A DNA stretch of 64,000 nt, taken from contig WGBG01000180.1 in the NCBI GenBank assembly GCA_015494395.1, positions 10,329-74,328 on the forward strand. The letters run 5' to 3'. This document shows, piece after piece, positions 1-64,000 of this stretch. Position 1 is the first letter of the stretch. Each line of letters begins with the position of its first letter. This DNA comes from Deltaproteobacteria bacterium. Its GTDB lineage: Bacteria; Desulfobacterota; Dissulfuribacteria; Dissulfuribacterales; QOAL01. Under the pieces are notes generated by a model. The model was given only the letters and a program-made list of their open reading frames with translations, had not been told where the DNA came from and made no database searches. The position numbers and the translations under genes are program-made.

Positions 1-100
1 CCCTTGAAAACCGCTCTTCCATGATATCGGCCACAATTTTACCGTTCATAATGAGGGCCGCATTGGCGTCATGGCCCAAGTGGATGCCAAGGACATTCAT
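1..100 (-). CDS. carbamoyltransferase (NodU/CmcH-like), N-terminal fragment; gene runs off the window
   Basis: Reverse complement of 1..100 reads MNVLGIHLGHDANAALIMNGKIVADIMEERFSR, the typical N-terminus of NodU/CmcH carbamoyltransferases. Its ATG (100..98) shares one base with the TGA of the upstream gene (TGATG). Confidence 0.5.
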   Translation of the reverse strand, partial: MNVLGIHLGHDANAALIMNGKIVADIMEERFSR

Positions 101-1920
101 CAGGCCACCATCCTCTGCATGGAAAGGAGGCGTGAGGCTGCCTCATTGATATCCCGGCGGTACTTCCTGTCCAGTTCAGGGTTTATCATGTCAATGGAAC
201 AACTTGTCCACTCAACGGCCTTTTCAAGCAAGGCCCGGTAATGCCCATGGCCGTCTCCCAACTCTTCAGCTGCCCTTAGTGCATGACATCCAAGGGAGGT
301 GCCTCCGGATTTGACCTTAAGAAGTATCTCAGAACACTCCTCCCAGAGCCCCCATCTGTCGCCGAACCAGTTTACGCTCTCAGACAGCCATTCCAGGCTG
401 TCTGTGTGGAAATGGTCAGAGAGGAGGTCAATTAAAAACAACAGGTCGTCAAATCGGCGTGCGCGTAAAAGAGGATAGAAACCTGCGATAATGTCGTGAC
501 GAAAAAGGCTTTTGGGATATTCAACAAGGTCTATCTTTTTTTGCCAACGCGTTGTGGGTATATCACTCAGCTTTAATATGTGGGGATTGGCCCGTCCTGT
601 GTGGAAGGCCGTAATGCGGGATTTTTTTTCTATAAAATCCCTTTTTTCCCGTATGACAGGCTCAAGGTATGGACTTTTCTGCTTTTCATCCCTGGCCCGC
701 TCATAAAGCCTCAGGGCTTCTCTGTAATCCCCGCAGATATCCGCCAGCAATCCGTAATGAAAATCCGAGTAATGGGTTAGGGGGTTGACCCGCCGGATAC
801 GGTCATAGTCGCAAATTACCTGGTGGATAGTGGCACGGAAGTTTGCATCCTTTTTAATGAAGGCCCGGTTGAACTCCCGCCACGCCTTTTTTTTGAAAGG
901 GTCAAGATTGAGGCCATCTGTGAGCTTTTTTGAAAGGTGTTTCAGATTGCGGGTTTTGACCACCAGGCCATTTTGTCCGTCCCTGATCCAGAACTCCACC
1001 TCAGGGGATTCATTGATAAGCACCAGTGCGCCTGCTGCCATTGCCTCAAGCACCGAGGCGGGGTTATGATCATTTGAATGCAGGGAGACCACTATGTCCG
1101 CAGCATGGTAGTAGTGAGACAGCAAGGCCTGGTTATGTATGGTTTCAATGAAACGGACCCTGTGGCGTATGGCACTGCGCTTCACTATCCGTTCAAGGTA
1201 GCGTGTTTCAGGTGGGATCGCATGGCCTGTTACTATGCAGGTGACATCGAATTTTTCATTTACAAGGGTAAGGGCCTGGAGCAGGAGGTCCACGTTTGCC
1301 TGGAGGCTTGGAGTCCTTGGGCTGAATATTAATTTGCTGTCAGGTCCGATTCCGTGGCGCTCTCGAAGCTTTCTTATTTCTTCTCTGTTTCGGGCCTTTG
1401 AAAATCTTTCTAAATCAACGCCCCATGAGTGCCATAGTGCCCTGGATTTTGGAAATCCCTGCTTGATCCATCTCTCCATGACCACTTTGGAGGAGAATGA
1501 GACAAATTCAGAGAGCCTTCCCCTGAGCAGTTCGTCCAGTATGATTTTGTGGTAGAGGGGGGATATGGTGTCTCTGGAGTAAACGAAATCCCATATTGAT
1601 GTAACACGTGGCACGCCCCTTACAAAAAGGCCCAGGGCCGCAGGGAAATGTGTTGAGTGTATATGCAGAACTTCTATGTTGTGAACCCTGAGCCGCTCTT
1701 CCAGCCAGTTAACCAGTTGCCGGGGAAAGCGTACAAATCCCCCTGGCAGGACCTCCACCCTGAATGGAAGGCTCTCCTTCATCAGACGGGATGGAATATG
1801 ATCGGTAAAGACCACGGTTGGCACGCCCTGCCGGGCAAGCTCTCTTGCCCTTCGTTCAAGATGTGAGGATGCCAGCCAGCCAATGTGGGCGACCCTTGGC
1901 AGGTCTGGTGCCCTTAACAT
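100..1920 (-). CDS. glycosyltransferase (GT-B, group 1/GT4-like) with ~230-aa C-terminal extension of unknown function
   Basis: 606-aa ORF. The GT1/GT4-type region includes SVLEAMAAGALVLINES. It overlaps the upstream DegT gene by 7 nt, consistent with an operon. Confidence 0.7.
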   Translation of the reverse strand: MLRAPDLPRVAHIGWLASSHLERRARELARQGVPTVVFTDHIPSRLMKESLPFRVEVLPGGFVRFPRQLVNWLEERLRVHNIEVLHIHSTHFPAALGLFVRGVPRVTSIWDFVYSRDTISPLYHKIILDELLRGRLSEFVSFSSKVVMERWIKQGFPKSRALWHSWGVDLERFSKARNREEIRKLRERHGIGPDSKLIFSPRTPSLQANVDLLLQALTLVNEKFDVTCIVTGHAIPPETRYLERIVKRSAIRHRVRFIETIHNQALLSHYYHAADIVVSLHSNDHNPASVLEAMAAGALVLINESPEVEFWIRDGQNGLVVKTRNLKHLSKKLTDGLNLDPFKKKAWREFNRAFIKKDANFRATIHQVICDYDRIRRVNPLTHYSDFHYGLLADICGDYREALRLYERARDEKQKSPYLEPVIREKRDFIEKKSRITAFHTGRANPHILKLSDIPTTRWQKKIDLVEYPKSLFRHDIIAGFYPLLRARRFDDLLFLIDLLSDHFHTDSLEWLSESVNWFGDRWGLWEECSEILLKVKSGGTSLGCHALRAAEELGDGHGHYRALLEKAVEWTSCSIDMINPELDRKYRRDINEAASRLLSMQRMVA

Positions 1921-3020
1921 GTCACGGCCTCTTTAAGGGCGTTCACCACGCTTTCCTGCTCTTTCCTGGTCATGCCGTTGTAGAGTGGCAGGGCAAGGGA
2001 ATGCTGGTAGGCGTAGAGGCTGCCGGAGAGGGTGCCCTTCCAGTTGCAGCGCGCTTCTCTCTTAAAGGCTGGCTGGGTGTGCAGGCTGTAGCTTCCTATC
2101 TGGGCCTCTATGCCCTGGCGGCGCAAAATCTGCATGACGCGCTCCCTTTGCTCCACGAATACCACGAATGTCTGGTATGAATGGAAGGCGTTATCTGTCT
2201 CGCGTGGAAGGCTGACACCGGAAATTGGTGCTATCATGGCCTTATAACGTTTTGCAAGTGCTGCCCTCTCCTTGAGAAGTTTCTCTATGTCTGTCATCTG
2301 GGCAAGCCCGATTGCAGCCTGGACATTTGAAAGTTTGTAATTGCCCCCGATAGAGTTAAAGAGCCGGCGGTGATCAGCACAATCTGGTTCCATGCCAAAG
2401 TGCCTGTAAGAGTCCATCCACTTGGCCAGAACCCTGTCGTTTGTGGTGATCAAGCCCCCTTCCCCTGTGGTGATGAGCTTTCTGGGGTGCAGGCTGAAGA
2501 CCGTAATGTCCGCAAGGGTCCCCACATGCCTTCCGCCATACATTGCTCCAAGGGAGCAGGCGGCATCTTCAATTATGTAAAATCCGTACCTTTCCTTAAG
2601 CCTTAATAAAAACTCAAAGTCCAGGGGATTGCCAAAGAGGGAAACGGGAAGAACCGCCCTGGTATTATCGGTAATTGCCGCCTCAAGGTCTTTGTGGTCA
2701 ATAAGCATTGTGTGAGGGTTCACATCAACCAGGGTAACGCTTGCGCCGGTTATAAGTGCGGCATTGGCAGTGGCAGGATAGGTGAAATCAGGGACAATCA
2801 CCTGATCACCAGGTCCAACACCTATGGCCCTCAGGGCTATCTCAATGCCGGCTGTGCAGTTGCAAACGGCCAGGACGTATTTGGCCCTCAAGAATTCACT
2901 TATGGATTCTTCAAATTTCCGGGTTGTACGCCCTTCAGTCAGAAAGCCGCTGTCAAGCACCTTCTGTATCTCCTTGCTTATGGTGCCTGGCAGGTAGGGT
3001 TTCATAAGGGGGATCTTCAT
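1914..3020 (-). CDS. DegT/DnrJ/EryC1/StrS-family PLP-dependent sugar aminotransferase (WbpE-like)
   Basis: 368-aa ORF with family-typical blocks (CNCTAGIEIAL, IIEDAACSLGA, FSLHPRKLITTGEGG containing the PLP lysine context). ATGA overlap with the upstream gene. Confidence 0.9.
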   Translation of the reverse strand: MKIPLMKPYLPGTISKEIQKVLDSGFLTEGRTTRKFEESISEFLRAKYVLAVCNCTAGIEIALRAIGVGPGDQVIVPDFTYPATANAALITGASVTLVDVNPHTMLIDHKDLEAAITDNTRAVLPVSLFGNPLDFEFLLRLKERYGFYIIEDAACSLGAMYGGRHVGTLADITVFSLHPRKLITTGEGGLITTNDRVLAKWMDSYRHFGMEPDCADHRRLFNSIGGNYKLSNVQAAIGLAQMTDIEKLLKERAALAKRYKAMIAPISGVSLPRETDNAFHSYQTFVVFVEQRERVMQILRRQGIEAQIGSYSLHTQPAFKREARCNWKGTLSGSLYAYQHSLALPLYNGMTRKEQESVVNALKEAVTC

Positions 3021-3964
3021 CCTGTCTCAACTAGCTCCCCTATTATGGAGTGCCTTTCCGAGTACTGGGGCCAGTGGTCACATGTCCTGCATATGTCGTC
3101 GTGTGTAAATTCCAGTCTCTCCTGCCTGTGGCGGATATCGTTGTACCAACTGCCTTTCCAGACCCCAATTATACCGTTGGTGCCTATATTCGGACTGCCT
3201 TTTCTGTTCCAGTCATGGTTGCATATTGCCACGTTGCCGTGCCAGTAAACGGCCAGCTCCCGGAAGGGTTTAAGGCAGGGTCTGCGTGGCATGGAAGGCC
3301 GGTGATGAAGCCTTCCGAACTTCCCGTCTGAAGAGTGTTGTGGATAAATCCTTACCCTGTCCGCCCTGCCTTTCCAGAAGGACAGGAAACGGGCCTTCTT
3401 TCCCGGATTCATGCCTGTATCTACTGCAGATATCTGTACGGTTGGTAACTTGCTGTGACGCCTCTGCCTTTCTGAGAGCAGCATGTCAACGGCGTTCAGG
3501 AGCGTTTCAAGGCTTCCACCCCTTCGGATTGTCCGATATTCTTCGGCGTTGATGGAATCCACGCTGAAAGATATAAAATCTAGGCCTATATTGATCATGG
3601 TTTCCGCAATGTTTTTTTTAAGCAGTAATCCGTTGGTGGCAAGCTGAATGGTCATGCCCTTATCCTTGGCATAGGTCAATAGTTCAGTGCAACGGGGATG
3701 CATCAAGGGTTCACCGCGGAAAAATGGGACAAGGGTCTTGGTTCCTACGGCAGCAAGTTCGTCAACAAGCCGCCTGAATAGTCGTGGATCCATGTCTCCC
3801 AATGCATCATCCATAAAATGGCGGGGACAGATCGGGCATGAAAGGTTGCACCTGTTTGTAATTTCAAGTGTAACCCTCTGAGGGAATTCGGATACGGAGC
3901 AGAGTTTCACAGTTTGTCTATGCCGGATGGTGTCAGAGCGTAACTGCTGCCGCATGCCTGGCAT
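3017..3964 (-). CDS. radical SAM protein with C-terminal Cys-rich (SPASM/twitch-like) region
   Basis: CxxxCxxC motif in TNRCNLSCPICPRHF, plus C-terminal cysteines (PCLKPF..VAICNHDW, CRTCDHW). The longest ORF overlaps the upstream gene by 58 nt. A GTG at 3910 forms a GTGA start/stop overlap and is an alternative start. Confidence 0.8.
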   Translation of the reverse strand: MPGMRQQLRSDTIRHRQTVKLCSVSEFPQRVTLEITNRCNLSCPICPRHFMDDALGDMDPRLFRRLVDELAAVGTKTLVPFFRGEPLMHPRCTELLTYAKDKGMTIQLATNGLLLKKNIAETMINIGLDFISFSVDSINAEEYRTIRRGGSLETLLNAVDMLLSERQRRHSKLPTVQISAVDTGMNPGKKARFLSFWKGRADRVRIYPQHSSDGKFGRLHHRPSMPRRPCLKPFRELAVYWHGNVAICNHDWNRKGSPNIGTNGIIGVWKGSWYNDIRHRQERLEFTHDDICRTCDHWPQYSERHSIIGELVETG

Positions 3965-5487
3965 GCCAGGAAGTTGTCAAGAGAATGTCCGCACTCGCAT
4001 ATCCATCCGGCCTGTCTTGCTGGATTACCATAGACAACGGCATGGTCCGGCACGTCTCTGGTTACCACTGCCCCGGCCCCTACAAACGCAAAGCGGCCAA
4101 TGGTGTTCCCACACACGATGGTGCTGTTTGCGCCAAGAGTGGCCCCGGTCCTTACTGTAGTCTTTCGTATCTCGTTCATGCGGCCGATGAATGCCCGCGG
4201 GTTATGCACATTGGTAAATACTACGCCAGGCCCGCAAAACACATGGTCTTCCAGGGTAACTCCCTGATAAACTGACACATTGTTCTGAATCTTACAGCCA
4301 TTGCCCACATTGACTTTTGGGCCAATGGCCACATTTTGACCAATTACACACCGGGCCCCTATCTTGGTATCTGGGAGGATATGGCTGAAATGCCATATCT
4401 TGGTTTCTGGCCCTATTTCTACATCTCCGTCAATGACCGCAGTGGGATGGACAAAGTATTTTTCTTTGCCTCTCTGGCCTTCTGGAGTGAATCGTACAGG
4501 GACTCCACCCTGGTCTAATGACCTTTGGCAGGCCTGCAGGACTTGCAGCACCCGCAGGCCTTCGTGTCCGTTGCTTACTGGTTCACATCTTTCTTTTATG
4601 CACTCAAGAAAATGTTCACACTCCATGCGCAGGGGTTCATAGGGTTTCAGCCTCACCGGTTCCGCCTCTTTTTTTGCCAGCACTGGATTTTCTCCTGCCC
4701 ATCCGATTTCATGGGAGTACAGGCATAGTTTGGTCTCCCAGGGCATGGAATCATCGAATACAGCCATTTTCTTGTCACCAATTACCACCAGTTTCTGTTC
4801 CTTGAATGGATGGAGCCAGGAGACAAAGATATGGGCCTTGAGGCCTGAGGGGAAATTGAGATGACTTGTGGTGACATCGGCTATCTTTTTGTGTAGGTAG
4901 TTTCCACCCACTGCAGATACCGACTCAGGGAATTCCTGTGCCATTGCCAGGATCATTGAGATGTCATGGGGGGCAAATGACCAGAGTATATTCTCTTCCC
5001 GCCTTATTTTACCCAGATTGAGTCTGTTGGAGTAAATATAGTTGATACGTCCAAGGTCGCCTTGTCTGATCAGGGTGCTCAGGGTTTTAAATGCCGGGTG
5101 GTAGTGCATTATATGTCCTATCATCAGGACCAGTTCGTTCTTACTGGCAAGCTCTATCAGCTCGTGTCCTTCCTCCTCGCACAGGACAAAGGGTTTTTCA
5201 ATGAATACGTGTTTTCCAGTCAGCAAGGCCTCTCTGGCGATTGCAAAGTGCGTCTCAGCCGGGGTTGCAATGACTATTCCGTCTATTTCCGGGTCCTGAT
5301 AGGCCTGGTGGGGTGAGGTGCACCATCTTATGCCTGGGTACCTCTGGGCAATGGCAGCAGAACGTTTGGGGTCTCGCTCACACACGAGCTTCAATGCTCC
5401 AAGCTTGTGAAAATTACGAACCAGGTTTTTCCCCCAGCATCCAGTTCCAATTATGGCTATGCCAGGCATGTTCTCTTTGATGTCCAT
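3907..5487 (-). CDS. fusion protein: Gfo/Idh/MocA oxidoreductase (WbpB-like) + left-handed beta-helix N-acetyltransferase (WbpD-like)
   Basis: The N-terminus has a Rossmann motif (IAIIGTGCWGKN). The C-terminal ~190 aa carry hexapeptide repeats (IGPETKIWHFSHI.., IGQNVAIGPKVNVGNGCKIQNN..) ending in a Cys-rich tail. Confidence 0.85.
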   Translation of the reverse strand: MDIKENMPGIAIIGTGCWGKNLVRNFHKLGALKLVCERDPKRSAAIAQRYPGIRWCTSPHQAYQDPEIDGIVIATPAETHFAIAREALLTGKHVFIEKPFVLCEEEGHELIELASKNELVLMIGHIMHYHPAFKTLSTLIRQGDLGRINYIYSNRLNLGKIRREENILWSFAPHDISMILAMAQEFPESVSAVGGNYLHKKIADVTTSHLNFPSGLKAHIFVSWLHPFKEQKLVVIGDKKMAVFDDSMPWETKLCLYSHEIGWAGENPVLAKKEAEPVRLKPYEPLRMECEHFLECIKERCEPVSNGHEGLRVLQVLQACQRSLDQGGVPVRFTPEGQRGKEKYFVHPTAVIDGDVEIGPETKIWHFSHILPDTKIGARCVIGQNVAIGPKVNVGNGCKIQNNVSVYQGVTLEDHVFCGPGVVFTNVHNPRAFIGRMNEIRKTTVRTGATLGANSTIVCGNTIGRFAFVGAGAVVTRDVPDHAVVYGNPARQAGWICECGHSLDNFLACQACGSSYALTPSGIDKL

Positions 5488-5579
5488 GCGTGATTGATAA
5501 GATTTTGATAAAAGGCGCAGCTTTTCATCCGAAAGTCTTATTAATTTGAAACGACTTGTCTTCTGCTTTTCTGAAGGCT

Positions 5580-6530
5580 TCAGTACTGGCGAATCAGGTG
5601 ATTAACGATTTTTGATGTGTTCCATGATTGTTCCATGAAGCTTCTGGAGGCCTTGCCTGTAACCGTACGAAAGATTTTCTCTTGGCATAGTTTTTTTAAT
5701 ATCCGCTCCAGTGAATCCGCATCCCTCGCGATTAGCCATGGAAGCTTGTCATAACCAGTAAATTCTTTGATACAACTTATGTTCCAAGCATCAAGCCCTG
5801 CGATTACTGGCTTTCCCTGCGATAGCGCCTCAAGTGAAGAGACACCAAAGTATCCCTGCATGTGATCGAATAACACGTCACATTGCTGTTTTCTGCGCAG
5901 ACACTCCCTGTGTGGGGTGTTTTCAATAATGTCCAGTTTTATTTTCTGAGGCAGTTTTTCCTGAAGGATTTTGGAGACCTGAATGATTTCCTCTGTGTTT
6001 TTTAAATCCTTTCTTGTTGGGGAGTGAGCTATTATAATGTGCTCATTATTATTGTTGCTACAGGGAACAGGCAGGTATAATGGGTCATCAACAGGTACGA
6101 TGTTAGGTTGCCAAACTGCTTCAGGGATCATATGCAGTAAATCCGGGGTGCTTACAAGTACTTTGCGTCGGAGTCTTTTATACTTTTCCCTGTAATACTC
6201 CGGACTTGCTCGGAAATGCGGATGGCCGTGATGATGGTGGATAAGCATTTTGCCCTTGACAAATTCTTTAATTTTTACCGGGCCCAACTCCATGTTTTCG
6301 TCAGCAAGGAGATGAAAGTGTATGATGTCGGCCTGTGAGAGTAGATCCCTGATTTCGTCAAAACCATCCTCGCCAATATCTGGCAGGTGAATATCTTTTT
6401 TGTAATCAAAATTGTACCTGGTCTCCGTTGTAATCAGCCTGCACGAATGCTCCGTGTACCTGTTGATGGCATTGGTAAAGGCGATTGCCATGCCGGCAGG
6501 ATCGTTTTGCGTGATCATCAGGATATTCAT
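5580..6530 (-). CDS. putative glycosyltransferase / hypothetical protein
   Basis: 316-aa ORF in the sugar operon. A GT-B-like C-terminal block (VSSLEALSQGKPVIAG) is the only family signal I can see. Confidence 0.45.
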   Translation of the reverse strand: MNILMITQNDPAGMAIAFTNAINRYTEHSCRLITTETRYNFDYKKDIHLPDIGEDGFDEIRDLLSQADIIHFHLLADENMELGPVKIKEFVKGKMLIHHHHGHPHFRASPEYYREKYKRLRRKVLVSTPDLLHMIPEAVWQPNIVPVDDPLYLPVPCSNNNNEHIIIAHSPTRKDLKNTEEIIQVSKILQEKLPQKIKLDIIENTPHRECLRRKQQCDVLFDHMQGYFGVSSLEALSQGKPVIAGLDAWNISCIKEFTGYDKLPWLIARDADSLERILKKLCQEKIFRTVTGKASRSFMEQSWNTSKIVNHLIRQY

Positions 6531-6538
6531 GGCTTAAT

Positions 6539-8515
6539 TCAGTCCATGTATTTTTCAAGAAAGGCCAGGGCCTGCAGAAATCCCTGCCCCTGGTTCAGGT
6601 GTCCCCTCCAGATTTCCGGAACCCATGTACCCTTAAATCCCTTGAAGAGCGGCAGGATATTGTCAAGGTCAATGTCCCCTTCGCAAAACTGGACGCCTTC
6701 GCCATCAAGACCATAGCCATCTGCCAGGTGCAGGTGACTGGTGAATGGCAGAAGCGTTTTTATTTCATCTGCAAGCTCTTTTTCCTTGGCATTGCAGTAC
6801 AGGGCGGAGTGGGAGAGGTCATAGCAGATATTCATGGTGTGTTCCCTGCAGAAATCGGCAATTTCTGCCGCGTCCATGAAGTAGTTTCCCTTCCACTGTC
6901 CACCAAAGTACCAGGGGTAGGGGGGCAGGTTTTCAAGGAGGAGTTCTATGTCAAAGTCTGATGTCAGCATTCTGATGTCGGTTATTGACCTTGAAAGGTT
7001 TGCAGCAAGTCGGCTGGAGTCAAGTTTTTGGTTTATGCTCATGGCTCCGGGATGTACTATCACCTTTGGCCTGCCCTTGAAAAAGTGAGATATTTCATGG
7101 GCAAGCCTTATTGACCTGACAGCAAGCTCCACCGATGCCTGCCGTGTCTCCTCATGGTATGAACAGAGGTCCAGCAGTCTTTCACCCATGTATTCAGGGG
7201 CATGCACAACGAGCCCCATGTTCAGTGGTTCTTTTATGGAAAAGGGGAGCTGAAAGTCTTTTTCCGCCAGGTGAAATTCTATGATTTTGGGATTGTAATG
7301 CAGCATTGATTCATAGTCACTGAATCTTGCAATGAGTCCCCATTGGCTCTGAAACTTGAATGTCCGTTTTTTCAGGCTGGCTAAACCGATGTCTTCTTCT
7401 GTGAAGAAATCTCCGGCATTTATATTTCTCAATGCCTTTCTGCCTGCCAGCTTGTCCAGATACAGGGGAGTAAGTCCTCTACCTGGACCACGTACAGTTA
7501 TTTTATCCCTGCTTATTATCTCTCCCTTTTTTATGTTACAGGCTGCCACAAGGCTTTTTGCGAAAAGCTCTCTATTAAGTACCTCACCCCTGAGCATAAA
7601 CCGTTTATTTTTCCCAATAGCCTGGTCTGCTATGCGTATGTCTCTCACAAGCCTTTTGAACTCGTATGGTTCAAGGCTTACCTTGTGATCCGGGCCCTCA
7701 AAGTTTTTGTCAAGGGTAAGGTGTTTTTCAATTATGCAGGCCCCCATTGAAGCAGCAACAAGTGAGACGGTAATTCCAAGCTCATGTCCGGAATATCCCA
7801 CTGGCACATTGTATCTTTTTAGCTGGTTAATCATCCGCAGGTTTACTTCTCTAGGCCACACCGGATAAACACTCCGGCAGTGAAGGAGGGCAAAGTCTGA
7901 ACCCAGATCTGAAAGGAGGGAAGCCGTGTATTCAATCTCATCCCATGTTGACATACCAGTTGACACAATCATGGGCTTGTCAAAAGACGCCACAAGTTTT
8001 ATCAAGGGGATGTTTGTTAAATCGGCTGACGCTATCTTGAATGCATCTATGTCCAGTTTTTTAAGGAATTCAGCACTATCCATGTCAAAGGGGGTGCATA
8101 TAAAATCCATTCCAAGATTCCGGGTGAACTCTCTTAAGTCCGTCATATCCTGCCTGGAAAGCTCTACCTTTTTTAAAAGGGGGATCATGTACTGAAAATT
8201 TTGCTCGTAATGCTCGGGATGGTCGAGAACGTCCGGCGGGTAGAGGGCTGGAAGATGGCGTTTCTGGAATTTGACAGCATTTACCCCGCAATTCGCCGCA
8301 GATTCAATAAGTTTCATGGCAGTATCTTTGCTGCCGTTATGGTTGATTCCTATTTCAGCAACGATATAGGTTGGGTGATCAAAGCCAATAGGAGTAGAGT
8401 TTATATAGATGGATAGTGACAATTTAGATGGTGGAGAGCTTGATAATATTGATCTGCTGTTCTGACAGGTGCTTGATAGACTCGAAGATTTCGTCCTGTC
8501 TGGCAAATGAGGCAA
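6539..8515 (-). CDS. fusion protein: NeuB-family sialic/nonulosonic acid synthase (with SAF domain) + xylose-isomerase-like TIM-barrel domain
   Basis: NeuB block TYIVAEIGINHNGS, then an SAF-like region, then a ~260-aa C-terminal sugar-phosphate isomerase/epimerase-like TIM barrel. The longest ORF starts at TTG 8515 and overlaps the upstream gene by 92 nt. The true start may be TTG 8422, just after that gene's stop. Confidence 0.75.
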   Translation of the reverse strand: MPHLPDRTKSSSLSSTCQNSRSILSSSPPSKLSLSIYINSTPIGFDHPTYIVAEIGINHNGSKDTAMKLIESAANCGVNAVKFQKRHLPALYPPDVLDHPEHYEQNFQYMIPLLKKVELSRQDMTDLREFTRNLGMDFICTPFDMDSAEFLKKLDIDAFKIASADLTNIPLIKLVASFDKPMIVSTGMSTWDEIEYTASLLSDLGSDFALLHCRSVYPVWPREVNLRMINQLKRYNVPVGYSGHELGITVSLVAASMGACIIEKHLTLDKNFEGPDHKVSLEPYEFKRLVRDIRIADQAIGKNKRFMLRGEVLNRELFAKSLVAACNIKKGEIISRDKITVRGPGRGLTPLYLDKLAGRKALRNINAGDFFTEEDIGLASLKKRTFKFQSQWGLIARFSDYESMLHYNPKIIEFHLAEKDFQLPFSIKEPLNMGLVVHAPEYMGERLLDLCSYHEETRQASVELAVRSIRLAHEISHFFKGRPKVIVHPGAMSINQKLDSSRLAANLSRSITDIRMLTSDFDIELLLENLPPYPWYFGGQWKGNYFMDAAEIADFCREHTMNICYDLSHSALYCNAKEKELADEIKTLLPFTSHLHLADGYGLDGEGVQFCEGDIDLDNILPLFKGFKGTWVPEIWRGHLNQGQGFLQALAFLEKYMD

Positions 8516-9053
8516 TGATGATGAAGTCAGGCCTGATATCCGAAATACTTTCTGGAGGTGTTATTCTTATACCTTCAAAAATTTTTCCCCATTTGGCAGG
8601 ATCATTGTCAACGATGCCTGCAATAGTCGCATCGGGAAAGTTGTGTATGGCCTGGATAACCATTGCGGCAGTCTCGGAACCTCCAAATAGAACAACTTTG
8701 TAAGATCCTTCAGGTCTGAATACCTTTGCAAATTTTTCTATCAGTTCCTGCCTGGCCTGTGCATAGAGTTGAACGATTTCAGCGGAACAGAGCATCAGGA
8801 GTCTGAAGAGTTTGTCCTGTCCCTTTGGTGTCAGGCTGTACTTTTTGTCTCTCCTGTTACGATTTTCGATATTTATGAGTTTTGCCTCTTCAAGTTCATG
8901 AACATACCGGTTAACCATTCCGCTGCTGAGGTTGGATTGCATTGCCATGGCCTGCTGGCTTATCATGGGAGCATGATAAATTGTTAGCAGAATGGACAAC
9001 TTTCTGAATTCCCTGGTGGGAAGGAAAAAAGATGATTTTTCCAGGTTTATCAT
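8424..9053 (-). CDS. winged-helix transcriptional regulator with C-terminal Rossmann-like domain (Rex-like architecture)
   Basis: 209 aa. The N-terminus is a wHTH (LSILLTIYHAPMISQQAMAMQSNLSSGMVNRYVHELEEAKLI). The C-terminus is a Rossmann-like strand-helix pattern (KVVLFGGSETAAMV..IAGIVDNDPAKWGK) lacking a canonical GxGxxG. ATGA overlap with the NusG-like gene. Confidence 0.55.
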   Translation of the reverse strand: MINLEKSSFFLPTREFRKLSILLTIYHAPMISQQAMAMQSNLSSGMVNRYVHELEEAKLINIENRNRRDKKYSLTPKGQDKLFRLLMLCSAEIVQLYAQARQELIEKFAKVFRPEGSYKVVLFGGSETAAMVIQAIHNFPDATIAGIVDNDPAKWGKIFEGIRITPPESISDIRPDFIIIASFARQDEIFESIKHLSEQQINIIKLSTI

Positions 9054-9643
9054 GCCGCCATTAGTACAGGTGAACTGTCCTCAGGTTTTACATATTTCAT
9101 TGGAACTTCCACCCTGACTCCCTGTCCAATGCACTCCACAGCAAGTTGCAGGTAGAACCTGTTTTTTTGTTTAATGACGGAACCGGAGAGCCCGGCCAGG
9201 GGGCCGTGGGTTATGGTAACTTTCTGGCCAGCAGTGAGAAAATCACATAATTCAACCTGCTTCTCTCTGTCAAGCATCTTTTTTATCATCTGAAGTTCTG
9301 TAGTCAGCCTTGCCTGGCCTGGTACTTCAATGACCTGGGCTACACGCCTGGTTCTTAAAACTGCAAGGCGGGATGCGATGTTGCCACGGAAAAAGATATA
9401 TCCGCTGAACAGAGGAACAACTGAGACACGCATTCTTTTTTTGCTTTTTTGCAGTCTGTGTATCAGAGGTAGGTAATATGGGATATTTTGATTAACAAGA
9501 GTCCAGGCAAGTGCTTTTTCTTGGCGGCTCCTGGTTTTTGCGACCCACCAAACATTTTCTTCATCGGACAGATTGTTGAGCAACAGTTGGAACAGGGCCT
9601 CGGGAAAGCAGGAGGGTGGATTTGCCGATGGATTAAGTGTCAT
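9050..9643 (-). CDS. NusG-like transcription antiterminator paralog (UpxY/RfaH-like, NGN + KOW)
   Basis: 197 aa. NGN-type start (WWVAKTRSRQEKALAWTLVNQNIPYYLPL) and a KOW-like GQKVTITHGPLAGLSGSV. It is the first gene of the polysaccharide operon behind a ~390-bp non-coding leader. Confidence 0.75.
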   Translation of the reverse strand: MTLNPSANPPSCFPEALFQLLLNNLSDEENVWWVAKTRSRQEKALAWTLVNQNIPYYLPLIHRLQKSKKRMRVSVVPLFSGYIFFRGNIASRLAVLRTRRVAQVIEVPGQARLTTELQMIKKMLDREKQVELCDFLTAGQKVTITHGPLAGLSGSVIKQKNRFYLQLAVECIGQGVRVEVPMKYVKPEDSSPVLMAA

Positions 9644-9922
9644 ATTTTAAGCACACTCCGTCCCTTTCGGGGACATATGTCTCCCTAACTATCATAAATG
9701 AACGCAACGGTGCAATTAACTACAGGGGATTGTACTTATCCAACTTGAGCAGCCAATGGGTACAATTTAACCCATTGAGTTTACCGTATTACTGCACCAC
9801 CTTTGCTATCAGAATCGCCACATTCCAGACTGCAGTAGTATATATCCTTAGTACGCTGGTTTGCAGTAAATCTTATTATCACTCAAGTCAGATATTATTC
9901 ATTCAGTAAATGAACGATTTTT

Positions 9923-9952
9923 ATTGTATGTGAGGTGAGTACTGTAGGTCAA
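9923..9952 (-). promoter_or_regulatory. candidate sigma-70 promoter for the NusG-like/sugar operon
   Basis: The minus strand reads TTGACC (9952..9947), an 18-nt spacer, then TACAAT (9928..9923). This implies a ~270-nt 5' leader before ATG 9643. Confidence 0.45.
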
Positions 9953-10033
9953 GGGGTTTTTTCGATGCTCGAAATAATTTTTTATCTTATCACATTGTAA
10001 ATCTCTACGCATACAAGGCTTGAAATGCCATAC

Positions 10034-12145
10034 TCAGGAAGCAGCGATTTCTTGAAGCTGCTGTCTTAACTCAATGGCCTTATTCTTCTCAGGAAACGGG
10101 ACAGGTTGTTCAAGCGCCTTTTTGATTGCCTCAAGCGCAGCACTGTTCCTCCCGCTTTCCTTAAGCAGCACTGCCTGGTGATACAGCAGGGTAGGGTTGT
10201 CAGGGGATGCGGCAAGGGCCTGGTTGATGAGTTCAATAGCCTTTTCAGAATTGCCTGACCTGTATTCTATCCAAGCCAATGTGTCCAGAAATGTTGGTGG
10301 CGGGTTGTTAAGTCCTTTAAGTGCCTTATTTATGAGAGTGCGTGCCTCTTCAATCCTGGCTGGTGCAGAGTCTGCAATGAGAAATGCCAGATTGTTTAAA
10401 AGAATTGCTGAGTCTGGATGTTTTTTAATGAGATTTTCGTAAATTTCAATGGCCTTTTCTGGCTTGCCCGTCTGTTCATATAGGGAAGCCAGGAGGATTT
10501 TGGGGCCTGGCGCATCAGGGTATAGTTTGGCCGCCTCCTTAAATGTCTTTTCCGCCTCTGCAGGATCGCCTGCCTGAAGTTTCAGACTAGCAAGATTTCT
10601 GTAAGGTATGAGCCATTCAGGTTGCAGTTCCATGGCCTTTCTGAAATTTTTTTCCGCACCCTTAATGTCTCCTGCCTTCCACAGCAACATACCATTAAGA
10701 TTATATAGTGCTGCTGAATTTGGAATGTGTCCCATGGCTTCAGACACCACGCCTGATGCAGATGCAAGATCTTTTTGAGCAAGTTTCAGTTTTGTCAGGG
10801 CAATCCAGAGATTTTTATTCTCAGGGTGTTTCTTAATGGTTCTTCGAAGCTGGTCTTCAGCAAGTTTGAACTCGCCATTCATGGCGTGTGCCTGGGCAAG
10901 AAGCATCTGGAATGTGATATTATCAGGTTCTTCTTCAACAAGTCTTCGCAGTATGCTTACTGCCTGCTCACCATCTTTCTCCAAAAGCGCTATTTTTGCC
11001 TGAATGCTTAAAGCGGTAAGATCATTTGGATTTTCCTTAAACACCTCTTCTGTGATTTTAAGGGCCTTGTCCATCTTTCCGAGGCTAAGGTTGATACTTG
11101 CCTCTTCATCTAGCAAAGCTATGCGTTGGGGCTTTTCCAGTGAATCAGAGTAACCTGTTTCTAGAAGTTTTAGTGCTTCATCTCCCCGTCTGGTGCCGGC
11201 AAGAAGTTTTGCAAGGGCAACACGGAGTTTTATATCATCCTTTTTAAGGGTGAGCCTTTCTCTCAAGAATTTTTCAGCCTTCTCAATCTTCTTATTGTCG
11301 GCAAGGAACTGTGCATATCGTAGAAGGATATCTGTGTTCTCAGGAGCTGCTTTAATTGCCTTTTCCCACTGTTTTTCTGCATTTTCCAGGTCTCCCTTTT
11401 TTGCATAGAGCTGCGCAAGGGTGAGATATGAGGCAACAGGTGTGTTAGCGCCGGGTGCAGACTGGTAGTAGAGCTCTGCATAATGAATTGCCTTGTCCCA
11501 ATCGCCGGTAGCCGCATAGATTCCAATAAATGTTTGATATAAAGCGGATTTTTCCCGTACCTTTTTAATACCTGTTTCAAGTAGATGGAGTGCTTCCTGG
11601 TATTTTTTTTCTGATGCAAGGAGCCTTGCAGCCAGTGCGTAACCTTCAGGTTTGTCCGGATGGGAGGAGCGTACTTTTTCAAATTCCCTGTACGCCTCCT
11701 CTTTTTTGTTTTTCTGCATGGCGAGGGAGATGGCAAGTATAACCCTGGCATCAAAGTTGTCAGGCTCTTTCTCGAGGATCTCCCGGGCTATTTCTTCAGC
11801 CTTTTTACCTGCCCTGCCCATGATAAGTATTTTCCCAATCGCAATCTTTATCTCTATGTTATCCGGGGCAAGTTCAGATGCCTTTACAAATGCTGCGTAA
11901 GCGTCTCTGACATTCTTCAGTTCAAGCTCTACATTGCCAAGACGCTTCAGGCATTCAACACATTTTGGATCTACCTGCACAGCATTTTTGTACTCAAGCC
12001 TTGCCTTAATAAGGTCGCCGCTCTGTTCAAATTTCTGTCCATTTTCTAGAAAATTATTGCGTTTCTCTTCCGGGGAAGAACAAGAAGTGAGGCCTATAAC
12101 AGCAACTATGGAAAAAATATATAAAATTTTGGAAAACTTAGTCAT
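10034..12145 (-). CDS. PEP-CTERM system TPR-repeat lipoprotein (PrsT-like)
   Basis: TPR repeats run throughout. From ATG 12145 the N-terminus is MTKFSKILYIFSIVAVIGLTSCSS (lipobox LTSC), preceded by GAGGAGAG. The longer ORF to 12229 would overlap the upstream gene by 92 nt. Confidence 0.8.
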   Translation of the reverse strand: MTKFSKILYIFSIVAVIGLTSCSSPEEKRNNFLENGQKFEQSGDLIKARLEYKNAVQVDPKCVECLKRLGNVELELKNVRDAYAAFVKASELAPDNIEIKIAIGKILIMGRAGKKAEEIAREILEKEPDNFDARVILAISLAMQKNKKEEAYREFEKVRSSHPDKPEGYALAARLLASEKKYQEALHLLETGIKKVREKSALYQTFIGIYAATGDWDKAIHYAELYYQSAPGANTPVASYLTLAQLYAKKGDLENAEKQWEKAIKAAPENTDILLRYAQFLADNKKIEKAEKFLRERLTLKKDDIKLRVALAKLLAGTRRGDEALKLLETGYSDSLEKPQRIALLDEEASINLSLGKMDKALKITEEVFKENPNDLTALSIQAKIALLEKDGEQAVSILRRLVEEEPDNITFQMLLAQAHAMNGEFKLAEDQLRRTIKKHPENKNLWIALTKLKLAQKDLASASGVVSEAMGHIPNSAALYNLNGMLLWKAGDIKGAEKNFRKAMELQPEWLIPYRNLASLKLQAGDPAEAEKTFKEAAKLYPDAPGPKILLASLYEQTGKPEKAIEIYENLIKKHPDSAILLNNLAFLIADSAPARIEEARTLINKALKGLNNPPPTFLDTLAWIEYRSGNSEKAIELINQALAASPDNPTLLYHQAVLLKESGRNSAALEAIKKALEQPVPFPEKNKAIELRQQLQEIAAS

Positions 12146-13451
12146 GGTCTCTCCTCGTACTGAATATTTTTGAAAGAAGGGTCTTTCGTTGTTGGGATGA
12201 TGGCTCTTCCGCAGGGGGATCAAATTCACCTATGCTGTAAGGCTCAGGCTGAGATTCTTGCGCGATCTGCTGCTGTTCCACTTTACTCAGTAGCATTTTA
12301 AGCTTTTTTTGAAGATTTTTTCGGTCTGCCGCAAGGGAAATTACCTTTTTCTGTTCCCGGTCAAGCAGTTCTTTAAGTATCTTCTTGCTGGCAAGTTCTC
12401 TTATTTCCTCATGACTCTTGTCAATAAGCCTTTCGTTTACCAGCCTGCTTAATACCTGAACAGTTTTTTCAAGTTCTGAAACACGGTTTTGAAGATCAGA
12501 CAGCTGATCTGCCGAAAATCCCTGCATGGCAGGTCCTGCTTGATTTGCAGGTGCCTTTGGCGGTGGCACATCTCCAATATTCTCCCTGTTCGTGGCCGGT
12601 TGTTTTGCAAGAGACTGGGATGATGCGATCTGCCAGAAGTTACCAGCTCCGTCACCTTTTATAGTATCTGTCACAATACTCCTGGTTACTGGTTTAACCT
12701 GGTCGGCAAACGCATTTACCAGACACGCGTCACAAAGCAGGTTGATAAGACGCGGGAAACCAAGGGTCTGTGTGTATATCTCTTCCAGGGCATCCTCGGA
12801 AAAACAGGACCCTACGTCATCACAGCCTGAGACCTTTAGGCGGTGGGCAATGTATTCCTCTGTTTCCTTTTCGGTAAGGGGATTGATATGGTAGTGTACG
12901 GAGATTCGCTGTGCTAGCTGTCTTAAGGAGTGGTGAGTTAGTTTGTATTTTAGTTCCGGCTGTCCAACCAGAAAGATATGAACAAGATAGTCCTTGGTGG
13001 TCTGGAAATTTGAGAGCAGTCGTATCTCCTCAAGAGTTTCCATGGAAAGGTTCTGTGCCTCATCAACTATTAGTACCGCCTTTTTCCCCTTGGTATAGAT
13101 GTCGATGAGGAATGACTTGAGCTTATCAAGTTTCTGAGTATGGGTTTCGTTCTCGTTCCACGGAAGTTCATAATCATCAAGGATTAGGTTAAGAAATTCT
13201 TCTGCTCCAACTGTAGTATTGAATATTGATGCGACAACAGTATCCTCTGCCATGCGTCTGAGCATGGTCTTTACAAGAGTGGTTTTGCCTGTACCTATTT
13301 CACCGGTAATAACGATAAAACCTGCCTGGTGGCTAAGGCCATATTCCAGGTGGACAAGGGCAAGTTTGTGCTGCTGGCTTAAAAAGAGAAATTCCGGATC
13401 AGGAGGGAGTTTGAACGGGCACTCCTTGAGTTTGAAAAAAGATTCATACAT
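12138..13451 (-). CDS. PEP-CTERM/EPS-associated AAA ATPase (ExeA/GspA-like)
   Basis: Walker A (GEIGTGKTT) and Walker B (VLIVDEAQ). ExeA-like N-terminus MYESFFKLKECPFKLPPDPEFLFLS. Confidence 0.8.
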   Translation of the reverse strand: MYESFFKLKECPFKLPPDPEFLFLSQQHKLALVHLEYGLSHQAGFIVITGEIGTGKTTLVKTMLRRMAEDTVVASIFNTTVGAEEFLNLILDDYELPWNENETHTQKLDKLKSFLIDIYTKGKKAVLIVDEAQNLSMETLEEIRLLSNFQTTKDYLVHIFLVGQPELKYKLTHHSLRQLAQRISVHYHINPLTEKETEEYIAHRLKVSGCDDVGSCFSEDALEEIYTQTLGFPRLINLLCDACLVNAFADQVKPVTRSIVTDTIKGDGAGNFWQIASSQSLAKQPATNRENIGDVPPPKAPANQAGPAMQGFSADQLSDLQNRVSELEKTVQVLSRLVNERLIDKSHEEIRELASKKILKELLDREQKKVISLAADRKNLQKKLKMLLSKVEQQQIAQESQPEPYSIGEFDPPAEEPSSQQRKTLLSKIFSTRRDHD

Positions 13452-13603
13452 GGATTAATTATTGTTGGCTATATGAGGATTTTGATGGCAAGGGAGGTAC
13501 AGTAAGGCGGCAGTACCGTGAATTTTCAAAATTTGAGAATTCTAATTGCTGTAACTCCCTTTAATTTTAGCAAGAAAACCATGTTTTGAAACGCTGCTAC
13601 AGG
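13452..13603 (+). repeat. family B element, degenerate long-variant copy (B0), abutting the ATPase start codon
   Basis: Shares ttggctatatg..gg.., cagtaa..cggca, taactccctttaattt and gttttgaaacgct with the other B copies. The termini are degraded. Confidence 0.5.
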
Positions 13604-13612
13604 ATAAAGAAA

Positions 13613-13751
13613 CCTAGATTGAGCGATTGTCGGATATGCAGTAAATACGGCAATCCCGAAGGGTTTCAAAACTGGAAAGCTATAATTGACATAACTCCCT
13701 TTAATTTCATTGAAAAAACATTTTTTCAGATTTTGAAACGCTCAATCTAGG
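13613..13751 (+). mobile_element. family B MITE, short form (B1)
   Basis: Perfect 13-bp terminal inverted repeat CCTAGATTGAGCG / CGCTCAATCTAGG. Flanked by the 5-bp direct repeat AGAAA (13608..13612 and 13752..13756). Confidence 0.8.
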
Positions 13752-13782
13752 AGAAAGTTTTTTGATACGAATGCGTTTCAGG

Positions 13783-14667
13783 TCAATAACCCCTGTAATC
13801 ATAAGAAGGGCAGTATCGTGCCGGTACGCGGTTCAGTGCAATACCAAGAAGGTTTGTATGGCTTATCTCCTCCATTGCCTTGTCCAGTTCTTCCTCCTTG
13901 CTCTTGCAGCTTCTTACCACCATAAGGGCAGTATCTGCATAACGGGCAAGATAAAGACCGTCTGAAAAGAGATTAAGCGGCGGGCTGTCAAATATAACCA
14001 GCCGTTCAGGATAGCGGTTTTTTATGTCAGTGACAAAATCATGCATTGCCGGACTACCAAGGAGGTCCGCCGGGTAGTCTGAAGGGGTTCCGGCAGTAAG
14101 AATGGTGAGCCTTGGTATTCCGGGGTTTATAAGCAGCTCGTTTAGAGGTGTGCCCTTTGTGAGATGTTCAAACAATCCTGCCTCTGCCTCAATTCCCATA
14201 TATTTATGAATGGCAGGCTTGCGCATGTCTGCGTCAACCAGAAGGACTGTCCTGGATGTCTCCCTGGCAATACTTATGGCGAGGTTTATCGCAGTTATGG
14301 TCTTTCCCTCCTTGGGGCCAGGGCTGCATACCATAATGGATCTGGCATCATTTTCCTTCATGGCCGTCTCAATTTTCACCCTGAGCAGGTTGTACTGCTC
14401 TATAATTATTTCCGGACAATCTGTAGTGAGTATCCCGTGCTTTTCAAGCACCGCCTTGTCAGCCGGGGTTACCCTGGTCTGGGTGTACACAGGCTCTATG
14501 TGTCCCGGTCTTGCAGCACATGCTGTTTTGACCTTGGGTGTATCTTCAGCCTGTGTTTTCTGAGGCGCAGGTGTAACTGGTGTGGTTTCTTTAGTAGTTT
14601 CTGAAGCAGGGGAGTCCTCGCCGCGCGCCTGCTGTGCCATCTCCAGTGCCTTTTCTAGCTTGCTCAT
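13783..14667 (-). CDS. EPS/PEP-CTERM locus tyrosine autokinase (BY-kinase, CpsD/EpsG-like)
   Basis: Walker A (SPGPKEGKT), Walker A'-like VLLVDADMRKP, and a Tyr-rich C-terminal tail (YCPSYDYRGY). Confidence 0.8.
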   Translation of the reverse strand: MSKLEKALEMAQQARGEDSPASETTKETTPVTPAPQKTQAEDTPKVKTACAARPGHIEPVYTQTRVTPADKAVLEKHGILTTDCPEIIIEQYNLLRVKIETAMKENDARSIMVCSPGPKEGKTITAINLAISIARETSRTVLLVDADMRKPAIHKYMGIEAEAGLFEHLTKGTPLNELLINPGIPRLTILTAGTPSDYPADLLGSPAMHDFVTDIKNRYPERLVIFDSPPLNLFSDGLYLARYADTALMVVRSCKSKEEELDKAMEEISHTNLLGIALNRVPARYCPSYDYRGY

Positions 14668-14668
14668 T

Positions 14669-16300
14669 TTATTTTTTCCCTTTTACTTCGTCTGCATTCA
14701 ATATGGAAACCAGAGGTGACCGGCCAGTTATGCGTTTAATGTCTGCCGGTGTGCGAATGGTGGTGTCTGCCATTTCAACAATGGAGGCGATACCAATTCC
14801 TATGCCAATACCAAGCACCAAACCAATCAGAATAATCGCAATGCGGTTGGGTTTGACCGGTTTTTCAGGAAGCTGAGGAGGATCAATTACAGTGAATTTT
14901 TCACTTGCCTGGCGTTGTTCAAGTGTCTGCCCCTGCTTGGCCTCCATGAGTTTTGCAGTTATCTGCTTGTATTCTGCCTGCGCAGTCTCATAATCCCTGT
15001 TAAGTTCCCGGTATTCCCGCTCCACCTCAGGCATCTTTTCAAGCCGCTTTATGTATTCTTCCCATTTTTGGGTAAGGTCCTTCTTCCTTGCCTCAAGTCC
15101 TGCCAGTTCGATCTTGGCTGCCTTGATCTGTGTCTGAAGGTTGATGTAAGCCGGATTGTCCGGTTTGCCCACATAGGTTGAGCTTGAGGATGCCGAAGCA
15201 GGAAGAGATGCAATTTTTTTCTTAAGCTCGCTAATCTCCTGCTTGAGTTTTACAATGTCCGGATGTTTGTCTTTCAGGTCCGCGGATTTTTTCTTGAGGT
15301 CTTCCTCTTTGAGTTTCAGAAGGTCAATAAGCTCCTGCCTGTTCTGGGTATTTCCGACTTCCTTCTCAAGATTTGCAATTTCCTGCCTCAATTTGATCAG
15401 GTCAGGATGCCTGGGAGACAGGTTCGCCTCCATGCTTATCTCCTGGCTCCTCAGCATCTTTAGCTTTTGTACCGGATCGGTAATAATCTGGCCGGTAGGA
15501 CCCTGTACTGTGATGTCAGGAGACACTGTGGCAAGCTGTCCCTGAAGATAGACAAGGCGGTTCTTTGCCTGTCTGATCTGTGAGTCAATATCGTCAATCT
15601 GCTGCCGTAGCTGCCGTTCTGTCTGGAGGTTCAGCCCCATGAGTTCAGGCAGCTCAGTAATATGCTTTTGCTTGAATGCAGCAATTTTTGTCTCAAGCTC
15701 CTGTGTGCGTTTGCGGTAAACCTTTGCCTGGTCTTCAAGGAAGCTGGTGGCTGTCTGGGCAAGCTCTTCCCTCATCTTGAGGTTGTGTTCAAGGAAGAGA
15801 GAGGTAAGTCTGTTTGTTACCTGCATGACCTTCCTCGGGTCTGTGCCCTCAAAGGAGACTGTAAAGGCAACATTAACCGTAACTGCCCGACCACTTCTTC
15901 TGTCTGGTACTTCCGCACTGATCATCTCAACAGAGATGTCATCGCGCATCTTGTCAATAATTTCCTCTGTGGTGAGTTTTTCGCGTTCTTCCGGGTAGAG
16001 GTTAAAATCCTTGATAATTTTGAGAAGTACCTGTCTGCTAAGAATCTGTGCGCTGATTGCCTTGATGCGTTCTTCTGCAAAACCGGTAACAGTAGTACGA
16101 ACCAGGTCTTGGGGAACCTGCTGTGATTCAATGAGTATGGTGGATGATGAGCGGTAAACCGGCGGAAGGAGATAGGCTATGGCAACGGCTATGCCAACGC
16201 AGATGAAAAGCGGAAGCAGAATGTGCCATTTTCGCCTGTAAAGAAACTGTTTATAATCATCAAGAGTGGAAAAAGCTTCCTGGTTTTGTTCCTGTTTCAT
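14669..16300 (-). CDS. polysaccharide chain-length determinant protein (Wzz/PCP, PEP-CTERM locus subfamily)
   Basis: N- and C-terminal TM helices flank a long coiled-coil periplasmic region. The gene lies immediately upstream of the BY-kinase. Confidence 0.8.
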   Translation of the reverse strand: MKQEQNQEAFSTLDDYKQFLYRRKWHILLPLFICVGIAVAIAYLLPPVYRSSSTILIESQQVPQDLVRTTVTGFAEERIKAISAQILSRQVLLKIIKDFNLYPEEREKLTTEEIIDKMRDDISVEMISAEVPDRRSGRAVTVNVAFTVSFEGTDPRKVMQVTNRLTSLFLEHNLKMREELAQTATSFLEDQAKVYRKRTQELETKIAAFKQKHITELPELMGLNLQTERQLRQQIDDIDSQIRQAKNRLVYLQGQLATVSPDITVQGPTGQIITDPVQKLKMLRSQEISMEANLSPRHPDLIKLRQEIANLEKEVGNTQNRQELIDLLKLKEEDLKKKSADLKDKHPDIVKLKQEISELKKKIASLPASASSSSTYVGKPDNPAYINLQTQIKAAKIELAGLEARKKDLTQKWEEYIKRLEKMPEVEREYRELNRDYETAQAEYKQITAKLMEAKQGQTLEQRQASEKFTVIDPPQLPEKPVKPNRIAIILIGLVLGIGIGIGIASIVEMADTTIRTPADIKRITGRSPLVSILNADEVKGKK

Positions 16301-16331
16301 GATATGGATCCCTTGAACTATAAATGCTTAT

Positions 16332-17591
16332 TTAAAAGTTTAGGTGAAGATTGAAGTCCTTGATGTCTATCCTGAACATGATCCTGTTACGGTCCCTGTT
16401 GTTGTTATCATGTTCATTGTCATCAATATATTGATAGCTGTACTGGATGCCAACATCAATGTACCGGGTCAGTTGATATGTAAGGGTTGGAAAAACCGAG
16501 TACGTGTAGTAATCCTGGTCGTAGGTGAGGTTCTGGGACTTTATGTGGGATATAGCACCCCTGATTCTGCTTCTTAGCCTTTCTGTAAGGCGCCAGTTAA
16601 AAACAGTTGTCAGGTAGGAGCTTACCACAGGCTCTCCATAACTGCTGGGGGTGACTCTACGTTTGAAGTCTGCGTCTATATCTCCTCTGTCAAACAGCCA
16701 TTTCAGTTCAGCCTCGGCCACCCATCCCCAGTAGTGGTCATTTTGAGTTTCCGTGCGTGTATGAAAAAGGTAGTCTGTTCCTGTCCAGATAATTTCATCC
16801 ACCACAACAATATCTGTTTTTGCATCTGTGTAGTTGACCCCCCCAAGGGCCTTGACATACAGGCGTTCTGTGAAATTCCGTTCAAGGCCGAACATCAGGT
16901 CTGCACTGCGGTAGTCCCCTGTGTCAAAATTCATCTTGCCGATGTCAGGGCGTATAAAGAGCCTGGTCTTCTGGTCTGAAAACAGGTATGAGTAGTTTAT
17001 GTAAAAATAGAGGGTGTCATAATCCACGCTGCCGTGATGGTATTTGCCCCAGTCATAGTCAACCTTGTACCATGGTAATGAGGCAGAAACAGTACTTCTT
17101 TCCGTTAACTTCCACTCCACCTCCGGCGAGGCAGCATATACCAGCCGGTCCTGACGCCGTACAAGCTGTCCGGTTTCTGTGAGGGTCTGATCAAGGGTTG
17201 TGTCATCAGCAAATCTGCCAGTAAAAGAAAATGCCAGCCTTTCTGTCTGCTGTCTTCTGGCTGAAAGGTTAACATCCACGTCAAAGGTGTCCAAATCGTT
17301 TTCTGTGTTGTAATGTTGTCCTTGCCCATTGGTTTTGAGGTCAACCGTGTTTCTGGCATCCTGGTACTTTATATCAATGCCTGGGAGAATTTCATAAATC
17401 CAGTCGTCTATGGGCTTGCGTTTGGTGAAGATGATGTTGTCATCATAGGTCAGGCGGGTGCCAAGGGATGGCCTTATGGTGGTAAGCCCGGCCAGTGATA
17501 TCCGAGATTGGCCTGAAACAATCATAAAGGCAATGAAAAAAATTATTAATGTCTGGCTGGCCAAGTATTCTTTGGTGTAGGAATGGCGCAT
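16332..17591 (-). CDS. PEP-CTERM-associated outer-membrane beta-barrel protein
   Basis: Signal peptide, an alternating aromatic/hydrophilic beta-strand pattern rich in Y/D/T, and a terminal F. It sits between the export gene and the chain-length gene. Confidence 0.6.
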   Translation of the reverse strand: MRHSYTKEYLASQTLIIFFIAFMIVSGQSRISLAGLTTIRPSLGTRLTYDDNIIFTKRKPIDDWIYEILPGIDIKYQDARNTVDLKTNGQGQHYNTENDLDTFDVDVNLSARRQQTERLAFSFTGRFADDTTLDQTLTETGQLVRRQDRLVYAASPEVEWKLTERSTVSASLPWYKVDYDWGKYHHGSVDYDTLYFYINYSYLFSDQKTRLFIRPDIGKMNFDTGDYRSADLMFGLERNFTERLYVKALGGVNYTDAKTDIVVVDEIIWTGTDYLFHTRTETQNDHYWGWVAEAELKWLFDRGDIDADFKRRVTPSSYGEPVVSSYLTTVFNWRLTERLRSRIRGAISHIKSQNLTYDQDYYTYSVFPTLTYQLTRYIDVGIQYSYQYIDDNEHDNNNRDRNRIMFRIDIKDFNLHLNF

Positions 17592-17623
17592 GATTATATC
17601 ATCGTGGTAAAAGTTTAGTAAAA

Positions 17624-17642
17624 TCTAAATTGAGCGATTGTG
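17624..17642 (+). repeat. possible solo left terminus of family B (B2)
   Basis: tctaaattgagcgattgtg resembles the B left end cctagattgagcgattgtc. No right end is present. Confidence 0.3.
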
Positions 17643-17655
17643 AAACATACTCTAA

Positions 17656-18240
17656 TTACGGCACCAGAACAACGTCTCCACTTTGTAGTTCGATATTCTG
17701 TTCCAGATTTTTTCCACTTGCTATGTCATTGTAATCAAAATCTATTTTTGTTTCACCAGATGCAGTGTGACGAATTATTACAATGTCACTGAGGTCAGCA
17801 AATGGATTGGTGCCACCTGCCATACTCAGTGCCTGAAGTACGGTAACCCTTGGAAGCACTACGAACATCCCTGGTTTGTTGACCTTGCCTATTACATATA
17901 TCTTGTATGACTCAATTTTGACAGGGGTAACGGTAACAATTGGATTTGACATGTAGTCAGACAGGCGTTTAGTGATTTCCTGTCTTATTTGGGAAACTGA
18001 CTGGCCAGCTGCCTGTATTTCACCTATTAGAGGGAAACTTATGAAACCATCAGGCTGAACAATTATCTGTCTTGTGAGATCCTGATCCTTCCAAACAGAA
18101 ATTTCAATTACATCCCCCGGTCCTAGCTGAAAATCTTCTGTTTTAGAAGCAACTGCAGATGACGATGTTGATAAGACCATGACAGTTGTAAGAAGAAGGA
18201 TAAGTTTCCCAAGCAAGTACGATTGGCTGTTAGTGTTCAT
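17656..18240 (-). CDS. polysaccharide export protein (Wza/EpsE-like, PEP-CTERM-associated)
   Basis: Signal peptide, a poly_export-type block (YQLGPGDVIEISVW), and an SLBB-like C-terminus. A GGAGGG RBS precedes the ATG. Confidence 0.8.
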   Translation of the reverse strand: MNTNSQSYLLGKLILLLTTVMVLSTSSSAVASKTEDFQLGPGDVIEISVWKDQDLTRQIIVQPDGFISFPLIGEIQAAGQSVSQIRQEITKRLSDYMSNPIVTVTPVKIESYKIYVIGKVNKPGMFVVLPRVTVLQALSMAGGTNPFADLSDIVIIRHTASGETKIDFDYNDIASGKNLEQNIELQSGDVVLVP

Positions 18241-18353
18241 TTTATTTAACCCTCCAAGAAGTTAATATTAATGTATAATTATCTTATTATAAATCATAAT
18301 CTTTTTAAAATGAACTTAAAAATCATTCTTATAATTAAAATTCAAAGTAAATC

Positions 18354-18577
18354 GTATCTATTCAGCGTGATAAATGGTCTTGTTTTGGAGTGACTATGAA
18401 GAATCTCGTAGTTTTTATTAGCGAAGCGTAGTCATAAAATCGCGTCTATACTGAGAGTGGAACCAGTGAGTTCCTCGATTTTGGCTTAAGCGAGCCCTGG
18501 AAAATAAGAAATTATTCACTTGAGTGGAAAAACAAGACCTCTTACCAACTTTCGTTATTTATATGCTGAACAATTAC
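18354..18577 (+). mobile_element. family A MITE, full length (A1)
   Basis: Ends are GTATCTATTCAGCG..GGTCTTGTTTT and AAAACAAGACC..GCTGAACAATTAC. Perfect 8-bp target duplication AGTAAATC (18346..18353 and 18578..18585). Confidence 0.85.
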
Positions 18578-18763
18578 AGTAAATCATGGTTAGCTTAACT
18601 GTGACATGATCAAGCGATCATTCATGTTCCCTTTAGATACGAGGTTTGGGGACAGTTCTATTTTTTATACTATCGGAAAATATACTGATGACTGAAATAA
18701 AAATAGCACGAACTAAAATTGATGAGGAAATGGAAGGTAGGGGTGAAGTAAGGTTAGTCTAGA

Positions 18764-18794
18764 TAAAAAAAGGGGGATATAAAATCCCCCTTTT
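18764..18794 (-). terminator. Rho-independent terminator after the PEP-CTERM protein operon
   Basis: AGGGGGAT (18771..18778) pairs with ATCCCCCT (18784..18791) around a 5-nt loop. On the minus strand a 7-T run follows. It lies 20 nt downstream of the stop at 18812. Confidence 0.7.
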
Positions 18795-18811
18795 AGTGTC
18801 ATGTTATGATG

Positions 18812-19390
18812 TTATGCTTTGCTTTTTTTAAATAATGCCAATCCTGCCAGACCAACGCCAAGCAGATAAATCGCTCCCGGAATTGGAACAGGCTGAGCGT
18901 CAACCTGAATCAGAAGGGCATCGAAACCGTACCAGGTTATGGCATGCTGTCCATATGCAGAGTCTAGTCCCAACGCATCGGCTACTGCTGTATTAAAACC
19001 TGGCAGCCAGCAACCACTTACTTTCATCGCAACCTGGAAGCGGTTGGACCCCTCAAGGATAACCCTTGGAGTATTGGGCATCCCTGCACGTCTTATGCCA
19101 AAGTCGTCTCCTACAGGTATTAACTCTATGCTATCCCATACTATGCCAAAGCCTGGATTGCCTTGAAGGATGAAATGGGGGTCGCTGTCCAGCAGGCTGG
19201 CCTGATCATCAAAGATTGCAATTTTGCCGTATATTTCATAGCCAGAATAGTTGATGTCAATGTTACCAGACTCTGTAGGCTCCCAAATGGTCCCTGGGCC
19301 CAATCCACCGCATGACGCAGATGCGCTGACAATCATTCCTGGAATGAGGAACAGCAGAGCTGACAGTACGGCTATACCTTTAATTTTCAT
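18812..19390 (-). CDS. secreted protein with PEP-CTERM-like (VPIPGA variant) C-terminal sorting signal
   Basis: Signal peptide. C-terminus is PVPIPGAIYLLGVGLAGLALFKKSKA (motif, TM helix, basic tail). AAGGAA RBS. Confidence 0.7.
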   Translation of the reverse strand: MKIKGIAVLSALLFLIPGMIVSASASCGGLGPGTIWEPTESGNIDINYSGYEIYGKIAIFDDQASLLDSDPHFILQGNPGFGIVWDSIELIPVGDDFGIRRAGMPNTPRVILEGSNRFQVAMKVSGCWLPGFNTAVADALGLDSAYGQHAITWYGFDALLIQVDAQPVPIPGAIYLLGVGLAGLALFKKSKA

Positions 19391-19422
19391 TTTTGTAATT
19401 CCTTAGTAAATCCATCTGATTC

Positions 19423-20010
19423 TTACTTGGTGGCTCTCTTCCGCGTTATGCCAAACAGCCCCAGAAGACCTGTTCCAAGCAGCCATACTGCGCCTGGGAT
19501 AGGAACGGCATTGCATGAATTTTTCAGGTGCCCTTCCGCGGCCAGATCACGGCCATGCAGCTCGAACACTTCGCTATTCTTTTCTCCCTGTACCATAAAA
19601 CTGTCATATGAGTCATACCATTTAACTTCTGCAGGACCATCAAACTGAAACGACGCTAGGGTTGTATCATCAGTAATGATGGCTGATCCCCATAATGCAG
19701 CCCCAGTGAATGCAACGAAAGGAGTACCTTCAGGTGTAACATCTTCATACATTGGCATTGGGAAAAGAGGGTCAGGAGGAGTTTCAGTCACATTGACTAT
19801 ATTCGCTCCTTCGTATGTAAACGCCAGCGTGTATGCGCCCAGATTCAGTGATTCTCCTGGATCTACACCCATAACAAAATCTACTGAATACTCATCAGCG
19901 CCGGGCATTATGTCAAACCATGAGCTTGCCAGTGCGCTGTTTACAATCATAAAAAGTAATGCTGTTAGAAGTAATGTTCCACTAAAAAATTTGTTAAATA
20001 AGCTTTTCAT
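19423..20010 (-). CDS. secreted protein with PEP-CTERM-like (VPIPGA variant) C-terminal sorting signal
   Basis: Signal peptide (..NSALA). C-terminus is AVPIPGAVWLLGTGLLGLFGITRKRATK. AAGGAGA RBS. Confidence 0.7.
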   Translation of the reverse strand: MKSLFNKFFSGTLLLTALLFMIVNSALASSWFDIMPGADEYSVDFVMGVDPGESLNLGAYTLAFTYEGANIVNVTETPPDPLFPMPMYEDVTPEGTPFVAFTGAALWGSAIITDDTTLASFQFDGPAEVKWYDSYDSFMVQGEKNSEVFELHGRDLAAEGHLKNSCNAVPIPGAVWLLGTGLLGLFGITRKRATK

Positions 20011-20037
20011 GTTAAGTCTCCTTGTTGGATGATATTT

Positions 20038-20805
20038 TTAGTTACAGCTTTGCAACCATTCGGTTTTAAGAATCAGGAAGTCACTCAGGTTGACTGTACC
20101 GTCACCATTTATGTCTCCTTCTTCATAAGTAACGCCTGATTGTAGCCAGTGAGTTTTGATTATCAGGAAGTCACTGAGGTTGACAGTACCGTCACCATTG
20201 ATATCAGCTTGCAGACTGCAAATCACTGCATAGCTTACACCGGAAAAAGTAACTGTAGAGTCCAGATCCTCTCCGGTTGTAGAGGCGAAGTTGACATAGT
20301 TTGGGTATGTCGTACGATCCTTGCCCAAAGATAAAGTTATGCCGAACAGGCTCTCTGGATCACTAACAGGCATGGTATTTGTAGCCCTTGTAAAAGTGAT
20401 TGTGCCAAGGAGAACCTTGTCGCCACTGACACCGGCTGTAGGATCACTGGTGTCAAGCTTTCCCCCGAGGATTACAACAGAATCGGTACTGATTTCAGGG
20501 TCTTTGTATGGATAATTGGTGCTGGAATCACCGAAATACCATACACTCTCATTTTTATCTGCAGATACTATAGATAACTCATCCGGGTTGAATGTTACCT
20601 TGATACATTGACTTACCACTGGCGTATCAAGTTGTGCGTAAATGTTCAGTATAAGTTGATCAGCATCATACGTACCTTCTGCAGAAACCAAGGTGGCGGC
20701 CGATGCAGTAGTTACGGTCCACGCCATCATTAAAGCGGGAATGATTATCGCTTTAAAAAATGACATTATGATTTTTTTTGTAACTTTTAATCCATTCACA
20801 TTCAT
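20038..20805 (-). CDS. secreted protein with two C-terminal dockerin-type repeats
   Basis: Signal peptide. Tandem DINGDGTVNLSDFLI(I/L)KT(H/E)WLQS calcium-binding dockerin repeats at the C-terminus. The N-terminal domain is possibly cohesin-like. Confidence 0.7.
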   Translation of the reverse strand: MNVNGLKVTKKIIMSFFKAIIIPALMMAWTVTTASAATLVSAEGTYDADQLILNIYAQLDTPVVSQCIKVTFNPDELSIVSADKNESVWYFGDSSTNYPYKDPEISTDSVVILGGKLDTSDPTAGVSGDKVLLGTITFTRATNTMPVSDPESLFGITLSLGKDRTTYPNYVNFASTTGEDLDSTVTFSGVSYAVICSLQADINGDGTVNLSDFLIIKTHWLQSGVTYEEGDINGDGTVNLSDFLILKTEWLQSCN

Positions 20806-20919
20806 ATGCCTCCTTATATTAAATTTGATAATTCCCTTTGTCCGTTACTCATGTACCTGAGTATAAACTGGAAACCTCCTTTCCTTAATCTTTAAATATT
20901 ACATTTTTTATCATATACA

Positions 20920-20934
20920 GCAAATAGTGTGCCG
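20920..20934 (-). promoter_or_regulatory. sigma-54 (-24/-12) promoter
   Basis: The minus strand reads tCGGCAC-ACTAT-TTGCTg, against the consensus TGGCAC-N5-TTGCW. It lies ~115 nt upstream of ATG 20805. Confidence 0.65.
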
Positions 20935-21128
20935 ATGAAATATCATAAAAAAACCTTAGTGAGACGTTTATAATATTGTTTTTTTGAAATATCTTTAGTT
21001 TTTATGAAAAAAAATACCCAGTATTTTTTTTCCATTTGCCATATCTTGGCCAGCGTCAATGCTACTTCTTTCTGTTTAGTTGTTGTTATTCCATGCAATA
21101 GGTCATTGTTTATTGAAGAGTACCCAAA

Positions 21129-22526
21129 TTAATTTCCAAATCGGCTGGCTAATAACTGAATATCCTGGTCATTAATTACCCAGTTATGGTCCAAATCGCA
21201 AGACGGATCATACCCATGGGCAGGCTGGGCATAAAACACCATGTTGGCCAGGTCGCTGCCATCAAAGTCCTGATCGTAGTCATGATCACCATTTGTCTCA
21301 ATGGTCCGAACAGCCCTGACAATCAGGTACGTCGTATCGAGTTTGTCAAAACTGCAAATTTGTCCCTTGTAAAGGTCAAGATAGAATGCTGTGGAATAAT
21401 CAATATTGTTATTTGTGTCTAATGAATATATCGTTGAAGATGTCCAAAACAATATAAAGTTGAAGGGGTCGGCCGGGTCATACCAGTAGGGTATGGAAAA
21501 TAGATCAGGGATTGCTGGATTAGTGGTGCTGTAATCAGCCAATGACTGCATCTCATTACGATTTGGTAGCCGCCAGTCAGTGTAGCCAGCTAAGTTTGAA
21601 GTCTCACAATACTCTAATGCTTGTTCCCAGGAATATGTTCCCCACTCCTCGGGTATGTCTTCACACTCACCTGTACTATTATTGTAGGTTTGGCCCATGT
21701 AGCACTTCTGCCACATCAGACTGGTTGAAACATCGGTAATTGTACCATCTCCATTATCAATAAACCTGCTCTGGGGTACAGGTTGTCCGCCGCGAACCGC
21801 CCTTACCCAGTGCCTGTCGGTCTTGAAATAGTTGTCATCAACACACCTGTTGCTGAAACATACATACCATGCCCAGGTAGGCTGATCTGCCGCAGTAGTG
21901 GCAGACCAATAGTTGTCTGATATAGTATTGGGAAAGAAATCTGCGTCCACCGCAGGGGCCTCATCTGATGCGCCAAGGTTTACAAGTGTGGAGAGTTCTT
22001 TGACTGTCGGCATGCGCCAGTCTGAAAAACCGCCGAAATTATCTTGGTTTAGCTTTGCAATAAAGGCTTCAGTGTCATCTTCTGCTGCAGGATCGGCACA
22101 CGCCCCTTGATCTCCGCCATTGGTATCTGGATTTGTATCACACCAGGTAAAGTTGTTGTCCTTGTCATGAATGGAACCGTCATCAGTTTTGACTTCCCAT
22201 ATGAGTCCGGTGACATTGTCCCGGGTCATTACCCAGCCATCTGCCAAAGTTGCATCGTCGGGAAGTTCAACTCCATTATAACCAAGTTTTGTGTAGGAAC
22301 GTAAACCATTATACTGGGCATCCTGTCCATGAAAGGCCTCCCCAGATGCAGGACACTCAATTTCACTTGAGTTGTTGTAACACTTGTTTTGGCCTGTATC
22401 TGGCCAGTAATTGAAGGCTGCCCCCGCGTTGTTTCCGGCAAATGCTGATGCAAAAAGGCCGGTCATGCAAATTGTACATAATAAGGTACATAATCGTAAG
22501 ATTAGCGATATGGTTATATGTCTCAT
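21129..22526 (-). CDS. secreted DUF1566 (Lcl C-terminal domain) repeat protein with dockerin-like C-terminus
   Basis: Two DUF1566-type blocks (DWRMPTVKELSTL, DWRLPNRNEMQSL). The C-terminus DLDHNWVINDQDIQLLASRFGN is dockerin-like. ATG 22526 is preferred because GGGAGGA lies 6 nt upstream; the ORF track starts at TTG 22532. Confidence 0.7.
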   Translation of the reverse strand: MRHITISLILRLCTLLCTICMTGLFASAFAGNNAGAAFNYWPDTGQNKCYNNSSEIECPASGEAFHGQDAQYNGLRSYTKLGYNGVELPDDATLADGWVMTRDNVTGLIWEVKTDDGSIHDKDNNFTWCDTNPDTNGGDQGACADPAAEDDTEAFIAKLNQDNFGGFSDWRMPTVKELSTLVNLGASDEAPAVDADFFPNTISDNYWSATTAADQPTWAWYVCFSNRCVDDNYFKTDRHWVRAVRGGQPVPQSRFIDNGDGTITDVSTSLMWQKCYMGQTYNNSTGECEDIPEEWGTYSWEQALEYCETSNLAGYTDWRLPNRNEMQSLADYSTTNPAIPDLFSIPYWYDPADPFNFILFWTSSTIYSLDTNNNIDYSTAFYLDLYKGQICSFDKLDTTYLIVRAVRTIETNGDHDYDQDFDGSDLANMVFYAQPAHGYDPSCDLDHNWVINDQDIQLLASRFGN

Positions 22527-22602
22527 CTTCAATCCTCCCTGAGCGCTTTTTAGCCGGATGGTTGGGCAATAACAGAAAAATAATACAACGGCAATACATC
22601 AA

Positions 22603-22617
22603 GCAATTAGTGTGCCG
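22603..22617 (-). promoter_or_regulatory. sigma-54 (-24/-12) promoter
   Basis: The minus strand reads CGGCAC-ACTAA-TTGCTt, differing at one position within the 15-bp core from the promoter at 20920..20934 (a second difference lies just downstream of TTGCT). It lies ~77 nt upstream of ATG 22526. Confidence 0.65.
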
Positions 22618-22762
22618 GATGCTAAAATGATAAAAATCACATTAAAAAAAGAAATTGAAGGGTGAGTTCCGTTAAAAAATGTTGAAGTGAAAAAAAAGTC
22701 TCATTGTTTGTGCAATTAATTTCCTATAGGATAATATGGCATACGGGGCATATTGCACAGTG

Positions 22763-25057
22763 TCATATTACGCATAGTTTTGCATATTTCAAGTGGAGGG
22801 TTTTAATCCCACCAACTTCAAACAGCACTTTAACCTTTTCTGTTGAGATTTTTTGTATAATTTTGCCACGTCCAAAGGTTGAATGTCTTACCCGGGTGCC
22901 AGGTGCAAGTGGTATATCCCCCTGTTGGTCCGGTTCAAGCCCGCCACTGCCCTGAGAGGAATTTTTAGAGGTGACTGCAGGAGTTTTAGTACATGCTTCA
23001 AAACCCTGTTCCGCGTGAGTATTCAAGGGATGGGATGCAGGGTCAATTTGATGCAGGAGGCTGGACGGGATTTCCTTCAGAAACCGGCATGGTTCAGCAG
23101 GCGCAAGGCCAGCACCTGCCATGTTGATAAACATGGGATAGCAGAGGCACAGATAGTCCTTGGCCCGGGTAGCTGCTACATAGAACAGCCTGCGTTCTTC
23201 TTCCAGTTCATCTATGCTGTTTTGTGATGCTGGGGATGGAAATCTGCCCTCTGCCATGGAAAGTATATAAACCGCCTTCCACTCAAGGCCCTTTGCCGAG
23301 TGAATGGTGGATAATACCACACGTTTCCTGTTCGAAGAGTCATCCGGGCCTTTTTCCGGGGGATCAAGAGCCAGCTCATCAAGCAACTCCTGAATGGTGC
23401 CATACTTGGATGACATTGCAATAAGCTGGCTTATGTCTTGCTGCCTTTTGGGAAAGTCGTCAATATAGTTTGCCTGAAGAAATGGCCTGTACCATTTTTC
23501 AGCCATGTCCAGGATTTTGCGGAATTTTCCATGGCTGGCAAGATCGTTAATTTCAAGGAGCAGTTTTCCAAGTTCTTGTAACTTTTCAGCCCACCGGGCC
23601 CGGCTTGGATACTTTGCCAGCAGTCTGTGGGGATCACTGCTTTTTACAACTTCCGCAAAGATTTTTCCTGCTGTCTTTATGCCAAGGTGGGGAATAAGGA
23701 GCAGAGCCCGTTCAAGGCTCAACCTGTCAAGGGGATTCTGGGAAATGCGCAGTACGGAAATGAAATCCTTTATGTGGGCTGATTCTATCAGTCTCATTCC
23801 GCCCCGTTTTTCAAAGGGTATTCCTCGGGCGTTAAGTTCTGTTTCAAGCGCAAAGGAGTGAAACCCTGCCCTGAACAGCGCTGCAATCTCGTGTGGCTCT
23901 GTGCCATTATCAATCAGGGAGGCAATGTGGTCTGCCACAAATGCCGCCTGTTCATTCTCGTCCCTTGCCTGGTACAGTGCAGGAGGAACGCCACCTTTCC
24001 TGTGGGCAGTGAGGCGCTTGGAGAATTTCTGGCTGGCATTTGCTATTATGGCGTTGGTGCAGTCAAGGTTGGGTTGGGTTGAACGGTAGTTTTTTTCAAG
24101 TTTTATTATGGTGGTGCCCGGGAACAGGTGAGGAAAATCAAGTATATTGTTGATTGTGGCTCCCCTGAATGAATATATTGACTGTGCATCATCCCCAACC
24201 ACCATGACATTTTCATGTCCGGTGGCCATAAGCCTGACTATTTCAGCCTGGGCAGGATTGGTGTCCTGGTACTCGTCCACCATGATGAACTGGTATCGTG
24301 CTCCCATTTCCTGCCGTACCCTGGGGTTGTCAAGCAGAATGTCACGCCACCTCAACAGCAGATCGTCATAGTCCATTAGACCATGCTTTTTTTTGTAGCG
24401 GGTGTACGCATGGTGCAGCATGGTAATGGACTTCATGTCCCTGGACAGGTGCTGGTAATAGCGTTGTATTATATCCTCAATGGGCTTTGATGCATTTTCA
24501 GCCTTGCTGATAATGGCTGCAAGTGTAGCCTTTCTCGGGAACCGCTTGCCTGGACCTGTAAATTTCATCTCCCTTGCAAGCAGGTGTAGCAGATCCCTGG
24601 TATCCCCTGCATCCATGATTGTAAAGTTTGGAGAATACCCTGCCAGGTGGGCATGGGTTCTGAGCATGCGGTGGGCAAAGGAATGAAATGTCCCGCCGGC
24701 TACCTGGCTGCATGCATGGCCGGTGATCTCTGCTGCACGCTGCAGCATGCCAGAGGCAGCCTTGCGGGTGAAGGTTAACAGAAGGATGGATTCAGGAGGG
24801 ATACCCTCCATGATAAGTCTGGCAACACGATAGACTAGGGTGCGGGTCTTGCCACTTCCTGCACCTGCAATTACCAGCAAAGGGCCTTCAAGGTGTGTAA
24901 CAGCCCGGTACTGTTCAGGGTTTAGATGTGACTTGAAATCTTGCTCGGAAATGAGGGGCATGGGCCTGGCAGATAACCTTCCTGTTGGCGTTGCGGATAT
25001 TGAATCGCTCTGTTTTGTCAAGTGCATTATTTTGATGAAGTTGCTGCACTTTGACAC
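22763..25057 (-). CDS. UvrD/PcrA/Rep-family ATP-dependent DNA helicase
   Basis: Walker A (AGAGSGKT), DEYQDT, and the other helicase superfamily 1 motifs. The start is uncertain (GTG 25057, ATG 25027 or ATG 24961). Confidence 0.9.
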   Translation of the reverse strand: MSKCSNFIKIMHLTKQSDSISATPTGRLSARPMPLISEQDFKSHLNPEQYRAVTHLEGPLLVIAGAGSGKTRTLVYRVARLIMEGIPPESILLLTFTRKAASGMLQRAAEITGHACSQVAGGTFHSFAHRMLRTHAHLAGYSPNFTIMDAGDTRDLLHLLAREMKFTGPGKRFPRKATLAAIISKAENASKPIEDIIQRYYQHLSRDMKSITMLHHAYTRYKKKHGLMDYDDLLLRWRDILLDNPRVRQEMGARYQFIMVDEYQDTNPAQAEIVRLMATGHENVMVVGDDAQSIYSFRGATINNILDFPHLFPGTTIIKLEKNYRSTQPNLDCTNAIIANASQKFSKRLTAHRKGGVPPALYQARDENEQAAFVADHIASLIDNGTEPHEIAALFRAGFHSFALETELNARGIPFEKRGGMRLIESAHIKDFISVLRISQNPLDRLSLERALLLIPHLGIKTAGKIFAEVVKSSDPHRLLAKYPSRARWAEKLQELGKLLLEINDLASHGKFRKILDMAEKWYRPFLQANYIDDFPKRQQDISQLIAMSSKYGTIQELLDELALDPPEKGPDDSSNRKRVVLSTIHSAKGLEWKAVYILSMAEGRFPSPASQNSIDELEEERRLFYVAATRAKDYLCLCYPMFINMAGAGLAPAEPCRFLKEIPSSLLHQIDPASHPLNTHAEQGFEACTKTPAVTSKNSSQGSGGLEPDQQGDIPLAPGTRVRHSTFGRGKIIQKISTEKVKVLFEVGGIKTLHLKYAKLCVI

Positions 25058-25089
25058 ACCAGCCCTTTTGTTTCAAGAAGGAATATCAG

Positions 25090-26112
25090 TCATACCCCGT
25101 AGTATTCCCTGTACCACTCTACAAAACGTGGAATACCCTCTTCAAGGGTGGTGGATGGGTGGAAGCCCGTATCTCTTACAAGATCGTCTATATCAGCGTA
25201 GGTTGCAGGAACATCCCCTGGCTGCATGGGAAGCAGGTGCTTTTCCGCCTTTTTCCCAATGCACTCTTCCAGGACCTCAATGTACCTCATCAGTTCAACA
25301 GGCTTGTTGTTTCCAATGTTGTAAATCTTCCATGGGGCATAACTGGAAGAAGGGTCAGGATTGTCACCATCCCATGCAGGATCAGGCTTTGCCGGCATAT
25401 CAAGCACCCTGATCACTCCCTCAACTATATCATCAATGTATGTGAAATCCCGTTTCATCCTACCATAGTTGAATACATCAATGGGCCTTCCTTCAAATAT
25501 CGCTTTGGTGAACAGAAAAAGCGCCATATCCGGCCTGCCCCATGGTCCATAAACAGTAAAAAAACGCAGTCCTGTGCATGGAAGACCAAACAGGTGGCTG
25601 TAGGTGTGTGCCATAAGTTCATTTGCCTTTTTGCTTGCGGCATAAAGGGAGACAGGGTGGTCAACATTGTGATGGACGCTGAATGGCATTTTTGTATTAG
25701 AGCCATAGACAGAGCTTGATGATGCAAAGACCAGGTGCTTCACGCCGCCATGCCTGCAACCCTCAAGGATGTTCACAAATCCCAGCAGGTTGGTGTCAGC
25801 ATAGGAGTGAGGATTAATCAGGGAATACCGCACTCCTGCCTGGGCTGCCAGGTTTACAACTCCGTCAAAATTTTCAGATGCAAAGAGTTCTTTCATTGCA
25901 CCACGGTCAGCCATGTCCTTTCTTATCATCTGAAAGCCGGACTCTTTTTCCAGAATGGCGGCCCTTGCCTCCTTCAGGGAAGGGTCATAGTAGTCGTTAA
26001 AAATATCAAGGCCAATGACCTCCCTGCCCTGGGAAAGAAGTTTTGAGCAGAGATGAAAGCCTATGAAACCCGCGGCGCCTGTTATGAGAATTTTTTTAAT
26101 TTCAGTGTTCAT
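25090..26112 (-). CDS. NAD-dependent UDP-sugar epimerase (UDP-glucuronate 4-epimerase-like)
   Basis: From ATG 26112: [21 protein letters not shown] (GxxGxxG) and the YAASK catalytic motif. The ORF track starts at TTG 26127. Confidence 0.85.
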
Positions 26113-26131
26113 AATATCTTGCCTCAATCGG

Positions 26132-27973
26132 TTATTCCACTGTTACACTCTTTGCCAGATTCCGTGGCTGATCAACGTCACACCCCCTGGCAAACGCAAT
26201 CTCATAGGCAATAAGCTGAAGCGGGATGGTGAAGATAAAGGGTTTGATTGCAGGATCTTTTGTGGCAGGCACCCTGATTACATGCTGGGCAACCCTTGAG
26301 ATATCATTATCACCATCCTCTGCCACGGCAATTATGATGCCCCGGCGTGAACGTACCTCTTCCACGTTGCTGACCATTTTTTCATATACATGGTCCCTTG
26401 GAACAAGGGCAACAACGGGCATGTTTCGGTCAATAAGGGCAATTGGGCCGTGCTTCATTTCACCAGCCGCATAACCCTCTGCATGAATATAGGAGATCTC
26501 CTTGAGTTTTAATGCCCCTTCAAGGGCTATGGGAAAATGCAGGTGCCTGCCAAGGTATAGAAAATCCCTGTACTGGTAAAACTCATCAGACAGCTCTGTG
26601 CATGCCTGGTGCATCTCCTCAAGCCGTTTTTCAATTATCCTGGGCACTTCAGAAAGGGCACGGATCTTCTCTGCCCGGGCTGCTGGATCCATGGTGTTTC
26701 TTGTCTGGGCAAGGAAAAGTGCCAGGATGTAAAGGGCCGTAAGCTGGCTGGTAAATGCCTTTGTTGAAGCCACGCCAATTTCCGGACCTGCATGGGTGTA
26801 GATGGTTCCGTCAGACTCTCTTGTTATGGTGCTCCCCACCACATTACATATGGCAATCACAGGGGATCCATGTTTTCTTGCAATACGAAGTCCTGCAAGG
26901 GTATCGGCTGTCTCTCCTGACTGGGATATCGGGACCACAAGCACTGTTTCATTTACAAGCAGACGGCGGTAGCGAAACTCTGATGCCAGCTCAACCTCCA
27001 CAGGTATTCCTGCCCACTCCTCAATCCAGTACTTTGCCACAAGCCCGGCATGCCAGGAGGTTCCGCAGGCAAGCAGCACTATCCTGCTGATTTTTGCAAG
27101 TTCTTCATTGGACAGTTTTATTTCAGGCAGATCAACATGGCCTGTTTCGGGAATTATCCTGCCCCTGAAGGTGTTAAGCACAGACTGGGGCTGTTCGTAA
27201 ATTTCCTTCAGCATGAAATGCCTGTACCCTGCCTTTTCTGCAGCGGTTGCATCCCATGATATGGTCTTTGCCTCGCGCTCCACAGACTCTCCTGTGTCAA
27301 TGCGGGAAATTTCAATGCTGTCTTTGGTAAGAACTGCCAGATCCCCATCTTCAAGGAATATGATTTCCCTGGTGTATGGAAGCAGTGCGGGAATATCAGA
27401 GGCCATGAAATTTTCGCCTTTTCCTGCACCCAGCACAAGCGGGCTTTCCTTTCTGGCAGCCACAAGTTTGTCAGGGGCACCCTTCCACAGGACACCCATT
27501 GCAAAGGCACCCTCAACTTCAGCAAGGCACCTCCTCACTGCCTCAACTATGTCATTTTCAAGGTATTTTTCAATAAGGTGAGCCAGGACCTCTGTATCTG
27601 TCTCTGAAACAAAGGTATGGCCTTCTTCGCGAAGTTGGTTCCTCAGGGTGAAGTAGTTTTCAATGATTCCGTTGTGTACGACCACCAGTTTGCCCTTGCA
27701 GTCGGTATGAGGATGTGCATTTTCTTCTGTTGGTGCACCGTGGGTTGCCCATCTGGTGTGACCAATGCCTATTGGGCAGTCACTTATCTTGCCGCCCTGA
27801 ACCATGTCACGAAGCCCCACCAGTTTGCCCTGGCATCGCATGCGCTGGACCTCTCCATCTTTAAGCCACGCAACACCGGCTGAATCATATCCGCGGTATT
27901 CAAGCCTTGCCAGGCCGTCTAGCAGCACCGGAAGTGCCGGTTTGGAACCCACATAACCAACTATGCCGCACAT
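26132..27973 (-). CDS. glmS: glutamine--fructose-6-phosphate aminotransferase
   Basis: The [10 protein letters not shown]-terminal nucleophile, two SIS domains, and the C-terminal ..LAKSVTVE. Confidence 0.95.
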
Positions 27974-27979
27974 GATGTT

Positions 27980-28294
27980 TTACCCCTTTTGCAGTTGTGT
28001 CAGATACTCTTCCCATTCCATGGGAAGCAGATTTTTCTTCTTGTTGTTGCACTCCTTGCAGGCAGGGACCAGGTTTCCCCTGGTGCTCTTGCCGCCACGT
28101 GAAAGAGGAACCAGATGATCCATAGTTAGCATATCGCTACCCACCTGGCTATTGCAGTAATGGCAGACCCCTTTGGCGCATTTTTTTCTCCACCATGAGG
28201 TTTTCCTGAGCTGCCGCGCCCGCTGTTTTTCTCTTCTTATCTCTTCATCGTCAACAAAGGAGAAATTAAAAAATGTTTTTTGTGCCGTGGTCAT
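27980..28294 (-). CDS. small HNH endonuclease-domain protein
   Basis: 104 aa with CHYC..DHLVPLSRGG..NLVPACKECNNKK (HNH with two CxxC pairs). Confidence 0.8.
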   Translation of the reverse strand: MTTAQKTFFNFSFVDDEEIRREKQRARQLRKTSWWRKKCAKGVCHYCNSQVGSDMLTMDHLVPLSRGGKSTRGNLVPACKECNNKKKNLLPMEWEEYLTQLQKG

Positions 28295-28315
28295 TTCCTC
28301 CCTGGCTGGTGTTTT

Positions 28316-29035
28316 TTATGGTTCCTCCCCGTCCAGACGAAACCTGTAGCCTACTCCTGAATGGGTGATGATCAGACGGGGGCTTGATGGGTTGTCTTCT
28401 ATCTTCTGGCGAAGCCTTCTTATGTGTACGTCAATTGCCCGGCTCCACGGGTAAACCTCCTTGTCTTTCCAGAGTCTGTTACACAACTCTTCACGTTTAA
28501 CTACCTTGTTACAGTTTTCTACAAGGGTCAGCAGCAGCTCGAACTCCTTACGGGTGAGATTCACATGCTCTCCCCTGGCAGTCACTGTCCTCTGTTCAGG
28601 ATAGATGGTTATGTCACCTGCCTTTATCACCTGTTCTGTACGGGTTGTCTTGTCCCTGCGCCTGATACACGCCTTTATGCGTGCTGCAAGTTCCAGGAAT
28701 TCAAAGGGCTTGGTCATGTAGTCGTCAGCCCCCAGGTCAAGCCCCCGTATCTTGTCAGCAAGGCTCTCCCGTGCACTGAGGATTATAATCGGGATGTCAG
28801 ACAGCTTCCTCAAATGCTGGCATATTATCAGGCCATCAATGTCTGGCAGGGTGAGATCAAGAATGACAAGGTCCGGCTTAAAACTATCAAAAGCCTCCAT
28901 AGCCTCCTTGCCGGTTGACACACCCTTTGCCTCATAACCGTCCAGTGCAAGCTGATCCACAAGGACCTTTTGAATGTCCTGATCGTCCTCAACCACAAGT
29001 ATTTTCATTCCTTCCCTAGGTTCTCCCTCAATCAT
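28316..29035 (-). CDS. OmpR-family response regulator
   Basis: Receiver domain (KILVVEDD..DLVILDLTLPD) plus a winged-helix output domain (GVGYRF). Start is ATG 29035 (GGGGGA 8 nt upstream) or ATG 29008. The 29134 extension is rejected. Confidence 0.9.
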   Translation of the reverse strand: MIEGEPREGMKILVVEDDQDIQKVLVDQLALDGYEAKGVSTGKEAMEAFDSFKPDLVILDLTLPDIDGLIICQHLRKLSDIPIIILSARESLADKIRGLDLGADDYMTKPFEFLELAARIKACIRRRDKTTRTEQVIKAGDITIYPEQRTVTARGEHVNLTRKEFELLLTLVENCNKVVKREELCNRLWKDKEVYPWSRAIDVHIRRLRQKIEDNPSSPRLIITHSGVGYRFRLDGEEP

Positions 29036-30620
29036 TGAGATTGTCCCCCTGTTTGAAAACTGGTACAGTGAAATAAAAAATCGCCCCTTTGTCACCAACG
29101 ATTTTAAGGCCTGCTTCGCCTCTGTGAAGTTCAACTATTCCCTTGACTATTGAGAGGCCAAGCCCTAGTCCTTCCGGCCCCTTATACCGTCTGGACTGAT
29201 AAAATTTGTCAAAAATCGCCTCCCGCTCTGCCTCTGGAACTCCTTGTCCCTGGTCTGTTACGGATATGAGCCAGAAGGATGCATCTTCTGGTGTGGAAGA
29301 ATTGTCACCATGAATGTCTGTACAGGGCTCAAGCCGCACATTTATTGAAGAGTGCTCAGGAGAAAATTTTATTGCATTTGAAAGCAGGTTTGACATTACC
29401 TGTTCCATTCTTGCAGGGTCAATCATAGCCGGACAGTGATACTCAGGAACCTGGTAGTTTATTTCTATTTTTTTCTCCCAGGCCAGGGGCATGGCCATGA
29501 GGATGGTGTTTTCAATAAGTTCAGCTAGATCTATGGGCCTTAAGTCAAATTCCATTGAACCGCTGTCAAGCCTTGTACAGTCAAGCACGTCCTGAACCAT
29601 ACCTGCAAGTTTGGTGCAGTTTCGTTCAAGTATTTCTAGGTAAGGGTTGTCTTTGCAGAATTCAGTGTTTTTAAGGAGACTCAGGGCCCCTTTCATGGCT
29701 GTTATGGGGGTCTTGAGGTCATGGGTTATGTTGGTAAAAAAATCAGCCTTGTACTGCTCGGTTCGTTTAAGCTCATCGTACGCCTGTTTCATGCTTGAAA
29801 CAGCCTTTTCCACTTCTTCCTGTAAAACTGCCTGCTGTCTTGCAAGTTCCCGCACCATGGAGTTAAAGTTTTTTCCCACGGCCTTCCATTCTACTGAGCC
29901 CTGAAGATCAAGCCGCACATCAAGGTCCCCCTGCTGAACTCTGCTGGCTGCGGCATCAAGCTTCCCAAGTGGTTTGAGCACGAACCGGTTTAAGAGTATC
30001 CAGAGGATAACCATAAGTAGCCCGAATGCGCCTGTCAGGTAGAGGGCGGCATAGAGGCTTTTTTGTTTAAGGGTACTGAAAAAACGCTCTGCGTCATGAA
30101 GGCTTACAGTTATGCAGCCTATGATTCCTGTTTTTTTCTTTTCAGCGTGGCAGGATGTGCAACCTGCATCAAATACAAGCGGGCCGGCATATCTGAATAC
30201 AGGCCTGCCATCTGCTTCGGTAACATCCCAGAGTTCCCGGACACCCTTGTTTTTCATAAGGCTGATGGCCTTTTGTTCAAATGGATCAGGTGCATGATCC
30301 GGGTCAACATTGCCATCCAGTGCCAGTTTTATGGAAAATGGTGCGTGTTTTTTCTGGCCCAGGTCTGCAAGTGCCTTGGTAAAGCCTGAGGGGGTCTTGC
30401 GCTGGAATTGATTGTCCTTACGAACATACACCCCCTTCCACTGGGAGATTAACTGCCGGGTCAGCACGATGTAGTGATAAATCCCCCTGGCCTCAAGCTT
30501 CATCTGTTCCATCACCGCCCTCTTTTCATGATGGTTTTGCCATGCCATGAATATTCCTGCAAAGATCAGGTTTAGTAAGAGCAGGATTAAGAAAAGTTGT
30601 CTGTTAAGGCTTGAGGGCAT
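29028..30620 (-). CDS. sensor histidine kinase with periplasmic CXXCH-containing (DUF3365/Tll0287-like) domain and HAMP
   Basis: Two TM helices bracket a ~160-aa periplasmic domain containing CTSCH (30147..30161). These are followed by a HAMP domain, the H-box FFTNITHDLKTP, and the HATPase N/G boxes. Confidence 0.85.
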   Translation of the reverse strand: MPSSLNRQLFLILLLLNLIFAGIFMAWQNHHEKRAVMEQMKLEARGIYHYIVLTRQLISQWKGVYVRKDNQFQRKTPSGFTKALADLGQKKHAPFSIKLALDGNVDPDHAPDPFEQKAISLMKNKGVRELWDVTEADGRPVFRYAGPLVFDAGCTSCHAEKKKTGIIGCITVSLHDAERFFSTLKQKSLYAALYLTGAFGLLMVILWILLNRFVLKPLGKLDAAASRVQQGDLDVRLDLQGSVEWKAVGKNFNSMVRELARQQAVLQEEVEKAVSSMKQAYDELKRTEQYKADFFTNITHDLKTPITAMKGALSLLKNTEFCKDNPYLEILERNCTKLAGMVQDVLDCTRLDSGSMEFDLRPIDLAELIENTILMAMPLAWEKKIEINYQVPEYHCPAMIDPARMEQVMSNLLSNAIKFSPEHSSINVRLEPCTDIHGDNSSTPEDASFWLISVTDQGQGVPEAEREAIFDKFYQSRRYKGPEGLGLGLSIVKGIVELHRGEAGLKIVGDKGAIFYFTVPVFKQGDNLND

Positions 30621-30700
30621 AGTATATGAATGAGAAAGTTTATTGTGATAGGCATGTATTATGAATGTAACATATATGAAACCTTGGCGCTAATGTTACA

Positions 30701-31050
30701 GTGGAAATAGCTCAAAGCTGAAAGCTCAAGGCTCAAAGTAAAAGAAGCCTATTTGCTTCCAGCTTCCGCTTTGGGTTAACTTTCATGTATCTATTCAGCG
30801 TGATAATTGGTCTTGTTTTGGAGTGACTTTGAAGAATTTCGTAGTTTTTCTTGGAGAAGCGCAGCCAGAAAATCGCGTCTGTCTGAGCGAGGCACGAGCG
30901 AGTTTCGCGATTTTGGCGTAGCGAGCCTTAGAAAAACAAGGAATTGTTCTCCGGAACGGAAAAACAAGACCAATTATCAACCTTATAATATCAATACGCT
31001 GAACAGTTACACTTTCATATCATGGGATGACAAACCCCATGTCATGAAAA
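30701..31050 (+). repeat. family C palindromic composite element (C1), interrupted by family A copy A2
   Basis: 30701..30786 matches the left ~90 bp of the intact copy at 49084..49205. 31011..31050 matches its right hairpin (..gatgacaaaccccatgtcatgaaa). Confidence 0.7.
30787..31010 (+). mobile_element. family A MITE, full length (A2)
   Basis: Canonical ends. Perfect 8-bp duplication ACTTTCAT (30779..30786 and 31011..31018), which is sequence belonging to family C. Confidence 0.9.
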
Positions 31051-31099
31051 TTTAGTATGAATTTGTGTAAGAAAACATTTTTAGAGTGTAAAAAACAAC

Positions 31100-31822
31100 A
31101 TGGCAGTGTTAAAGGCAGATGGCTTGGAAAAATCATACCGTGGCAGGCAGGTCGTAAAGGGGGTGAAGATTAAGATAAAAACCCGAGAGGTTGCAGGGCT
31201 CCTGGGCCCCAATGGAGCAGGCAAGACCACGGTATTTTATATGCTTGCCGGGATAATAAGGGCAGATGCAGGCAGTGTATCACTGAACGGAAAAGACATA
31301 ACAGCCCTGCCTCTTTCAGCCCGGGTTAAACATGGCCTGACCTACCTTCCCCAGGAGAGGTCTGTTTTTCAGGGACTCAGTGTGAAGAAGAATCTGTCTG
31401 CAGTCCTTGAGATGCTTGATATAAGCAAGGCTGAGATAGAAAGGAGAACTGAAAAGTATCTTGCCGAGTTTGATTTGGAACACGTGGAATCCTCTCTAGC
31501 GAGAGAGCTTTCAGGAGGTGAGGCAAGGCGGCTTGAGATTGCACGTGCCATTGCAGTTGAGCCTGATTTTTTGCTCATGGATGAGCCCTTTGCTGGGGTG
31601 GATCCAATGGCAGTCAGTATGATTCAGGACATAATCAGGAGGCTTAAAGGCCTTGGTATGGGGATTTTAATATCTGATCACAACGTAAAGGAAACACTCA
31701 AGGTCTGTGATCACGCGTTTATTATGAATGAAGGAGAAGTGCTGGTTTCAGGGGCTCCGGATGAGCTAGCAAAGAGTCCCGAGGCAAGGGCAGTTTATCT
31801 GGGGGAACGGTTCAGGCTGTAA
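31100..31822 (+). CDS. lptB: LPS export ABC transporter ATP-binding protein
   Basis: Walker A (GPNGAGKTT), signature LSGGEARRLEIARA, Walker B (FLLMDEPFAGVDP), and a length (240 aa) typical of LptB. Confidence 0.9.
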   Translation: MAVLKADGLEKSYRGRQVVKGVKIKIKTREVAGLLGPNGAGKTTVFYMLAGIIRADAGSVSLNGKDITALPLSARVKHGLTYLPQERSVFQGLSVKKNLSAVLEMLDISKAEIERRTEKYLAEFDLEHVESSLARELSGGEARRLEIARAIAVEPDFLLMDEPFAGVDPMAVSMIQDIIRRLKGLGMGILISDHNVKETLKVCDHAFIMNEGEVLVSGAPDELAKSPEARAVYLGERFRL

Positions 31823-31829
31823 AAAACAG

Positions 31830-31900
31830 GTATCTATGCACCGGGGCGGAAAAACAAGACCATTTACCAACCTTATAACACCCATACGCTGAACGGCTGC
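31830..31900 (+). mobile_element. family A MITE, internally deleted short form (A3)
   Basis: GTATCTA..ggcggAAAAACAAGACCATTTACCAACCTTATAA..ACGCTGAACGGCTGC. The flanks AAAAACAG / AAAAATAT match at 6 of 8. Confidence 0.6.
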
Positions 31901-31911
31901 AAAAATATACG

Positions 31912-33630
31912 TTATCGGGAAATCGGCTCAAGTACACCGTTATTCAGGATAAATGCCATGTCTGCTGCATCTATCATTCTGTCATGGTGTGATATGGCAA
32001 ATATGGTGAGGTCTCCGGCAAGGTTTTTCAAGGTCTCACATATCTCCTTTTCACTTGCGGGATCAAGGGCGCTTGTAGCCTCATCCAGAATTAGTATTTG
32101 TGGCCTGTGAATAAGCGCCCTGGCAATGGTAATACGCTGCCTCTGGCCACCTGAAAGCCTGCTTCCCCTTTCTCCTGTAACCGTATGGATGCCATCAGGA
32201 AGCCTTGAGACAAATTCCCATGCTCCTGCTCTCTTTAATGCATATTCTACATCGGCTTCAGTAAAGCTCTTGTCTCCAAGTGTTATGTTTACCATTATGC
32301 TGTCATGGAGCAGCATGGTTTCCTGCGCCACATAGCCGATCATCTTACGCCATTTTTTGATATCAAATTCGCTAAGTGAGGTGTGGTCAATCAGTATGTC
32401 ACCGCTTGATGGCACCATAAGCCCGCAGATCAGATCAGCCAGAGTCGTTTTGCCAACACCTGATGGCCCTGCCAGTGTGATAAACCTGCCCTTGGGAAAT
32501 GTTACACTGATGTTATTAAGAATGGATTTGCTGTCGTATGAAAAGCTTACATTGTGCAGACGAATTGCCTGCGTAAAAAACGGAAGTTTGGTTCCTTTCC
32601 ACTGCTCATACCATTTTTGAGCCTCCTGTATCCTGCTTTGCATGGACCAGTAGGCACTTTCGGCAATTACCATGGATTGATGTTGCCGCTGTGCCCTCTG
32701 AAGGGTCTTTAGAATCTTGTTAAGCATGTACACCATGACCAGGACGCTTGAAATAGAAAGATTGAAGGTTACCAGGGCAATGTACAGACCTGCTGAGAAA
32801 AATATGGTCATAAGTGGTTCCTGCATTGCCCTCAGTGCCTCCCGGCTGAATACCTGCATCCTTAACGCATGGTTTAAATTAAGTGTTTCCTGTTCAAGCA
32901 TTGTCTGGGTGGTCTGTTCCCTTGCCATTGCCTTCAGGGGCTTTATGGACTGAAGGGTGTCAGTCATTAGTGAAATCAGAGATTTAAGCTTGTCTGTCTG
33001 GTTTTTTCCTGCCTGTTTGGCCTTTATGACAAGCTGTTTCAGCAGGTAAAGAATTAATGATCCTACTACCAGTGCAAGGAGTGTGATACGCCAGGTCACC
33101 ATCATGGCAACTGATATATAGACAATGCAGTTTAAGAGCAGTGCAATTATCCTCATGCCAAAGAGGTAGGCGCTTGCAGAGCGTTGTGCCTCGGTTGCAA
33201 ATGAGTTTGTGAATGCACCGGCAGACTGATGTACAAAATATTCCCATCGGCTTGCAAATATGGCGCGTATCAGGTCAAGCCTCAGGTCTGTTGCAACCCT
33301 TGCAACCATGTATCCAACCTGTCTGTTGGCAATCAGAACCAGGCTGACTTTGATAATAATGCTCATTACAAAAAGGATGAGCAGAAGGCCAACTGTTGGG
33401 TGAATATGAAGGAACGCGAAAAGATTGCTTACTGCAATTTCCAGTGAGGAAGGGGAGTGGTTGGAGCCTGGCTGCTGCATGGCTGATCCGGAACTGTCAA
33501 AGGAAAGCGTGAGTAGCGGAAGGAGCATTGACATCCCAAAACCCTCGGCAATGCCGGCAAAGAGCATGGCAAAGAGGGTTACTACGCTTTGGGACGGATA
33601 GCGTTTCAGAAATGTGAGGACGAGATTCAT
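31912..33630 (-). CDS. ABC transporter, fused permease/ATPase (MsbA/lipid exporter-like)
   Basis: Six-TM N-terminal half, then Walker A (GPSGVGKTT), LSGGQRQR and ILILDEATSALD. Confidence 0.85.
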   Translation of the reverse strand: MNLVLTFLKRYPSQSVVTLFAMLFAGIAEGFGMSMLLPLLTLSFDSSGSAMQQPGSNHSPSSLEIAVSNLFAFLHIHPTVGLLLILFVMSIIIKVSLVLIANRQVGYMVARVATDLRLDLIRAIFASRWEYFVHQSAGAFTNSFATEAQRSASAYLFGMRIIALLLNCIVYISVAMMVTWRITLLALVVGSLILYLLKQLVIKAKQAGKNQTDKLKSLISLMTDTLQSIKPLKAMAREQTTQTMLEQETLNLNHALRMQVFSREALRAMQEPLMTIFFSAGLYIALVTFNLSISSVLVMVYMLNKILKTLQRAQRQHQSMVIAESAYWSMQSRIQEAQKWYEQWKGTKLPFFTQAIRLHNVSFSYDSKSILNNISVTFPKGRFITLAGPSGVGKTTLADLICGLMVPSSGDILIDHTSLSEFDIKKWRKMIGYVAQETMLLHDSIMVNITLGDKSFTEADVEYALKRAGAWEFVSRLPDGIHTVTGERGSRLSGGQRQRITIARALIHRPQILILDEATSALDPASEKEICETLKNLAGDLTIFAISHHDRMIDAADMAFILNNGVLEPISR

Positions 33631-33727
33631 TGTCCGGATCTGGCAAGGGGCTGCAACAATTTATATAGCCAGCTTTAAGAGAGGGTAATGAATGGAAATA
33701 ACCTTTATGCTGGCATTTAGAGCGGTG

Positions 33728-34906
33728 TTATTCAGAGGTAAGGGCTTCAAATGCATCACCAATGGTGGATACCTGCTCAGGTGTGTGAGATGCGCTCATA
33801 CTGCAGCGCAAAAATGCACTTCCATCTGGTGTGGCAGGTGGCAGTACCATGTTTACATAAACACCTTTAGCAAGCAGTCCCTTCCACACTCTCAAGGCTT
33901 CATGCGGATCAGTGAATCTTACAGGAATAATGGGAGTGGGTTCAGGGCCAAGGTTCAGCTTGAGTGAGGACAGCCTGTCATAGAGTGCATTTGTGTTTTG
34001 CCATAGCCTTGTTCTAAGCTCAGGACGTGTGGCGATTATCTCAAGTGCCTTTCTTGCAGATGCTATGTTGGAAGGGGAGGGGGAGGCAGTAAAAATATAT
34101 GGCCTGCTTGCGTAGCGCAGAATTTCAAGCTGCTGGTGGTTGCTTGAACAAAAGCCCCCGGTTGCACCAAGGCTCTTGCTGAACGTACCGGTGATAAAGT
34201 CAACCTTGTCTGAAACCCCTGCCTCTTCGGCAAGTCCCCTGCCATTTTCTCCCAATACTCCCAGTGAGTGTGCCTCATCTACCAGGAGATAAGCCCCGTA
34301 TTTTTCTTTCAGTTCAACTATTTCTCTTATGCATGCCCGATCCCCCAGCATGCTGTAAAGCCCTTCTATGATAATCAGAATGTTTGTTTTGCGTTTCTGC
34401 AGACGGGAGAGCCTTTTTTCAAGGTCTTCCATATTGTTGTGCTTGAAACGGAACATCTCAGCCCCGCCCATGCGGCAGCCGTCATATATGCTGGCATGAC
34501 AGTCAGCGTCAAGCAGAGCGATGTCGCCGGGGCCAGCCAGGGATGAGAGCACAGCCAGGTTTGCACCATATCCTGTGGTGAAAACGATCGTGTTTGAGCA
34601 GCCAAGAAAATTTGAAAGGGCCTCTTCAAGCTGGACATGACCTGAAAAAGTCCCGTTTGCCATGCGGGAACCAGTGGTTCCTGTACCGTTTTGTCTGGTT
34701 GCCTGGCACGCTGCCTCTATGCATTCAGGGTCCATTGAAAGGCCCAGGTAGTTGTTGGTTCCGGCCAGAATTACCTTTTTGCCATTTATAACAGCCTCGG
34801 TGCTGGACAGGATTTCATCCATTACCACCTGAAAGAAGGCGCCAAATTCCTGTTCAAGTTTCTGGCCTGCCTGGACAAGTTTGTCAAATTTGTCAAAGAT
34901 GTTCAT
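33728..34906 (-). CDS. spt: serine palmitoyltransferase-like alpha-oxoamine synthase
   Basis: Blocks closely resemble bacterial Spt as I recall it: GSRMANGTF, DADCHASIYDGC, EGLYSMLGD, LVDEAHSLG, GTFSKSLGATGGF (PLP Lys), RPYIFTAS, YVNMVLPPATP, FLRCSMSASHT. Confidence 0.8.
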   Translation of the reverse strand: MNIFDKFDKLVQAGQKLEQEFGAFFQVVMDEILSSTEAVINGKKVILAGTNNYLGLSMDPECIEAACQATRQNGTGTTGSRMANGTFSGHVQLEEALSNFLGCSNTIVFTTGYGANLAVLSSLAGPGDIALLDADCHASIYDGCRMGGAEMFRFKHNNMEDLEKRLSRLQKRKTNILIIIEGLYSMLGDRACIREIVELKEKYGAYLLVDEAHSLGVLGENGRGLAEEAGVSDKVDFITGTFSKSLGATGGFCSSNHQQLEILRYASRPYIFTASPSPSNIASARKALEIIATRPELRTRLWQNTNALYDRLSSLKLNLGPEPTPIIPVRFTDPHEALRVWKGLLAKGVYVNMVLPPATPDGSAFLRCSMSASHTPEQVSTIGDAFEALTSE

Positions 34907-34919
34907 TGAGATGGATATG

Positions 34920-35159
34920 TCAGATAAGTTTTTTTATTTGCGTAGCAAGATCTTCCACTGTGCGAACTTCAGCAAGTACATTTATGGGGATGGAGATGTC
35001 AAAGGTATCCTCAATCTGGGCAAGGATCTCCATGGATTTCAAGGAATCAATTGAGAGATCTGTAGCCAAATCTGTTTCAGGGGTAATCTCCGTATCTTCA
35101 GGCACCATTGGTTTGAGTATTTGGATGATTTTTCCAAGAACTTCCCTTTCCTCTCCCAT
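34920..35159 (-). CDS. acyl carrier protein
   Basis: 79 aa and acidic, with the phosphopantetheine attachment motif LSIDSLKSMEI. Confidence 0.8.
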   Translation of the reverse strand: MGEEREVLGKIIQILKPMVPEDTEITPETDLATDLSIDSLKSMEILAQIEDTFDISIPINVLAEVRTVEDLATQIKKLI

Positions 35160-35211
35160 GAGACCAACACCTTTCTGTAGAATTTGAAACTCTGTTCATT
35201 CCAGGTTTATT

Positions 35212-36150
35212 TCACGCTGCTAAAAGTTCCCTCAGCCCCTTCTTCAAACTTATAACAGGAGACCAATGATAATCCTGGGAAATAGGGCCGTTCTCAGCGG
35301 TCCAGTCAGGATGTAAAAGCTCATTTGCCTTGCCTAGAGTCAGCATTGGAGCATTTCCTGTTATTCTTGAAACACAAATATTAACCAATCCAAGAAACTT
35401 TACAATAGTTGCAGGTATTTTAATCCTGTTTATTTTTTTGCCTGTGATTATTGAGACTGTATCAATAATATCATGCCATGTATATCCCCCCTCCATTCCA
35501 TCGTGGATCTCATAAATCCCTGCATCCCTTGCAATCCCTGTTTTTATGACGGTTTTGATGGCATTTGCAAGGTCATGGACATTTATCAATGACAGTCTCT
35601 GGGTTGTGCTGCCAATTACCGGACAAATGCCCATGGCCATGACCTTGAAAAGCGGCAAAAGTTCCCTGTCACCAGGTCCGTACACAGCAGTTGGACGGAG
35701 TATAACCAGCTTTTCAGGGTAATATTTTTTAATTAAAGCAATTTCTCCAGCTCTTTTGCTTGCGGCATAATGAGACAGGTGAGGTTCCCGTGCTGCAAGT
35801 GATGAGATATGTATTAATATGGGAGGCTTTTGGCACCTGGAGCAGATTTCTGCAATGGTTGATGTGCCATGCACGTTGACTGCCTCAAAATCTTTTAAGG
35901 CACGCCCTCTAACTGTGCCGGCACAGTGGACAACAGCATCAGCACCGGCTACCAGTTTTTCAATGCTATCGATGTCATTGAGATCGCCAGTTATCCAGGT
36001 GAGATTTTTTCTTTGAGGAAGGACCCTGTTTTTTTTCTTTCTTGTCAGGGCATTGATGTGCCAGCCCGATTCCCAAAGCACTTTTAGCAAAGCAGAACCA
36101 ATGAAGCCTGTTGCACCTGTGACAGCTACACGGGGAAAATGGTCATTCAT
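35212..36150 (-). CDS. NAD(P)-dependent epimerase/dehydratase-family reductase (CerR-like candidate)
   Basis: Extended-SDR fold with VAVTGATGFIGSAL. It lies between the FAAL and acp genes, as in bacterial ceramide clusters. Confidence 0.75.
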   Translation of the reverse strand: MNDHFPRVAVTGATGFIGSALLKVLWESGWHINALTRKKKNRVLPQRKNLTWITGDLNDIDSIEKLVAGADAVVHCAGTVRGRALKDFEAVNVHGTSTIAEICSRCQKPPILIHISSLAAREPHLSHYAASKRAGEIALIKKYYPEKLVILRPTAVYGPGDRELLPLFKVMAMGICPVIGSTTQRLSLINVHDLANAIKTVIKTGIARDAGIYEIHDGMEGGYTWHDIIDTVSIITGKKINRIKIPATIVKFLGLVNICVSRITGNAPMLTLGKANELLHPDWTAENGPISQDYHWSPVISLKKGLRELLAA

Positions 36151-36187
36151 TGGGGATGGGGCTTAATCTGGTACGGGCACAAAGGTA

Positions 36188-37924
36188 TCAGGCAGCTGCT
36201 TTCTCACCGTTCATTGCAAGATAGACCTTGCGACTTCCGCTGCGGCTGGGTTTCCCTGACGTGGTTCGTACCAGTGTATTCTTGGGGACAATTTCAACAA
36301 TGCATTCAATTCCTAACTCCTGGCGCACCAGACGTTTTAGCTCTTCTACCCGGCGCGCCTTTTCAGCAACATCGGTTATCTTGCTTTGTACCAGCAGGAC
36401 CGCCTCCTCAAGGCCGTTACTGTCAGTGCATGAGAAGGCACAGGCGTCTCCAGCCCGTATTCCGTCAATGCTTTCAGCAAGGTATTCGATGTCCTGTGGC
36501 CATATATTCCTGCCGTTTATTATGATAAGGTCTTTTGAACGGCCTGTAATAACTATCTCTCCATCTGACCAGTAGGCCATGTCACCGGTATTAAGCCACC
36601 CGTTTTTTGAGAGCACTTCTGCTGTTGCCTCAGCATCTGCAAAATATCCGGTCATTATGCTTGGTCCCCTGAGAAAAAGGGTGCCGCATTTACCTTCTGA
36701 AAGAATTTTTCCTTCTGCGTCTCTGATTTCAACCTCAAAGGTTGGCAGGGGCCTTCCACATCTGACAAAGGTATTTGCCCTTACTGCCTCATGTTGTTCA
36801 TCATTTTCGTTCAGGTAAACAACATCATTGGTCTCTGCAAGTCGTTCTGCATCTATTGTGTCCGTGGTTATTCCGGAATTTACAGGGGCAAAGGTAACGG
36901 CCAGGGAACATTCAGCCATGCCATAACACGGTATGAATGCCTTTGGACTGAAACCGGCAGGCTTCAGACATTTTGCAAATTTGTCCAGAGACTGTTTTCT
37001 TATCATCTCCGCTCCTATGCCGGCAATGCGCCAGGAACTCAGATCAAGACCTTCTATTTCATGGGGCTTGAGGCGCATGGCTGAAAGCTCGTATGAAAAT
37101 GGCGGTCCAAATGATATGGATGCCCTGTTGTCTGATATTAGCTTAAGCCACAGGCGAGGACGCATTACAAAATCTATTGTGCTGAAAAAATCCACAGAGA
37201 GCTGGCTTGCCATGCTTGCCAGCAGGAGTCCAACAAGGCCCATATCGTGGTAAAAGGGAAGCCATGATACTGCTCTGTCACCCTCCCTGACCTTGATTCC
37301 TGGCCCGGCTATTGCAGACAAGTTGTTCATCACTGCTGCCTGTGTAATCATCACTCCCTTTGGGAAGCGTGTGCTGCCGGATGTAAACTGCAGATATGCC
37401 AGTTCGTGCGGTTCCAGCGGGTGAAGTTTTTGGGTTGAGGTCGGGAGAGCATGAAAATCTTCTGGCGGACCTGTCATCTTCATGCCCAGGCCATCGGATG
37501 CCTTTAGCAGAAAGTCAAGGAAGTCGGGTGTGGATACTGCAATATCAGCCCCGCAAATGGTAAGAAGTCTTCTTAATTGGCCAATGTATGCCTCTGATCC
37601 GTTCAGATGAGTTCCTAATGGAAGAGGTACTGGAATAAGTCCTGCATACTGGCAGGCAAAGAAAAAACGCACGAACTCAGGGTGGGTTGTAGCAACCAGT
37701 GCGACCCGGGAGTTTCTTTCAAGGTCAAGGGAGAGCAGACGGGATGCCAGCTCCATTGCCTCAGCTTTGAGCCTGCTGTAGGGCAGCACATCATACAGTT
37801 CACCCCTGCGTGAGTAAAAATTAAAGCCCGTTTCTCCTGTTGCTGCATAATCCAGTGCAAGGGCAAGGGTATCGAAAGTTCCGGTTTTAAGGGGGACTGT
37901 ATTGAGTGTAGGGGTAGGATCCAT
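36188..37924 (-). CDS. fatty acyl-AMP ligase / acyl-ACP synthetase-like adenylating enzyme
   Basis: AMP-binding motifs (YLQFTSGSTRFPKGV, TGD..Y). FAAL-like architecture. Confidence 0.85.
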   Translation of the reverse strand: MDPTPTLNTVPLKTGTFDTLALALDYAATGETGFNFYSRRGELYDVLPYSRLKAEAMELASRLLSLDLERNSRVALVATTHPEFVRFFFACQYAGLIPVPLPLGTHLNGSEAYIGQLRRLLTICGADIAVSTPDFLDFLLKASDGLGMKMTGPPEDFHALPTSTQKLHPLEPHELAYLQFTSGSTRFPKGVMITQAAVMNNLSAIAGPGIKVREGDRAVSWLPFYHDMGLVGLLLASMASQLSVDFFSTIDFVMRPRLWLKLISDNRASISFGPPFSYELSAMRLKPHEIEGLDLSSWRIAGIGAEMIRKQSLDKFAKCLKPAGFSPKAFIPCYGMAECSLAVTFAPVNSGITTDTIDAERLAETNDVVYLNENDEQHEAVRANTFVRCGRPLPTFEVEIRDAEGKILSEGKCGTLFLRGPSIMTGYFADAEATAEVLSKNGWLNTGDMAYWSDGEIVITGRSKDLIIINGRNIWPQDIEYLAESIDGIRAGDACAFSCTDSNGLEEAVLLVQSKITDVAEKARRVEELKRLVRQELGIECIVEIVPKNTLVRTTSGKPSRSGSRKVYLAMNGEKAAA

Positions 37925-38113
37925 TTATATTTAAAAAAAATGCCATTATTTAAGCAAAACGATTACAGACACATCGCTTAATTGGGCATATGCTTGGCTA
38001 TTTGGTTATATTTGTAAAAAAAAGGAAAAACACAGGTAATATAGCGGCGGTAAACATAACATCACCTTTTCAATGAATCAACTGTGAAAAGGGTAAGGAG
38101 TGGAGAAATCGGG

Positions 38114-38989
38114 ATGCTTTTATCAGGCAATACAGGTTATCGAAAAGTTTTTCTGGCAGTTTTTGTAGCCATATTCATACAGCTTTCTTCGTGCCCGTGC
38201 GTTGCTGACGACGGCCAAATGCGCTCGTGTCAGGAATTGCCCGTTTTGATTTTTGAGGCTACAAGGACAGGGGTGCATCTCTCTGTAACTGTTGAGCCTC
38301 TGGCACCCGGCAAATCACTTTTCAGTAACATGGCCGGTTTTTCAGATGTTTTGTTTGAGTCAGATTTAATTACTCCTCAAATCAGGAGATTGCCAGCGAT
38401 ATATATAAAACGGGTTCTGGAAGGGTTCCTTGTGCCTGATATGGTATCAGAACGTATTGTGTGGTTTGTGCCTGAGACTATGGAGGCTGTGTCGCGGCTC
38501 CGCTGGAAAAGTAACCGTCCTGAAGTATTGAAGGTGTACAGATGGGAAGAGGGAGGGGTAAGAAGATGGAAGATTAAGAAAGACCCCAAGACCGGGAATG
38601 TGGTAAGGGTTAAGGAAGAATTTTATGATTTTATCAAACAGAAAGAGACGTGCAGCAGGGTTTCTGACCCTGCCCTTCTTCCTTATATGGTATCCCTCTG
38701 TGGAGTAAGTGCGGGTAATAAATTTGAGCCTTCCATCTGTGTCTTTGGCAAGAAGGCCCTGCATCAGGTTAGTCTGAAGTGTGTTGAAAATAATAAAAAG
38801 CACTGTGTAATCAGTCTGTCTCAGAGAAAAACAGTTGGTTCATCTGAACACTTTTCCATGCTTGGACTTGAAGACGATATCTTGATACAGGTAGATGAAA
38901 CCTCCAGGCTGCCGGTAATTATCAAGGGAAATAATGCCGTTGCCGGTGATGTTACGCTTAGGCTTACGCAGGTATCCTGGCAGAAGTAA
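38114..38989 (+). CDS. hypothetical secreted protein
   Basis: From ATG 38114 (GGAG upstream) the N-terminus MLLSGNTGYRKVFLAVFVAIFIQLSSCPCVA looks like a signal peptide. I recognise no family. Confidence 0.45.
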   Translation: MLLSGNTGYRKVFLAVFVAIFIQLSSCPCVADDGQMRSCQELPVLIFEATRTGVHLSVTVEPLAPGKSLFSNMAGFSDVLFESDLITPQIRRLPAIYIKRVLEGFLVPDMVSERIVWFVPETMEAVSRLRWKSNRPEVLKVYRWEEGGVRRWKIKKDPKTGNVVRVKEEFYDFIKQKETCSRVSDPALLPYMVSLCGVSAGNKFEPSICVFGKKALHQVSLKCVENNKKHCVISLSQRKTVGSSEHFSMLGLEDDILIQVDETSRLPVIIKGNNAVAGDVTLRLTQVSWQK

Positions 38990-39001
38990 GCTGTATCACG
39001 C

Positions 39002-39220
39002 GTAACTGTTCAGCGTACTTAAAAGGTTGGTAAATGCCCTTGTTTTCCGTTCCAGAGAACAATTTCTTGTTTTTCTAAGGCTTGCTTAAGCCAAAATCGC
39101 GAAACTCGCTCGTGCCTCCCTCAGACATACGCGATTTTATGGCTGCGCTTCGCCAAGAAAAACTACGAAATTGTTCAAAGTCACTCCAAAATAAGACCAT
39201 TTACCACGCAGAATAGATAC
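39002..39220 (-). mobile_element. family A MITE, full length (A4)
   Basis: Reverse orientation: GTAACTGTTCAGCG..GGTAAATGCCCTTGTTTT...AAAATAAGACCATTTACCACGCAGAATAGATAC. The flanking 8-mers match at only 5 of 8. Confidence 0.8.
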
Positions 39221-39228
39221 CATCATAC

Positions 39229-40035
39229 TTAAGTTTTTTCAGAACAGCGCCTGGAAATTTCGTCCACCATCTCAAGGTCAGCAGGTGTATCCACGTCAAC
39301 TGCAGCCTCTGGCCAGGGCATTATAACAACATCTGCCCTGCATCCAAGGCATGACGATATGCGCTTAAGCCCCTCTTTCAAGGTGAGTATTCCAAAAATA
39401 TATTTAAATGCTGCAAGCCATCCAAAGGAGTTCACCACGTAAAGCGGTTTTTTGCGTTTTGCCTCAACACTTTGCCAGAATTGTGCAGCATTACCAGCTT
39501 TGGGCGTAAGGAATCCGAAGAGATTACAGGAGCAGAAACCGCCGTCCTTTAGTTTGTACACAGTGCGCCGGGTCCTTGGAAATGCCTGGTTGACTTTATC
39601 AGCTCTTGCAAGGGCTGCTGTTACATCACATCCTTTCGCAGCAGATGTGTTACAGAAGTAGTCAATCATTTCAGGGGTTATTAATGCGTGGTCTCCTGTT
39701 GTTACAAGTACAGGCCGGTTGGGATCGCTGTTTTCGGAAAGGTGTTTCATGGCCTGCCATGCACTGCTGCTGGGGGAGATTCCCGGTTCAATCCAGTCAA
39801 TGTTTTCTTGTGCGCAGAGCTTTCCCAAAACATCTGATTTTTCAAATGTGGATCTTTTGGGGCCGCATATAATAATGTTTTCAACAGATTCTGCCTTATC
39901 AAGTGCGGCTGTGACCCTGCTTATCATAGGTACCCCGTTAACAGGTGCCAGGACTTTGCACTCCACTCCTGCTGTCCTTGCAACCGGGTTCTCTGCTTCT
40001 CTGTCTCCTGCCAGTATAATTGCTGAAAATTTCAT
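39229..40035 (-). CDS. MobA-like nucleotidyltransferase family protein
   Basis: N-terminus MKFSAIILAGDRE..KVLAPVNGVPMI is typical of NTP_transf_3 / MobA-like enzymes. Confidence 0.6.
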   Translation of the reverse strand: MKFSAIILAGDREAENPVARTAGVECKVLAPVNGVPMISRVTAALDKAESVENIIICGPKRSTFEKSDVLGKLCAQENIDWIEPGISPSSSAWQAMKHLSENSDPNRPVLVTTGDHALITPEMIDYFCNTSAAKGCDVTAALARADKVNQAFPRTRRTVYKLKDGGFCSCNLFGFLTPKAGNAAQFWQSVEAKRKKPLYVVNSFGWLAAFKYIFGILTLKEGLKRISSCLGCRADVVIMPWPEAAVDVDTPADLEMVDEISRRCSEKT

Positions 40036-40051
40036 GCTGTTAAGCCTGAAT

Positions 40052-41200
40052 TTATGATATCCGTTTTCCGTAAATCCTGTACCGCTTGTACTCCCTTCCC
40101 CCCAGGGATTCTATTATCCTCCTCATGATTGTGTTATCTTCCAGTATCCATGACAGCTCAAGACTCTTTATGCCAAGCTCTCTTACCGCAATGCTTATAT
40201 CACTAAAGAGGTTGTAGGCAAGGGCAGCACCGGTAAGGGTGTCTCTGTATTTCTTTATAACTCCCATGAGAAGAACGCGCCCTGTAGAAGGATGCCTCAC
40301 CTTTAACCTCCAAAGCAGTTTAAGCCACCCGAAGGGCAGCAGCCTTCCATTGAGGTCACAGATGGCTTCATTGATGTTTGGAAGCACCACGATAAATGCA
40401 GCAGGTTCATCATCTATCTCTGCTATTCTTACAAGCCGGTTGTCAGCGATAAATTTCATGGTCTGGCCTATTTCCAGATACTCTTCCCTGGTAAACGGCA
40501 CAAATCCCCAGTTTTCAGACCATGCATCATTGAAAATGCCAAAGATTATATCCATCTCACCGGCAAGTTGTGATCTGTCAATTCCTCTTGTCCGCATGCC
40601 TGTTGCGGTTTTTTCAAGAATACGTGTGATTGCCGGAGGCTGTTCCTGGTCAGTGTCCATTGTGTAGGCAAGAAGGTCCTTTTCTTTTTCATAGCCGCAT
40701 GCTTCAACTGCCTGGGGGTACCACGGTTTTGTATGGGCCATCATCATGGATGGCGGTGTGTCAAAGCCTTCTACAAGCATACCGCACTCCTGATTTATGG
40801 AGAGATTAAACGGTCCCATGACCTTGGTCATTCCCATGTTTTTTAACCAGTCTTCCGCAGTTTTAAGAAGCATGCCCACTGTTTCATCGTTCTTTTCAGC
40901 CTCCAGCATGCCAAAAAAACCTGTGTTTTCACCATAACGGTGGATATAAAGCTCGTCAATTTGAGCACTTATGCGTCCAACAGGCCTTCCTTTCCTGTAG
41001 GCTACCCAGAATTTACATTTGGCATGTCTGAAATATGGATTTTCAGGAGATAGGTGTATTCTCCGCTCTAATTCAAGGGGAGGTATCCACGTGGGATCGT
41101 CCCTGTAAACAGAGTATTGGAGCCTGATAAAATCTGAAAGCAGCCTGGATTTACGTAGATTTGTAATGGGGTTTATTTGCAGGGTTGAGGAGGCTGACAT
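40052..41200 (-). CDS. large GNAT-like acyltransferase of unknown specificity
   Basis: 382 aa. The central and C-terminal regions have an acyl-CoA N-acyltransferase-like pattern (..WVAYRKGRPVGRISAQ.., GFFGMLEA..). The assignment is weak. Confidence 0.45.
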   Translation of the reverse strand: MSASSTLQINPITNLRKSRLLSDFIRLQYSVYRDDPTWIPPLELERRIHLSPENPYFRHAKCKFWVAYRKGRPVGRISAQIDELYIHRYGENTGFFGMLEAEKNDETVGMLLKTAEDWLKNMGMTKVMGPFNLSINQECGMLVEGFDTPPSMMMAHTKPWYPQAVEACGYEKEKDLLAYTMDTDQEQPPAITRILEKTATGMRTRGIDRSQLAGEMDIIFGIFNDAWSENWGFVPFTREEYLEIGQTMKFIADNRLVRIAEIDDEPAAFIVVLPNINEAICDLNGRLLPFGWLKLLWRLKVRHPSTGRVLLMGVIKKYRDTLTGAALAYNLFSDISIAVRELGIKSLELSWILEDNTIMRRIIESLGGREYKRYRIYGKRIS

Positions 41201-41249
41201 GGTTGTTTTAAGGATTCCTGCTTGTTGCTCAATTCGGGAAAAGTTTAAA

Positions 41250-41457
41250 CCTGGATTGAGCGATTGCCGGATTTGCTACAGATCCGCGAAAGGGGAATTC
41301 CCATAATAGTTGGCTATATGGGAATTCCCCTGACAAAGGAGATGCAGTAAATACGGCAATCCCGAAGGGTTTCAAAATTGGGAAGCTATTATTGACATAA
41401 CTCTTTTTAATATCGGTGAAAAAACAATTTTCCATATTTTGAAACGCTCAATCTAGG
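41250..41457 (+). mobile_element. family B MITE, long variant (B3)
   Basis: TIR is CCTGGATTGAGCG / CGCTCAATCTAGG. 5-bp duplication TTAAA (41245..41249 and 41458..41462). It carries ~70 extra bp, including the hairpin GGGGAATTCCCA-N15-TGGGAATTCCCC (41292..41330). Confidence 0.8.
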
Positions 41458-41468
41458 TTAAAAATGCC

Positions 41469-41547
41469 TTAACTGTTAAGCGTACTAATAATAAAGGTTG
41501 GTAAATGGTCTTGTTTTTACGCTCCGGTTACCACGCTGAATAGATAC
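41469..41547 (-). mobile_element. family A MITE, short hairpin form (A5)
   Basis: ttAACTGTTAAGCG..GGTAAATGGTCTTGTTTTT..CCACGCTGAATAGATAC. The 8-bp flanks AAAATGCC / AAAATACC match at 7 of 8. Confidence 0.7.
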
Positions 41548-41734
41548 AAAATACCAAATGTTACCGGTGGAGTGGACATGCGATAAAAAACAATATATAG
41601 ATTGTGACCGGATTTGCATGGATAGTGAATGCCCTGGCATGGTGATGACAAGCATTAACGTCAACTGTGACCATGAAACCGGCTATGCTAATGTTTAGGT
41701 GAATACAACCATAAAACCGTAGTGGAGTAAACTT

Positions 41735-42502
41735 TTGAAGGCAATAATATTAAGCGCAGGGCAGGGGAAACGCCTTTTGCCCATGACTGCTGACATGCCC
41801 AAGTGTATGCTTGATGTTGGCAGTGGTACTATTCTTGAGTGGCAGATCAATACGCTTCTTGGTATGGGCGTTAATGAAATAGTAATCGTCACCGGTTACG
41901 GGGCATCCAAGGTGGACAGGCTGATATCAGAAACCTATGCTGATAATGGAGTAAGGACTCTTTATAATCCTCATTATGCCACTTCTGACAACCTTGTGAG
42001 CTGCTGGTGGGCAAGCAGTGAGATGGATAAGGATTTCTTGCTGCTTAATGGAGACACGCTGTTTGAGCCTGCTGTGGCCAGTACCCTTATGAACTGTCCG
42101 CCTTCTTCAATAACCATGGCAATAAATGTCAAGGATAACTATGACAGCGATGACATGAAGGTTGTGGTTGATAAGGGGCGGCTTTTACATGTTGGCAAGC
42201 AGCTGCCGGTTGAAAGTGTTGACGGGGAATCAATTGGTTTTATCCGTTTTCTGGGAGAGGGGCCAGATATTTTCAAAAAGGCACTTGCCGAAGCTGTTGA
42301 GAACCCTTCGAGTAAAGGAAGATGGTACCTGTCTGTAATTGACAAGATTGCAGGAGAAATGCCAATAAGTACATGTCCAATCACCGGTTATTCATGGTGT
42401 GAAGTGGATTATCCTGAGGACCTTGATAATGCACGCAGGATGATTGCATCGCTTTCTGTTGCCAAAAAAACTGAGGGCAAGGGCATTTGCCAACCTTATT
42501 AA
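41735..42502 (+). CDS. NTP-transferase domain protein (LicC/IPCT-like cytidylyltransferase candidate)
   Basis: TTG start with GGAG 8 nt upstream. N-terminus is (M)KAIILSAGQGKRLLPMT. The last codons and the stop lie in a family A end fragment. Confidence 0.7.
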   Translation: MKAIILSAGQGKRLLPMTADMPKCMLDVGSGTILEWQINTLLGMGVNEIVIVTGYGASKVDRLISETYADNGVRTLYNPHYATSDNLVSCWWASSEMDKDFLLLNGDTLFEPAVASTLMNCPPSSITMAINVKDNYDSDDMKVVVDKGRLLHVGKQLPVESVDGESIGFIRFLGEGPDIFKKALAEAVENPSSKGRWYLSVIDKIAGEMPISTCPITGYSWCEVDYPEDLDNARRMIASLSVAKKTEGKGICQPY

Positions 42503-42524
42503 GGTGAATGCGCTTAACAGTTAC
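42478..42524 (+). repeat. solo right-end fragment of family A (A11)
   Basis: caagggcatttgccaaccttattaaggtgaatgcgcttaacagttac aligns to the right ends of A2, A3 and A5 (caagaccatttaccaacctt..acgct(g/t)aacagtta). Confidence 0.6.
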
Positions 42525-42681
42525 ATAATTTCTTCTTTATCAATGTTAGTACTTTTCCACGGTAATATTACCCTATCCTGACTTTAGACTTCGCCGGCTC
42601 AGCCTGATATCCGCTAAGCAAAAGACCGGCATCAGTCCGGCATTTTTTCTGAGTATTAGCCTGGCTGCCCATTATAGCGTT

Positions 42682-43746
42682 ATGATTCTTGAACGATATC
42701 TCATCAGGGAGATTGTCAGGCCTGCTGTTGCAACATGTGGTCTGCTGGTATTTATGTTCGGCTGTTACATGGCAACAAGATACTGGGCTGATGCGGCGCA
42801 GGGGGAGCTGCCAGGCTTTACGGTCATGGTCCTTATCCTGCTTCGCGTGGTAATTGCCCTGGAGGTCCTTATTCCCACCACGCTGTTCCTTTCAGTGGTA
42901 ATAGCTCTTAACCGGCTCTACAGAAACTCAGAGATTACAGCCCTTGCCGCCTGTGGCATAGGTCCCGGGCGGATCTTTAAGTCAGTTGCAATTGCCTCAG
43001 CCCTGGCAGCAGCTTTGGTTGCCATTCTATCATTATATATAAGACCCTGGGCCTGGAACCAGTTTTTCACACTAAAGACAGAGGAGAGAGCAAGGTTTGA
43101 TCTTACCCGCATGAAAGGCGGAATCTTTTATGAGATATGGCACGGCAATAGGGTTATGTTTGCCCAGAGTGTGGATCTGCATAACAAAACCGCCAGTAAC
43201 GTATTTATCTATACGAATAAGGATGATGAAAGGGAACTGATCTCAGCCAGCAGTGCCAAACAGTATGCTGGCCCTGATGGAAGGCCGTACCTCATGCTGT
43301 TAAATGGCTGCCAATATGAGTATGCTTATGATGGCAGCCGCTCCATGATGATTGAGTTTGAACGTTCCAGGATGATTCTTGAACCGCCGGTCATAGAGAA
43401 GGAGGACAAGATAAAGGCAGTTCCCCTGCTGCACCTCTTGGGCGGCTCTTCACTTGAAGAAATTGCCGAACTGCAGTGGCGGTTTATAACCCCGCTGTCA
43501 ACCCTGCTCCTTGCCCTCCTTGGTGTGCCGCTTGGGGTTTCAACCCCCAGGCAGACAAAGTCAGCGTCTGTTCCGGTGGCAATTACTGTTTTTGCTCTCT
43601 ACTATCTTTTGGCAGCTCTTCTGAAAAAGTGGGTTGCACAGGGCCAAATACCTTCTGTCCCCGGAATTTGGTGGAGCCAGGTTTTTCTTGTGGTGCTGTT
43701 GGCGCTGTTTCTTAAAAAGACCGGGATGTTCGGTGCTCGTACATGA
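42682..43746 (+). CDS. lptF: LPS export ABC transporter permease
   Basis: YjgP/YjgQ-family N-terminus (MILERYLIREI), 6 TM helices and a periplasmic domain. It is followed by its paralog with an ATGA overlap. Confidence 0.8.
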   Translation: MILERYLIREIVRPAVATCGLLVFMFGCYMATRYWADAAQGELPGFTVMVLILLRVVIALEVLIPTTLFLSVVIALNRLYRNSEITALAACGIGPGRIFKSVAIASALAAALVAILSLYIRPWAWNQFFTLKTEERARFDLTRMKGGIFYEIWHGNRVMFAQSVDLHNKTASNVFIYTNKDDERELISASSAKQYAGPDGRPYLMLLNGCQYEYAYDGSRSMMIEFERSRMILEPPVIEKEDKIKAVPLLHLLGGSSLEEIAELQWRFITPLSTLLLALLGVPLGVSTPRQTKSASVPVAITVFALYYLLAALLKKWVAQGQIPSVPGIWWSQVFLVVLLALFLKKTGMFGART

Positions 43747-44807
43747 AAACCCTGGACCTTTACATAGCAGGATTCTTTTTTAAGGCATTTATTGCAGTGC
43801 TTGCTGTGCCAGGTGTGCTCTTCAGCTTTTTTGAGCTCATGGCCCAGCTTGAGAGTGTAGGGTGCGGCAGTTACACCAATTTCCATGCGTTACTCTACGT
43901 GCTTTATACACTGCCCGGTCGTCTTTCAGACCTTGTTCCAATGGTTGTGCTTCTTGCAGGCATAATTTCACTTGGTGCCCTGTCAGACAGGCATGAACTT
44001 GTGGCAATGCAGGCATCAGGAATGTCTGTTTTAAGAATCAGTATGCCGGTAATGAGTATGTGTCTTGTAATTATGCTCATCTCTTCGCTTGCAGGGGAAA
44101 CAATGATTCCATACCTTGAGAAGAAGGCGCGTAATATGCGTTTCCAGAAGCTTTCAGGAAGGGCAGTGACACCTGTAAGTCATGGTTTCTGGGCAAGATT
44201 CAAGGGTTCTATTATCCACGTGGAAAATGTAGTAAATGATGGCACAGTAAGCGGTATAGAGATATTTGAGTTTACAAGGCCCGGGAAGTTAAGCAGGGTT
44301 ATCAGGGCGCAGAGTGCTGAGATACTGAAGGACAGATGGGTCCTGCACAACGTCACAGGCACCAGCATGATGACCATGAAAAAACACCAGGTCCCGGAGA
44401 TTACCCTGGGGGATTTTCTGAATCCTGAGCAGGTAAGTGCCCTGGAGTTGCCCCCCTCAAGTTTCACAATCCCTGAGCTTATGGGATATATTGACGCCCT
44501 TGAAAAGAGTGGACAGAATCCGGATCATTACTCAATGGCACTGTGGCGCAAACTTGCCAATCCCCTCACCACTGCAGCAATGGCCCTTCTGTCTTTATCA
44601 TTTGTCTTTGGCTCTGTGCGTGAAATTGGAGCAGGGTTCAGGATTGTTGCCGGGGCATTTGCAGGGCTTGCGCTCCACTTTGGGCAGCAGCTTGTGATAA
44701 ACATAGGGACATATCTTGCACTTCCGCCATTTCTGTCAGTGATGATCCCGGTTGTAATTGTCTGGGGGCTGGCAGGGATTACCTGGAGGAATTTAAGGGT
44801 TGGATAA
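43743..44807 (+). CDS. lptG: LPS export ABC transporter permease
   Basis: YjgP/YjgQ family (LDLYIAGFFFKAF..). Same size and architecture as the preceding gene. Confidence 0.8.
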   Translation: MKTLDLYIAGFFFKAFIAVLAVPGVLFSFFELMAQLESVGCGSYTNFHALLYVLYTLPGRLSDLVPMVVLLAGIISLGALSDRHELVAMQASGMSVLRISMPVMSMCLVIMLISSLAGETMIPYLEKKARNMRFQKLSGRAVTPVSHGFWARFKGSIIHVENVVNDGTVSGIEIFEFTRPGKLSRVIRAQSAEILKDRWVLHNVTGTSMMTMKKHQVPEITLGDFLNPEQVSALELPPSSFTIPELMGYIDALEKSGQNPDHYSMALWRKLANPLTTAAMALLSLSFVFGSVREIGAGFRIVAGAFAGLALHFGQQLVINIGTYLALPPFLSVMIPVVIVWGLAGITWRNLRVG

Positions 44808-44845
44808 AAAATGCCCAGACAGGGTGTCGGGCCTGCTGTCCGGGC
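44805..44845 (-). terminator. candidate Rho-independent terminator for the mcp gene
   Basis: GCCCAGACAG (44813..44822) pairs with CTGTCCGGGC (44836..44845) with one mismatch. On the minus strand ATTTTTTA follows. It lies 36 nt after the mcp stop. Confidence 0.5.
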
Positions 44846-44880
44846 GAAATCGACTAATCTGAAATTGGCACCTGGCCGCT

Positions 44881-47256
44881 TTATCCTATGGCAGAGATCT
44901 TGAACCTCCGCAGTGTCTTTTCCATCTCTCTTGCCTTTTTCTCAAGAGCTTCCATGTCAGCAAGAGCAGTTTCCGCACCTTTGGCGTTATTGATTGCAAT
45001 GGCTGCCATCTGATCCATTATCTGGCGCAGGGCAGCGCTTCGTTCACGTTGCTTGGTTGTCCTGGAGGTAATGCCCTCGGAGTTTGTGATAACCTTGTCA
45101 ACAGTCTCCACCGCTGTCTTGGTGGTAAGGGTACTGGAGTTGGCTGCAGCCGCAATGTCATCACTAAGGGCCATGAGTTTTTTAATGGACTCTTCTGCCT
45201 GTTTCCTTCGTTCTGCCTGGCGGTTGGTCATCTGAACAATAGTGGAGGCAAGGTCTTCAAGTTTTGAGGTTGAGTCAAGGAGTCCCTCAACGGATTCTGC
45301 CTCCTGCTGTGTAACTTCTGAAATCTTGAAGGTAACTTCACTGCCTGATTCAACGGTTTCAACAAGTGTTTCAAGTGCATTTGCACTCTCTGCGGCAAGT
45401 TTCATTCCCTGTTCAACATTTTCAGCACTCTCGGCAATAAGGGTTTCAATCTCCCTGGTAGATTCTGCTGTCCTGTCAGCAAGTTTTCTGATTTCCTCGG
45501 CAACTACCGCGAATCCCCGGCCATGTTCCCCTGCCCTTGCAGCCTCAATTGCAGCGTTTAGAGCCAGCAGGTTTGTCTGTTCAGCAATGTCAGAAATAAG
45601 GTCAACAATATCACGAACCTGTTCGGAACTGGTTGCAATTGCCTCCATACCCTTAACAGTCTGTTCCATTGCCTCTCTGCCTTGGCGGGCACTATCCAGG
45701 GTCTCCTTGGCCTGAACCGCTGCTTTCTGGGACTCATCAGCCATCCTCTGGAGTTTTGAAGCCATATCTTTAAGTGATTCTGCTGTCTCCAGTGCTGCCT
45801 CTGACTGTTTGATAGCCGTAGCCTGAACCTGTTTGGCTGTTTCACCCATGTTGGCAACCGTTCCAGCAGCCCATGATGCTCCTTCCTTGTTCTCGGAAGA
45901 GATTTCGGTGATACGTGTTGCTGTCCTTGCCATATCCTGGATGACCTGGGCTGCATCCCTGGCAAGTTTTGCAGAGGAGTCAGCATGTTCTGCAACTTCC
46001 TGGGCGGTCTGACCCATTATTTCAACCCTTTTCTGGACCTCCTGTGCCCTTTTTGCCTGGGATTCTGCATTTGATGTAATGCTGGAGGCAACCTCGTTAA
46101 CGTGCATGCTTGCCTTTGCAAAATCAGCACTGGTCTGGATGAGTTCACGGAAGGTTGACTGCAATGCATCAAGGAAATGGTTTACTGCCTCTGCCATCCT
46201 TCCAATTTCATCATTGCTGGTTGCTTCAATTCGCCTGGTAAGGTCAAGGTCTTCTGCTGTCTGTTTGAGAAGCTGAGATGTCCTTACAATGGGATTAACA
46301 ACATTGGTGTTGATAAAATGGGCAAGAAGCATAAGAAGGAGGAAGATTATACCGTTGCCGATAAATCCGTGCTGAATCACCCCTTCAAGTGAGGCTGCCA
46401 GGTTTGATTCCGGTATTTCAGCAACTGCAACCCATTCAGGGAGAATTACGTTGGACGCGGCTGATAATTTGTAAAATCCGGCAACAGATTCACCCGAAGA
46501 ACCGATTCCCTCCCTGATTCCTTTTGGCTTTTTTTCAGAGCTGATCCACTTTGCATATGCTCTTCCTGAAAGTGCCTGGTCAGCAGATATGACCACCCTT
46601 CCCATACTGTCTGTGATATAAACTGTTCCCTTTTTTGACTTTATCATATTAAGAGTGCGGCCAAGTACAGAACCAAATGCCTCTGGGGCAATGATTCCCA
46701 GCACGGTTCCTGTTCTGATTCCGTTTTCAAAGACAGGCGCTGAGATACCAAAACCCCTCTCCTGCTTGGTTCCAGGCAGAGTGACAGGGCCTGCAAGTGC
46801 TGCCTGTCCCTTGGAAAGGTCAACAAAGCCCCATTCTGCGGGTTTGAAATTTTTTCCTCTAAGCCTGTTCAACCCGGAGGCAACCGAATTTCCCCATTTG
46901 TCAAGGATTACAAAGGCGGTAAAGTCAGCACTCTGTTTTGCCAGGTCCTGCAGAAAACTGTCCTGGGATATATGATCGCCTGTTGGGGCAAGGGCATTAC
47001 GGGTTACATCCAGCAGGGCGATGGTTTTGACCTCCTGTGCCATTGATTCAATATAGGTCTGGAGATTTACAGCAAGCTGTCTTGCCTCTTCCGCCAGGTT
47101 CTTCTCACCTGTTTTTATCAAAATGTTCCGCTGTGCAAAATATATGTAAGCCTGGACCGCAACAACTGCAGCCATAACTATGGAGATCATAATGAGAACT
47201 TTACTCTGAAGTCTCATGCCTTTAAGAAAACTTATGCCTCCCGTTTTGCCTTTCAT
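44881..47256 (-). CDS. methyl-accepting chemotaxis protein (Cache-like sensor, HAMP, MA domain)
   Basis: TM helix, periplasmic domain, TM helix, HAMP, then the conserved signalling hairpin (..[35 protein letters not shown]..). Confidence 0.9.
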
Positions 47257-47750
47257 TCCGTAGCCTCCTTAAGATGAGGGAAATTTTTATTTATGTGTTT
47301 CAAAAGTGCTGGTATATCCAGCAGCGGAGTCCTGCTGCCTTCGAATATGGTGATCCCTGAAATGTATTCAGGCGGGATTCCGTGTTTTTCGTCGTCGTCA
47401 GCAGTGGTAAATGATTCAGGCAGAACTGAATGGACTGCAGAAACATTATCAACTGCAAGCCCAAGGGGTGCATCCCTGGTGTCAAGGAGTATGATGCGTG
47501 AGTGATTTTGACTTTTTCTGCCAAAGCAGAGAGCAGATGTGTCCAGAACTGAAATAACCTCTCCCCTTATGTTTACCACCCCTGAGACAAAATCGTTGGC
47601 ATTTGGCACCTGGGTCAGTCTGTGTGCCGTAACTATCTCTCTGATCCAGCTTAGTTCCGAGCCTGCAGTAACACCTGATATGGTAAAAAACAGTATAGGT
47701 ACTGCATAACCTGGCATTTTGCTGCTGGATTCCTGTGCTGACTGTATCAT
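47253..47750 (-). CDS. cheW: chemotaxis coupling protein CheW
   Basis: 165 aa CheW-like domain (..[13 protein letters not shown]..). ATGA overlap with the mcp gene. Confidence 0.85.
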
Positions 47751-47909
47751 AGGCTGCTCACGTGTCAGATTTGGCTAACAAACGCATGATGAGGTTTTTA
47801 ACAAGGTCGTCTTGTGTTTAGAGGTTTTGTTAAACAAGCCAAAATTTCAACCAGATAGACTGAAGTAACTGTTTGCCGCAGGCTACAGCTTGAATTTCAT
47901 TATTATTAC

Positions 47910-47936
47910 TTATCGTCCCAGCCACAGGAAACTTTA
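47910..47936 (-). promoter_or_regulatory. sigma-28 (FliA)-type promoter upstream of cheW-mcp
   Basis: The minus strand reads TAAA-N15-GACGATAA, against the consensus TAAA-N15-GCCGATAA (one mismatch, exact spacing). It lies ~160 nt upstream of the cheW ATG. Confidence 0.6.
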
Positions 47937-48106
47937 GCTCATCAGGTGTTTTATATATCTTCCTGCTTTTTAACAAAAAGACAGGATGATTTTGTTTGTC
48001 ACTGATTCTCTGTTCAGGTGCGGTGAAAAAATCCTTTCCTGTACCTCTGTGTTACACTAAGATTAATCATGGCCTTAATGTTTTATCAGCGTGCAGGAGG
48101 CGGCTT

Positions 48107-48541
48107 ATGAGATCATTCATAAGATTGATTTTTGTGTTTACCGTGGCTGCAATGTTGTTTTCTGTTCTGGGAGGGTGTGCCTCCTCAAAACGGCCTGTCC
48201 TGTATCCTAACCGGCACCTTGCCCAGGTTGGGCAGATGCAGGCACAGCGTGATATTGATGCATGTATTGCCCTTGCAGAGTCAAGCGGTGTAAGCCGTCA
48301 TAAAGACGGTGAAATTTTCAAGAAGAGTGTAACCGGGAGCGCAGTAGGGGCTGCCGGTGCCGGAACTGCTGCTTTGATACTCGGACGTGATACAGACTAT
48401 ATACTTGCTGGTGCTGCTGGTGGTGCTGCGGCAGGTGCAGTCAAAGGCGGAATAGATTCAACAGATATGAACCCGCTGTTTATGAACTTCGTACAGAGAT
48501 GCCTCAGGGAGAAAGGCTATGAGGTTATAGGATGGGAGTAA
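48107..48541 (+). CDS. glycine-zipper lipoprotein
   Basis: ATG 48107 is preceded by AGGAGG. The signal/lipobox is ..VLGGCASS. Gly/Ala zipper: GSAVGAAGAGTAAL..AGAAGGAAAGAVKGG. Confidence 0.6.
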   Translation: MRSFIRLIFVFTVAAMLFSVLGGCASSKRPVLYPNRHLAQVGQMQAQRDIDACIALAESSGVSRHKDGEIFKKSVTGSAVGAAGAGTAALILGRDTDYILAGAAGGAAAGAVKGGIDSTDMNPLFMNFVQRCLREKGYEVIGWE

Positions 48542-48550
48542 GGTGTCAGG

Positions 48551-49081
48551 TTGAAAGATTATCCGGATTTTCCAGAGCTCGTGATTGAAGATGAACAGTT
48601 TTACCGAGATGAGTGTGTTGAGCTTTCAAGGTTCTTTACCCAGCACCAAAAAGAACTGGCAGAGATACATGCCCTTGGCAGGCGCATAATAAAATTTTAT
48701 CAGGTTCTTGAGCCCTTTTTTCACGATTTTACCGAGTCGGTATGTCACTGCTGTGCTGTGCCCTGTTGCGTAAACAGGCATGGCTTTCCTGATTTTGAGG
48801 ACCTGGTTCTGTTTCTTGCAATGGGCCAGGGCCTGCCAGACTATAATTTTAATGTTATAGACACTGACAAATGCCAGTTCCTTGGCCCAAACGGCTGCAG
48901 CCTTCCCAGGCAGGCAAGGTCATACCGTTGTACATGGTACTTCTGTGACCATGTTCTGGATGAGTTTGAGCATATTAACAGTAAAAGATTCCACCGTTTT
49001 GATGTTGAGCTTGGAAGGCTTGGCAGGTGCCGAAGCGTGCTTCTTGAACGGTTCAGTGAATTATGGTTTATCAGTCATTAA
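48551..49081 (+). CDS. Cys-rich hypothetical protein (YkgJ/UPF0153-like cluster-binding candidate)
   Basis: TTG start. Cysteine clusters are CHCCAVPCCVN, CQFLGPNGC and CTWYFC. The family assignment is uncertain. Confidence 0.4.
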   Translation: MKDYPDFPELVIEDEQFYRDECVELSRFFTQHQKELAEIHALGRRIIKFYQVLEPFFHDFTESVCHCCAVPCCVNRHGFPDFEDLVLFLAMGQGLPDYNFNVIDTDKCQFLGPNGCSLPRQARSYRCTWYFCDHVLDEFEHINSKRFHRFDVELGRLGRCRSVLLERFSELWFISH

Positions 49082-49083
49082 GC

Positions 49084-49205
49084 GTGAAAATAGCTCAAGG
49101 CTCAAAGTTGAAAGTCAAAGAAACCATGTTGGTTTTCAGCTTCCGACTTTGAGCTTTCAGATAACTTTCATGTCAGGGGGTGACAAACCCCATGTCATGA
49201 AAGTT
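49084..49205 (+). repeat. family C palindromic composite element, intact reference copy (C2)
   Basis: It contains two hairpin modules (gctcaaggctcaaagttgaaag..cttccgactttgagctttcag and tttcatgtcagggggtgacaaaccccatgtcatgaaa). It fills the gap between two convergent genes. Confidence 0.7.
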
Positions 49206-49215
49206 AAGGCAGGCA

Positions 49216-50538
49216 TCAGGTAATGTGGTGTCCGGCAATAAAGTCCCGTACGGTCTCAAACAGGAATTTTTCTCCAAGATAGAAGAGAATCATTGAGATA
49301 ATAGCTGCTGCAGGAACTGTAATAAACCAGGACCCAAATATCTTTTTGGTTACAGTTCTGTCAATTCCACCCAGTCCCCTGGCAAGTCCGATTCCGAGTA
49401 TTGCGCCAACAAGTGTATGGGTCGTGGAGATGGGAAGTTTCATCCTGGTGCATATCAGGACAACTGTTGTGGCGGCAATGTCTGCTGCGACGCCGCGGGA
49501 CGGGGTGATTTCTGTAATTTTGGTTCCAACCGTATCCATCACCCTGTAACCATAGGTTGCAAGGCCGATTACAATACCCGTGCCTCCAAGGGCAAGAACC
49601 CAGAATGGCACGCCAACCTTCATGGCAATATTGCCGGTTTCGGCAATGTTGACTATTGCAGCAAGGGGGCCTACGGCATTGGCAACATCATTGGCGCCGT
49701 GGGCAAATGCAACTGAGCACGAGCTGATGATAACCAGAGGGGTAAAAACCTTTTCTACCTCCTCAAGCTGCTGTGAAATTCTAAGTTTTTCCTTGCCATG
49801 AAGGTAGCTGTTGGCAAGTTTCCGGGAGATCACCGCAGCAGTGATGCTGATAATGCCGGTAATAACAAAGGACATATAGCCGGACAGCCACTCAATTTCG
49901 CCTATTACATGTTTAAGCCCTTTGTATATGGTGGCAAGGGTTACAACGGCAAACACCAGGAAGACTATGTATGGAATATATTTTTTCGCTGCAACAACCG
50001 GCCTGTTATGACCAAGGATCACACGGGAGATAAATTTGAACAGTACAAATGCCATTATCCCCCCTGCTACTGGAGAAATAAACCAGCTTGCCACAATCTG
50101 TCCCATCTTTCCCCAGTTTACAGCATCGTGTCCTGCAGCAATAATGCCGAATCCCGCCACAGCACCAACTATTGAGTGGGTAGTAGATACAGGCATTCCT
50201 GCCCATGACGAGTAGTTAAGCCAGATTGCAGCAGAAAACAGTGAAACTGTCATGCCAATGACCATCAGAGCTGCTGCATCAGTGGGAGAAATGCCTGGAA
50301 GGGCGGAGAGGATTGAAGGGTCAACTATTCCCTTTCTCACGGTATCTGTAACATGAGCGCCAACCAGTACAGCACCCGCAAATTCACATAACCCTGCAAG
50401 AATAACTGCTTTTTTGATTGAAAGCGCCCGGGAGCCAACTGCATCTGCCATTGAGTTGGCAACGTCATTAGCGCCAATATTCCACGCCATGTACAGGCCC
50501 AGGATGGCTGCCAGCCCGATAATTATCACAATATCCAT
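49216..50538 (-). CDS. inorganic phosphate transporter, PiT family
   Basis: Duplicated GANDVAN motifs (IGANDVANSM, HGANDVANAV), multi-TM. GGAGGGG RBS. Confidence 0.9.
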   Translation of the reverse strand: MDIVIIIGLAAILGLYMAWNIGANDVANSMADAVGSRALSIKKAVILAGLCEFAGAVLVGAHVTDTVRKGIVDPSILSALPGISPTDAAALMVIGMTVSLFSAAIWLNYSSWAGMPVSTTHSIVGAVAGFGIIAAGHDAVNWGKMGQIVASWFISPVAGGIMAFVLFKFISRVILGHNRPVVAAKKYIPYIVFLVFAVVTLATIYKGLKHVIGEIEWLSGYMSFVITGIISITAAVISRKLANSYLHGKEKLRISQQLEEVEKVFTPLVIISSCSVAFAHGANDVANAVGPLAAIVNIAETGNIAMKVGVPFWVLALGGTGIVIGLATYGYRVMDTVGTKITEITPSRGVAADIAATTVVLICTRMKLPISTTHTLVGAILGIGLARGLGGIDRTVTKKIFGSWFITVPAAAIISMILFYLGEKFLFETVRDFIAGHHIT

Positions 50539-50612
50539 ATCCCCTCCGGCTGTTATCTTTTGTGGCTTATAAATCTGTTTGGTACTTGTTGATTGCAGAA
50601 AATCCCCACCAG

Positions 50613-51284
50613 TTATCTGACAATCATTGTCCTGAGCATGTCACCGGCGTTTTCAGCCTCATTGGCAATGGCACTCAAGGCAAGGAGCATTTTTTCATAG
50701 AACATGATGGTTATTGGATCAAGTTCGTTTTCAAGCGAGTAAATGTCCTTGCTGAGTTGGCGCGCTATTCTGTCAGCCTTCCACTCTTCTTCGCCGATTC
50801 CCTCAAGAAACTCAAGTACCCTTTGTGCCTCAGCGCCGCCAAAGGATACCTCGGCCAGGTTCTCAAGCTCCACTGCGGCTGTAAGCAGTGTGCCTGTGAC
50901 CTGCAGCACCTGGTTAACCAGGTTGCGGAACTTGTCCTGCAGCTCATGATGCACCCTGGTCTTTCTGATGGTGAGAATGATGGAGAAATCCTCAACATAA
51001 TCTGCTATCTTGTCCTGGCGGTTCAGGAAGTTGTCAAGCTCTATACGTTCAACAGGCAGGAAGTAGCGTCTGGGAAGCTGGACACGAATGGCATGTTTCA
51101 GGCGGTCTGCTTCGTACTCGAGTTTTGATACCTTGTTCTGCAGTGCTTCAAGCTCGTCATACTGTTCATTTATTACTGCATCAATAAGTGGCTGGATAAG
51201 CTCGATGCATTCATGAACCTTTTTTGTATGTTCCACCAAGGGTCCAAAGGGAGATTTGCCAAAAAGATCCTGAATAAGTCCCAT
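50613..51284 (-). CDS. DUF47/TIGR00153-family (PhoU-like) phosphate transport accessory protein
   Basis: 223-aa helical protein upstream of the PiT gene, a typical pairing. GGAGG RBS. Confidence 0.8.
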   Translation of the reverse strand: MGLIQDLFGKSPFGPLVEHTKKVHECIELIQPLIDAVINEQYDELEALQNKVSKLEYEADRLKHAIRVQLPRRYFLPVERIELDNFLNRQDKIADYVEDFSIILTIRKTRVHHELQDKFRNLVNQVLQVTGTLLTAAVELENLAEVSFGGAEAQRVLEFLEGIGEEEWKADRIARQLSKDIYSLENELDPITIMFYEKMLLALSAIANEAENAGDMLRTMIVR

Positions 51285-51432
51285 GTCTGCCTCCTGAGCG
51301 ATGGTTGTTTGTTAAAAAATATTAGGTTAACCTGCCTATATTTTCAGGTTCTTATACCATGTCCTGATTGCAAGCCTTAAATACGCTGTTTCCCCTCTAA
51401 ATGCAAGCTATTTTGTTTAGAAATGACACTGT

Positions 51433-51571
51433 CCTGAATTGAGCGTTTCAAAAGTTTGAAGAAATGATTTTATACGATATTAAAAGGACTTAAATTTATC
51501 ATACTCTTAAACTTTTGAAACCCTTCGGGATTGCCGGATCTGCAGCAAATCCGACAATCGCTAAATCCAGG
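51433..51571 (-). mobile_element. family B MITE, short form (B4)
   Basis: Reverse orientation with ends CCTGAATTGAGCG / CGCTAAATCCAGG. 5-bp duplication ACTGT (51428..51432 and 51572..51576). Confidence 0.8.
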
Positions 51572-51599
51572 ACTGTGTCAGTAAACCAAAAATATTTAA

Positions 51600-52364
51600 T
51601 TGGTGGCTGCTTTTGACCTAATGGATTTTGTTTTTACATCCCAAACAGTTCATAACTGCATATTGCCTGCACTGATATGCATGTTCGCTGCATTTGTACA
51701 GGGCACGAGCGGGTTTGGCTCTGCCCTTGTTGCAATGCCTCTGCTGGTCATGATCATGCCTGCAAAGGTAGCTACACCGCTTTGTGTCCTTATGGGTACA
51801 ATTATTACAACTGACCTTACAATAAGGCTGAGGCATCACGTTGACATAAAGACCGTTGGAGTCTTTACCGCAGGCTGCCTCCCGGGCATTGCAACAGGGG
51901 TTTACCTTCTGGGAAATTTTGATGACGTGCTTATGAGAAGGCTTTTGGGGATCGTCCTTGCCTCATTTGCATTCTGGGCGCTTTTTATCAAACTTCCTGT
52001 GTTGAATCTTTCTAAGGTATGGGGCGGGTTTGCTGGTTTTGCAGCAGGAGTGCTTGGAGCCTCACTCAGTACCGGCGGGCCTCCGGTAATCGTTTACTGC
52101 TCCCTCCTTGGCTGGAGCAGGGATCGCATGAAGGCCACACTTTCAGCCTTTTTTCTGGTTGCCAGCATTATAATAGTAACAGCCCATTTTTTTGGAGGTT
52201 TTATAACAGGAGAGATGCTTGAGATTTTTGCAGTAAGTGCCCTGCCTGTTCTTGCCGGAACATGGGCAGGCACAGCACTCTATAACCGTATGTCACACCA
52301 CACCTACATAAGGTTGCTGCTGACTCTTCTGCTCATGGCAGGTTTGCTCCTTGTAATTTCATGA
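51600..52364 (+). CDS. TauE/SafE-family anion exporter
   Basis: Multi-TM 4-toluene sulfonate uptake/TauE-like pattern. Start is TTG 51600 or ATG 51621. Confidence 0.75.
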   Translation: MVAAFDLMDFVFTSQTVHNCILPALICMFAAFVQGTSGFGSALVAMPLLVMIMPAKVATPLCVLMGTIITTDLTIRLRHHVDIKTVGVFTAGCLPGIATGVYLLGNFDDVLMRRLLGIVLASFAFWALFIKLPVLNLSKVWGGFAGFAAGVLGASLSTGGPPVIVYCSLLGWSRDRMKATLSAFFLVASIIIVTAHFFGGFITGEMLEIFAVSALPVLAGTWAGTALYNRMSHHTYIRLLLTLLLMAGLLLVIS

Positions 52365-52452
52365 TATTGGTGGAAGAATAGGTTACAGTATCTTAAGTTT
52401 TGACTGATCCCACAGTTTTATTAAACAACTATAAATCACTGGAGGATTCAAT

Positions 52453-52797
52453 ATGTCTGACTGTCTGTTTTGCAAGATGGTTTCAGGTGAGATCAAGCCT
52501 GATGTTGTTTATGAAGATGATGATGTCCTGGCATTTCGTGACATAAATCCCCAGGGGCCAACCCATGTGCTGGTTATTCCAAAGGAGCATATTGCCACCA
52601 TTAACGACCTTCAGGAGCATCATGCCGAACTTATGGGAAAGATCTATCTCACTGCTGCCAAGGTCGCAGCACAGGAGGGTATTGCAGAAAAAGGCTACCG
52701 CACGGTTATGAACTGCAACAGGGATGGAGGCCAGGAGGTGTATCATATCCACCTTCACGTAATTGGCGGCAGGGGCATGACCTGGCCTCCAGGCTAA
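52453..52797 (+). CDS. HIT-family (histidine triad) nucleotide-binding protein
   Basis: 114 aa with the HIHLHVIGG triad. GGAGG RBS. Confidence 0.9.
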   Translation: MSDCLFCKMVSGEIKPDVVYEDDDVLAFRDINPQGPTHVLVIPKEHIATINDLQEHHAELMGKIYLTAAKVAAQEGIAEKGYRTVMNCNRDGGQEVYHIHLHVIGGRGMTWPPG

Positions 52798-53022
52798 ACT
52801 TTCGTGGTAGGGGCGCTGTCACTCCCCTGATATGAAAGTTAGCTCTAAGCTCAAAGTCGGAAGCTGAAAGCAGACAGGGTTTTTTTTGTAACTGTTCAGC
52901 GCATTTATTCAACGAGGTTGGTAAATGGTCTTGTTTTTCCGTTCCCAGGACCATTTACCACGCTATATAGATACGTTTTTTTACTTTGAGCCTTGAGCTT
53001 TCAGCTTTGAGCTATTTTAGGA
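52797..53022 (-). repeat. family C palindromic composite element (C3), interrupted by family A short copy A6
   Basis: 52797..52887 and 52975..53022 together align to the reverse complement of C2. The element begins at the HIT stop codon. Confidence 0.7.
52888..52974 (-). mobile_element. family A MITE, short hairpin form (A6)
   Basis: GTAACTGTTCAGCG..GGTAAATGGTCTTGTTTTTCCGTTCCCAGGACCATTTACCACGCTATATAGATAC. It is flanked by G+T-run repeats (gtttttttt / gttttttt), consistent with an 8-bp duplication. Confidence 0.75.
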
Positions 53023-53036
53023 TAAAAAATTCAGGC

Positions 53037-53849
53037 ATGTCAGCAGAGATAAAAATCTATCAGCGGCGTTTCGGTGCATACGTCAGGAACTATTTATCAG
53101 GATTGATACCGCCTGAACTTCGGGGTATGGCCGCTTTGAAAGTTGTCCATACCCAGAGGGTAAGGGCTGAGATGAAGCGGCTGGGGGGGCGAATAGGCCT
53201 TGATAAAAGGCCGCTTTTCCTTGCAGAGCTTGCAGGGCTCTTTCATGACATTGGCAGGTTTGAACAGCTCAGGCGTTTTGGCACCTTTGAAGACGCCCGT
53301 TCTGTGGATCATGCAGCCTTCAGTGCGGAAGTATGTCTTGAAAACAGCTTCTTGAAAGAGCTTGCAGGTGGTGAGTGCCGGCTTGTGATAACTGCCATTC
53401 GCAGGCACAACATGAAGACAGTGCCACCTGCTTCAAGCTTTCTTGAGAGCACTTTGACCATGCTGCTCAGGGATGCTGACAAGCTTGATATATGGCGGGT
53501 GTTTAATGACCATTACTGCAGGCAGGGCAGGGAATCGGAACAGGACGATTCTGTTCTTGTGCTTGGACGCCCTGACACCCCGGGTATATCTCCGCAGGTT
53601 GCCGCAGATATCATGGCAGGCCGCATCGTTGACATTGCCAGTGTGAAGAATCGGAATGATTTTGCCCTGGCAAGGCTTGCATGGGTGTTTGATATCAACT
53701 TTGTGCCAACCCTTGAGGAGATGAGCAGACGTGGGTATGTCCAGTCGTTAAGGGATTCTCTGCCTGAATTTGATGAAAAGGATCAGCTTTTTCAAAGGGT
53801 GGGGCAGTACATTGATGACATGATTGCCACCAAAACCCCTGCGTGTTAA
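53037..53849 (+). CDS. HD-domain phosphohydrolase
   Basis: HD motif in LAGLFHDIGRFEQ. ATG 53037 is preferred because the TTG 52986 extension lies inside repeat C3. Confidence 0.7.
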   Translation: MSAEIKIYQRRFGAYVRNYLSGLIPPELRGMAALKVVHTQRVRAEMKRLGGRIGLDKRPLFLAELAGLFHDIGRFEQLRRFGTFEDARSVDHAAFSAEVCLENSFLKELAGGECRLVITAIRRHNMKTVPPASSFLESTLTMLLRDADKLDIWRVFNDHYCRQGRESEQDDSVLVLGRPDTPGISPQVAADIMAGRIVDIASVKNRNDFALARLAWVFDINFVPTLEEMSRRGYVQSLRDSLPEFDEKDQLFQRVGQYIDDMIATKTPAC

Positions 53850-53900
53850 ATACCTGAGCATGCCCGTAATTTTGGTAATTTGAAGGGAGTTTAATCTTTT

Positions 53901-55331
53901 ATGAACTATGAAGCTGTTATAGGTCTTGAGGTGCATGTCCAGCTCAAGACCAGTAGCAAGATATTCTGTTCCTGTGTAAACAAATTCGGGTCTTCACCCA
54001 ATACCCAGACCTGTCCTGTATGTCTTGGCATGCCTGGTGTGCTTCCGGTGCTTAACCGCAGGGTGGTTGAGTATGCCCTGAGGATGGGCATGGCCACAAA
54101 CTGCAAGATTCCAAAATACAGTCAGCTTGCAAGAAAGCACTACTTCTATCCTGATCTTCCAAAGGGCTATCAGATTTCACAGTATGAACTTCCCCTGGTT
54201 GAACACGGCTGGGTTGATATAGATGTTGAGGGCAAGACCAGGCGTATTGGGATTACGAGGATTCATATTGAAGATGATGCAGGCAAACTTGTTCATGATG
54301 AGTCACGGCCTGTAAGTTACGTTGATCTTAACAGGACAGGGACCCCTCTTATAGAGATAGTAAGTGAGCCGGACATAAGAAGCCCTGAGGAGGCTGCTGC
54401 CTATGTAAGGAAGATACGGCAGCTTGTGCGTTATCTGGGAATCAGTGACGGCAACATGGAGGAGGGAAGCCTCAGGTGTGATGCAAATATCTCCCTTCGT
54501 CCAGAGGGGCAGAAAGAGTTTGGCACCAAGTCCGAGTTAAAGAACATGAACTCCTTCAGGAACGTGCAGAAGGCACTTGAATATGAAATCAGGCGTCAGA
54601 CTGCGCTGCTGCTTGACGGGCAGGAGATAGTGCAGGAGACCAGACTCTGGGATGCCGGTAAAGGTGTTACCCACTCCATGAGAGGCAAGGAGGAGGCACA
54701 CGACTACCGCTACTTCCCGGATCCTGATCTTGTCCCCATTGAGATAAGTGACCAGTGGATGGAGGAGATAAGGGCAGATTTGCCCGAGCTTCCTGATGAG
54801 AAGCGCAGGCGCTTTATGGAACAGTACGGGCTTCCTGAATACGATGCCTCGGTTCTGACGGTTTCAAGGGAGACAGGGGATTATTTTGAAGAGGCGGTAA
54901 GGCTCTTTGATAATCCAAAAAGCGTGTCAAACTGGATAATGGTGGAGCTCATGAAGCTACTTAAACAGACCGATGTCTCCATTGAACAGTGCAATGTTAC
55001 CCCGGCATATCTGGCTGAGATACTAGCCCTTGTGGACAAGGGGACAATCAGTGCGCAGATGGGCAAGGAGGTGTTGCAGGACTGTTTCGGGACCGGCAAG
55101 TCCCCTGCGTCAATAGTTGAGGAAAAGGGGCTTTCCCAGGTCAGTGACGAGTCAGAGCTTGAGGCAGTTGTTGCAAAGGTGATGGAGGCAAATCCCAAGG
55201 AAGTTGAGCTGTACCGTGGTGGCAAGAAAAAGGTTCTTAGTTTCCTCATGGGACAGGTTATGAGGGAGACGAGGGGCAAGGCAAATCCCAAAAAGGTGAA
55301 TGAGATTTTCAGAAAAATGCTTGAGGGATAA
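53901..55331 (+). CDS. gatB: Asp-tRNA(Asn)/Glu-tRNA(Gln) amidotransferase subunit B
   Basis: [15 protein letters not shown].., [15 protein letters not shown], and a full-length 476 aa. Confidence 0.95.
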
Positions 55332-55332
55332 T

Positions 55333-55552
55333 TATACAGCGTATTAACAGTAATGAGGGTTCGTAAATGGTCTTGTTTTTCCGTTCCGGAGAACAATTTC
55401 TTGTTTTTCTAAGGCTTGCTTAAGCCAAAATCGCGAAACTCGCTCGTGCCTCGCTCAGACAGACGCGATTTTATGGCTCCGCTTCGCCAAGAAAAACTAC
55501 GAAATTCTTCAGAGTCACTCCAAAACAAGACCATTTACTGTGCTGATCATTC
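55333..55552 (-). mobile_element. family A MITE, full length with degraded outer ends (A7)
   Basis: It starts 1-2 nt after the gatB stop. The interior is near-identical to A4 and A9. The outer repeats diverge (atacagcgt.., ..tgtgctgatcattc). Confidence 0.75.
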
Positions 55553-55614
55553 ATTACGTTTTAGAGATGCTTGAGGCATAGGTCAGGGATACAGGTCAGG
55601 GAGTCTGTTAAACA

Positions 55615-56700
55615 GTGGACGACACAAGAATATTTGAGATTGCCAGGGAGGCAGGGTCAACGGTAATTCCCATGCGCTGGTCAGGGGGGCGTTTTTCTCT
55701 CCTTGACCAGAGGCTGCTTCCAGCAGAGGAGAAGTGGAACTTTTATGAAAATGCTGAACAGGTTGCCGAAGCCATAAGGGATATGGTGGTGCGTGGAGCA
55801 CCTGCCATCGGTATTACTGCGGCTTTTGGAATGGTTCTTGCCGCAAGGGAGGCAGGCTCGCTTTCTGGCCGGGAATTTCTTTCCAGATGGGATCAGCAGG
55901 CAGCCAACATGATTGATGCCCGCCCTACTGCTGTTAACCTCAAATGGGCAGTTGACAGGCTTTCCAGGGTCGCCGCCGTAGCAGTTCAGACCGGAAGCTC
56001 TGGCAGAGAGGTAGCGGAGATTCTGGAAGAGGAGGCAATGGCAATCTGGGAGGAGGATATCCGGGGCAATTTGGAAATGGGACGCCTTGGAGCAGGGCTT
56101 CTTCCAAAAGAGGGCGGTGTGCTTACCCACTGCAATGCAGGTGCGCTTGCAACAGGCGGATATGGTACAGCACTCGGAGTTATCAGGGCAGCGGTATCCT
56201 CGGGCAGGAATCTTGAAATTTATGCAGATGAGACAAGGCCGTGGTTTCAGGGTTCACGCCTTACTGCCTGGGAGCTTATAAAAGATGGAATGGATGTGAC
56301 TCTTATTGTGGACAATGCTGCCGGGCTGATGATGAAACTTGGAAAGGTTAATGCTGTTGTTGTGGGTTCCGACAGGATAGCAGCCAATGGGGATGTGGCA
56401 AACAAGATAGGAACCTATCAGGTAGCAGTGCTTGCCAGGCGGCACAATATTCCATTCATAGTTGCAGCACCTGTTTCAACCATTGATCCTGACATGCCCT
56501 CAGGTGATGCCATCTCCATCGAGGAACGCCAGGGAGACGAGATAGTTTCCGTTGCAGGCACGCGTATCGCTGCACAGGGCGTCAAGACTGTCAATATGGT
56601 TTTTGATGTGACTCCAGCAGAACTTGTCACAGCCATTGTCACCGAACGGGAAGTGCTAAGGCCGCCATATGGACCGTCTATACAGAAACTCTTCTCTTGA
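55615..56700 (+). CDS. mtnA: S-methyl-5-thioribose-1-phosphate isomerase
   Basis: eIF-2B/MtnA family blocks (LLDQRLLP, VRGAPAIGITAAFG, THCNAGALAT, GSDRIAANGDVANKIGTY). Start is GTG 55615; ATG 55672 is an alternative. Confidence 0.85.
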   Translation: MDDTRIFEIAREAGSTVIPMRWSGGRFSLLDQRLLPAEEKWNFYENAEQVAEAIRDMVVRGAPAIGITAAFGMVLAAREAGSLSGREFLSRWDQQAANMIDARPTAVNLKWAVDRLSRVAAVAVQTGSSGREVAEILEEEAMAIWEEDIRGNLEMGRLGAGLLPKEGGVLTHCNAGALATGGYGTALGVIRAAVSSGRNLEIYADETRPWFQGSRLTAWELIKDGMDVTLIVDNAAGLMMKLGKVNAVVVGSDRIAANGDVANKIGTYQVAVLARRHNIPFIVAAPVSTIDPDMPSGDAISIEERQGDEIVSVAGTRIAAQGVKTVNMVFDVTPAELVTAIVTEREVLRPPYGPSIQKLFS

Positions 56701-57565
56701 TAATCACATCCGGCTGGTGGCAAATGTCTATGATGCCCATACTGCAGCCCTGTTTGTCCGCCCGCCCCACAGCACAGTCATGGAGCTTGCTGCAAGAGAG
56801 AGCCTGAGCCGCCAGTTTATCCCTGACTGCTGTATTGAGCCTGGTCATGGTCTCCTTGGCTGGGTGGCGAAGGAGAACAGAAGACTTCACGTTACCAGCT
56901 TTGACAGGGATACCCGCACACTGGGCATATATGCCACTGACGTAAAGATAAAGGCGCTCCTTGCATCTCCGCTTCCTGGAGGACGGGGAGTGCTCATGGT
57001 TGACAGCCGGAATCGTCACGCATTTCCTGAAAAAAAACAGAAGATACTGGACGATTTCGCAGCGTCTGCACTTGACCTCTGGGATGCTGCTGTTTGTGTC
57101 AAGCACCTTGAGTTTCACCGCAAATTCTGCAGCACCGTTCTTGTAAAGCGTCAGGGCATGATGGCGTGCATTCAGAGTCTTGCCAAACTGCTTGGGCTTG
57201 ATACCGTGCTTGCGGCCACAAGGCTTAAGGGTGAGGAACTATATACCCTGGAGCGCCTGTGGAGAAATGGGCGTGAGGATGACAGGCTCCGTGGCAAGCA
57301 GTTCAGCCTTGACTCCGGCTATACAGGATGGTTTTTCAGAAAGGGCTTGAGCCTTGTGATGAAGGAGTTCAGGGGAGATGTTAATAAAAGTTATCTCCTG
57401 GGAGAAGAAGAGATGCTTATCCGGGGCGAAGTCCTTGTGGGCATAGTTATACCAGGCTCTACCATGAGTGTTGTGGTGATTTTTACAGGTAACGCCCGGG
57501 TGTCAGACTGGCCGGAGGAGCTTATTGATATGTTGACAGGGGCCTTGCGGGTTCATGCCGGCTGA
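56669..57565 (+). CDS. GAF-domain-like hypothetical protein
   Basis: The N-terminal ~150 aa have a GAF-like pattern (..GHGLLGWVAKENRRLHV..GVLMVDSRN..). It overlaps the mtnA end by 32 nt. Confidence 0.45.
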   Translation: MDRLYRNSSLDNHIRLVANVYDAHTAALFVRPPHSTVMELAARESLSRQFIPDCCIEPGHGLLGWVAKENRRLHVTSFDRDTRTLGIYATDVKIKALLASPLPGGRGVLMVDSRNRHAFPEKKQKILDDFAASALDLWDAAVCVKHLEFHRKFCSTVLVKRQGMMACIQSLAKLLGLDTVLAATRLKGEELYTLERLWRNGREDDRLRGKQFSLDSGYTGWFFRKGLSLVMKEFRGDVNKSYLLGEEEMLIRGEVLVGIVIPGSTMSVVVIFTGNARVSDWPEELIDMLTGALRVHAG

Positions 57566-57596
57566 TGAGCCTGCGGTTGGTTTCCTTTATTATTTA

Positions 57597-57823
57597 ATAT
57601 CTATTAAGCGTGGTAAATGGTCTTGTTTTGGAGTGACTTTGAACAATTTCGTAGTTTTTCTTGGCGAAGCGAAGCCACAAAAATCGCGTCTGTTTGAGCG
57701 AGGCACGAGCGAGTTTCGCGATTTTGGCGTAGTAAGCCTTAGAAAAACAAGAAATTGTTCACCGGAACGGAAAAACAAGGCCATTTTCCAACCTTTATTC
57801 ACATCAGTACGCTGAATAGTGAC
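57597..57823 (+). mobile_element. family A MITE, full length (A8)
   Basis: ataTCTATTAAGCGTGGTAAATGGTCTTGTTTT...AAAACAAGGCCATTTTCCAACC..ACGCTGAATAGTGAC. No clear flanking duplication. Confidence 0.8.
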
Positions 57824-57846
57824 GTGAAAGTTTAGTTGAGGACCCA

Positions 57847-58869
57847 TTGCTTAAAGGTTTACGGAAAGTTTTCAGAAAAAATCTGGGCATCGACCTGGGT
57901 ACTGCCAATACCCTTATCTATCTTGAGGATGTGGGGATTGTGTTTAACGAGCCTACTGCAGTTGCAAGGTCTGATGCTGGAAAACTGCTTGCTGTTGGAA
58001 GTCAGGCGTGCAGTTATCTTGGGCGGACCCCTGAGGGCATTGAGGCATTAAGGCCAATGGCCCGCGGTGTTATCAGTGATTATGATGCTGTATCCTCCTT
58101 TCTTCATGCCATACTTGATGAGGTAAGAGACAGGCAGGCGCTGTTATCACCGGATGTTGTGGTGTGTGTGCCCTCCAACATAACCCGGACTGAGCAGAGG
58201 ACTGTCCTTGAGGCAGTCATGGAGGCTGATGTCCACAGGGCATGGCTCATGGAGGAGGTTATGGCAGCAGCAGTTGGTGCAGGTGTTGCAGGCCCTGATG
58301 AGCCGCCGGCAATGGTGCTTGACATGGGCGGTGGGACTTCAGAGGCTGCAATAATAAGTGACATGGCATATCTCGCCTGTGAGACCCTGCGTGTTGCAGG
58401 TGATGATATGAATGAACAGGTGGCCCGGTACATGAAGCGGCAAAGGGGGCTTGTCATGAGTATTTCCGGTGCTGAAAAGCTTAAATGGGATGCCGGATGC
58501 GTGCCCGGCTGGAAAGGCGGCCCGCTTACTGCCCAGGCAGGAGGAAAGGATATTGTGACCGGTCTTCCCACTACCTGTGAAGTTACCTCAACCGAGCTTG
58601 CCCCTGTGTTTGAAGAGATAGTGGAAAATATCGTTGATCTTGTGAAGGAAGTTATGCGCCAGGTTGATGTTGAAGTGTTGCATCATGTGGTCTCAAAGGG
58701 TGCCCTGCTTACCGGAGGAGGTTCCATGCTGCGGGGCCTGGCATCGTATCTTTCAGCTCGTTGCGGTATCAGGTTCCATCCTGCAGAAAACCCTCTTGAA
58801 ACGGTTATAGCCGGAGCAGGAACTGTGGTTCAGGATATTCCTGCGTGGCGTTCCGTATTTGTAAATTAA
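57847..58869 (+). CDS. mreB: MreB/Mbl-family actin-like protein
   Basis: GIDLGTANTLIY, LRPMARGVISDYD and DMGGGTSEAA. TTG start with GAGGA 4 nt upstream. No mreCD follows. Confidence 0.8.
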   Translation: MLKGLRKVFRKNLGIDLGTANTLIYLEDVGIVFNEPTAVARSDAGKLLAVGSQACSYLGRTPEGIEALRPMARGVISDYDAVSSFLHAILDEVRDRQALLSPDVVVCVPSNITRTEQRTVLEAVMEADVHRAWLMEEVMAAAVGAGVAGPDEPPAMVLDMGGGTSEAAIISDMAYLACETLRVAGDDMNEQVARYMKRQRGLVMSISGAEKLKWDAGCVPGWKGGPLTAQAGGKDIVTGLPTTCEVTSTELAPVFEEIVENIVDLVKEVMRQVDVEVLHHVVSKGALLTGGGSMLRGLASYLSARCGIRFHPAENPLETVIAGAGTVVQDIPAWRSVFVN

Positions 58870-59087
58870 AAACTATTCAGCGTGGTAAATGGTCTTGTTT
58901 TTCCGTTCCGATGAACAATTTCTTGTTTTTCTAAGGCTTGCTCCACCAAAATCGCGAAACTCGCTCGGGCCTCGCTCAGACAGACGCGATTTTTTTTGGC
59001 TCCGCTTCGCCAAGAAAAACTACGAAATTATTCAAAGTCACTCCAAAACAAGACCATTTACCAACTTTAATTCAAGGCGATAGTGGA
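58870..59087. mobile_element. family A MITE, chimeric copy with core inverted relative to its ends (A9)
   Basis: The left end is the spacer-less type (CTATTCAGCGTGGTAAATGG). The right end is the spacer type (CCATTTACCAACTTTAATTC..). The interior reads in the orientation seen in the minus-strand copies. Confidence 0.7.
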
Positions 59088-59948
59088 ATGAAATACCTCC
59101 CGGAGTTTTCACCTGATGTTTCACCAGAACATCAGCACATTATCACCACTGCTGTAAATGCAGCTCTTAAGGCAGGCAGTGTACTCATGGAACTTTACTC
59201 TCAGCCTCATGACATCAAGTACAAGGGTGATATTGACCTTGTAACAGAGGCGGATGTAGCCTCGGAAAAGGCTGTTAAGGAGATATTGAGCACCGAGAGC
59301 AGTGCGCCAATAATGGCAGAGGAGTCTGCCACTGATATTTCCTGCCCTCAGGGAGCGGTCTGGATTATTGACCCCCTTGACGGCACCACCAACTATGCCC
59401 ACGGCTTCCCATTTTTCTGCGTCTCTGTCTGTTACTATCTTGGCAGTCCGGTTGATGGCATGGAGGCAGGCCCGCTTGCAGGTGCTGTGTACTGCCCGGT
59501 GCTTGATGAGATGTTTGCTGCCTTAAGGGGTCATGGGGCATGGCTTAACTCCGTCATTATCAGAACCACGTCTGAACATAATCTTGGCAGGGGGCTTATG
59601 GCAACCGGGTTTCCGTACACCATCAGGCAGGAATCACAGTGGGTCATTGATGCCCTCAAGCGGGTAATTGTAAAGGCGCAGGGCATCAGGCGGGCAGGGG
59701 CGGCAGCCCTTGACCTTGCATGGCTTGCAGCCGGCAGGGTTGATGGTTTCTGGGAGGCCGGGCTAAAGCCCTGGGATACTGCTGCAGCCCAGCTCCTTGT
59801 AACAGAGGCAGGTGGAACGGTTACAGATTTTGCAGGAGGGGAGTATAATCCCTTTATGAAGGAGATATTGGCATCTAATGGTCCGCTTCATTCATCTCTT
59901 GTGGAGATATTGTCAGATTTCAGCGGAAAAAAGGGCAGCACACTCTGA
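59088..59948 (+). CDS. inositol monophosphatase-family protein (SuhB-like)
   Basis: WIIDPLDGTTNYAHG and WDTAAA motifs. ATG 59088 is preferred because the upstream extension to 58938 is MITE sequence. Confidence 0.85.
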   Translation: MKYLPEFSPDVSPEHQHIITTAVNAALKAGSVLMELYSQPHDIKYKGDIDLVTEADVASEKAVKEILSTESSAPIMAEESATDISCPQGAVWIIDPLDGTTNYAHGFPFFCVSVCYYLGSPVDGMEAGPLAGAVYCPVLDEMFAALRGHGAWLNSVIIRTTSEHNLGRGLMATGFPYTIRQESQWVIDALKRVIVKAQGIRRAGAAALDLAWLAAGRVDGFWEAGLKPWDTAAAQLLVTEAGGTVTDFAGGEYNPFMKEILASNGPLHSSLVEILSDFSGKKGSTL

Positions 59949-59951
59949 GTT

Positions 59952-60431
59952 ATGACATCATGGCGATATAAAAAATGCCCGGTTTGCGGGGCTGAGATCG
60001 AGGTCTATGCAAATCCTGTACCCACTGTAGATATTATCATCGAAGTCAAGGGGAGTGGTATTGTCCTCATAGAGAGAAAAAATGCGCCTCATGGCTGGGC
60101 GATTCCAGGCGGGTTTGTAGATTACGGTGAAAGTGTGGAAACTGCGGCAGTGCGGGAGGCAAAGGAGGAGACCGGGCTTGATGTAATGCTTAAAGGTCTG
60201 CTTGGTGTCTATTCAAATCCCCAAAGAGACTGCCGCGTTCATACTGTCAGCACAGTGTTTGTTGCAGAGGCCCAGGGAAATCCCAATGCAGGAGATGACG
60301 CAGCAAATGCAAGGTGTTTTTCAAGTGATAACCTGCCGAATGAGCTTGCCTTTGATCATGGGCTGATTCTGGCACACTACATAAAATACCTTGAGGGCGC
60401 CAGGTGTCTTTGTACTGTCCAGCATGGGTAA
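59952..60431 (+). CDS. NUDIX hydrolase with N-terminal zinc-ribbon
   Basis: Nudix box [25 protein letters not shown]-terminal CPVCG. Confidence 0.8.
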
Positions 60432-60461
60432 CGCAGCGGCCTGAAATTAAGTTTTATCAAT

Positions 60462-61949
60462 ATGGGAAATAAGAGGATAACCAGAAAAGACCTGGATGTG
60501 GTCATATCACGTCTTTTCAGTAATGAAAAGGGCGAGATACCCTGCATGTCAGATACTGTCCGCAGGCTCATGGCACTGGATCCGGACAGTGATGTCTCCA
60601 TGCAGGAACTTGCCGAGGTTATTCTTGAGGATTACGGGCTTATCAACAAGGTTCTCATAGTTGTAAATTCTTCTTATTACAGGCGGTTAAATACAGAGAT
60701 CACCACTGTTACCCAGGCGGTAGTAATGCTTGGCTTTAACACTGTGAGAAGTATTGCGGTGGACATGGCCATGCTTGATCTGCTTGCAGATAACAGCAAC
60801 CCCATTGCACTTAATGTGCTGGCCGAGACATTCTTTGCAGCAAATTTTGCCCAGATCATCCAGTCTGAATTAAAAATCGGCTCTTCAGAGGCAATTTTTG
60901 TTGCCTCTCTTTACAGGCCAATCGCACGCATTGTAACGGTCCTTTATGACCCTGAACTTTATTCCACCTTGGTCGAAATGGAAAATGCCTCCAACTCGTC
61001 TGAAAGACAGATAGCCAGGGATTTTTTCAGGGAAACCGGCTACAGGCTTGCAGAACTCTGGAGTGTACCGGCAAGCCTCTCCGGTTTCATGGAGGGATGC
61101 AAGCAGCATGCATCTTCCGTGGAGCCGAAATATCTTGAACTTGTTAGGGCCGCAGCACGCGTGAGCTCCATGCTGTTTGGAGGTGGAGATGGAGAGCAGA
61201 TAGCAGCACTTCTGAAGAAGTTTCAGAAGAATTTTAATCTTGACAGGGATGTTGTTCAAAGAAGCCTTGAAAAGGCCGTGTCGCTTACCTCGGACAAGAG
61301 AACTGAATTTTGTAAATTGCTCAAAAATGTCAGTGTGGGCGGGGTATTAAGCCAGTCTGAGACATCTCCCCAGATTCAGCAAGATCAGGAAGAACATGAC
61401 CAAATCGTCCAGGATGAGGAGAGGGGAAAAGAATCAGATGATCGAGATGAACTATTTCTTGATCTCCTTAATCAGATTACCAGTGCCATACTTGAGAATA
61501 AGTTTACTTTGGACCAGGTACTGCTTTTGGCTGTGGAGGTGATACGCCGCGGTTTTGATCCTCTCAATATCGCTCTCTGTCTGTTTACTCCTGACAGAAA
61601 AAGGCTCGTAGTGCGATATTCGCTTGGAAAACAGGCGGGAATAATTAAAAAATATCTTGATGTTCAGGATCCTTTGAATAATCCACCTTTAAAAGCGGCA
61701 TTTCAGAAGGACTGCGAGGTGATGGGTACATGGAGGCAGCTTCTTCCTGAACTGGTACCTAATGATGCAGGAGGGCTTTTGACCAACCAGGTGTGTGCAA
61801 GTCCTGTTCAAGTCAAAGGCAGGCCCGTTGGTTGTATTCTGTGCGACTTCAGTTCCTCAAGAAAAATCAATGGAAAAGAGCTTAAGAAAATAGCCCAGGT
61901 AAGAAAGCTTGTGGTGCTTTCTGCCATGCAGAGGGTGTCTGGGCGTTAA
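60462..61949 (+). CDS. HDOD-domain signalling protein with C-terminal GAF-like domain
   Basis: HDOD pattern (ELAEVILEDYGLINKVLIVVNSSYY..ITTVTQAVVMLGFNTVRSIA). GAF-like C-terminus. Confidence 0.7.
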   Translation: MGNKRITRKDLDVVISRLFSNEKGEIPCMSDTVRRLMALDPDSDVSMQELAEVILEDYGLINKVLIVVNSSYYRRLNTEITTVTQAVVMLGFNTVRSIAVDMAMLDLLADNSNPIALNVLAETFFAANFAQIIQSELKIGSSEAIFVASLYRPIARIVTVLYDPELYSTLVEMENASNSSERQIARDFFRETGYRLAELWSVPASLSGFMEGCKQHASSVEPKYLELVRAAARVSSMLFGGGDGEQIAALLKKFQKNFNLDRDVVQRSLEKAVSLTSDKRTEFCKLLKNVSVGGVLSQSETSPQIQQDQEEHDQIVQDEERGKESDDRDELFLDLLNQITSAILENKFTLDQVLLLAVEVIRRGFDPLNIALCLFTPDRKRLVVRYSLGKQAGIIKKYLDVQDPLNNPPLKAAFQKDCEVMGTWRQLLPELVPNDAGGLLTNQVCASPVQVKGRPVGCILCDFSSSRKINGKELKKIAQVRKLVVLSAMQRVSGR

Positions 61950-61958
61950 GCACTGCTT

Positions 61959-62156
61959 GTAACTGTTCATCGGGCTTATGTTAATAAAGGTTGGTAAATG
62001 GTCTTGTTTTTCTAAGGCTTGCTACGCCAAAATCGCAAAACTCGCTGGTCCCTTGCTCAGACAGACGCGATTTTTGTGGCTGCGCTTCGCCAAAAAAACT
62101 ACGAAATTGTTCAAAGTCACTCCAAAACAAGACCATTTACCACGCTGAATAGATAC
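61959..62156 (-). mobile_element. family A MITE (A10), with ~28-bp internal deletion
   Basis: Canonical ends. Perfect 8-bp duplication CACTGCTT (61951..61958 and 62157..62164). It lacks ccgttccggagaacaatttcttgttttt, a segment bounded by the direct repeat cttgttttt in other copies. Confidence 0.9.
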
Positions 62157-62270
62157 CACTGCTTTAACCTACTCCTGACATTATAGCCTGCCGCATTAGT
62201 GGAATGGCCGTAAGTCAGAAACCGGAGAACAAGCAGGTTCGTAAAGTTTATTCATACGGAAACAAATATT

Positions 62271-62696
62271 ATGGAAACATCAATTTGTCCTGTTGATGCC
62301 GGTTCGCAATCGGCGGTACCTTCGCGTTTTCCAGCGTGGGTAACATGGCTTGCCTTTGCTGTGGGCCTTACAGGGGCAATTTCACTTCGCCTTATCCTGA
62401 TAGCCAAGGCCTACAGGCCGGAACTGGTTCGCCTCCTATGGTATGTGGGGGTGTGCGGAAACATGATTTTTTTCATGTTCCGGGCATTTATAACCCAGAG
62501 GCGCCGGCATTTGATTGCCTCGCTGCGTCTCAGGGAAAAACTTCGTGAGGAAGACAGCCTGTGCCCTGCAGATTATGAGGCGTTAAGATATCTGGTTGAA
62601 AGCCTTTATATATCAAAGGAGAGATGGAACTACCTAATCATTTTTGTATGTTCTGTGCTTGCCATAGCCTGGGATGTATTTGTCGTGGGGTTCTGA
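62271..62696 (+). CDS. hypothetical membrane protein
   Basis: 141 aa with three or four predicted hydrophobic helices. I recognise no family. Confidence 0.4.
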   Translation: METSICPVDAGSQSAVPSRFPAWVTWLAFAVGLTGAISLRLILIAKAYRPELVRLLWYVGVCGNMIFFMFRAFITQRRRHLIASLRLREKLREEDSLCPADYEALRYLVESLYISKERWNYLIIFVCSVLAIAWDVFVVGF

Positions 62697-63457
62697 TTTT
62701 TCCTGTTAAACTGTACCACCTCTTCAAATTTAACACCTGTTCCGCCAAAGATGTCCAGTGCGCTTCCAATGGTAAGGTCTATGCGGTCTTTGCCAAGTTT
62801 CTTTACAAGGTAAAGGTCATTCATGTCCTTTGCGCCCCCTGCGTAGGTGGTGGGGATTGGTGACCACTCTCCAAGCATTTGAACAAGCTCTGTCTCTATT
62901 CCTCGGCACTTGCCCTCTACATCTGCAGCATGGATAAGAAATTCCGAGCAGTATTCTGAAAGGTCCTCCAAGGTTTCCCTGGAAATGGTTACATTGGTAA
63001 AATTCTGCCACCTGTCTGTAACTATAAAAAAATCATCCCCCCGTTTTCGGCAGCTTAAATCCAGGACCAGGCCCTCTCTGCCAACAATGTTTTTAAGGTT
63101 TTTTATTCTGTCATGCAGTATCTCTCCATCTCTGAAACACCAGGAGGTCACAATAACCGCCTCAGCCCCTGCCTCCATCCACATTGCGGCATTTGTGTCA
63201 TTTATGCCCCCACCGATCTGAAGTCCCCCGGGCCAGGCAGACAGTGCATCCCTGGCAGCCTCTTCATTTCCCGGTCCAAGCATTATCACATGGCCACCCC
63301 GCATGTCATGTTTTCTGAAGAGTTTGGCAAACCATGACGGTGGGTGTTCTGAAACGAAATTTTCTTTAAGGGTGGCCGGAGATGAATCACTGAGCGTTGA
63401 GCCGATTATCTGTTTGACCTTTCCATTGTGAAGGTCTATGCATGGTCGGAATTTCAT
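62630..63457 (-). CDS. HisA/His6-type phosphoribosylformimino-AICAR-ribotide isomerase homolog
   Basis: From ATG 63457: MKFRPCIDLHNGKVKQIIG.., GGLQIGGGIND. The C-terminal tail overlaps the convergent gene by ~67 nt. Confidence 0.75.
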   Translation of the reverse strand: MKFRPCIDLHNGKVKQIIGSTLSDSSPATLKENFVSEHPPSWFAKLFRKHDMRGGHVIMLGPGNEEAARDALSAWPGGLQIGGGINDTNAAMWMEAGAEAVIVTSWCFRDGEILHDRIKNLKNIVGREGLVLDLSCRKRGDDFFIVTDRWQNFTNVTISRETLEDLSEYCSEFLIHAADVEGKCRGIETELVQMLGEWSPIPTTYAGGAKDMNDLYLVKKLGKDRIDLTIGSALDIFGGTGVKFEEVVQFNRKNQNPTTNTSQAMASTEHTKMIR

Positions 63458-63495
63458 TTTTTCCCCTAAACAGATAGTAAACATGAACAGTATGA

Positions 63496-63948
63496 TTACT
63501 GTTTGCGGTTGAGACGCACACAGAAAAATTTTGGTGTTTTTCGCATATATGCTTTGTATTTTTCCCCCAGCCTCTGAACCAGCTCCTTCTCCTCAAGAGG
63601 AATAATAATAAAATATGTCAGGATAAAGTCCAACACCGCCACAAGAAACAGGGCAATATATCCTGTAAGAATGGCAACGCCAAAAAACATAAGTGCGTGG
63701 GAAAAATACGTGGGATGCCTGCAGCAGTTAAAGGGCGGTGCAGTTACATGGGTACTTTTAACAGAATCCGTAACCTCAGGAACCCCGATGATTATGTGCC
63801 CCATTACCTTTGCTGTCCAAGCCTGAAGAATTAGTCCAGCAATAAAGAGAATCATACCACTCATTGCAACAGGCAGGGGGAAATCTATCTGAAATTGTAA
63901 AATGAAACACCTGAATTTTATCACTATAAAAAGCCACGGAATCCACAT
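63496..63948 (-). CDS. isoprenylcysteine carboxyl methyltransferase (ICMT/PEMT)-family membrane protein
   Basis: Multi-TM with the family motif RHPTYFSHALMFFG. Confidence 0.6.
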   Translation of the reverse strand: MWIPWLFIVIKFRCFILQFQIDFPLPVAMSGMILFIAGLILQAWTAKVMGHIIIGVPEVTDSVKSTHVTAPPFNCCRHPTYFSHALMFFGVAILTGYIALFLVAVLDFILTYFIIIPLEEKELVQRLGEKYKAYMRKTPKFFCVRLNRKQ

Positions 63949-64000
63949 AAGGGCAGTAAATATATAGGCTCCAATACCTGCGTGTCTTTTGCCTGAGCAG

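Follow-up and report, generated by a model that had tools for sequence, protein, structure and literature searches.

Family B is a family of small, non-coding MITEs that share their terminal sequences with a clade of IS1380-family insertion sequences (IS). We suggest that it is a non-autonomous element, very probably mobilised in trans by a transposase of the IS1380 family. This is the best explanation because the same ends bound full-length IS1380-family IS, and because ISEcp1 shares 8 nt of them. The original prediction, which had already called these repeats MITEs, holds: family B has terminal inverted repeats, target duplications and dispersed intergenic copies, and autonomous IS of the clade have the same ends.

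The window, which is the whole 64-kb stretch of DNA that was analysed, contains three intact copies and three remnants (Table 1). The intact copies lie exactly where they had been predicted, with 13-bp terminal inverted repeats (CCTRGATTGAGCG) and perfect flanking 5-bp duplications at all three. Complementarity of the ends ceases after 13 nt, and a subterminal repeat (GTTTCAAAA/TTTTGAAAC) is also present. With up to two mismatches allowed, the 13-mer end motif occurs seven times in the window, where 2.3 occurrences would be expected, and 0 of 100 shuffles reached seven. In alignments, copies 1 and 2 are 90% identical across 120 nt and copies 1 and 3 are 79% identical, and copy 3 shares 93-94% identity with three long copies, L018, L056 and L108. 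The only open reading frame that overlaps any copy is a mechanical 68-aa frame. Pfam-supported genes flank the window copies.

Table 1. Family B features in the window and full-length IS with the same ends (for the latter, positions are those of the locus)
Feature	Position	Strand	Size	Inverted repeats (match)	Duplication	Ends or sequence	Evidence	Setting
Copy 1, intact short form, subfamily 1	13613..13751	+	139 bp	13613-13625 and 13739-13751 (13/13)	AGAAA, 13608-13612 and 13752-13756	AGAAA/CCTAGATTGAGCG...CGCTCAATCTAGG/AGAAA	nhmmer, end motif, duplication	Degenerate copy on one side, stop of CbiA/AAA_31 gene (13783-14667, -) on the other; in the gap of the EPS export operon
Copy 2, intact long form, subfamily 1	41250..41457	+	208 bp	41250-41262 and 41445-41457 (12/13)	TTAAA, 41245-41249 and 41458-41462	TTAAA/CCTGGATTGAGCG...CGCTCAATCTAGG/TTAAA	nhmmer E 2.8e-69	Between divergent genes GNAT (40052-41200, -) and NTP_transferase (41735-42502, +)
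Segment exclusive to the long form	41269..41337	+	69 bp				Bounded by direct repeats	
Hairpin in the long-form segment	about 41291-41331		14-15 bp stem			GGGGAATTCCCATA...TATGGGAATTCCCC		
Copy 3, intact short form, subfamily 2	51433..51571	-	139 bp	51433-51445 and 51559-51571 (11/13)	ACTGT, 51428-51432 and 51572-51576	ACTGT/CCTGAATTGAGCG...CGCTAAATCCAGG/ACTGT		Between divergent genes PhoU_div (50613-51284, -) and TauE (51600-52364, +)
Degenerate long-form copy without left end	13452..13603	+					68% identity, nhmmer E 9.6e-18	Adjoins copy 1 and start codon of AAA_22 gene (12138-13451, -)
Probable solo left end or truncated remnant	17624..17663	+				TCTAAATTGAGCGATTGTG...ACGGCA		64-bp gap between Poly_export and BBP2_2 porin genes
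Heavily degenerate left-half remnant	9769..9892	-					nhmmer E 5.1e-8, profile positions 3-122	Intergenic
L110, full-length IS	161-1706		1546 bp, 474-aa ORF					
L116, full-length IS			1552 bp		TCTGA			
L004, full-length IS			1766 bp		AGCTA			

The degenerate copy next to copy 1, also claimed in the original prediction, is real. The nhmmer match covers 13459-13595, and the aligned stretch of 171 columns corresponds to consensus positions 31-199 of the long form and scores 115 against a shuffle maximum of 53. The proposed solo end at 17624-17642 is probable. Of the 17 positions 17625-17641, 16 agree with the left end, identity is 77% over 43 nt, and we estimate the chance of such a match in the window at about 4e-4, which makes it unlikely to be accidental. 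This solo end is too short for nhmmer, which did not list it at E<=1. The left-half remnant at 9769-9892 had been overlooked earlier.

We found at least 18 further complete copies in related uncultured "Deltaproteobacteria" MAGs, mostly JALWJV01. The host lineage is one of uncultured marine-sediment "Deltaproteobacteria" (Desulfobacterota-like). At least 25 or so contigs of the one fragmented MAG, JALWJV01, match among the matches listed. The genome scan used a 16-nt pattern, which is too short, so that most of its at least 112 matches are chance matches in unrelated taxa; the copy numbers of family B are lower bounds. A distant blastn search of a plasmid collection with the 208-bp form gave no match. 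No copy falls within an open frame of at least 120 aa; the copies are dispersed, intergenic and in both orientations.

A perfect 5-bp duplication flanks 20 of the 21 complete copies (three in the window and 18 on MAG contigs), and the remaining copy matches at four of five positions. Copies elsewhere thus carry the duplications, whose absence there the original prediction had named as counting against it. Offset controls gave 0-1 matches. The duplicated sequences all differ except TTAAA, which was found at two copies, and they are 79% A+T compared with 52% in the background. The surrounding DNA is AT-rich, and one could ask if the likenesses among copies arose by chance between low-complexity intergenic sequences. 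This reading has next to no probability and is already refuted by the 79-100% identity over 139-208 nt, by nhmmer E values down to 2.8e-69, by an end motif more frequent than in every shuffle, and by the perfect duplications, of which we estimate that chance would give about 0.02.

Short-read contigs of the window's own strain end inside copies 1, 2 and 3. Exact-protein look-ups of the flanking genes recovered only same-strain contigs, and the copies were present in all of them. The nearest relatives, with 91-92% PhoU_div identity, are without the element at the copy 3 site, but their intergenic DNA is not alignable. Among the same-strain contigs and the loci of these 91-92%-identity homologues, no nucleotide-precise empty site was found. 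Without the element, the flanks joined through a single 5-mer would read ...GATAAAGAAA/GTTTTTTG..., ...AAAGTTTAAA/AATGCC... and ...ATGACACTGT/GTCAGT... at the three copy loci.

The proposed search for an IS with matching termini succeeded. The terminal sequence CCTRRATTGAGCGATT also bounds full-length insertion sequences of 1.55-1.8 kb, whose single ORF is an IS1380-family DDE transposase. ORFs of full-length elements scored 232, 237 and 223 bits against NCBIfam NF033539 (cutoff 180), and they also matched Pfam DDE_Tnp_1_4 (PF13701). At 47 of 80 metagenome loci encoding relatives, CCTAAnnTGAGCGATT is present at both ends, 1.55-1.8 kb apart. IS1380-type ends begin with CC, those of the environmental clade read CCTRRATTGAGCGATT, and the family B ends match. 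They are identical over 13-16 nt to the ends of L110, L116 and L004. The family B right end leaves the IS consensus after position 13, with GCGTTTC instead of GCGATTC. On a Klebsiella plasmid, an element of the IS1380 family (323 bits with NF033539, cutoff 180) begins with CCTAGATTCTACGT, which we take to be the left end of ISEcp1. The first 8 nt of this element are the same as those of the family B end.

Family B is closest to the IS1380 family (ISEcp1, ISPme1, IS1247, IS1380), specifically to the environmental clade with CCTAAnnTGAGCGATT ends that we sampled (L110, L116, L004 and L117-L195), whose terminal inverted repeat it shares. The target duplications of the IS1380 family are 4-5 bp long (ISfinder). 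Like IS1380 elements, family B has a 5-bp duplication and AT-rich targets; unlike them, it carries no transposase gene and measures 139-208 bp rather than 1.55-1.8 kb. The full-length elements L004, L116, L123, L161 and L170 have 5-bp duplications. Most metagenomic full-length copies are without perfect duplications, which we assume to reflect chimeric flanks in short assemblies. ISEcp1 itself generates 5-bp duplications (PMC2887853). One candidate full-length IS, L088, was rejected, because the 1473-bp interval between its family-B-type ends holds an ordinary membrane-protein gene and has no duplication.

Beyond the termini, the family B interior is unrelated to the sampled IS, so that family B counts as a "type II" MITE as defined in PMC10969869. 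With each of the 80 IS1380-clade elements sampled, it has at most the terminal 16-21 nt in common. A tblastn search with the L110 transposase found no IS1380-family transposase gene in the window or in any of the fetched MAG loci, among them about 25 contigs of the related MAG. Other phyla hold elements with unrelated interiors, the same ends and 5-bp duplications, for example in a Cyclobacteriaceae MAG. Therefore, the ends alone appear to suffice for mobilisation.

Other IS families besides IS1380 also make 5-bp duplications, and the searches above found no partner IS in the host. Both points leave room for a MITE mobilised by another family that duplicates about 5 bp, such as Tn3-derived TIMEs, IS1634, IS701, ISH3 or IS2-type IS3. 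We consider this very unlikely, since many full-length elements with an IS1380-family transposase as their only ORF have identical 13-16-nt ends, and since no other type of transposase was present beside these ends in any fetched locus. TIMEs resemble family B in being non-autonomous and in having 5-bp duplications, but they have Tn3-type terminal repeats of about 38 bp, whereas the family B ends are 13-16 bp, of IS1380 type, and start with CCT. Tn3-type ends begin with GGGG, which is absent from family B.

An IS1380-family transposase thus remains the preferred agent, and the mechanism that we propose is as follows. Family B encodes nothing, and its 13-16-bp ends (CCTRGATTGAGCG[A/T]TT) would be recognition ends of the IS1380-family clade. 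A DDE transposase of this family, supplied in trans by a full-length IS elsewhere, would bind both ends. The element would then insert into AT-rich intergenic DNA through a staggered 5-bp cut, and repair of the cut would leave the 5-bp duplications. An IS1380-family transposase accepts short and even imperfect ends (PMC9330008). The transposition units ("transposable modules") of ISEcp1 and ISPme1 depend on such a transposase, but they include the IS with adjacent DNA and use a surrogate right end, whereas family B contains no IS and has a dedicated end on each side.

In the accessible papers that we searched, no MITE was tied to the IS1380 family. Described bacterial MITEs have inverted repeats, target duplications, very stable hairpins, size variants and decayed copies (PMC3184786, PMC10969869). 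Chunjie (Geobacter uraniireducens), Nezha (Anabaena/Nostoc), Correia (Neisseria) and QMITE (Coxiella) are, like family B, short, AT-rich, intergenic and multi-copy, but their ends and duplication lengths differ from those of family B. Chunjie was rejected as a relative because its inverted repeats measure 21 bp and its duplications 9 bp. A cyanobacterial origin, with Nezha as the model, was also rejected, because the genome scan put family B in "Deltaproteobacteria" MAGs.

The 208-bp form had been described as a long variant with about 70 extra bp and a hairpin with a 12-bp stem. The extra segment and its hairpin are there, but the segment measures 69 bp and the GGGAATTCCC stem is 14-15 bp. 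It is also not a variant with added DNA. The 208-bp form is the prevalent one, because 16 of the 19 aligned copies are long, and it is probably ancestral. Imperfect direct repeats (GGATTTGCTRCAGATCCGCGA and GGAGATGCAGTAAATACGGCA), 69 bp apart, border the long-form segment. The two 139-bp window copies are separate 69-bp deletions between these internal repeats, and they fall in different subfamilies. Short forms arose at least twice in this way from the main 208-bp form, and at least one of them probably continued to transpose. The subfamilies differ at position 4 of the inverted repeat, at both ends jointly (A:T in 10 copies, G:C in six), as expected if one protein reads both ends.

Folding of the copies bore out the predicted internal inverted repeats and branched fold. 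Both strands are predicted to fold very stably (-90 and -82 kcal/mol, z about -9.6). Across 19 aligned copies, 92% of cells are paired, compared with 25-50% in slid controls; helix 1 is paired in 98%, and helix 3, the long-form hairpin, has 97% of cells paired and five covarying pairs. Changes on both sides occur at 13 pairs versus 6.2 in shuffles, a control that ignores kinship between copies, and the tested structure was taken from one of the aligned sequences. MITEs in general have such strong hairpin potential, which could play a part in transposition or, where transcription reads through the element, at the RNA level.

The stability, the pairing, the two-sided changes and the covariation in helix 3 would also be consistent with a structured RNA or DNA hairpin kept mainly for a host function, for instance to bind a protein or to stabilise or process mRNA, with transposon-like ends that are incidental or ancient. 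We give this reading very little credence. A search of the whole window against Rfam gave no match at the gathering score, and relaxed thresholds gave only sub-threshold matches to eukaryotic families, so that the repeats match no Rfam family; identity with a known regulatory RNA was the other outcome that had been set against the MITE assignment. Consensus scans found no promoter-like or terminator-like site wholly within the scanned copies. One weak promoter-like match overlaps the right end of copy 2 and is not above shuffle expectation. Promoter or terminator cargo was therefore rejected, the scans being no higher than shuffles. Moreover, the copies point either way and have unrelated genes around them, their fresh and differing duplications show recent transposition, and the remnants at 9769-9892 and 13452-13603 illustrate that copies are free to decay. 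The limits of the shuffle control and of the tested structure count against a host function as well.

As a mobile element of probable IS1380 type, family B would add non-autonomous derivatives to a family whose transposition pathway is poorly understood. It is rather doubtful, yet conceivable, that family B and the interior-unrelated elements of Bacteroidota, Syntrophobacteraceae and other MAGs are the first recognised IS1380-family MITEs, and that selection acts on the covarying hairpins of family B, through transposition or through an influence of the RNA on neighbouring operons. If they are the first such MITEs, about 13-16 nt of end would suffice for IS1380 transposases across phyla, and this would bear on the choice of surrogate ends by ISEcp1, an IS1380 member that spreads blaCTX-M genes, in the mobilisation of resistance genes. 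Natural mini-elements that share only 13-16-nt ends define, by comparison, a minimal end for the transposase clade. The assignment also puts an exact name to a repeat that breaks assemblies of uncultured sediment Desulfobacterota-like bacteria, and points to the enzyme family that is likely to mobilise it. Beyond these points, family B is an ordinary selfish element. The original prediction had assigned the other MITE family, family A, to a different transposase; this is reasonable, because the family A termini (GGTAAATGGTCTTGTTTT...) are unrelated to those of family B.

The three intact copies of family B, a small noncoding transposon, lie exactly where the original prediction placed them, and the window copies align with each other over their full length. 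The end motif, with at most two mismatches, occurs seven times in the window versus 2.3 expected, and 0 of 100 shuffles reached seven. A profile made from 19 family-B copies recovered the three intact copies (E down to 2.8e-69) as well as the degenerate copy proposed beside copy 1, which aligns with positions 31-199 of the long-form consensus at 68% identity, with a score far over the shuffled controls. A heavily decayed left half, absent from the earlier list, is intergenic between the ORFs 9050-9643 and 10034-12229. The possible solo end at 17624 shares 16 of 17 positions with the left end, and identity over 43 nt is 77%; a family-B end is plausible there, but the match is short.

Family-B copies, family-A copies, and related elements
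Feature	Location	Length	Ends and duplication	Remark
Copy 1	window 13613-13751	139 bp	AGAAA-CCTAGATTGAGCG...CGCTCAATCTAGG-AGAAA	
Copy 2	window 41250-41457	208 bp	TTAAA-CCTGGATTGAGCG...CGCTCAATCTAGG-TTAAA	
Copy 3	window 51433-51571	139 bp	ACTGT-CCTGAATTGAGCG...CGCTAAATCCAGG-ACTGT	reverse
Degenerate copy	window 13459-13595			adjoins copy 1; profile E 9.6e-18
Decayed left half	window 9769-9892			minus; nhmmer E 5e-8
Family A	window 18343-18552			
Family A	window 30776-31011			
Family A	window 39025-39204			
Family A	window 41496-41536			
Family A	window 55336-55538			
Family A	window 57586-57822			
Family A	window 58858-59061			
Family A	window 61979-62156			
IS-type element	L110 161-1706	1546 bp	family-B-type ends	one 474-aa ORF
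IS-type element	L004 1368-3133	1766 bp	family-B-type ends; AGCTA	frameshifted ORF
Element with family-A interior	L064 315-633	319 bp	family-B ends; TATCA, perfect	
Derivative	L059 738-838	101 bp	right-type ends on both sides (CCTAGATTGAGCGTTTCAAAA...); GATAA	
Paired inverted ends	L088 664-2136		CCTGAATTGAGCG, twice, 1473 bp apart	Desulfobacterales MAG CAZQCK01
Small element	L008 3714-3875			Cyclobacteriaceae MAG JALSJD01
Small element	L100 7169-7278			Cyclobacteriaceae MAG JALSJD01
Small element	L102 2458-2640			Cyclobacteriaceae MAG JALSJD01
Small element	L082 5177-5365			Cyclobacteriaceae MAG JALSJD01
Small element	L030 53-112	60 bp		Roseivirgaceae
Small element	L026 1108-1247			Syntrophobacteraceae
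Small element	L107 1107-1257			

The copies sit in intergenic gaps, and their window neighbors are all Pfam-supported genes. Copy 1 is located in an exopolysaccharide-export gene cluster, and copies 2 and 3 each lie between divergent genes. Copy 1, the degenerate copy, and the solo end are all in gaps of this one co-directional cluster (12138-18240; Poly_export/SLBB, BBP2_2 porin, Wzz/GNVR, CbiA-like ATPase, and AAA_22 ATPase). Hairpins of family B would be carried on its read-through transcripts. Family A, the other repeat family (ends around GGTAAATGGTCTTGTTTT), is far more common in the window than family B, and a family-A-like end is only 40 bp from copy 2. Family A is also present in JALWJV01, a fragmented related deltaproteobacterial MAG.

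We scanned species-representative genomes with the end motif. Chance matches made up most of the output; the matches listed included at least ~25 contigs of JALWJV01 ("Deltaproteobacteria bacterium M17_metabat1_scaf2bin.112") alongside a few contigs from other deltaproteobacterial MAGs. The family-B element on these contigs showed 80-94% identity. For the duplication count, every end pair was collected and the copies were oriented, yielding 21 complete copies. Twenty have a perfect 5-bp flanking direct repeat, with 19 different sequences among them, and the remaining copy matches at four of five positions. When the left 5-mer was compared with right-flank 5-mers at offsets of 1 to 6, only 0 to 1 matches were found. 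The duplications are 79% A+T versus a background of 52%, and they favor T as the first base and A as the fifth. Copies outside the window also carry the 5-bp duplications claimed for the window copies. No family-B copy lies within an open frame of 120 aa or more. With these duplications, dispersed intergenic copies, and IS-type ends, family B is functionally and structurally a standard bacterial MITE, and the original interpretation was right.

Same-strain short-read contigs (99.9 to 100% identical) break within all three intact copies, which is the pattern that a repeat with many copies in that genome should give. Because the contigs terminate inside the copies, family B is an assembly breakpoint in the window's organism. 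In the Logan assemblies, the breaks are at the end of L113 and at the starts of L197, L198, and L202, inside copies 1, 3, and 2, respectively. The only hits to exact-protein look-ups of the flanking genes came from the same strain, where copies 2 and 3 occupy the same sites and are 100% identical. In relatives with a 91 to 92% identical PhoU_div, the TauE-PhoU_div gap has no family B, and the intergenic DNA is not alignable. In one relative (GCA_053991135.1; L203 1960-2460), this region is 640 bp and contains two copies of a ~170-bp repeat (CACCTGAARTRCAGAAGCAATTGACMAAGGCGG...) unrelated to family B.

The long form (the 208-bp type) accounts for 16 of the 19 aligned copies, 15 of them 207 to 217 bp in length, and contains two imperfect direct repeats at a spacing of 69 bp. 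The short copies 1 and 3 each lack exactly 69 bp, and their junctions are not alike. In copy 1, repeat 1 passes into repeat 2 after GGAT (GGAT/ATGCAGTAAATACGGCA); in copy 3, repeat 1 is kept through ATCCG, then GCAATC follows. The two represent different subfamilies: identity to L058, L096, and L029 is 94% for copy 1, and identity to the long copies L018, L056, and L108 is 93 to 94% for copy 3. Inverted-repeat position 4 separates the subfamilies at both ends together (A:T, n = 10; G:C, n = 6). Because both junctions and subfamilies differ, the short forms are identified by alignment as independent deletion derivatives. After its deletion the copy 1 type has transposed, since L058, also 139 bp long, occupies another site and has the duplication TAAGA.

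A search for an IS with matching termini, as originally recommended, succeeded: L110, L004, and L116 are bounded by family-B ends. The L110 ORF is, by sequence, an IS1380-family transposase; its protein scores 232 bits against NCBIfam NF033539 (cutoff 180) and matches Pfam DDE_Tnp_1_4. When metagenomes were scanned with an alignment of three such proteins, 80 loci matched, 47 of which had both ends, 1.55 to 1.8 kb apart (consensus: left, CCTAAnnTGAGCGATT; right, CCTAAATTGAGCGATTC). Perfect 5-bp duplications flank four of the 47 (L116, L123, L161, and L170); for the others we suspect, as an assumption, chimeric flanks from short-contig assembly. Two plasmid-borne sequences also score as IS1380-family by NF033539: a relative from Solidesulfovibrio (223 bits) and an element from Klebsiella (323 bits). 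The latter starts with CCTAGATTCTACGTCAGTACTTC, which we take to be the ISEcp1 left end, and it agrees with the family-B end over its first 8 nt. ISEcp1 generates 5-bp duplications (PMC2887853).

The MITE left end (CCTRGATTGAGCGATTG) matches those of L004, L110, and L116 over 16 to 17 nt, and the right end (CCTRRATTGAGCGTTTC) differs from the IS consensus beyond nt 13. Since elements with IS1380-family transposases carry matching ends, the most likely mechanism is trans-mobilization, in which an IS1380-family DDE transposase would move family B. The choice between cut-and-paste and replicative pathways is not settled even for autonomous family members (PMC9330008). An IS1380-family gene was found neither in the window nor among the contigs fetched from the related MAG. 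Among the 80 sampled IS copies, none has sequence in common with family B beyond the terminal 16 to 21 nt. A "type II" MITE shares only inverted repeats with its partner (PMC10969869), and relative to known partners family B classifies as type II. IS1380-family elements are its closest autonomous relatives. In the literature searchable here, we found no paper linking IS1380 to MITEs, and the 2024 MITE review is not among the papers mentioning IS1380. In the deltaproteobacterial MITE Chunjie, unlike family B, the inverted repeats are 21 bp and the duplications 9 bp; Tn3-derived TIMEs have the 5-bp duplication in common with family B but differ at their ends. The IS family identity, the wider distribution, the long/short polarity, and the extra window remnant are additions to the original account.

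The long form is predicted to adopt a branched fold of paired ends, a GATTGYCG/CGGCAATC helix around two hairpins, a CCC-GAA-GGG hairpin, and a GTTTCAAAA/TTTTGAAAC helix. For the plus and minus strands, minimum free energies are -90 and -82 kcal/mol, respectively (z of about -9.6 for both). Across 19 copies, 92% of cells are paired, versus 25 to 50% in slid controls. Pairs with changes on both sides number 13 versus 6.2 in column shuffles of these 19 related copies, and the GGGAATTCCC hairpin has five covarying pairs. These data argue weakly for a constraint on hairpin formation, because the copies are mutually related, one of the aligned sequences was itself the source of the tested structure, and stable hairpins are a general trait of MITEs (PMC10969869, PMC3184786). 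Family B had no Rfam match, and consensus scans found no promoter or terminator above shuffle expectation.

Other elements have the same ends. Most of the L064 interior is replaced by a family-A repeat; L064 is a chimeric or nested element that may still be mobilizable through its B ends. Inside family B, CCCGAAGGGTTTCAAAA resembles a decayed L059-type end. Given this likeness, family B may combine a left module with a small palindromic MITE. The L088 interval has no 5-bp duplication and contains a single ordinary membrane-protein gene (437 aa), whose stop codon is right at the end sequence; its ends could be two decayed solo ends or could bracket the gene. The seven small elements in the table (60 to 189 bp) have interiors unrelated to family B but share its 16-nt ends (CCTRRATTGAGCGATT), and perfect 5-bp duplications flank most of them. 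In other phyla, these appear to be independent MITE families belonging to the same IS1380 clade.

Follow-up and report, generated by a model that had tools for sequence, protein, structure and literature searches.

Introduction

Within the IS66 family, the ISBst12 group forms the single-ORF branch, and its transposition mechanism is poorly characterised. Its members are insertion sequences (IS) of 1.5-1.7 kb with one DDE_Tnp_IS66 transposase of 450-485 amino acids, 14-bp repeats of the form GTAACTRYTCAGC and 8-bp target-site duplications (TSDs). In the element of Geobacillus kaustophilus pHTA426, annotated as 'IS66-like element ISGka4 family transposase', the ends are GTAACTATTCAGCC and GTATCTATTCAGCC and the TSD is AACTCGTC. 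ISDge4 of Deinococcus geothermalis possesses the ends GTGACTACTCAGCA and GTAACTGCTCAGCA and an 8-bp direct repeat (PMC12898284). The canonical three-ORF elements, IS66 and IS679, also make 8-bp duplications, and their ends are 20-30 bp long and start with GTAAGCG (PMC11946415).

Several repeats of bacteria are small, non-coding and bounded by terminal inverted repeats (TIRs). Correia (Neisseria), ERIC/IRU (enterobacteria), MITEPsy1 (Pseudomonas syringae) and MITECca01 (Cardinium) are of this kind; they are multi-copy, mostly intergenic and hairpin-forming, and are presumed to be mobilised in trans by related IS. The TSD of Correia is TA. REP/BIME and IS200/IS605-derived palindromes make no target duplication, and consist of palindromic units of 20-40 bp or subterminal hairpins without TIRs. 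Transposition has been demonstrated for MITEPsy1 (PMC3189936), and the 169 copies of MITECca01 occupy 3.5% of its genome (PMC9769881).

Here we describe family A, a mobile element without a transposase of its own, which has dispersed through intergenic regions in uncultured Deltaproteobacteria from deep-sea vents. It shares the above features with Correia, ERIC/IRU, MITEPsy1 and MITECca01, whereas none of the four is similar to it in sequence. Their parent families also differ from that proposed for family A (IS982 for MITECca01 and, with a question mark, IS5 for MITEPsy1), and the TSD of MITEPsy1 is 4 nt in contrast to 8 bp. Since family A possesses TIRs and 8-bp TSDs, a REP/BIME or IS200/IS605-derived element was ruled out.

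Results

Copies in the window

The window is a stretch of 64 kb, in which an earlier note had listed eleven loci of one sequence. All were recovered at essentially the same coordinates (Table 1), and BLASTN and an nhmmer profile detected no further loci. Each is a copy or a derivative of a single 226-bp element: seven are full length, three are internally deleted and one is a solo end, which was detected by the pattern search only. All eleven are intergenic. Matches to the outer inverted repeat (IR) pattern GTAWCTRTTCAGCG with one mismatch or less number 11 in the window, whereas 0.04 are expected by chance. The perfect duplications reported before at three copies (AGTAAATC, ACTTTCAT and CACTGCTT) were found again, as was a fourth pair matching at 7/8 (copy 41469). 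The copies then placed at 55333 and 58870 are full length as described, but the former has badly degraded termini without an 8-bp TSD, and the spacer arm of the latter is reversed. Copy 41469 adjoins a family-B MITE at 41250-41457.

Table 1. Family A loci in the window and parts of the reference copy
Feature	Coordinates	Strand	Evidence	Flanks and neighbourhood
Full-length copy, most diverged (~80% to other copies)	18354..18577	+	BLASTN, nhmmer	Perfect 8-bp TSD AGTAAATC at 18346-18353 and 18578-18585
Full-length reference copy, GATAATTGG/CCAATTATC subfamily	30787..31010	+	BLASTN, nhmmer	TSD ACTTTCAT at 30779-30786 and 31011-31018
Outer IRs of copy 30787	30787-30800 and 30997-31010
Inner repeats of copy 30787	30802-30819 and 30961-30978
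Spacer of copy 30787	30979-30996
Central palindrome arms of copy 30787	30869-30877 and 30906-30914
Short derivative, 71 bp, internal deletion	31830..31900	+	BLASTN, nhmmer	Starts 7 nt past lptB stop codon; flanks 5/8
Full-length copy	39002..39220	-	BLASTN, nhmmer	Between convergent genes; flanks agree at 5/8
Short derivative, 79 bp	41469..41547	-	BLASTN, nhmmer	TSD 7/8, GGTATTTT/GGCATTTT (element orientation)
Solo end with spacer: part of inner repeat, spacer, outer IR CGCTTAACAGTTAC	42478..42524	+	Pattern search	Supplies last codons and stop of ORF 41735-42502
Short derivative, 87 bp	52888..52974	-	nhmmer	A-rich flanks, 7/8 match
Full-length copy, degenerate termini	55329..55552 (earlier note: 55333)	-	nhmmer	Immediately 3' of gatB, whose stop codon sits within its end; ~25-bp imperfect flanking duplication
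Full-length copy	57597..57823	+	nhmmer	Between GAF-domain gene and mreB-like gene; TSD no longer present
Full-length copy, ends flipped relative to interior (spacer on opposite arm vs other copies)	58856..59087 (earlier note: 58870)	-	BLASTN, nhmmer	Immediately 3' of mreB-like stop codon
Copy with 28-bp internal deletion, counted as full length	61959..62156	-	nhmmer, alignment	Perfect TSD CACTGCTT at 61951-61958 and 62157-62164

Architecture and coding potential

The consensus of family A is 226 bp. Its 14-bp TIRs, GTAACTGTTCAGCG and GTATCTATTCAGCG, agree with each other at 12/14. In the alignments, one end is composed of the outer IR, 1-2 nt and an inner repeat, and the opposite end of the inner repeat, a spacer and the outer IR. 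The asymmetry described previously was therefore seen again. The consensus has a spacer of 20 nt and copy 30787 one of 18 nt; since indels change this length from copy to copy, the 14-19 bp given then is approximately right. Copy 30787 contains the central palindrome AAAATCGCG-N28-CGCGATTTT without a mismatch, and the arms of the element are 79% alike over their length. This 226-bp structure and its internal junctions are common to 49 copies.

The hairpin folding proposed earlier was borne out by calculation. Folding of the consensus gave -50.9 kcal/mol for DNA (z -8.65) and -87.2 kcal/mol for RNA (z -9.09), and none of 200 shuffles matched these values.

No conserved ORF was detected: each of the six reading frames of the consensus is interrupted by stops, and variable sites contain indels that change the frame. 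A small protein (GGAG-N7-TTG/ATG followed by ~38 codons) was rejected because such stops and frame-shifting indels are found in the consensus and among the copies. The Rfam 15 search of the window gave no match at the gathering score, and at E <= 1 the sole match was a 13.7-bit chance match to astro_FSE. Thus, no structured RNA family of Rfam was matched, in agreement with the earlier assignment to a mobile element. By blastn against plasmids and phages, no similarity to the element was found.

Mobility

For the TSD statistics, the window was pooled with related MAG contigs, giving 48 full-length copies. Perfect 8-bp TSDs were detected in 27 of them and 7/8 matches in 5 more, whereas 0 of 2256 cross-copy pairs reached 8/8. 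The flanking 8-mers are thus duplicated beyond chance. Among the lengths tested, 8 bp was the only fit. The TSD sequence differs from site to site, with 69% A+T against a background of 52%, and 59 of 65 copies are located outside long ORFs.

Nested and adjacent insertions, whose TSDs are intact, were also observed. In locus L057, a 43-bp mini copy has received a full copy at its end, and three ATTCTGC repeats are the expected residue of two successive 8-bp duplications. In L015, a copy is inserted into the inner repeat of another copy with the TSD AAATGGTC. An exact core 20-mer was present in at least 58 stretches in GTDB genomes; among the matches listed, nearly all were in MAG JALWJV01, where some copy pairs are up to 99% identical, and two further MAGs were matched. 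In total, 89 non-redundant copies were collected.

Occupied and empty sites were compared in two relatives. In L063 (GCA_054035595.1; ~70% amino-acid identity in MreB), the gene order is the same as in the window, the gaps at window copies 55333, 57597, 58870 and 61959 are 45, 11, 40 and 6 bp, respectively, and no nhmmer match to the element was detected. This relative thus lacks the element at four positions where the window carries a copy. In the 96%-identical relative L061, copy 57597 occupies the same site, and the orthologue of copy 55329-55552 has lost 123 bp internally, which shows that internal deletion has happened in situ. The only copy absent from L061 is copy 52888. It falls within a ~226-bp block missing there, and since this block is a larger composite insertion, the site was rejected as a clean empty site at 8-mer resolution.

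These results show that the copies are insertions that make 8-bp duplications, nest and lose internal segments in place. It could be argued that recombination or segmental duplication dispersed the copies, or that each arose independently from a full-length IS by deletion in place. In-place deletions do happen, and the ~25-bp flanking duplication of copy 55333 is atypical. However, the 226-bp structure and internal junctions are common to the 49 copies, the exact 8-bp TSDs have a different sequence at each site, and no flanking sequence common to different copies was found. An origin without transposition is extremely improbable, and the TSD statistics effectively refute it. The mobility of family A, a high-copy non-autonomous element as the earlier note had put it, is now formally supported.

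Termini and the probable parent group

The ends of family A agree with those of the Geobacillus pHTA426 element at 12/14 and 13/14, and the GTAA-versus-GTAT difference between the two ends is common to both. With ISDge4, the agreement is 12/14 and 10/14. Ends of the GT(A/T)ACTRYYYAG type were also found in elements of B. thuringiensis, Bradyrhizobium, Planococcus, Acaryochloris and Deinococcus wulumuqiensis, and three of these have perfect 8-bp TSDs (TGCATATC, CTTCATTC and TTGAAAAG). The motif GTAACTRYTCAGC was present in 6 of 7 plasmid-borne ISBst12-group members sampled, and all three reference transposases scanned carry DDE_Tnp_IS66. Canonical IS66 elements share the GTAA start and the 8-bp duplication with family A (PMC11946415), but their GTAAGCG was not matched; family A reads GTAACTG / GTATCTA, the ISBst12-group variant. 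As judged from the 14-bp termini and the TSD length, the ends of family A match the ISBst12-group (IS66-family) type, with 8-bp direct repeats and GTAA-start ends. The previous statement that the termini belong to no named IS family was therefore not upheld.

Family A differs from the ISBst12-group IS in other respects. It is far shorter, has no ORF, and possesses a second, subterminal, asymmetrically spaced inverted repeat and a long palindromic interior, neither of which is seen in the Geobacillus element. It shows the features of a bacterial MITE: non-coding DNA of less than ~600 bp, TIRs, TSDs of fixed length, and dispersed copies with presence/absence among relatives.

Search for a transposase

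As noted before, the window contains no detectable transposase. No transposase Pfam domain was found in the 40 window ORFs scanned, and NCBIfam scans of 10 window ORFs and precomputed Pfam results for the genes between 49.2 and 62 kb showed no transposase either; ten window ORFs had no family match whatever. In tblastn of the Geobacillus ISBst12-group transposase against the window and other sequence from element-bearing genomes (fragmented MAGs), the best E value was 4. No autonomous partner was found in ~0.43 Mb from these fragmented MAGs, and extra outer IRs and repeats of at least 350 bp in element-bearing loci were only short derivatives and orthologous regions. Scans of JGI metagenomes gave 0 matches, both with a left-end pattern excluding the MITE interior and with a general left-end pattern. 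IMG/VR scans gave 0 matches, and 2 chance matches in phage coding sequence. In addition, 5.8 billion proteins were searched with a six-frame concatenated peptide query for a transposase overlapping the ends; the one match was a host ORF with a called N-terminus that extends into a family A copy. Since IS elements with several copies are usually missing from the assemblies of fragmented MAGs, the absence of a partner is weak evidence against one.

Discussion

Based on these results, family A is a non-coding MITE with ISBst12-type ends that is probably mobilised in trans by an ISBst12-group DDE transposase. We infer both the presence and the identity of this transposase, and likewise a role of the inner repeats or the hairpin. 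Most likely, the enzyme (Pfam DDE_Tnp_IS66) would be encoded elsewhere in the genome and bind both ends, probably recognising the outer repeats together with the subterminal GGTAAATGGTCTTGTTTT repeats. Staggered cuts 8 bp apart would then allow insertion into DNA that is AT-rich and mostly intergenic.

Mobilisation by another family with 8-bp TSDs (IS6/IS26, ISL3, IS256, IS1595 or ISAs1) is unlikely. An 8-bp TSD is not unique to IS66, and a partner element was not found in the sequence of element-bearing genomes or in the JGI scans. On the other hand, the agreement with ISBst12-group ends at 12-13/14 includes the end asymmetry. The other families begin with GG... or CAGGG, and the IS26 IR GGCACTGTTGCAAA agrees with the family A ends at only ~7/14. 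On terminal sequence, IS6, ISL3, IS256, IS1595 and ISAs1 were rejected as parents.

The conservation of the interior raises a further question. Column identity is 91-96% in every part of the element but the spacer (75%). The inner repeats vary in mirror image (GGTAAATGG/CCATTTACC, GATAATTGG/CCAATTATC and AGTGAATGG/CCATTCACT), with double changes at three pairs. Because of this uniform identity and these mirrored changes, the whole ~190-bp palindrome, not the 14-bp termini alone, may be under selection, either as a hairpin or cruciform that ISBst12-group transposition requires as an intermediate or for recognition, or as an RNA hairpin used by the host within operons; we regard this reading as unlikely. 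A mobile element that was also adopted by the host, or whose RNA or DNA hairpin structure is selected, is compatible with a MITE and would account for the conservation of the palindrome, but it is similarly unlikely. Such a hairpin might act within operons as a signal for RNA processing or stability, a role that has been proposed for Correia and ERIC elements. Its high stability (z about -9) is in line with this, as are the copies in very short intra-operon spacers, where co-transcription is expected. However, the mirrored changes are equally expected from one co-evolving transposase binding both inner repeats, or from repair homogenising the palindrome arms. Furthermore, the orientation of the copies is unbiased with respect to co-directional genes on both sides (12 antisense, 8 sense), terminator-like sites show no enrichment (9 against 7.0 expected), an Rfam match is absent, and the copies decay through degraded termini and internal deletions. 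No promoter enrichment was detected at the copies.

Family A is a new MITE family of a known type. It is a clean, statistically solid case of a MITE reaching high copy number in uncultured Deltaproteobacteria of hydrothermal vents, and it links a MITE to the ISBst12 group (IS66 family). No MITE of this group was found described in the searchable literature. If the whole palindrome is indeed selected, family A would be the first described ISBst12-group MITE and a natural minimal substrate for IS66-family transposition. The 226-bp element and its 43-bp mini derivative could be used to study end recognition by these little-studied transposases. Since several copies occupy intra-operon spacers of 6-45 bp and some supply stop codons, the expression of neighbouring genes may be affected. 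Beyond these points, family A is an ordinary selfish element. Repeats of this kind fragment MAG assemblies and give spurious ORF calls; ORFs of 86-90 amino acids were called inside copies, and one 700-aa protein was extended into a copy.

Copies of family A in the window

BLASTN with the copy at 18354-18577, together with an nhmmer profile built from the window's seven full-length copies, was used to search the window for the MITE family A. All eleven loci claimed in the earlier note were recovered and none was added. They comprise seven full-length copies (about 198-232 bp), three internally deleted derivatives (71-87 bp) and one solo end, which was detected by pattern search only. The degenerate outer repeat GTAWCTRTTCAGCG, allowing at most one mismatch, occurred 11 times against 0.04 expected. 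Every copy sits outside long ORFs, in the gaps between them, and at two loci the upstream gene ends within the copy, which provides its final codons or stop codon. No copy was found in the first 18 kb (exopolysaccharide / PEP-CTERM locus). At copy 55333 (copies are named by start coordinate), the gatB stop codon now lies within the degenerate terminus, and the flanking ~25-bp duplication is also present in L061, a 96% relative. The centre of copy 58870 looks as if it had been inverted through recombination between the arms (Table).

Structure and coding potential of family A

A profile search of the window and the related sequence gathered gave 89 non-redundant copies, of which 49 were full length. 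Their consensus is 226 bp (Table). The asymmetric two-part ends described from the sequence alone are present in this 49-copy consensus, the spacer of ~20 nt occurring on one arm only. With the spacer set aside as a 19-nt insertion, the two arms share 79% identity across 90 aligned positions. As had also been proposed, the strand folds as a single long hairpin (-50.9 kcal/mol, z -8.65 as DNA; -87.2 kcal/mol, z -9.09 as RNA).

Column identity to the consensus was 75% in the spacer, which has many indels, and 91-96% in all other segments. Most differences among the subfamilies fall in the spacer or are mirror-image changes in the two inner repeats (GGTAAATGG/CCATTTACC, GATAATTGG/CCAATTATC and AGTGAATGG/CCATTCACT), with double changes at three base pairs. 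Positions 4 and 7 differ consistently between the two outer repeats. The inner repeats, conserved and asymmetric in their spacing, may together with their mirrored changes represent second binding sites co-evolving with transposase variants; a required hairpin, or homogenisation of the arms within the palindrome, could equally explain them.

The consensus contains no open reading frame, and indels between copies shift the frames. In public annotations, ORFs of 86-90 aa are called wholly within copies, and the N-terminus assigned to a 700-aa protein passes through a copy. The ORFs placed inside copies by gene callers are fortuitous, and calls inside or into copies are annotation artefacts from the repeat.

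Table. Positions and sequences of family-A features, other repeats and reference ISBst12-group elements
Feature	Position	Sequence or structure	8-bp TSD
Family-A consensus, first end		outer repeat GTATCTATTCAGCG, then TG, then inner repeat GTAAATGGTCTTGTTTT	
Family-A consensus, middle		interior ~140 bp	
Family-A consensus, second end		inner repeat AAAACAAGACCATTTACC, spacer ~20 nt, outer repeat CGCTGAACAGTTAC	
Copy 55333, flanks	window 55306-55332 and 55553-55582	imperfect ~25-bp duplication of gatB 3' end (TTTTCAGAAAAATGCTTGAGGGATAA / GTTTTAGAG-ATGCTTGAGGCATAG)	not 8 bp
Copy 58870	window 58856-59087	spacer on arm opposite to usual, relative to interior	
Solo family-A end	window 42478-42524	gives last ~8 codons and stop of NTP-transferase ORF 41735-42502	
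Artefactual gene calls	L061 8200-8472; L065 9709-9969; L077 5383-7485		
Family B (139 or ~208 bp)	window 13613-13751, 41250-41457, 51433-51571, partial at 17624; L014 ~5844-6051; L042	TIRs CCTAGATTGAGCG / CGCTCAATCTAGG	
~42-bp palindromic repeat	window 31011-31050, ~49160-49205, ~52798-52840	AACTTTCAT..GGGG.GACA..CCCC..ATGAAAGTT	
Short repeat	window 30708-30740 and 52980-53012 (reverse complement)	AGCTCAAAGCTGAAAGCTCAAGGCTCAAAGT	
HNH endonuclease ORF	window 27980-28294	104 aa	
B. thuringiensis element		GTAACTACTCAGCTT, both ends	none, flanks differ
Bradyrhizobium element		GTAACTGCCCAGGT	TGCATATC
Planococcus element		GTAACTACTTAGGT	TTGAAAAG
Acaryochloris element		GTTACTGCCCAGGCT	CTTCATTC
D. wulumuqiensis element		GTAACTGCTCAGCA / GTAACTACTCAGCA	none, flanks differ
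Pseudanabaena element		no clear IR (quick search)	

Mobility of family A

Element boundaries were set from the multiple alignment. The 8-bp duplications first reported at a few copies were borne out: the flanking 8-mers were identical in 27 of 48 full-length copies and matched at 7/8 in 5 more. Among 2256 control pairings of a left flank with the right flank of a different copy, none matched at 8/8 and 0.09% matched at 7/8. No other duplication length fits these 48 copies. The TSDs are A+T-rich (69% vs 52% background) with no strict consensus, and perfect ones also flank short derivatives (e.g. GCCTGATT in L023). In L057, the tip of a 43-bp mini copy was the insertion site of a full copy, and ATTCTGC occurs there three times, the exact outcome expected from two successive 8-bp duplications. 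In L015, one copy is nested within the inner repeat of another.

Empty sites were found in the relative L063 (GCA_054035595.1; ~70% MreB identity), where the order gatB-mtnA-GAF-mreB-...-HDOD is preserved. Opposite copies 55333, 57597, 58870 and 61959 it has gaps of 45, 11, 40 and 6 bp, and it has no match to the family-A profile. L061 shares copies 57597 and 58870 with the window; its 55333 copy has lost 123 bp internally. Thus, short derivatives arise in place.

The window's copies have a mean pairwise identity of 84.5%, and 3/7 full-length ones retain a perfect TSD. In the MAG JALWJV01, mean identity is 90% and some pairs reach 99%. Copies in JALWJV01 are younger than those in the genome of the window, and their similarity suggests recent activity there.

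Comparison of the termini with ISBst12-group elements

IS66-family elements start with GTAA and generate 8-bp duplications. The canonical start is GTAAGCG, with 8-bp DR (PMC11946415). ISDge4, a single-ORF member of the ISBst12 group, has TIRs GTGACTACTCAGCA / GTAACTGCTCAGCA and 8-bp DR (PMC12898284); these TIRs match the family-A ends at 10/14 and 12/14 positions. An ISBst12-group element of Geobacillus kaustophilus pHTA426, with ends GTAACTATTCAGCC and GTATCTATTCAGCC and AACTCGTC flanking each side, matches at 12/14 and 13/14. Like family A, it has GTAA at one end and GTAT at the other. The earlier note had recognised no named IS family in the termini. A random 14-mer would match at 12/14 or better with a probability of ~3e-6, so the likeness to ISBst12-group ends is not due to chance.

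A tblastn search of PLSDB with the pHTA426 transposase gave 191 records, and the ends were inspected in six of them (Table). DDE_Tnp_IS66 was present in 3/3 reference proteins scanned, along with DUF6444 and usually zf-IS66. It follows from these comparisons that the ends of family A are of the ISBst12-group type and that its TSDs have the length typical of such elements.

Mobilisation in trans by an ISBst12-like DDE transposase is the best-supported reading. The enzyme would recognise the outer repeats and cleave the target with an 8-bp stagger. Family A may also have a host-level RNA role, as copies such as 55333, 57597, 58870 and 61959 are located inside operons; however, orientation bias is absent (12 antisense, 8 sense), terminator-like sites are not enriched at the copies, and the copies are visibly decaying. 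No Rfam family matched family A.

Search for the transposase

As for the transposase that would act in trans, domain scans and listings of the window ORFs revealed none, in line with the earlier observation. Neither the window nor other sequence sampled from element-bearing genomes contained an IS66-like coding remnant, and no longer repeat bounded by family-A ends was found in the sequence searched. Six-frame peptides, concatenated into one query, were compared with 5.8 billion proteins; the sole match was a host protein whose annotated start extends into a copy. The hosts are represented by fragmented MAGs whose contig names give low k-mer coverage, and multi-copy IS elements are usually unassembled in such data. 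Therefore, the absence of a transposase is weak evidence.

Distribution and novelty

Part of WFZQ01000130.1 (GCA_015489495.1) matches the window at 99.85% identity, and the window's proteins recur in assemblies from ENA and Logan that bear the name REYS20-1. An exact 20-mer of the conserved core had at least 58 matching stretches in GTDB representative genomes; among the matches listed, nearly all belonged to 'Deltaproteobacteria bacterium M17_metabat1_scaf2bin.112' (JALWJV01) and the rest to WFRQ01 and JALVQQ01. No match was obtained in JGI metagenome contigs with two left-end pattern scans, and no similarity was found to PLSDB plasmids or INPHARED phages.

In searches of the full-text literature, no paper contained both ISBst12 and MITE, and none combined MITE, IS66 and 8-bp. 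The bacterial MITE literature examined described no MITE derived from IS66. Judged against this literature, family A is new as a MITE family, while elements of its kind are well known and nothing about it departs from known biology; its ISBst12-group assignment is a useful addition.

Other repeats and genes in the window

A second MITE, family B, was also observed, with 7 TIR matches against 1.09 expected. Two family-A copies each carry a family-B insertion at the identical position, with the 5-bp duplication TCGTA. The TSD of copy 30787, ACTTTCAT, is part of the ~42-bp palindromic repeat, which shows that this copy was inserted into the repeat. At 52.8-53.0 kb, a short family-A copy is flanked by inverted sequences related to the AGCTCAAAGCTGAAAGCTCAAGGCTCAAAGT repeat, and the ~226-bp block including it is missing from L061. 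A stand-alone small HNH endonuclease ORF lies between glmS-like and response-regulator genes.

Follow-up and report, generated by a model that had tools for sequence, protein, structure and literature searches.

Gene order, predicted promoters and surroundings

In the window (the whole 64-kb stretch of DNA analysed), four co-oriented genes, here called A to D, occupy positions 18812-22526 of the minus strand, where a sequence-only reading had placed them (Table 1). The set forms the head of a slime (EPS)-synthesis locus in a sulfate-reducer-type bacterium of the Desulfobacterota and adjoins XrtA-type polysaccharide export genes, which code for an export protein, an outer-membrane protein, a chain-length determinant, a tyrosine kinase, an ATPase and a PrsT-like TPR protein. 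Their best NCBIfam matches are TIGR03027, TIGR03016, TIGR03007, TIGR03018, TIGR03015 and TIGR02917, most of them just below equivalog cut-offs. An exosortase gene turned up neither in the window nor in the 10 kb past its left edge, and neither PrsK nor PrsR was seen in the window. An asparagine synthase of L024 has TIGR03108, below cut-off, as its best match after the generic model.

Table 1. Features of the locus, in window coordinates
Feature	Position	Strand	Remarks
sigma-54-type -24/-12 element GGCACACTAATTGC	22603..22616	-	one of two GGCAC-N5-TTGC matches
gene A	21129..22526	-	465 aa; ATG at 22526 (ORF list: TTG 22532)
A C-terminal tail	21132..21305	-	58 aa; loop 1 at 21252-21287, loop 2 at 21162-21197
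sigma-54-type -24/-12 element GGCACACTATTTGC	20920..20933	-	second of two GGCAC-N5-TTGC matches
gene B	20038..20805	-	255 aa; cohesin-dockerin protein
B cohesin module	20221..20697	-	residues ~37-195
B type-I dockerin	20041..20217	-	residues 197-255; two near-identical repeats DINGDGTVNLSDFLI[IL]KT[HE]WLQ
gene C	19423..20010	-	195 aa; 27 nt 3' of B
C ectodomain	19510-19926	-	orphan, predicted all-beta
C tail VPIPGAVWLLGTGLLGLFGITRKRATK	19426-19509	-	sorting-type tail
gene D	18812..19390	-	192 aa; PEP-CTERM-type small family (pattern TIW.PT.SG.IDINY..FAIFDD...DAQPVPIPGA)
D tail	18815-18895	-	sorting-type tail, as in C
intrinsic terminator	18768..18794	-	11-bp stem and T-run, 18 nt past the stop of D; strong
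XrtA/PEP-CTERM-type polysaccharide genes	10034..18240	-	by best NCBIfam matches

A sigma-54-dependent promoter is a GG-N10-GC (-24/-12) element and needs RpoN together with an enhancer-binding protein. The pattern GGCAC-N5-TTGC occurs twice in the 64 kb, both times on the minus strand, once before A and once before B (the chance expectation of two sites anywhere in the window is 25%). GGCACACTAATTGC lies 71 nt 5' of the listed TTG of A and 77 nt 5' of its likely ATG, and its site is kept in a syntenic relative, L001, at position 7393. GGCACACTATTTGC lies 115 nt 5' of B, and elements like it stand 70-210 nt 5' of the B homologues of L001, L003, L010, L011, L019 and L020; of the related loci, roughly half keep similar -24/-12 sites. 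Among the ORFs scanned, none was identified as an enhancer-binding protein. At motif level, the sigma-54 control proposed from the sequence is supported by these two elements, correctly placed and oriented before A and B. Terminator-like sites are absent between B, C and D, and the terminator after D would close a predicted B-C-D unit with its own sigma-54-type promoter, another serving A.

Modules of the four proteins

Type-I dockerins are built from tandem repeats of about 22 residues, each an EF-hand-type calcium loop plus a helix, and cohesins are nine-stranded jelly-roll beta-sandwiches of about 140 aa. B is a genuine secreted protein with one cohesin and one type-I dockerin. The dockerin, with its tandem loop-and-helix repeats, scores 46.9 bits against Pfam Dockerin_1 (PF00404; residues 200-248, cut-off 22.9, E 3e-12), matches solved type-I dockerins in PDB sequence comparison (1daq, E 3.8e-6; 2mte, E about 4e-6) and is identical between its two 21-residue repeats at 19 of 21 positions. 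HMM search confirms the twice-repeated dockerin segment that had been read from the letters of the 20038-20805 protein. The N-terminal domain falls just under the cut-off of Pfam Cohesin (PF00963; 20.8 versus 24.1 bits) but is a cohesin by fold: with an AlphaFold model of pLDDT 84 overall, mostly 86-95 in the cohesin module, 50 of the 50 PDB matches listed by Foldseek are cohesins (probability 1.0, target TM up to 0.71), including 6kge_A (TM 0.71), 5lxv (Ruminococcus flavefaciens ScaC) and 2xdh (non-cellulosomal, A. fulgidus). The cohesin carries the conserved motif KNE.VWYFGD...Y.DPE, and this aromatic-rich loop (KNE.VWYFGD..NY.Y.DPE) is the most conserved stretch of B. A membrane anchor or sorting tail is absent from its sequence. 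The anchor-plus-dockerin set envisaged in the sequence-only reading survives in part: a cohesin-dockerin protein, dockerin-like cargo, exosortase-type tails and a non-cellulolytic EPS context are present, but B is an adaptor and not an anchored scaffold, because the sole demonstrable cohesin sits in B itself.

A is secreted and carries two Lcl_C/DUF1566 lectin-like domains (Pfam Lcl_C, 176 bits over two stretches), with weak similarity to the adhesins Lsa25, FimD and Lcl and no solved homologue by sequence comparison. Its tail runs from one EF-hand-type, D-rich loop of 12 residues, DHDYDQDFDGSD, through a Cys and a second such loop, DLDHNWVINDQD, 30 residues apart from the first, to a terminal helix, ...LLASRFGN. 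It has no match to Pfam Dockerin_1 at E<=10, scores only 8.6 bits against a profile of B-family dockerins, and falls outside the type-I dockerins as defined by PF00404. It does align with the tails of 12 cargo proteins encoded at other loci, with D7, D11, D13, D15, G16, D18, F56 and G57 invariant, and it is the sole significant match (E 4.6e-4) when the 794 six-frame window ORFs are searched with a tail HMM built without A. Solved dockerins are the best matches of the tail-family profile (6kg9_A, E 2e-4; also 5lxv_B), and one family member passes Dockerin_1 at 23.0 bits. Unlike canonical dockerins, the cargo tails mostly possess just one calcium loop. Neither NCBIfam nor Pfam has a model for their family (D.D.DGDVDG.DL...FAA.FGR, in many cases with a pair of Cys). 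The dockerin-like C-terminus that had been assigned to the DUF1566 protein is upheld, indirectly, as to kinship, but it holds two loops rather than one segment and is missed by Dockerin_1; A most probably ends in a divergent, dockerin-derived member of a conserved tail family.

PEP-CTERM and VPLPA-CTERM signals combine a Pro-containing motif, a TM helix and a basic cluster at the C-terminus. Both C and D end in VPIPGA, a hydrophobic stretch and a K/R cluster, an ending unique to these two among the 140 window ORFs of at least 80 aa; in C it follows a signal peptide and the ectodomain. The motif VPIP[GS]A is closest to VPLPA-CTERM (XrtD type). For the small proteins, the PEP-CTERM-like tails noted earlier are borne out in their tripartite architecture, plain in both sequences and invariant among relatives, but not by curated HMM cut-offs: against TIGR03370, C scores 16.9 and D 16.0 bits (cut-off 25.35), and PF07589 matches neither, giving 14-17 bits with C-position analogues (cut-off 20.7). 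C and D are accordingly best described as bearing putative PEP-CTERM/VPLPA-type C-terminal sorting signals. An exhaustive phmmer search places D in a family of 30 representatives of 158-220 aa and two longer ones. The C ectodomain has only 3 relatives among 5.8 billion clusters, and the best NCBIfam match of C is floc_PepA (32 bits, below cut-off). A faint likeness to cohesin had been read in the N-termini of both B and C; it is borne out for B and not supported for C, which in hhalign reaches a probability of 4.5% against the B family and about 0% once 13 positional analogues are added, and which has no Pfam Cohesin match, no PDB sequence match and an AlphaFold model of low confidence (pLDDT 39.9). 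For D, hhalign gives 22.8% against cohesin over 10 columns only, and there is no PDB match by sequence.

Recurrence and divergence in the Desulfobacterota

The recurrence in Desulfobacterota of B together with a hypervariable tailed neighbour and cargo with a dockerin-like tail is new here. Of 15 evaluable lineages, 14 encode, directly downstream of a B homologue, a protein of 156-238 aa in which a signal peptide is combined with an unrelated ectodomain and a [VTI]P[IV]P..LL.G.GL...RR tail, a gene order kept across varied genomic contexts. The 14 are the window's own lineage, in which L001 and L010 are counted, and 13 more (L003, L006, L007, L009/L014, L011, L013, L015, L017, L018 [Desulfosarcina variabilis], L019, L020 [Desulfosudis oleivorans], L022 and L023). 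Only one B homologue, that of L016, has no dockerin, and there the tailed neighbour is also absent. Among C-position ectodomains of different loci no similarity is detectable, and seven of these analogues have no Pfam Cohesin match at E<=5. Most loci also encode large secreted neighbours ending in the cargo-tail pattern, with beta-helix/NosD, CBM96, Disaggr_repeat, fn3, FG-GAP or Lcl_C domains; glycoside hydrolase (GH) families were not detected among the cargo proteins of related loci. The B family is present in free-living Desulfosarcina and Desulfosudis.

Within the B family, pairwise identity is 52% for cohesins and 36% for dockerins, and only 22% at the non-coordinating repeat positions. 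The two dockerin repeats of one protein are nevertheless 72-75% identical, versus 0.39 between proteins, and co-vary within each protein. The close relative L001, whose neighbouring genes are 95-98% identical to those of the window, served as reference: identity to it is 96% for the B cohesin, 80% for the B dockerin, 69% for the C ectodomain and 95% for the D ectodomain, and the dockerin substitutions are parallel in both repeats. Synonymous divergence from L001 peaks over one contiguous stretch from the B dockerin to C. With a dN/dS of 0.15-0.18, this peak looks like a recombined tract, and linkage alone, without any interaction, could explain it.

A possible display system, its alternatives and known relatives

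Tentatively, and with a chance that we put slightly short of even, the locus may encode a display system of three tiers, cellulosome-like in design and non-cellulolytic in function. The well-conserved cohesin of B would capture the conserved dockerin-like tail of a cargo, here A and elsewhere beta-helix, CBM96, fn3, FG-GAP and Lcl_C proteins, and the fast-evolving, internally symmetric dockerin of B would bind the equally fast-evolving ectodomain of C. An exosortase would sort C to the cell surface or the exopolysaccharide matrix, with D as a second substrate, and carbohydrate-binding or -modifying proteins would be held at the matrix by a calcium-dependent tether specific to the strain. We infer both contacts, cargo tail with B cohesin and B dockerin with C, from adjacency, rate matching and repeat symmetry. 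Since C gives no cohesin signal, the proposed dockerin receptor would be either a cohesin in cryptic form or some other kind of domain, for which there is little precedent; this counts against the model. So do the miss of the A tail by Dockerin_1, the one calcium loop of most cargo tails, the C and D tails under HMM cut-offs and the lack of an exosortase in the window and the 10 kb to its left. The model also leaves the passage of A and B through a diderm outer membrane unexplained. If true, the system would attach proteins to the matrix or the cell surface in cellulosome style, without a cellulolytic role.

It is also conceivable, if rather unlikely, that A to D are independent, co-regulated matrix or EPS proteins without mutual binding, their dockerin and dockerin-like tails being calcium-dependent stabilizing or EPS-binding (Ca2+-bridging) modules or docking onto cohesins encoded elsewhere, and the cohesin-fold domain of B binding carbohydrate like a CBM. 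The aromatic-rich loop of B would suit glycan binding too, C and D show no detectable cohesin, C weakly resembles the EPS-associated floc protein PepA, and the function of non-cellulosomal cohesins and dockerins is called generally unknown (PMC5244752, citing Peer 2009). However, such independence sits poorly with the tight adjacency of B and a tailed protein in nearly all evaluable lineages and in differing contexts, and with the loss of the tailed neighbour where the dockerin is gone. Moreover, repeat symmetry held while lineages diverge is expected of a protein-binding, dual-mode dockerin and not of a generic calcium module.

The version of the sequence-only reading in which C, and perhaps D, holds a very divergent bona fide cohesin, so that both steps are canonical pairs and one cohesin is exosortase-anchored, is improbable. 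At about 138 aa, the C ectodomain would fit a cohesin in size, and a low-confidence model predicts it to be all-beta; positional analogues share the loose motifs G..F.[IVF] and G.L.T..F, one distant tail relative matches Pfam Cohesin weakly (15.4 bits), and the sortase-anchored cohesin ScaE offers an analogy. Against this stand the negative profile comparisons of C, of its seven analogues and with the PDB. Least probable of these readings is a self-assembling polymer, in which the dockerin of B would pair with a B cohesin, either on a second molecule or on the same one. B would then form head-to-tail chains or inhibit itself, and C and D would be unrelated exosortase substrates. Both modules do lie on one B chain, and other proteins that combine cohesin and dockerin are known, both cellulosomal adaptors and proteins outside cellulosomes. 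Yet the conserved downstream partner and the cargo tails would be left unexplained, and cohesin and dockerin evolve at very unequal rates (96% versus 80% to L001, 52% versus 22-36% in the family), which one would not expect if they formed the two sides of a single interface.

In the display system preferred here, B would resemble the R. flavefaciens adaptor ScaC (one cohesin and one dockerin) in linking dockerin cargo to a protein with a C-terminal sorting signal. A complex of the ScaC cohesin, 5lxv, ranks with the best fold matches of B, and its dockerin chain is one of those matched by the tail profile. R. flavefaciens is a Firmicute, however, and the window organism a diderm of the Desulfobacterota; the anchored partner of ScaC, ScaE, has a cohesin and an LPXTG sortase signal, whereas C has no detectable cohesin and a signal of PEP-CTERM/VPLPA exosortase type; and the R. 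flavefaciens cargo consists of plant-cell-wall hydrolases, in place of which lectin-like, beta-helix or CBM96 proteins, mostly with single-loop tails, are found in an EPS locus. With its single cohesin and Lcl_C cargo, the set is not a cellulosome, which has plant-cell-wall glycoside hydrolases and a multi-cohesin scaffoldin with a CBM.

Non-cellulosomal cohesin and dockerin modules, reportedly treated by Peer et al. in 2009, also occur in non-cellulolytic hosts with a presumed role in adhesion or matrix, and the A. fulgidus cohesin that fold-matches B is one of them. A curated precedent from non-cellulolytic bacteria is the GC-type dockerin domain-anchored proteins (NCBIfam NF041540), whose C-terminal dockerin is thought to anchor them; B (18.9 bits) and one cargo tail (16.5 bits) match this model weakly, below its 29-bit cut-off. 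Haft is said to have described PEP-CTERM/exosortase systems in 2006. Shared with these are the small secreted proteins with tripartite tails, the adjoining XrtA-associated EPS genes and the preceding elements of -24/-12 type. Cohesin and dockerin modules are present in ANME archaea and in adhesins of syntrophic SRB (PMC9012536, PMC10553843); Desulfobacterota are reported to carry and express them, and for the SRB families concerned, close homologues are stated to be missing from other Desulfobacterota (PMC10553843). These reports on non-cellulosomal modules list domains and contain no module of cohesin-dockerin adaptor, exosortase-tailed partner and tailed cargo, and in the searched literature PEP-CTERM was not named together with cohesin or dockerin. 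RpoN-dependent PEP-CTERM genes have a published precedent in pepA of Zoogloea and Aquincola (PMC9850573). A linked cohesin-dockerin protein does not figure in the PEP-CTERM systems described.

Layout and surroundings of the four-gene locus

The locus consists of four co-oriented minus-strand genes, none of them named in public collections: A, encoding an Lcl_C/DUF1566 protein with a dockerin-like C-terminal tail; B, encoding a cohesin-dockerin protein; and C and D, encoding small proteins with exosortase-type C-terminal tails. A UvrD/PcrA helicase gene is the upstream neighbor. The genes adjoining the locus on its downstream side have the XrtA/PEP-CTERM-associated polysaccharide set as their best NCBIfam matches and are followed by sugar-modification genes. 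The motif GGCAC-N5-TTGC occurs only twice in the 64 kb, in both cases correctly oriented and upstream of A and B, and sigma-54-type elements are also found 70-210 nt before B homologs in six other loci and farther upstream in two more. With one element before A, one before B, and a terminator after D, the transcription units are therefore predicted to be A alone and B-C-D together. There is an established precedent for RpoN-dependent PEP-CTERM genes beside EPS loci of the exosortase type (PMC9850573). The scanned window ORFs and the 10 kb past the left end yielded no exosortase, no PrsK/PrsR, and no other enhancer-binding protein, and the exosortase link of C and D therefore rests on tail architecture and the neighboring XrtA-associated genes.

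Features of the locus and of the downstream polysaccharide run (best NCBIfam matches)
Feature	Window position	Strand	Model	Remark
Gene A	21129-22526	-		likely start ATG 22526 after GGGAGGA; ORF list starts at TTG 22532
Gene B	20038-20805	-		cohesin + dockerin
Gene C	19423-20010	-		VPIPGA-type tail
Gene D	18812-19390	-		VPIPGA-type tail
Sigma-54-type element of A				71 nt before listed TTG, 77 nt before likely ATG
Sigma-54-type element of B				115 nt before B
Terminator				after D, 11-bp stem
Export protein			TIGR03027	polysaccharide run
Outer-membrane protein			TIGR03016	polysaccharide run
Chain-length determinant			TIGR03007	polysaccharide run
Tyrosine kinase			TIGR03018	polysaccharide run
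ATPase			TIGR03015	polysaccharide run
PrsT-like TPR protein				polysaccharide run

The start of A varies in public gene calls (445 aa vs 465 aa; window 21129-22532), and its signal peptide is complete only in the 465-aa form. Upstream of the locus, 28316-30620 encodes a response regulator of the OmpR type together with a histidine kinase whose sensor domain is Tll0287-like. Both keep their synteny in L001, a locus of a close relative, and this pair differs from PrsR, the NtrC-type regulator that sigma-54 activation would call for. In the 570-nt intergenic region that separates the D terminator from the polysaccharide export gene, a stretch of about 350 nt (18257-18632) lacks an L001 counterpart, appearing as an alignment gap; this stretch is AT-rich and has no obvious ORF. 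The EPS locus also encodes an UpxY/RfaH-family antiterminator (9050-9643) and a sialic/legionaminic/pseudaminic acid-like, NeuB-type synthase fused to extra domains (6539-8515), which hints at a polysaccharide containing nonulosonic acid.

Cohesin, dockerin-like tails, and putative anchoring signals

B has a signal peptide and a C-terminal type-I dockerin whose repeats, already picked out in the sequence-only reading, score 46.9 bits against a Pfam cut-off of 22.9 and also match solved dockerins. Its N-terminal domain, described in that reading as faintly cohesin-like, falls just short of the Pfam Cohesin cut-off (20.8 vs 24.1 bits), and its AlphaFold model (built on 21 homologs, pLDDT 84) retrieved cohesins as 50 of the 50 PDB matches listed, including cellulosomal cohesins of types I, II, and III and the non-cellulosomal Archaeoglobus cohesin. 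From the dockerin score together with the all-cohesin fold matches, it follows that B is a genuine cohesin-dockerin protein and has no anchor.

A contains two Lcl_C/DUF1566 domains (176 bits) and a 58-residue tail with two EF-hand-type loops, DHDYDQDFDGSD and DLDHNWVINDQD. Pfam Dockerin_1 did not detect this tail, and a B-family dockerin profile aligned with it end to end at 8.6 bits only. At most loci with a B homolog, one to four large secreted proteins (hereafter cargo) share a short C-terminal tail, D.D.DGDVDG.DL...(C)...FAA.FGR, attached to bodies that include right-handed beta-helix/NosD, CBM96, disaggregatase repeats, fn3, FG-GAP, CarboxypepD_reg, and PA14 and, at one locus (L013), Lcl_C. 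Thirteen tails, that of A among them, align with eight invariant positions; an insertion in the A tail restores a second calcium loop relative to the others in the alignment, and L023 has a comparable tail with two loops. When an HMM of the family built without A was run against 794 six-frame ORFs of the window, the A C-terminus was the only significant match (E 4.6e-4; next 0.65). In the PDB, the family profile matched dockerins best, with 6kg9_A in first place (E 2e-4) and two related dockerin variants from Clostridium acetobutylicum next (6kge_D and 6kgc_B, E ~1e-3), while 5lxv_B (E 0.14) and 2vn5_B (E 0.22) were non-significant, with a flagellin-hook protein ranked between. Pfam Dockerin_1 matched two of six scanned cargo tails, one above cut-off, and tail scans found no model describing the family in Pfam or NCBIfam. 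We conclude from these profile comparisons that the A tail is probably a diverged derivative of a dockerin, in a distinct family without a curated model; the dockerin-like segment proposed earlier for A has indirect support from its two loops and family membership, though not as a Pfam Dockerin_1 domain. Many single-loop cargo tails (L011, L014, L019, and L020, e.g. L020:11276-13777) carry one Cys immediately ahead of the calcium loop and a second ahead of the terminal FAA.FGR helix, suggesting a disulfide staple in place of the lost second EF-hand.

The PEP-CTERM-like tails proposed for C and D are supported by architecture (VPIPGA, a hydrophobic helix, and a K/R cluster), found in only these two of 140 window ORFs, but they score under the cut-offs of the curated VPLPA-CTERM/PEP-CTERM models. 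They are closest to VPLPA-CTERM, an XrtD-type signal, and genomes of related SRB have been noted to carry XrtD. The ectodomain of C (the part before the tail) has three relatives only among 5.8 billion clusters, and a second search with its profile gave no new homologs; the AlphaFold model, made from only these three, has a pLDDT of 39.9. A cohesin-like module had also been suggested for C, and this found no support: profile-profile comparison with the B family was negative, and a PDB profile search returned no match. The family of D is small, with ~30 representatives that mostly measure 158-220 aa, and has no cohesin or PDB similarity.

A conserved module with a divergent tract

About 20 B homologs were aligned (alignment A1), those named coming from Desulfobulbaceae, Desulfobacteraceae, or Deferrisomatales. 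The genome scan gave 12 loci with a B homolog, all in Desulfobacterota except for one partial Omnitrophota match; cultured hosts are Desulfosarcina variabilis Montpellier and Desulfosudis oleivorans, and a 96% identical copy of B is carried by JALWJV010000069. The window itself comes from a MAG of an uncultured member of Desulfobacterota. In its lineage and in 13 others, the gene next downstream of the B homolog, usually 20-50 nt away, encodes a protein of 156-238 aa that combines a signal peptide and an ectodomain with a [VTI]P[IV]P..LL.G.GL...RR tail; one other locus was truncated. Surroundings vary, two lineages having the pair beside Wzz/kinase/ATPase EPS genes and others amid housekeeping genes. 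All-against-all BLAST of these ectodomains revealed no similarity beyond close relatives, no meaningful family alignment could be built, and profile-profile and PDB searches with 13 such analogs of C and the D family assigned no cohesin or other fold. The four-gene observation is real and non-random, and the comparative data upgrade the set to a conserved gene module. The earlier interpretation, an anchor-plus-dockerin scaffold, survives in outline; its placement of a cohesin in C is either wrong or unproven, the only demonstrable one being in B.

Across the B family, mean pairwise identity is 52% for the cohesin vs 36% for the dockerin, falling to 22% at 13 non-coordinating repeat positions, while the two dockerin repeats inside each protein are 72-75% identical. 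Such internal symmetry characterizes dockerins with a dual binding mode, which follow a protein partner specific to their lineage. Compared with L001, whose neighboring genes are 95-98% identical to the window, identity is 96% for the B cohesin, 80% for the B dockerin, 69% for the C ectodomain, and 95% for the D ectodomain, and the dockerin substitutions, T to R and L to M, recur identically in the two repeats. In a sliding-window comparison, nucleotide identity drops in one contiguous trough from the start of the B dockerin through the C ectodomain (19675-20340; minimum 61%), inside a region otherwise 95-100% identical, with a smaller dip over the A tail. Positive selection was considered as a cause and rejected: dN and dS are raised to the same extent, with dN/dS of 0.15-0.18, values that suggest a recombined or older tract, so that it resembles a swapped cassette more than a site of positive selection.

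Possible pairing and relation to known systems

The simplest reading of these alignments is suggestive only: the conserved B cohesin would recognize the conserved cargo tail, and the variable B dockerin would recognize the variable protein encoded downstream (C), dockerin and C being co-inherited. Linkage alone could be sufficient to produce the shared dockerin/C tract. Extending the pairing of cohesin with cargo tail and dockerin with C, it is possible, if rather doubtful, that many Desulfobacterota possess a hitherto undescribed three-component surface display whose dockerin/receptor cassette recombines between strains. The receptor would be a small, hypervariable, exosortase-sorted protein, the adaptor a protein with one cohesin and one dockerin, and the cargo matrix-active proteins with a reduced dockerin-like tail, often single-loop and disulfide-stapled. 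Dockerin and receptor would be matched in specificity and swapped among strains by recombination as one cassette, and such exchange would create strain-specific matrix wiring, possibly used in kin or partner recognition. Such a display would be the exosortase counterpart of sortase-anchored cellulosomes and would give non-cellulosomal dockerins of diderm bacteria their first functional context.

Outside cellulolytic bacteria, cohesin/dockerin modules are plentiful, with sulfate reducers and methane-oxidizing consortia among their hosts, though to our knowledge next to nothing has been established on what they bind or how they are anchored. The window set is of the same non-cellulosomal kind, known from all domains of life. 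A true cellulosome is rejected because B has a single cohesin and there is no multi-cohesin scaffoldin and no glycoside hydrolase. The layout is functionally like the Ruminococcus flavefaciens ScaC adaptor and sortase-anchored ScaE. A literature search found no paper joining cohesin or dockerin with PEP-CTERM, exosortase being co-mentioned only incidentally. Non-cellulosomal modules in syntrophic SRB were recently reported as expressed adhesins, of families whose close relatives are said to be absent from other Desulfobacterota (PMC10553843). The locus offers a compact four-gene hypothesis of partners and attachment, an exosortase-sorted protein beside exopolysaccharide genes, and the cultured, fully sequenced Desulfosarcina variabilis Montpellier has a homologous locus (NZ_CP159846.1, about 6.592-6.613 Mb), with a 574-aa FG-GAP protein as cargo. 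If correct, it would join PEP-CTERM/exosortase with non-cellulosomal cohesin-dockerin, both widespread and poorly understood, define a new short tail for addressing cargo that would help annotation, and provide orthogonal cohesin-dockerin pairs for protein engineering.

Variants of the module were also seen. In L001 (7544-8883; GCA_054011955.1), syntenic to A, a frameshift in the region of the first Lcl_C domain leaves A as two ORFs, of 220 aa and 141 aa; either A is a pseudogene there or the assembly is in error, and the other three genes are intact. The single exception to the tailed-neighbor rule is L016, where the B homolog (9995-10657; Desulfosudis oleivorans MAG) has no dockerin and no tailed neighbor; this cohesin-only protein has a Pro/Thr-rich linker and an end, ...CFISTAFGK, resembling the terminal helix of cargo tails. 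In a Candidatus Omnitrophota MAG (L021:3866-6649), a 927-aa protein has a segment 40% identical to the B cohesin core (residues 34-138), and the cohesin module is therefore also embedded in a large protein outside Desulfobacterota.
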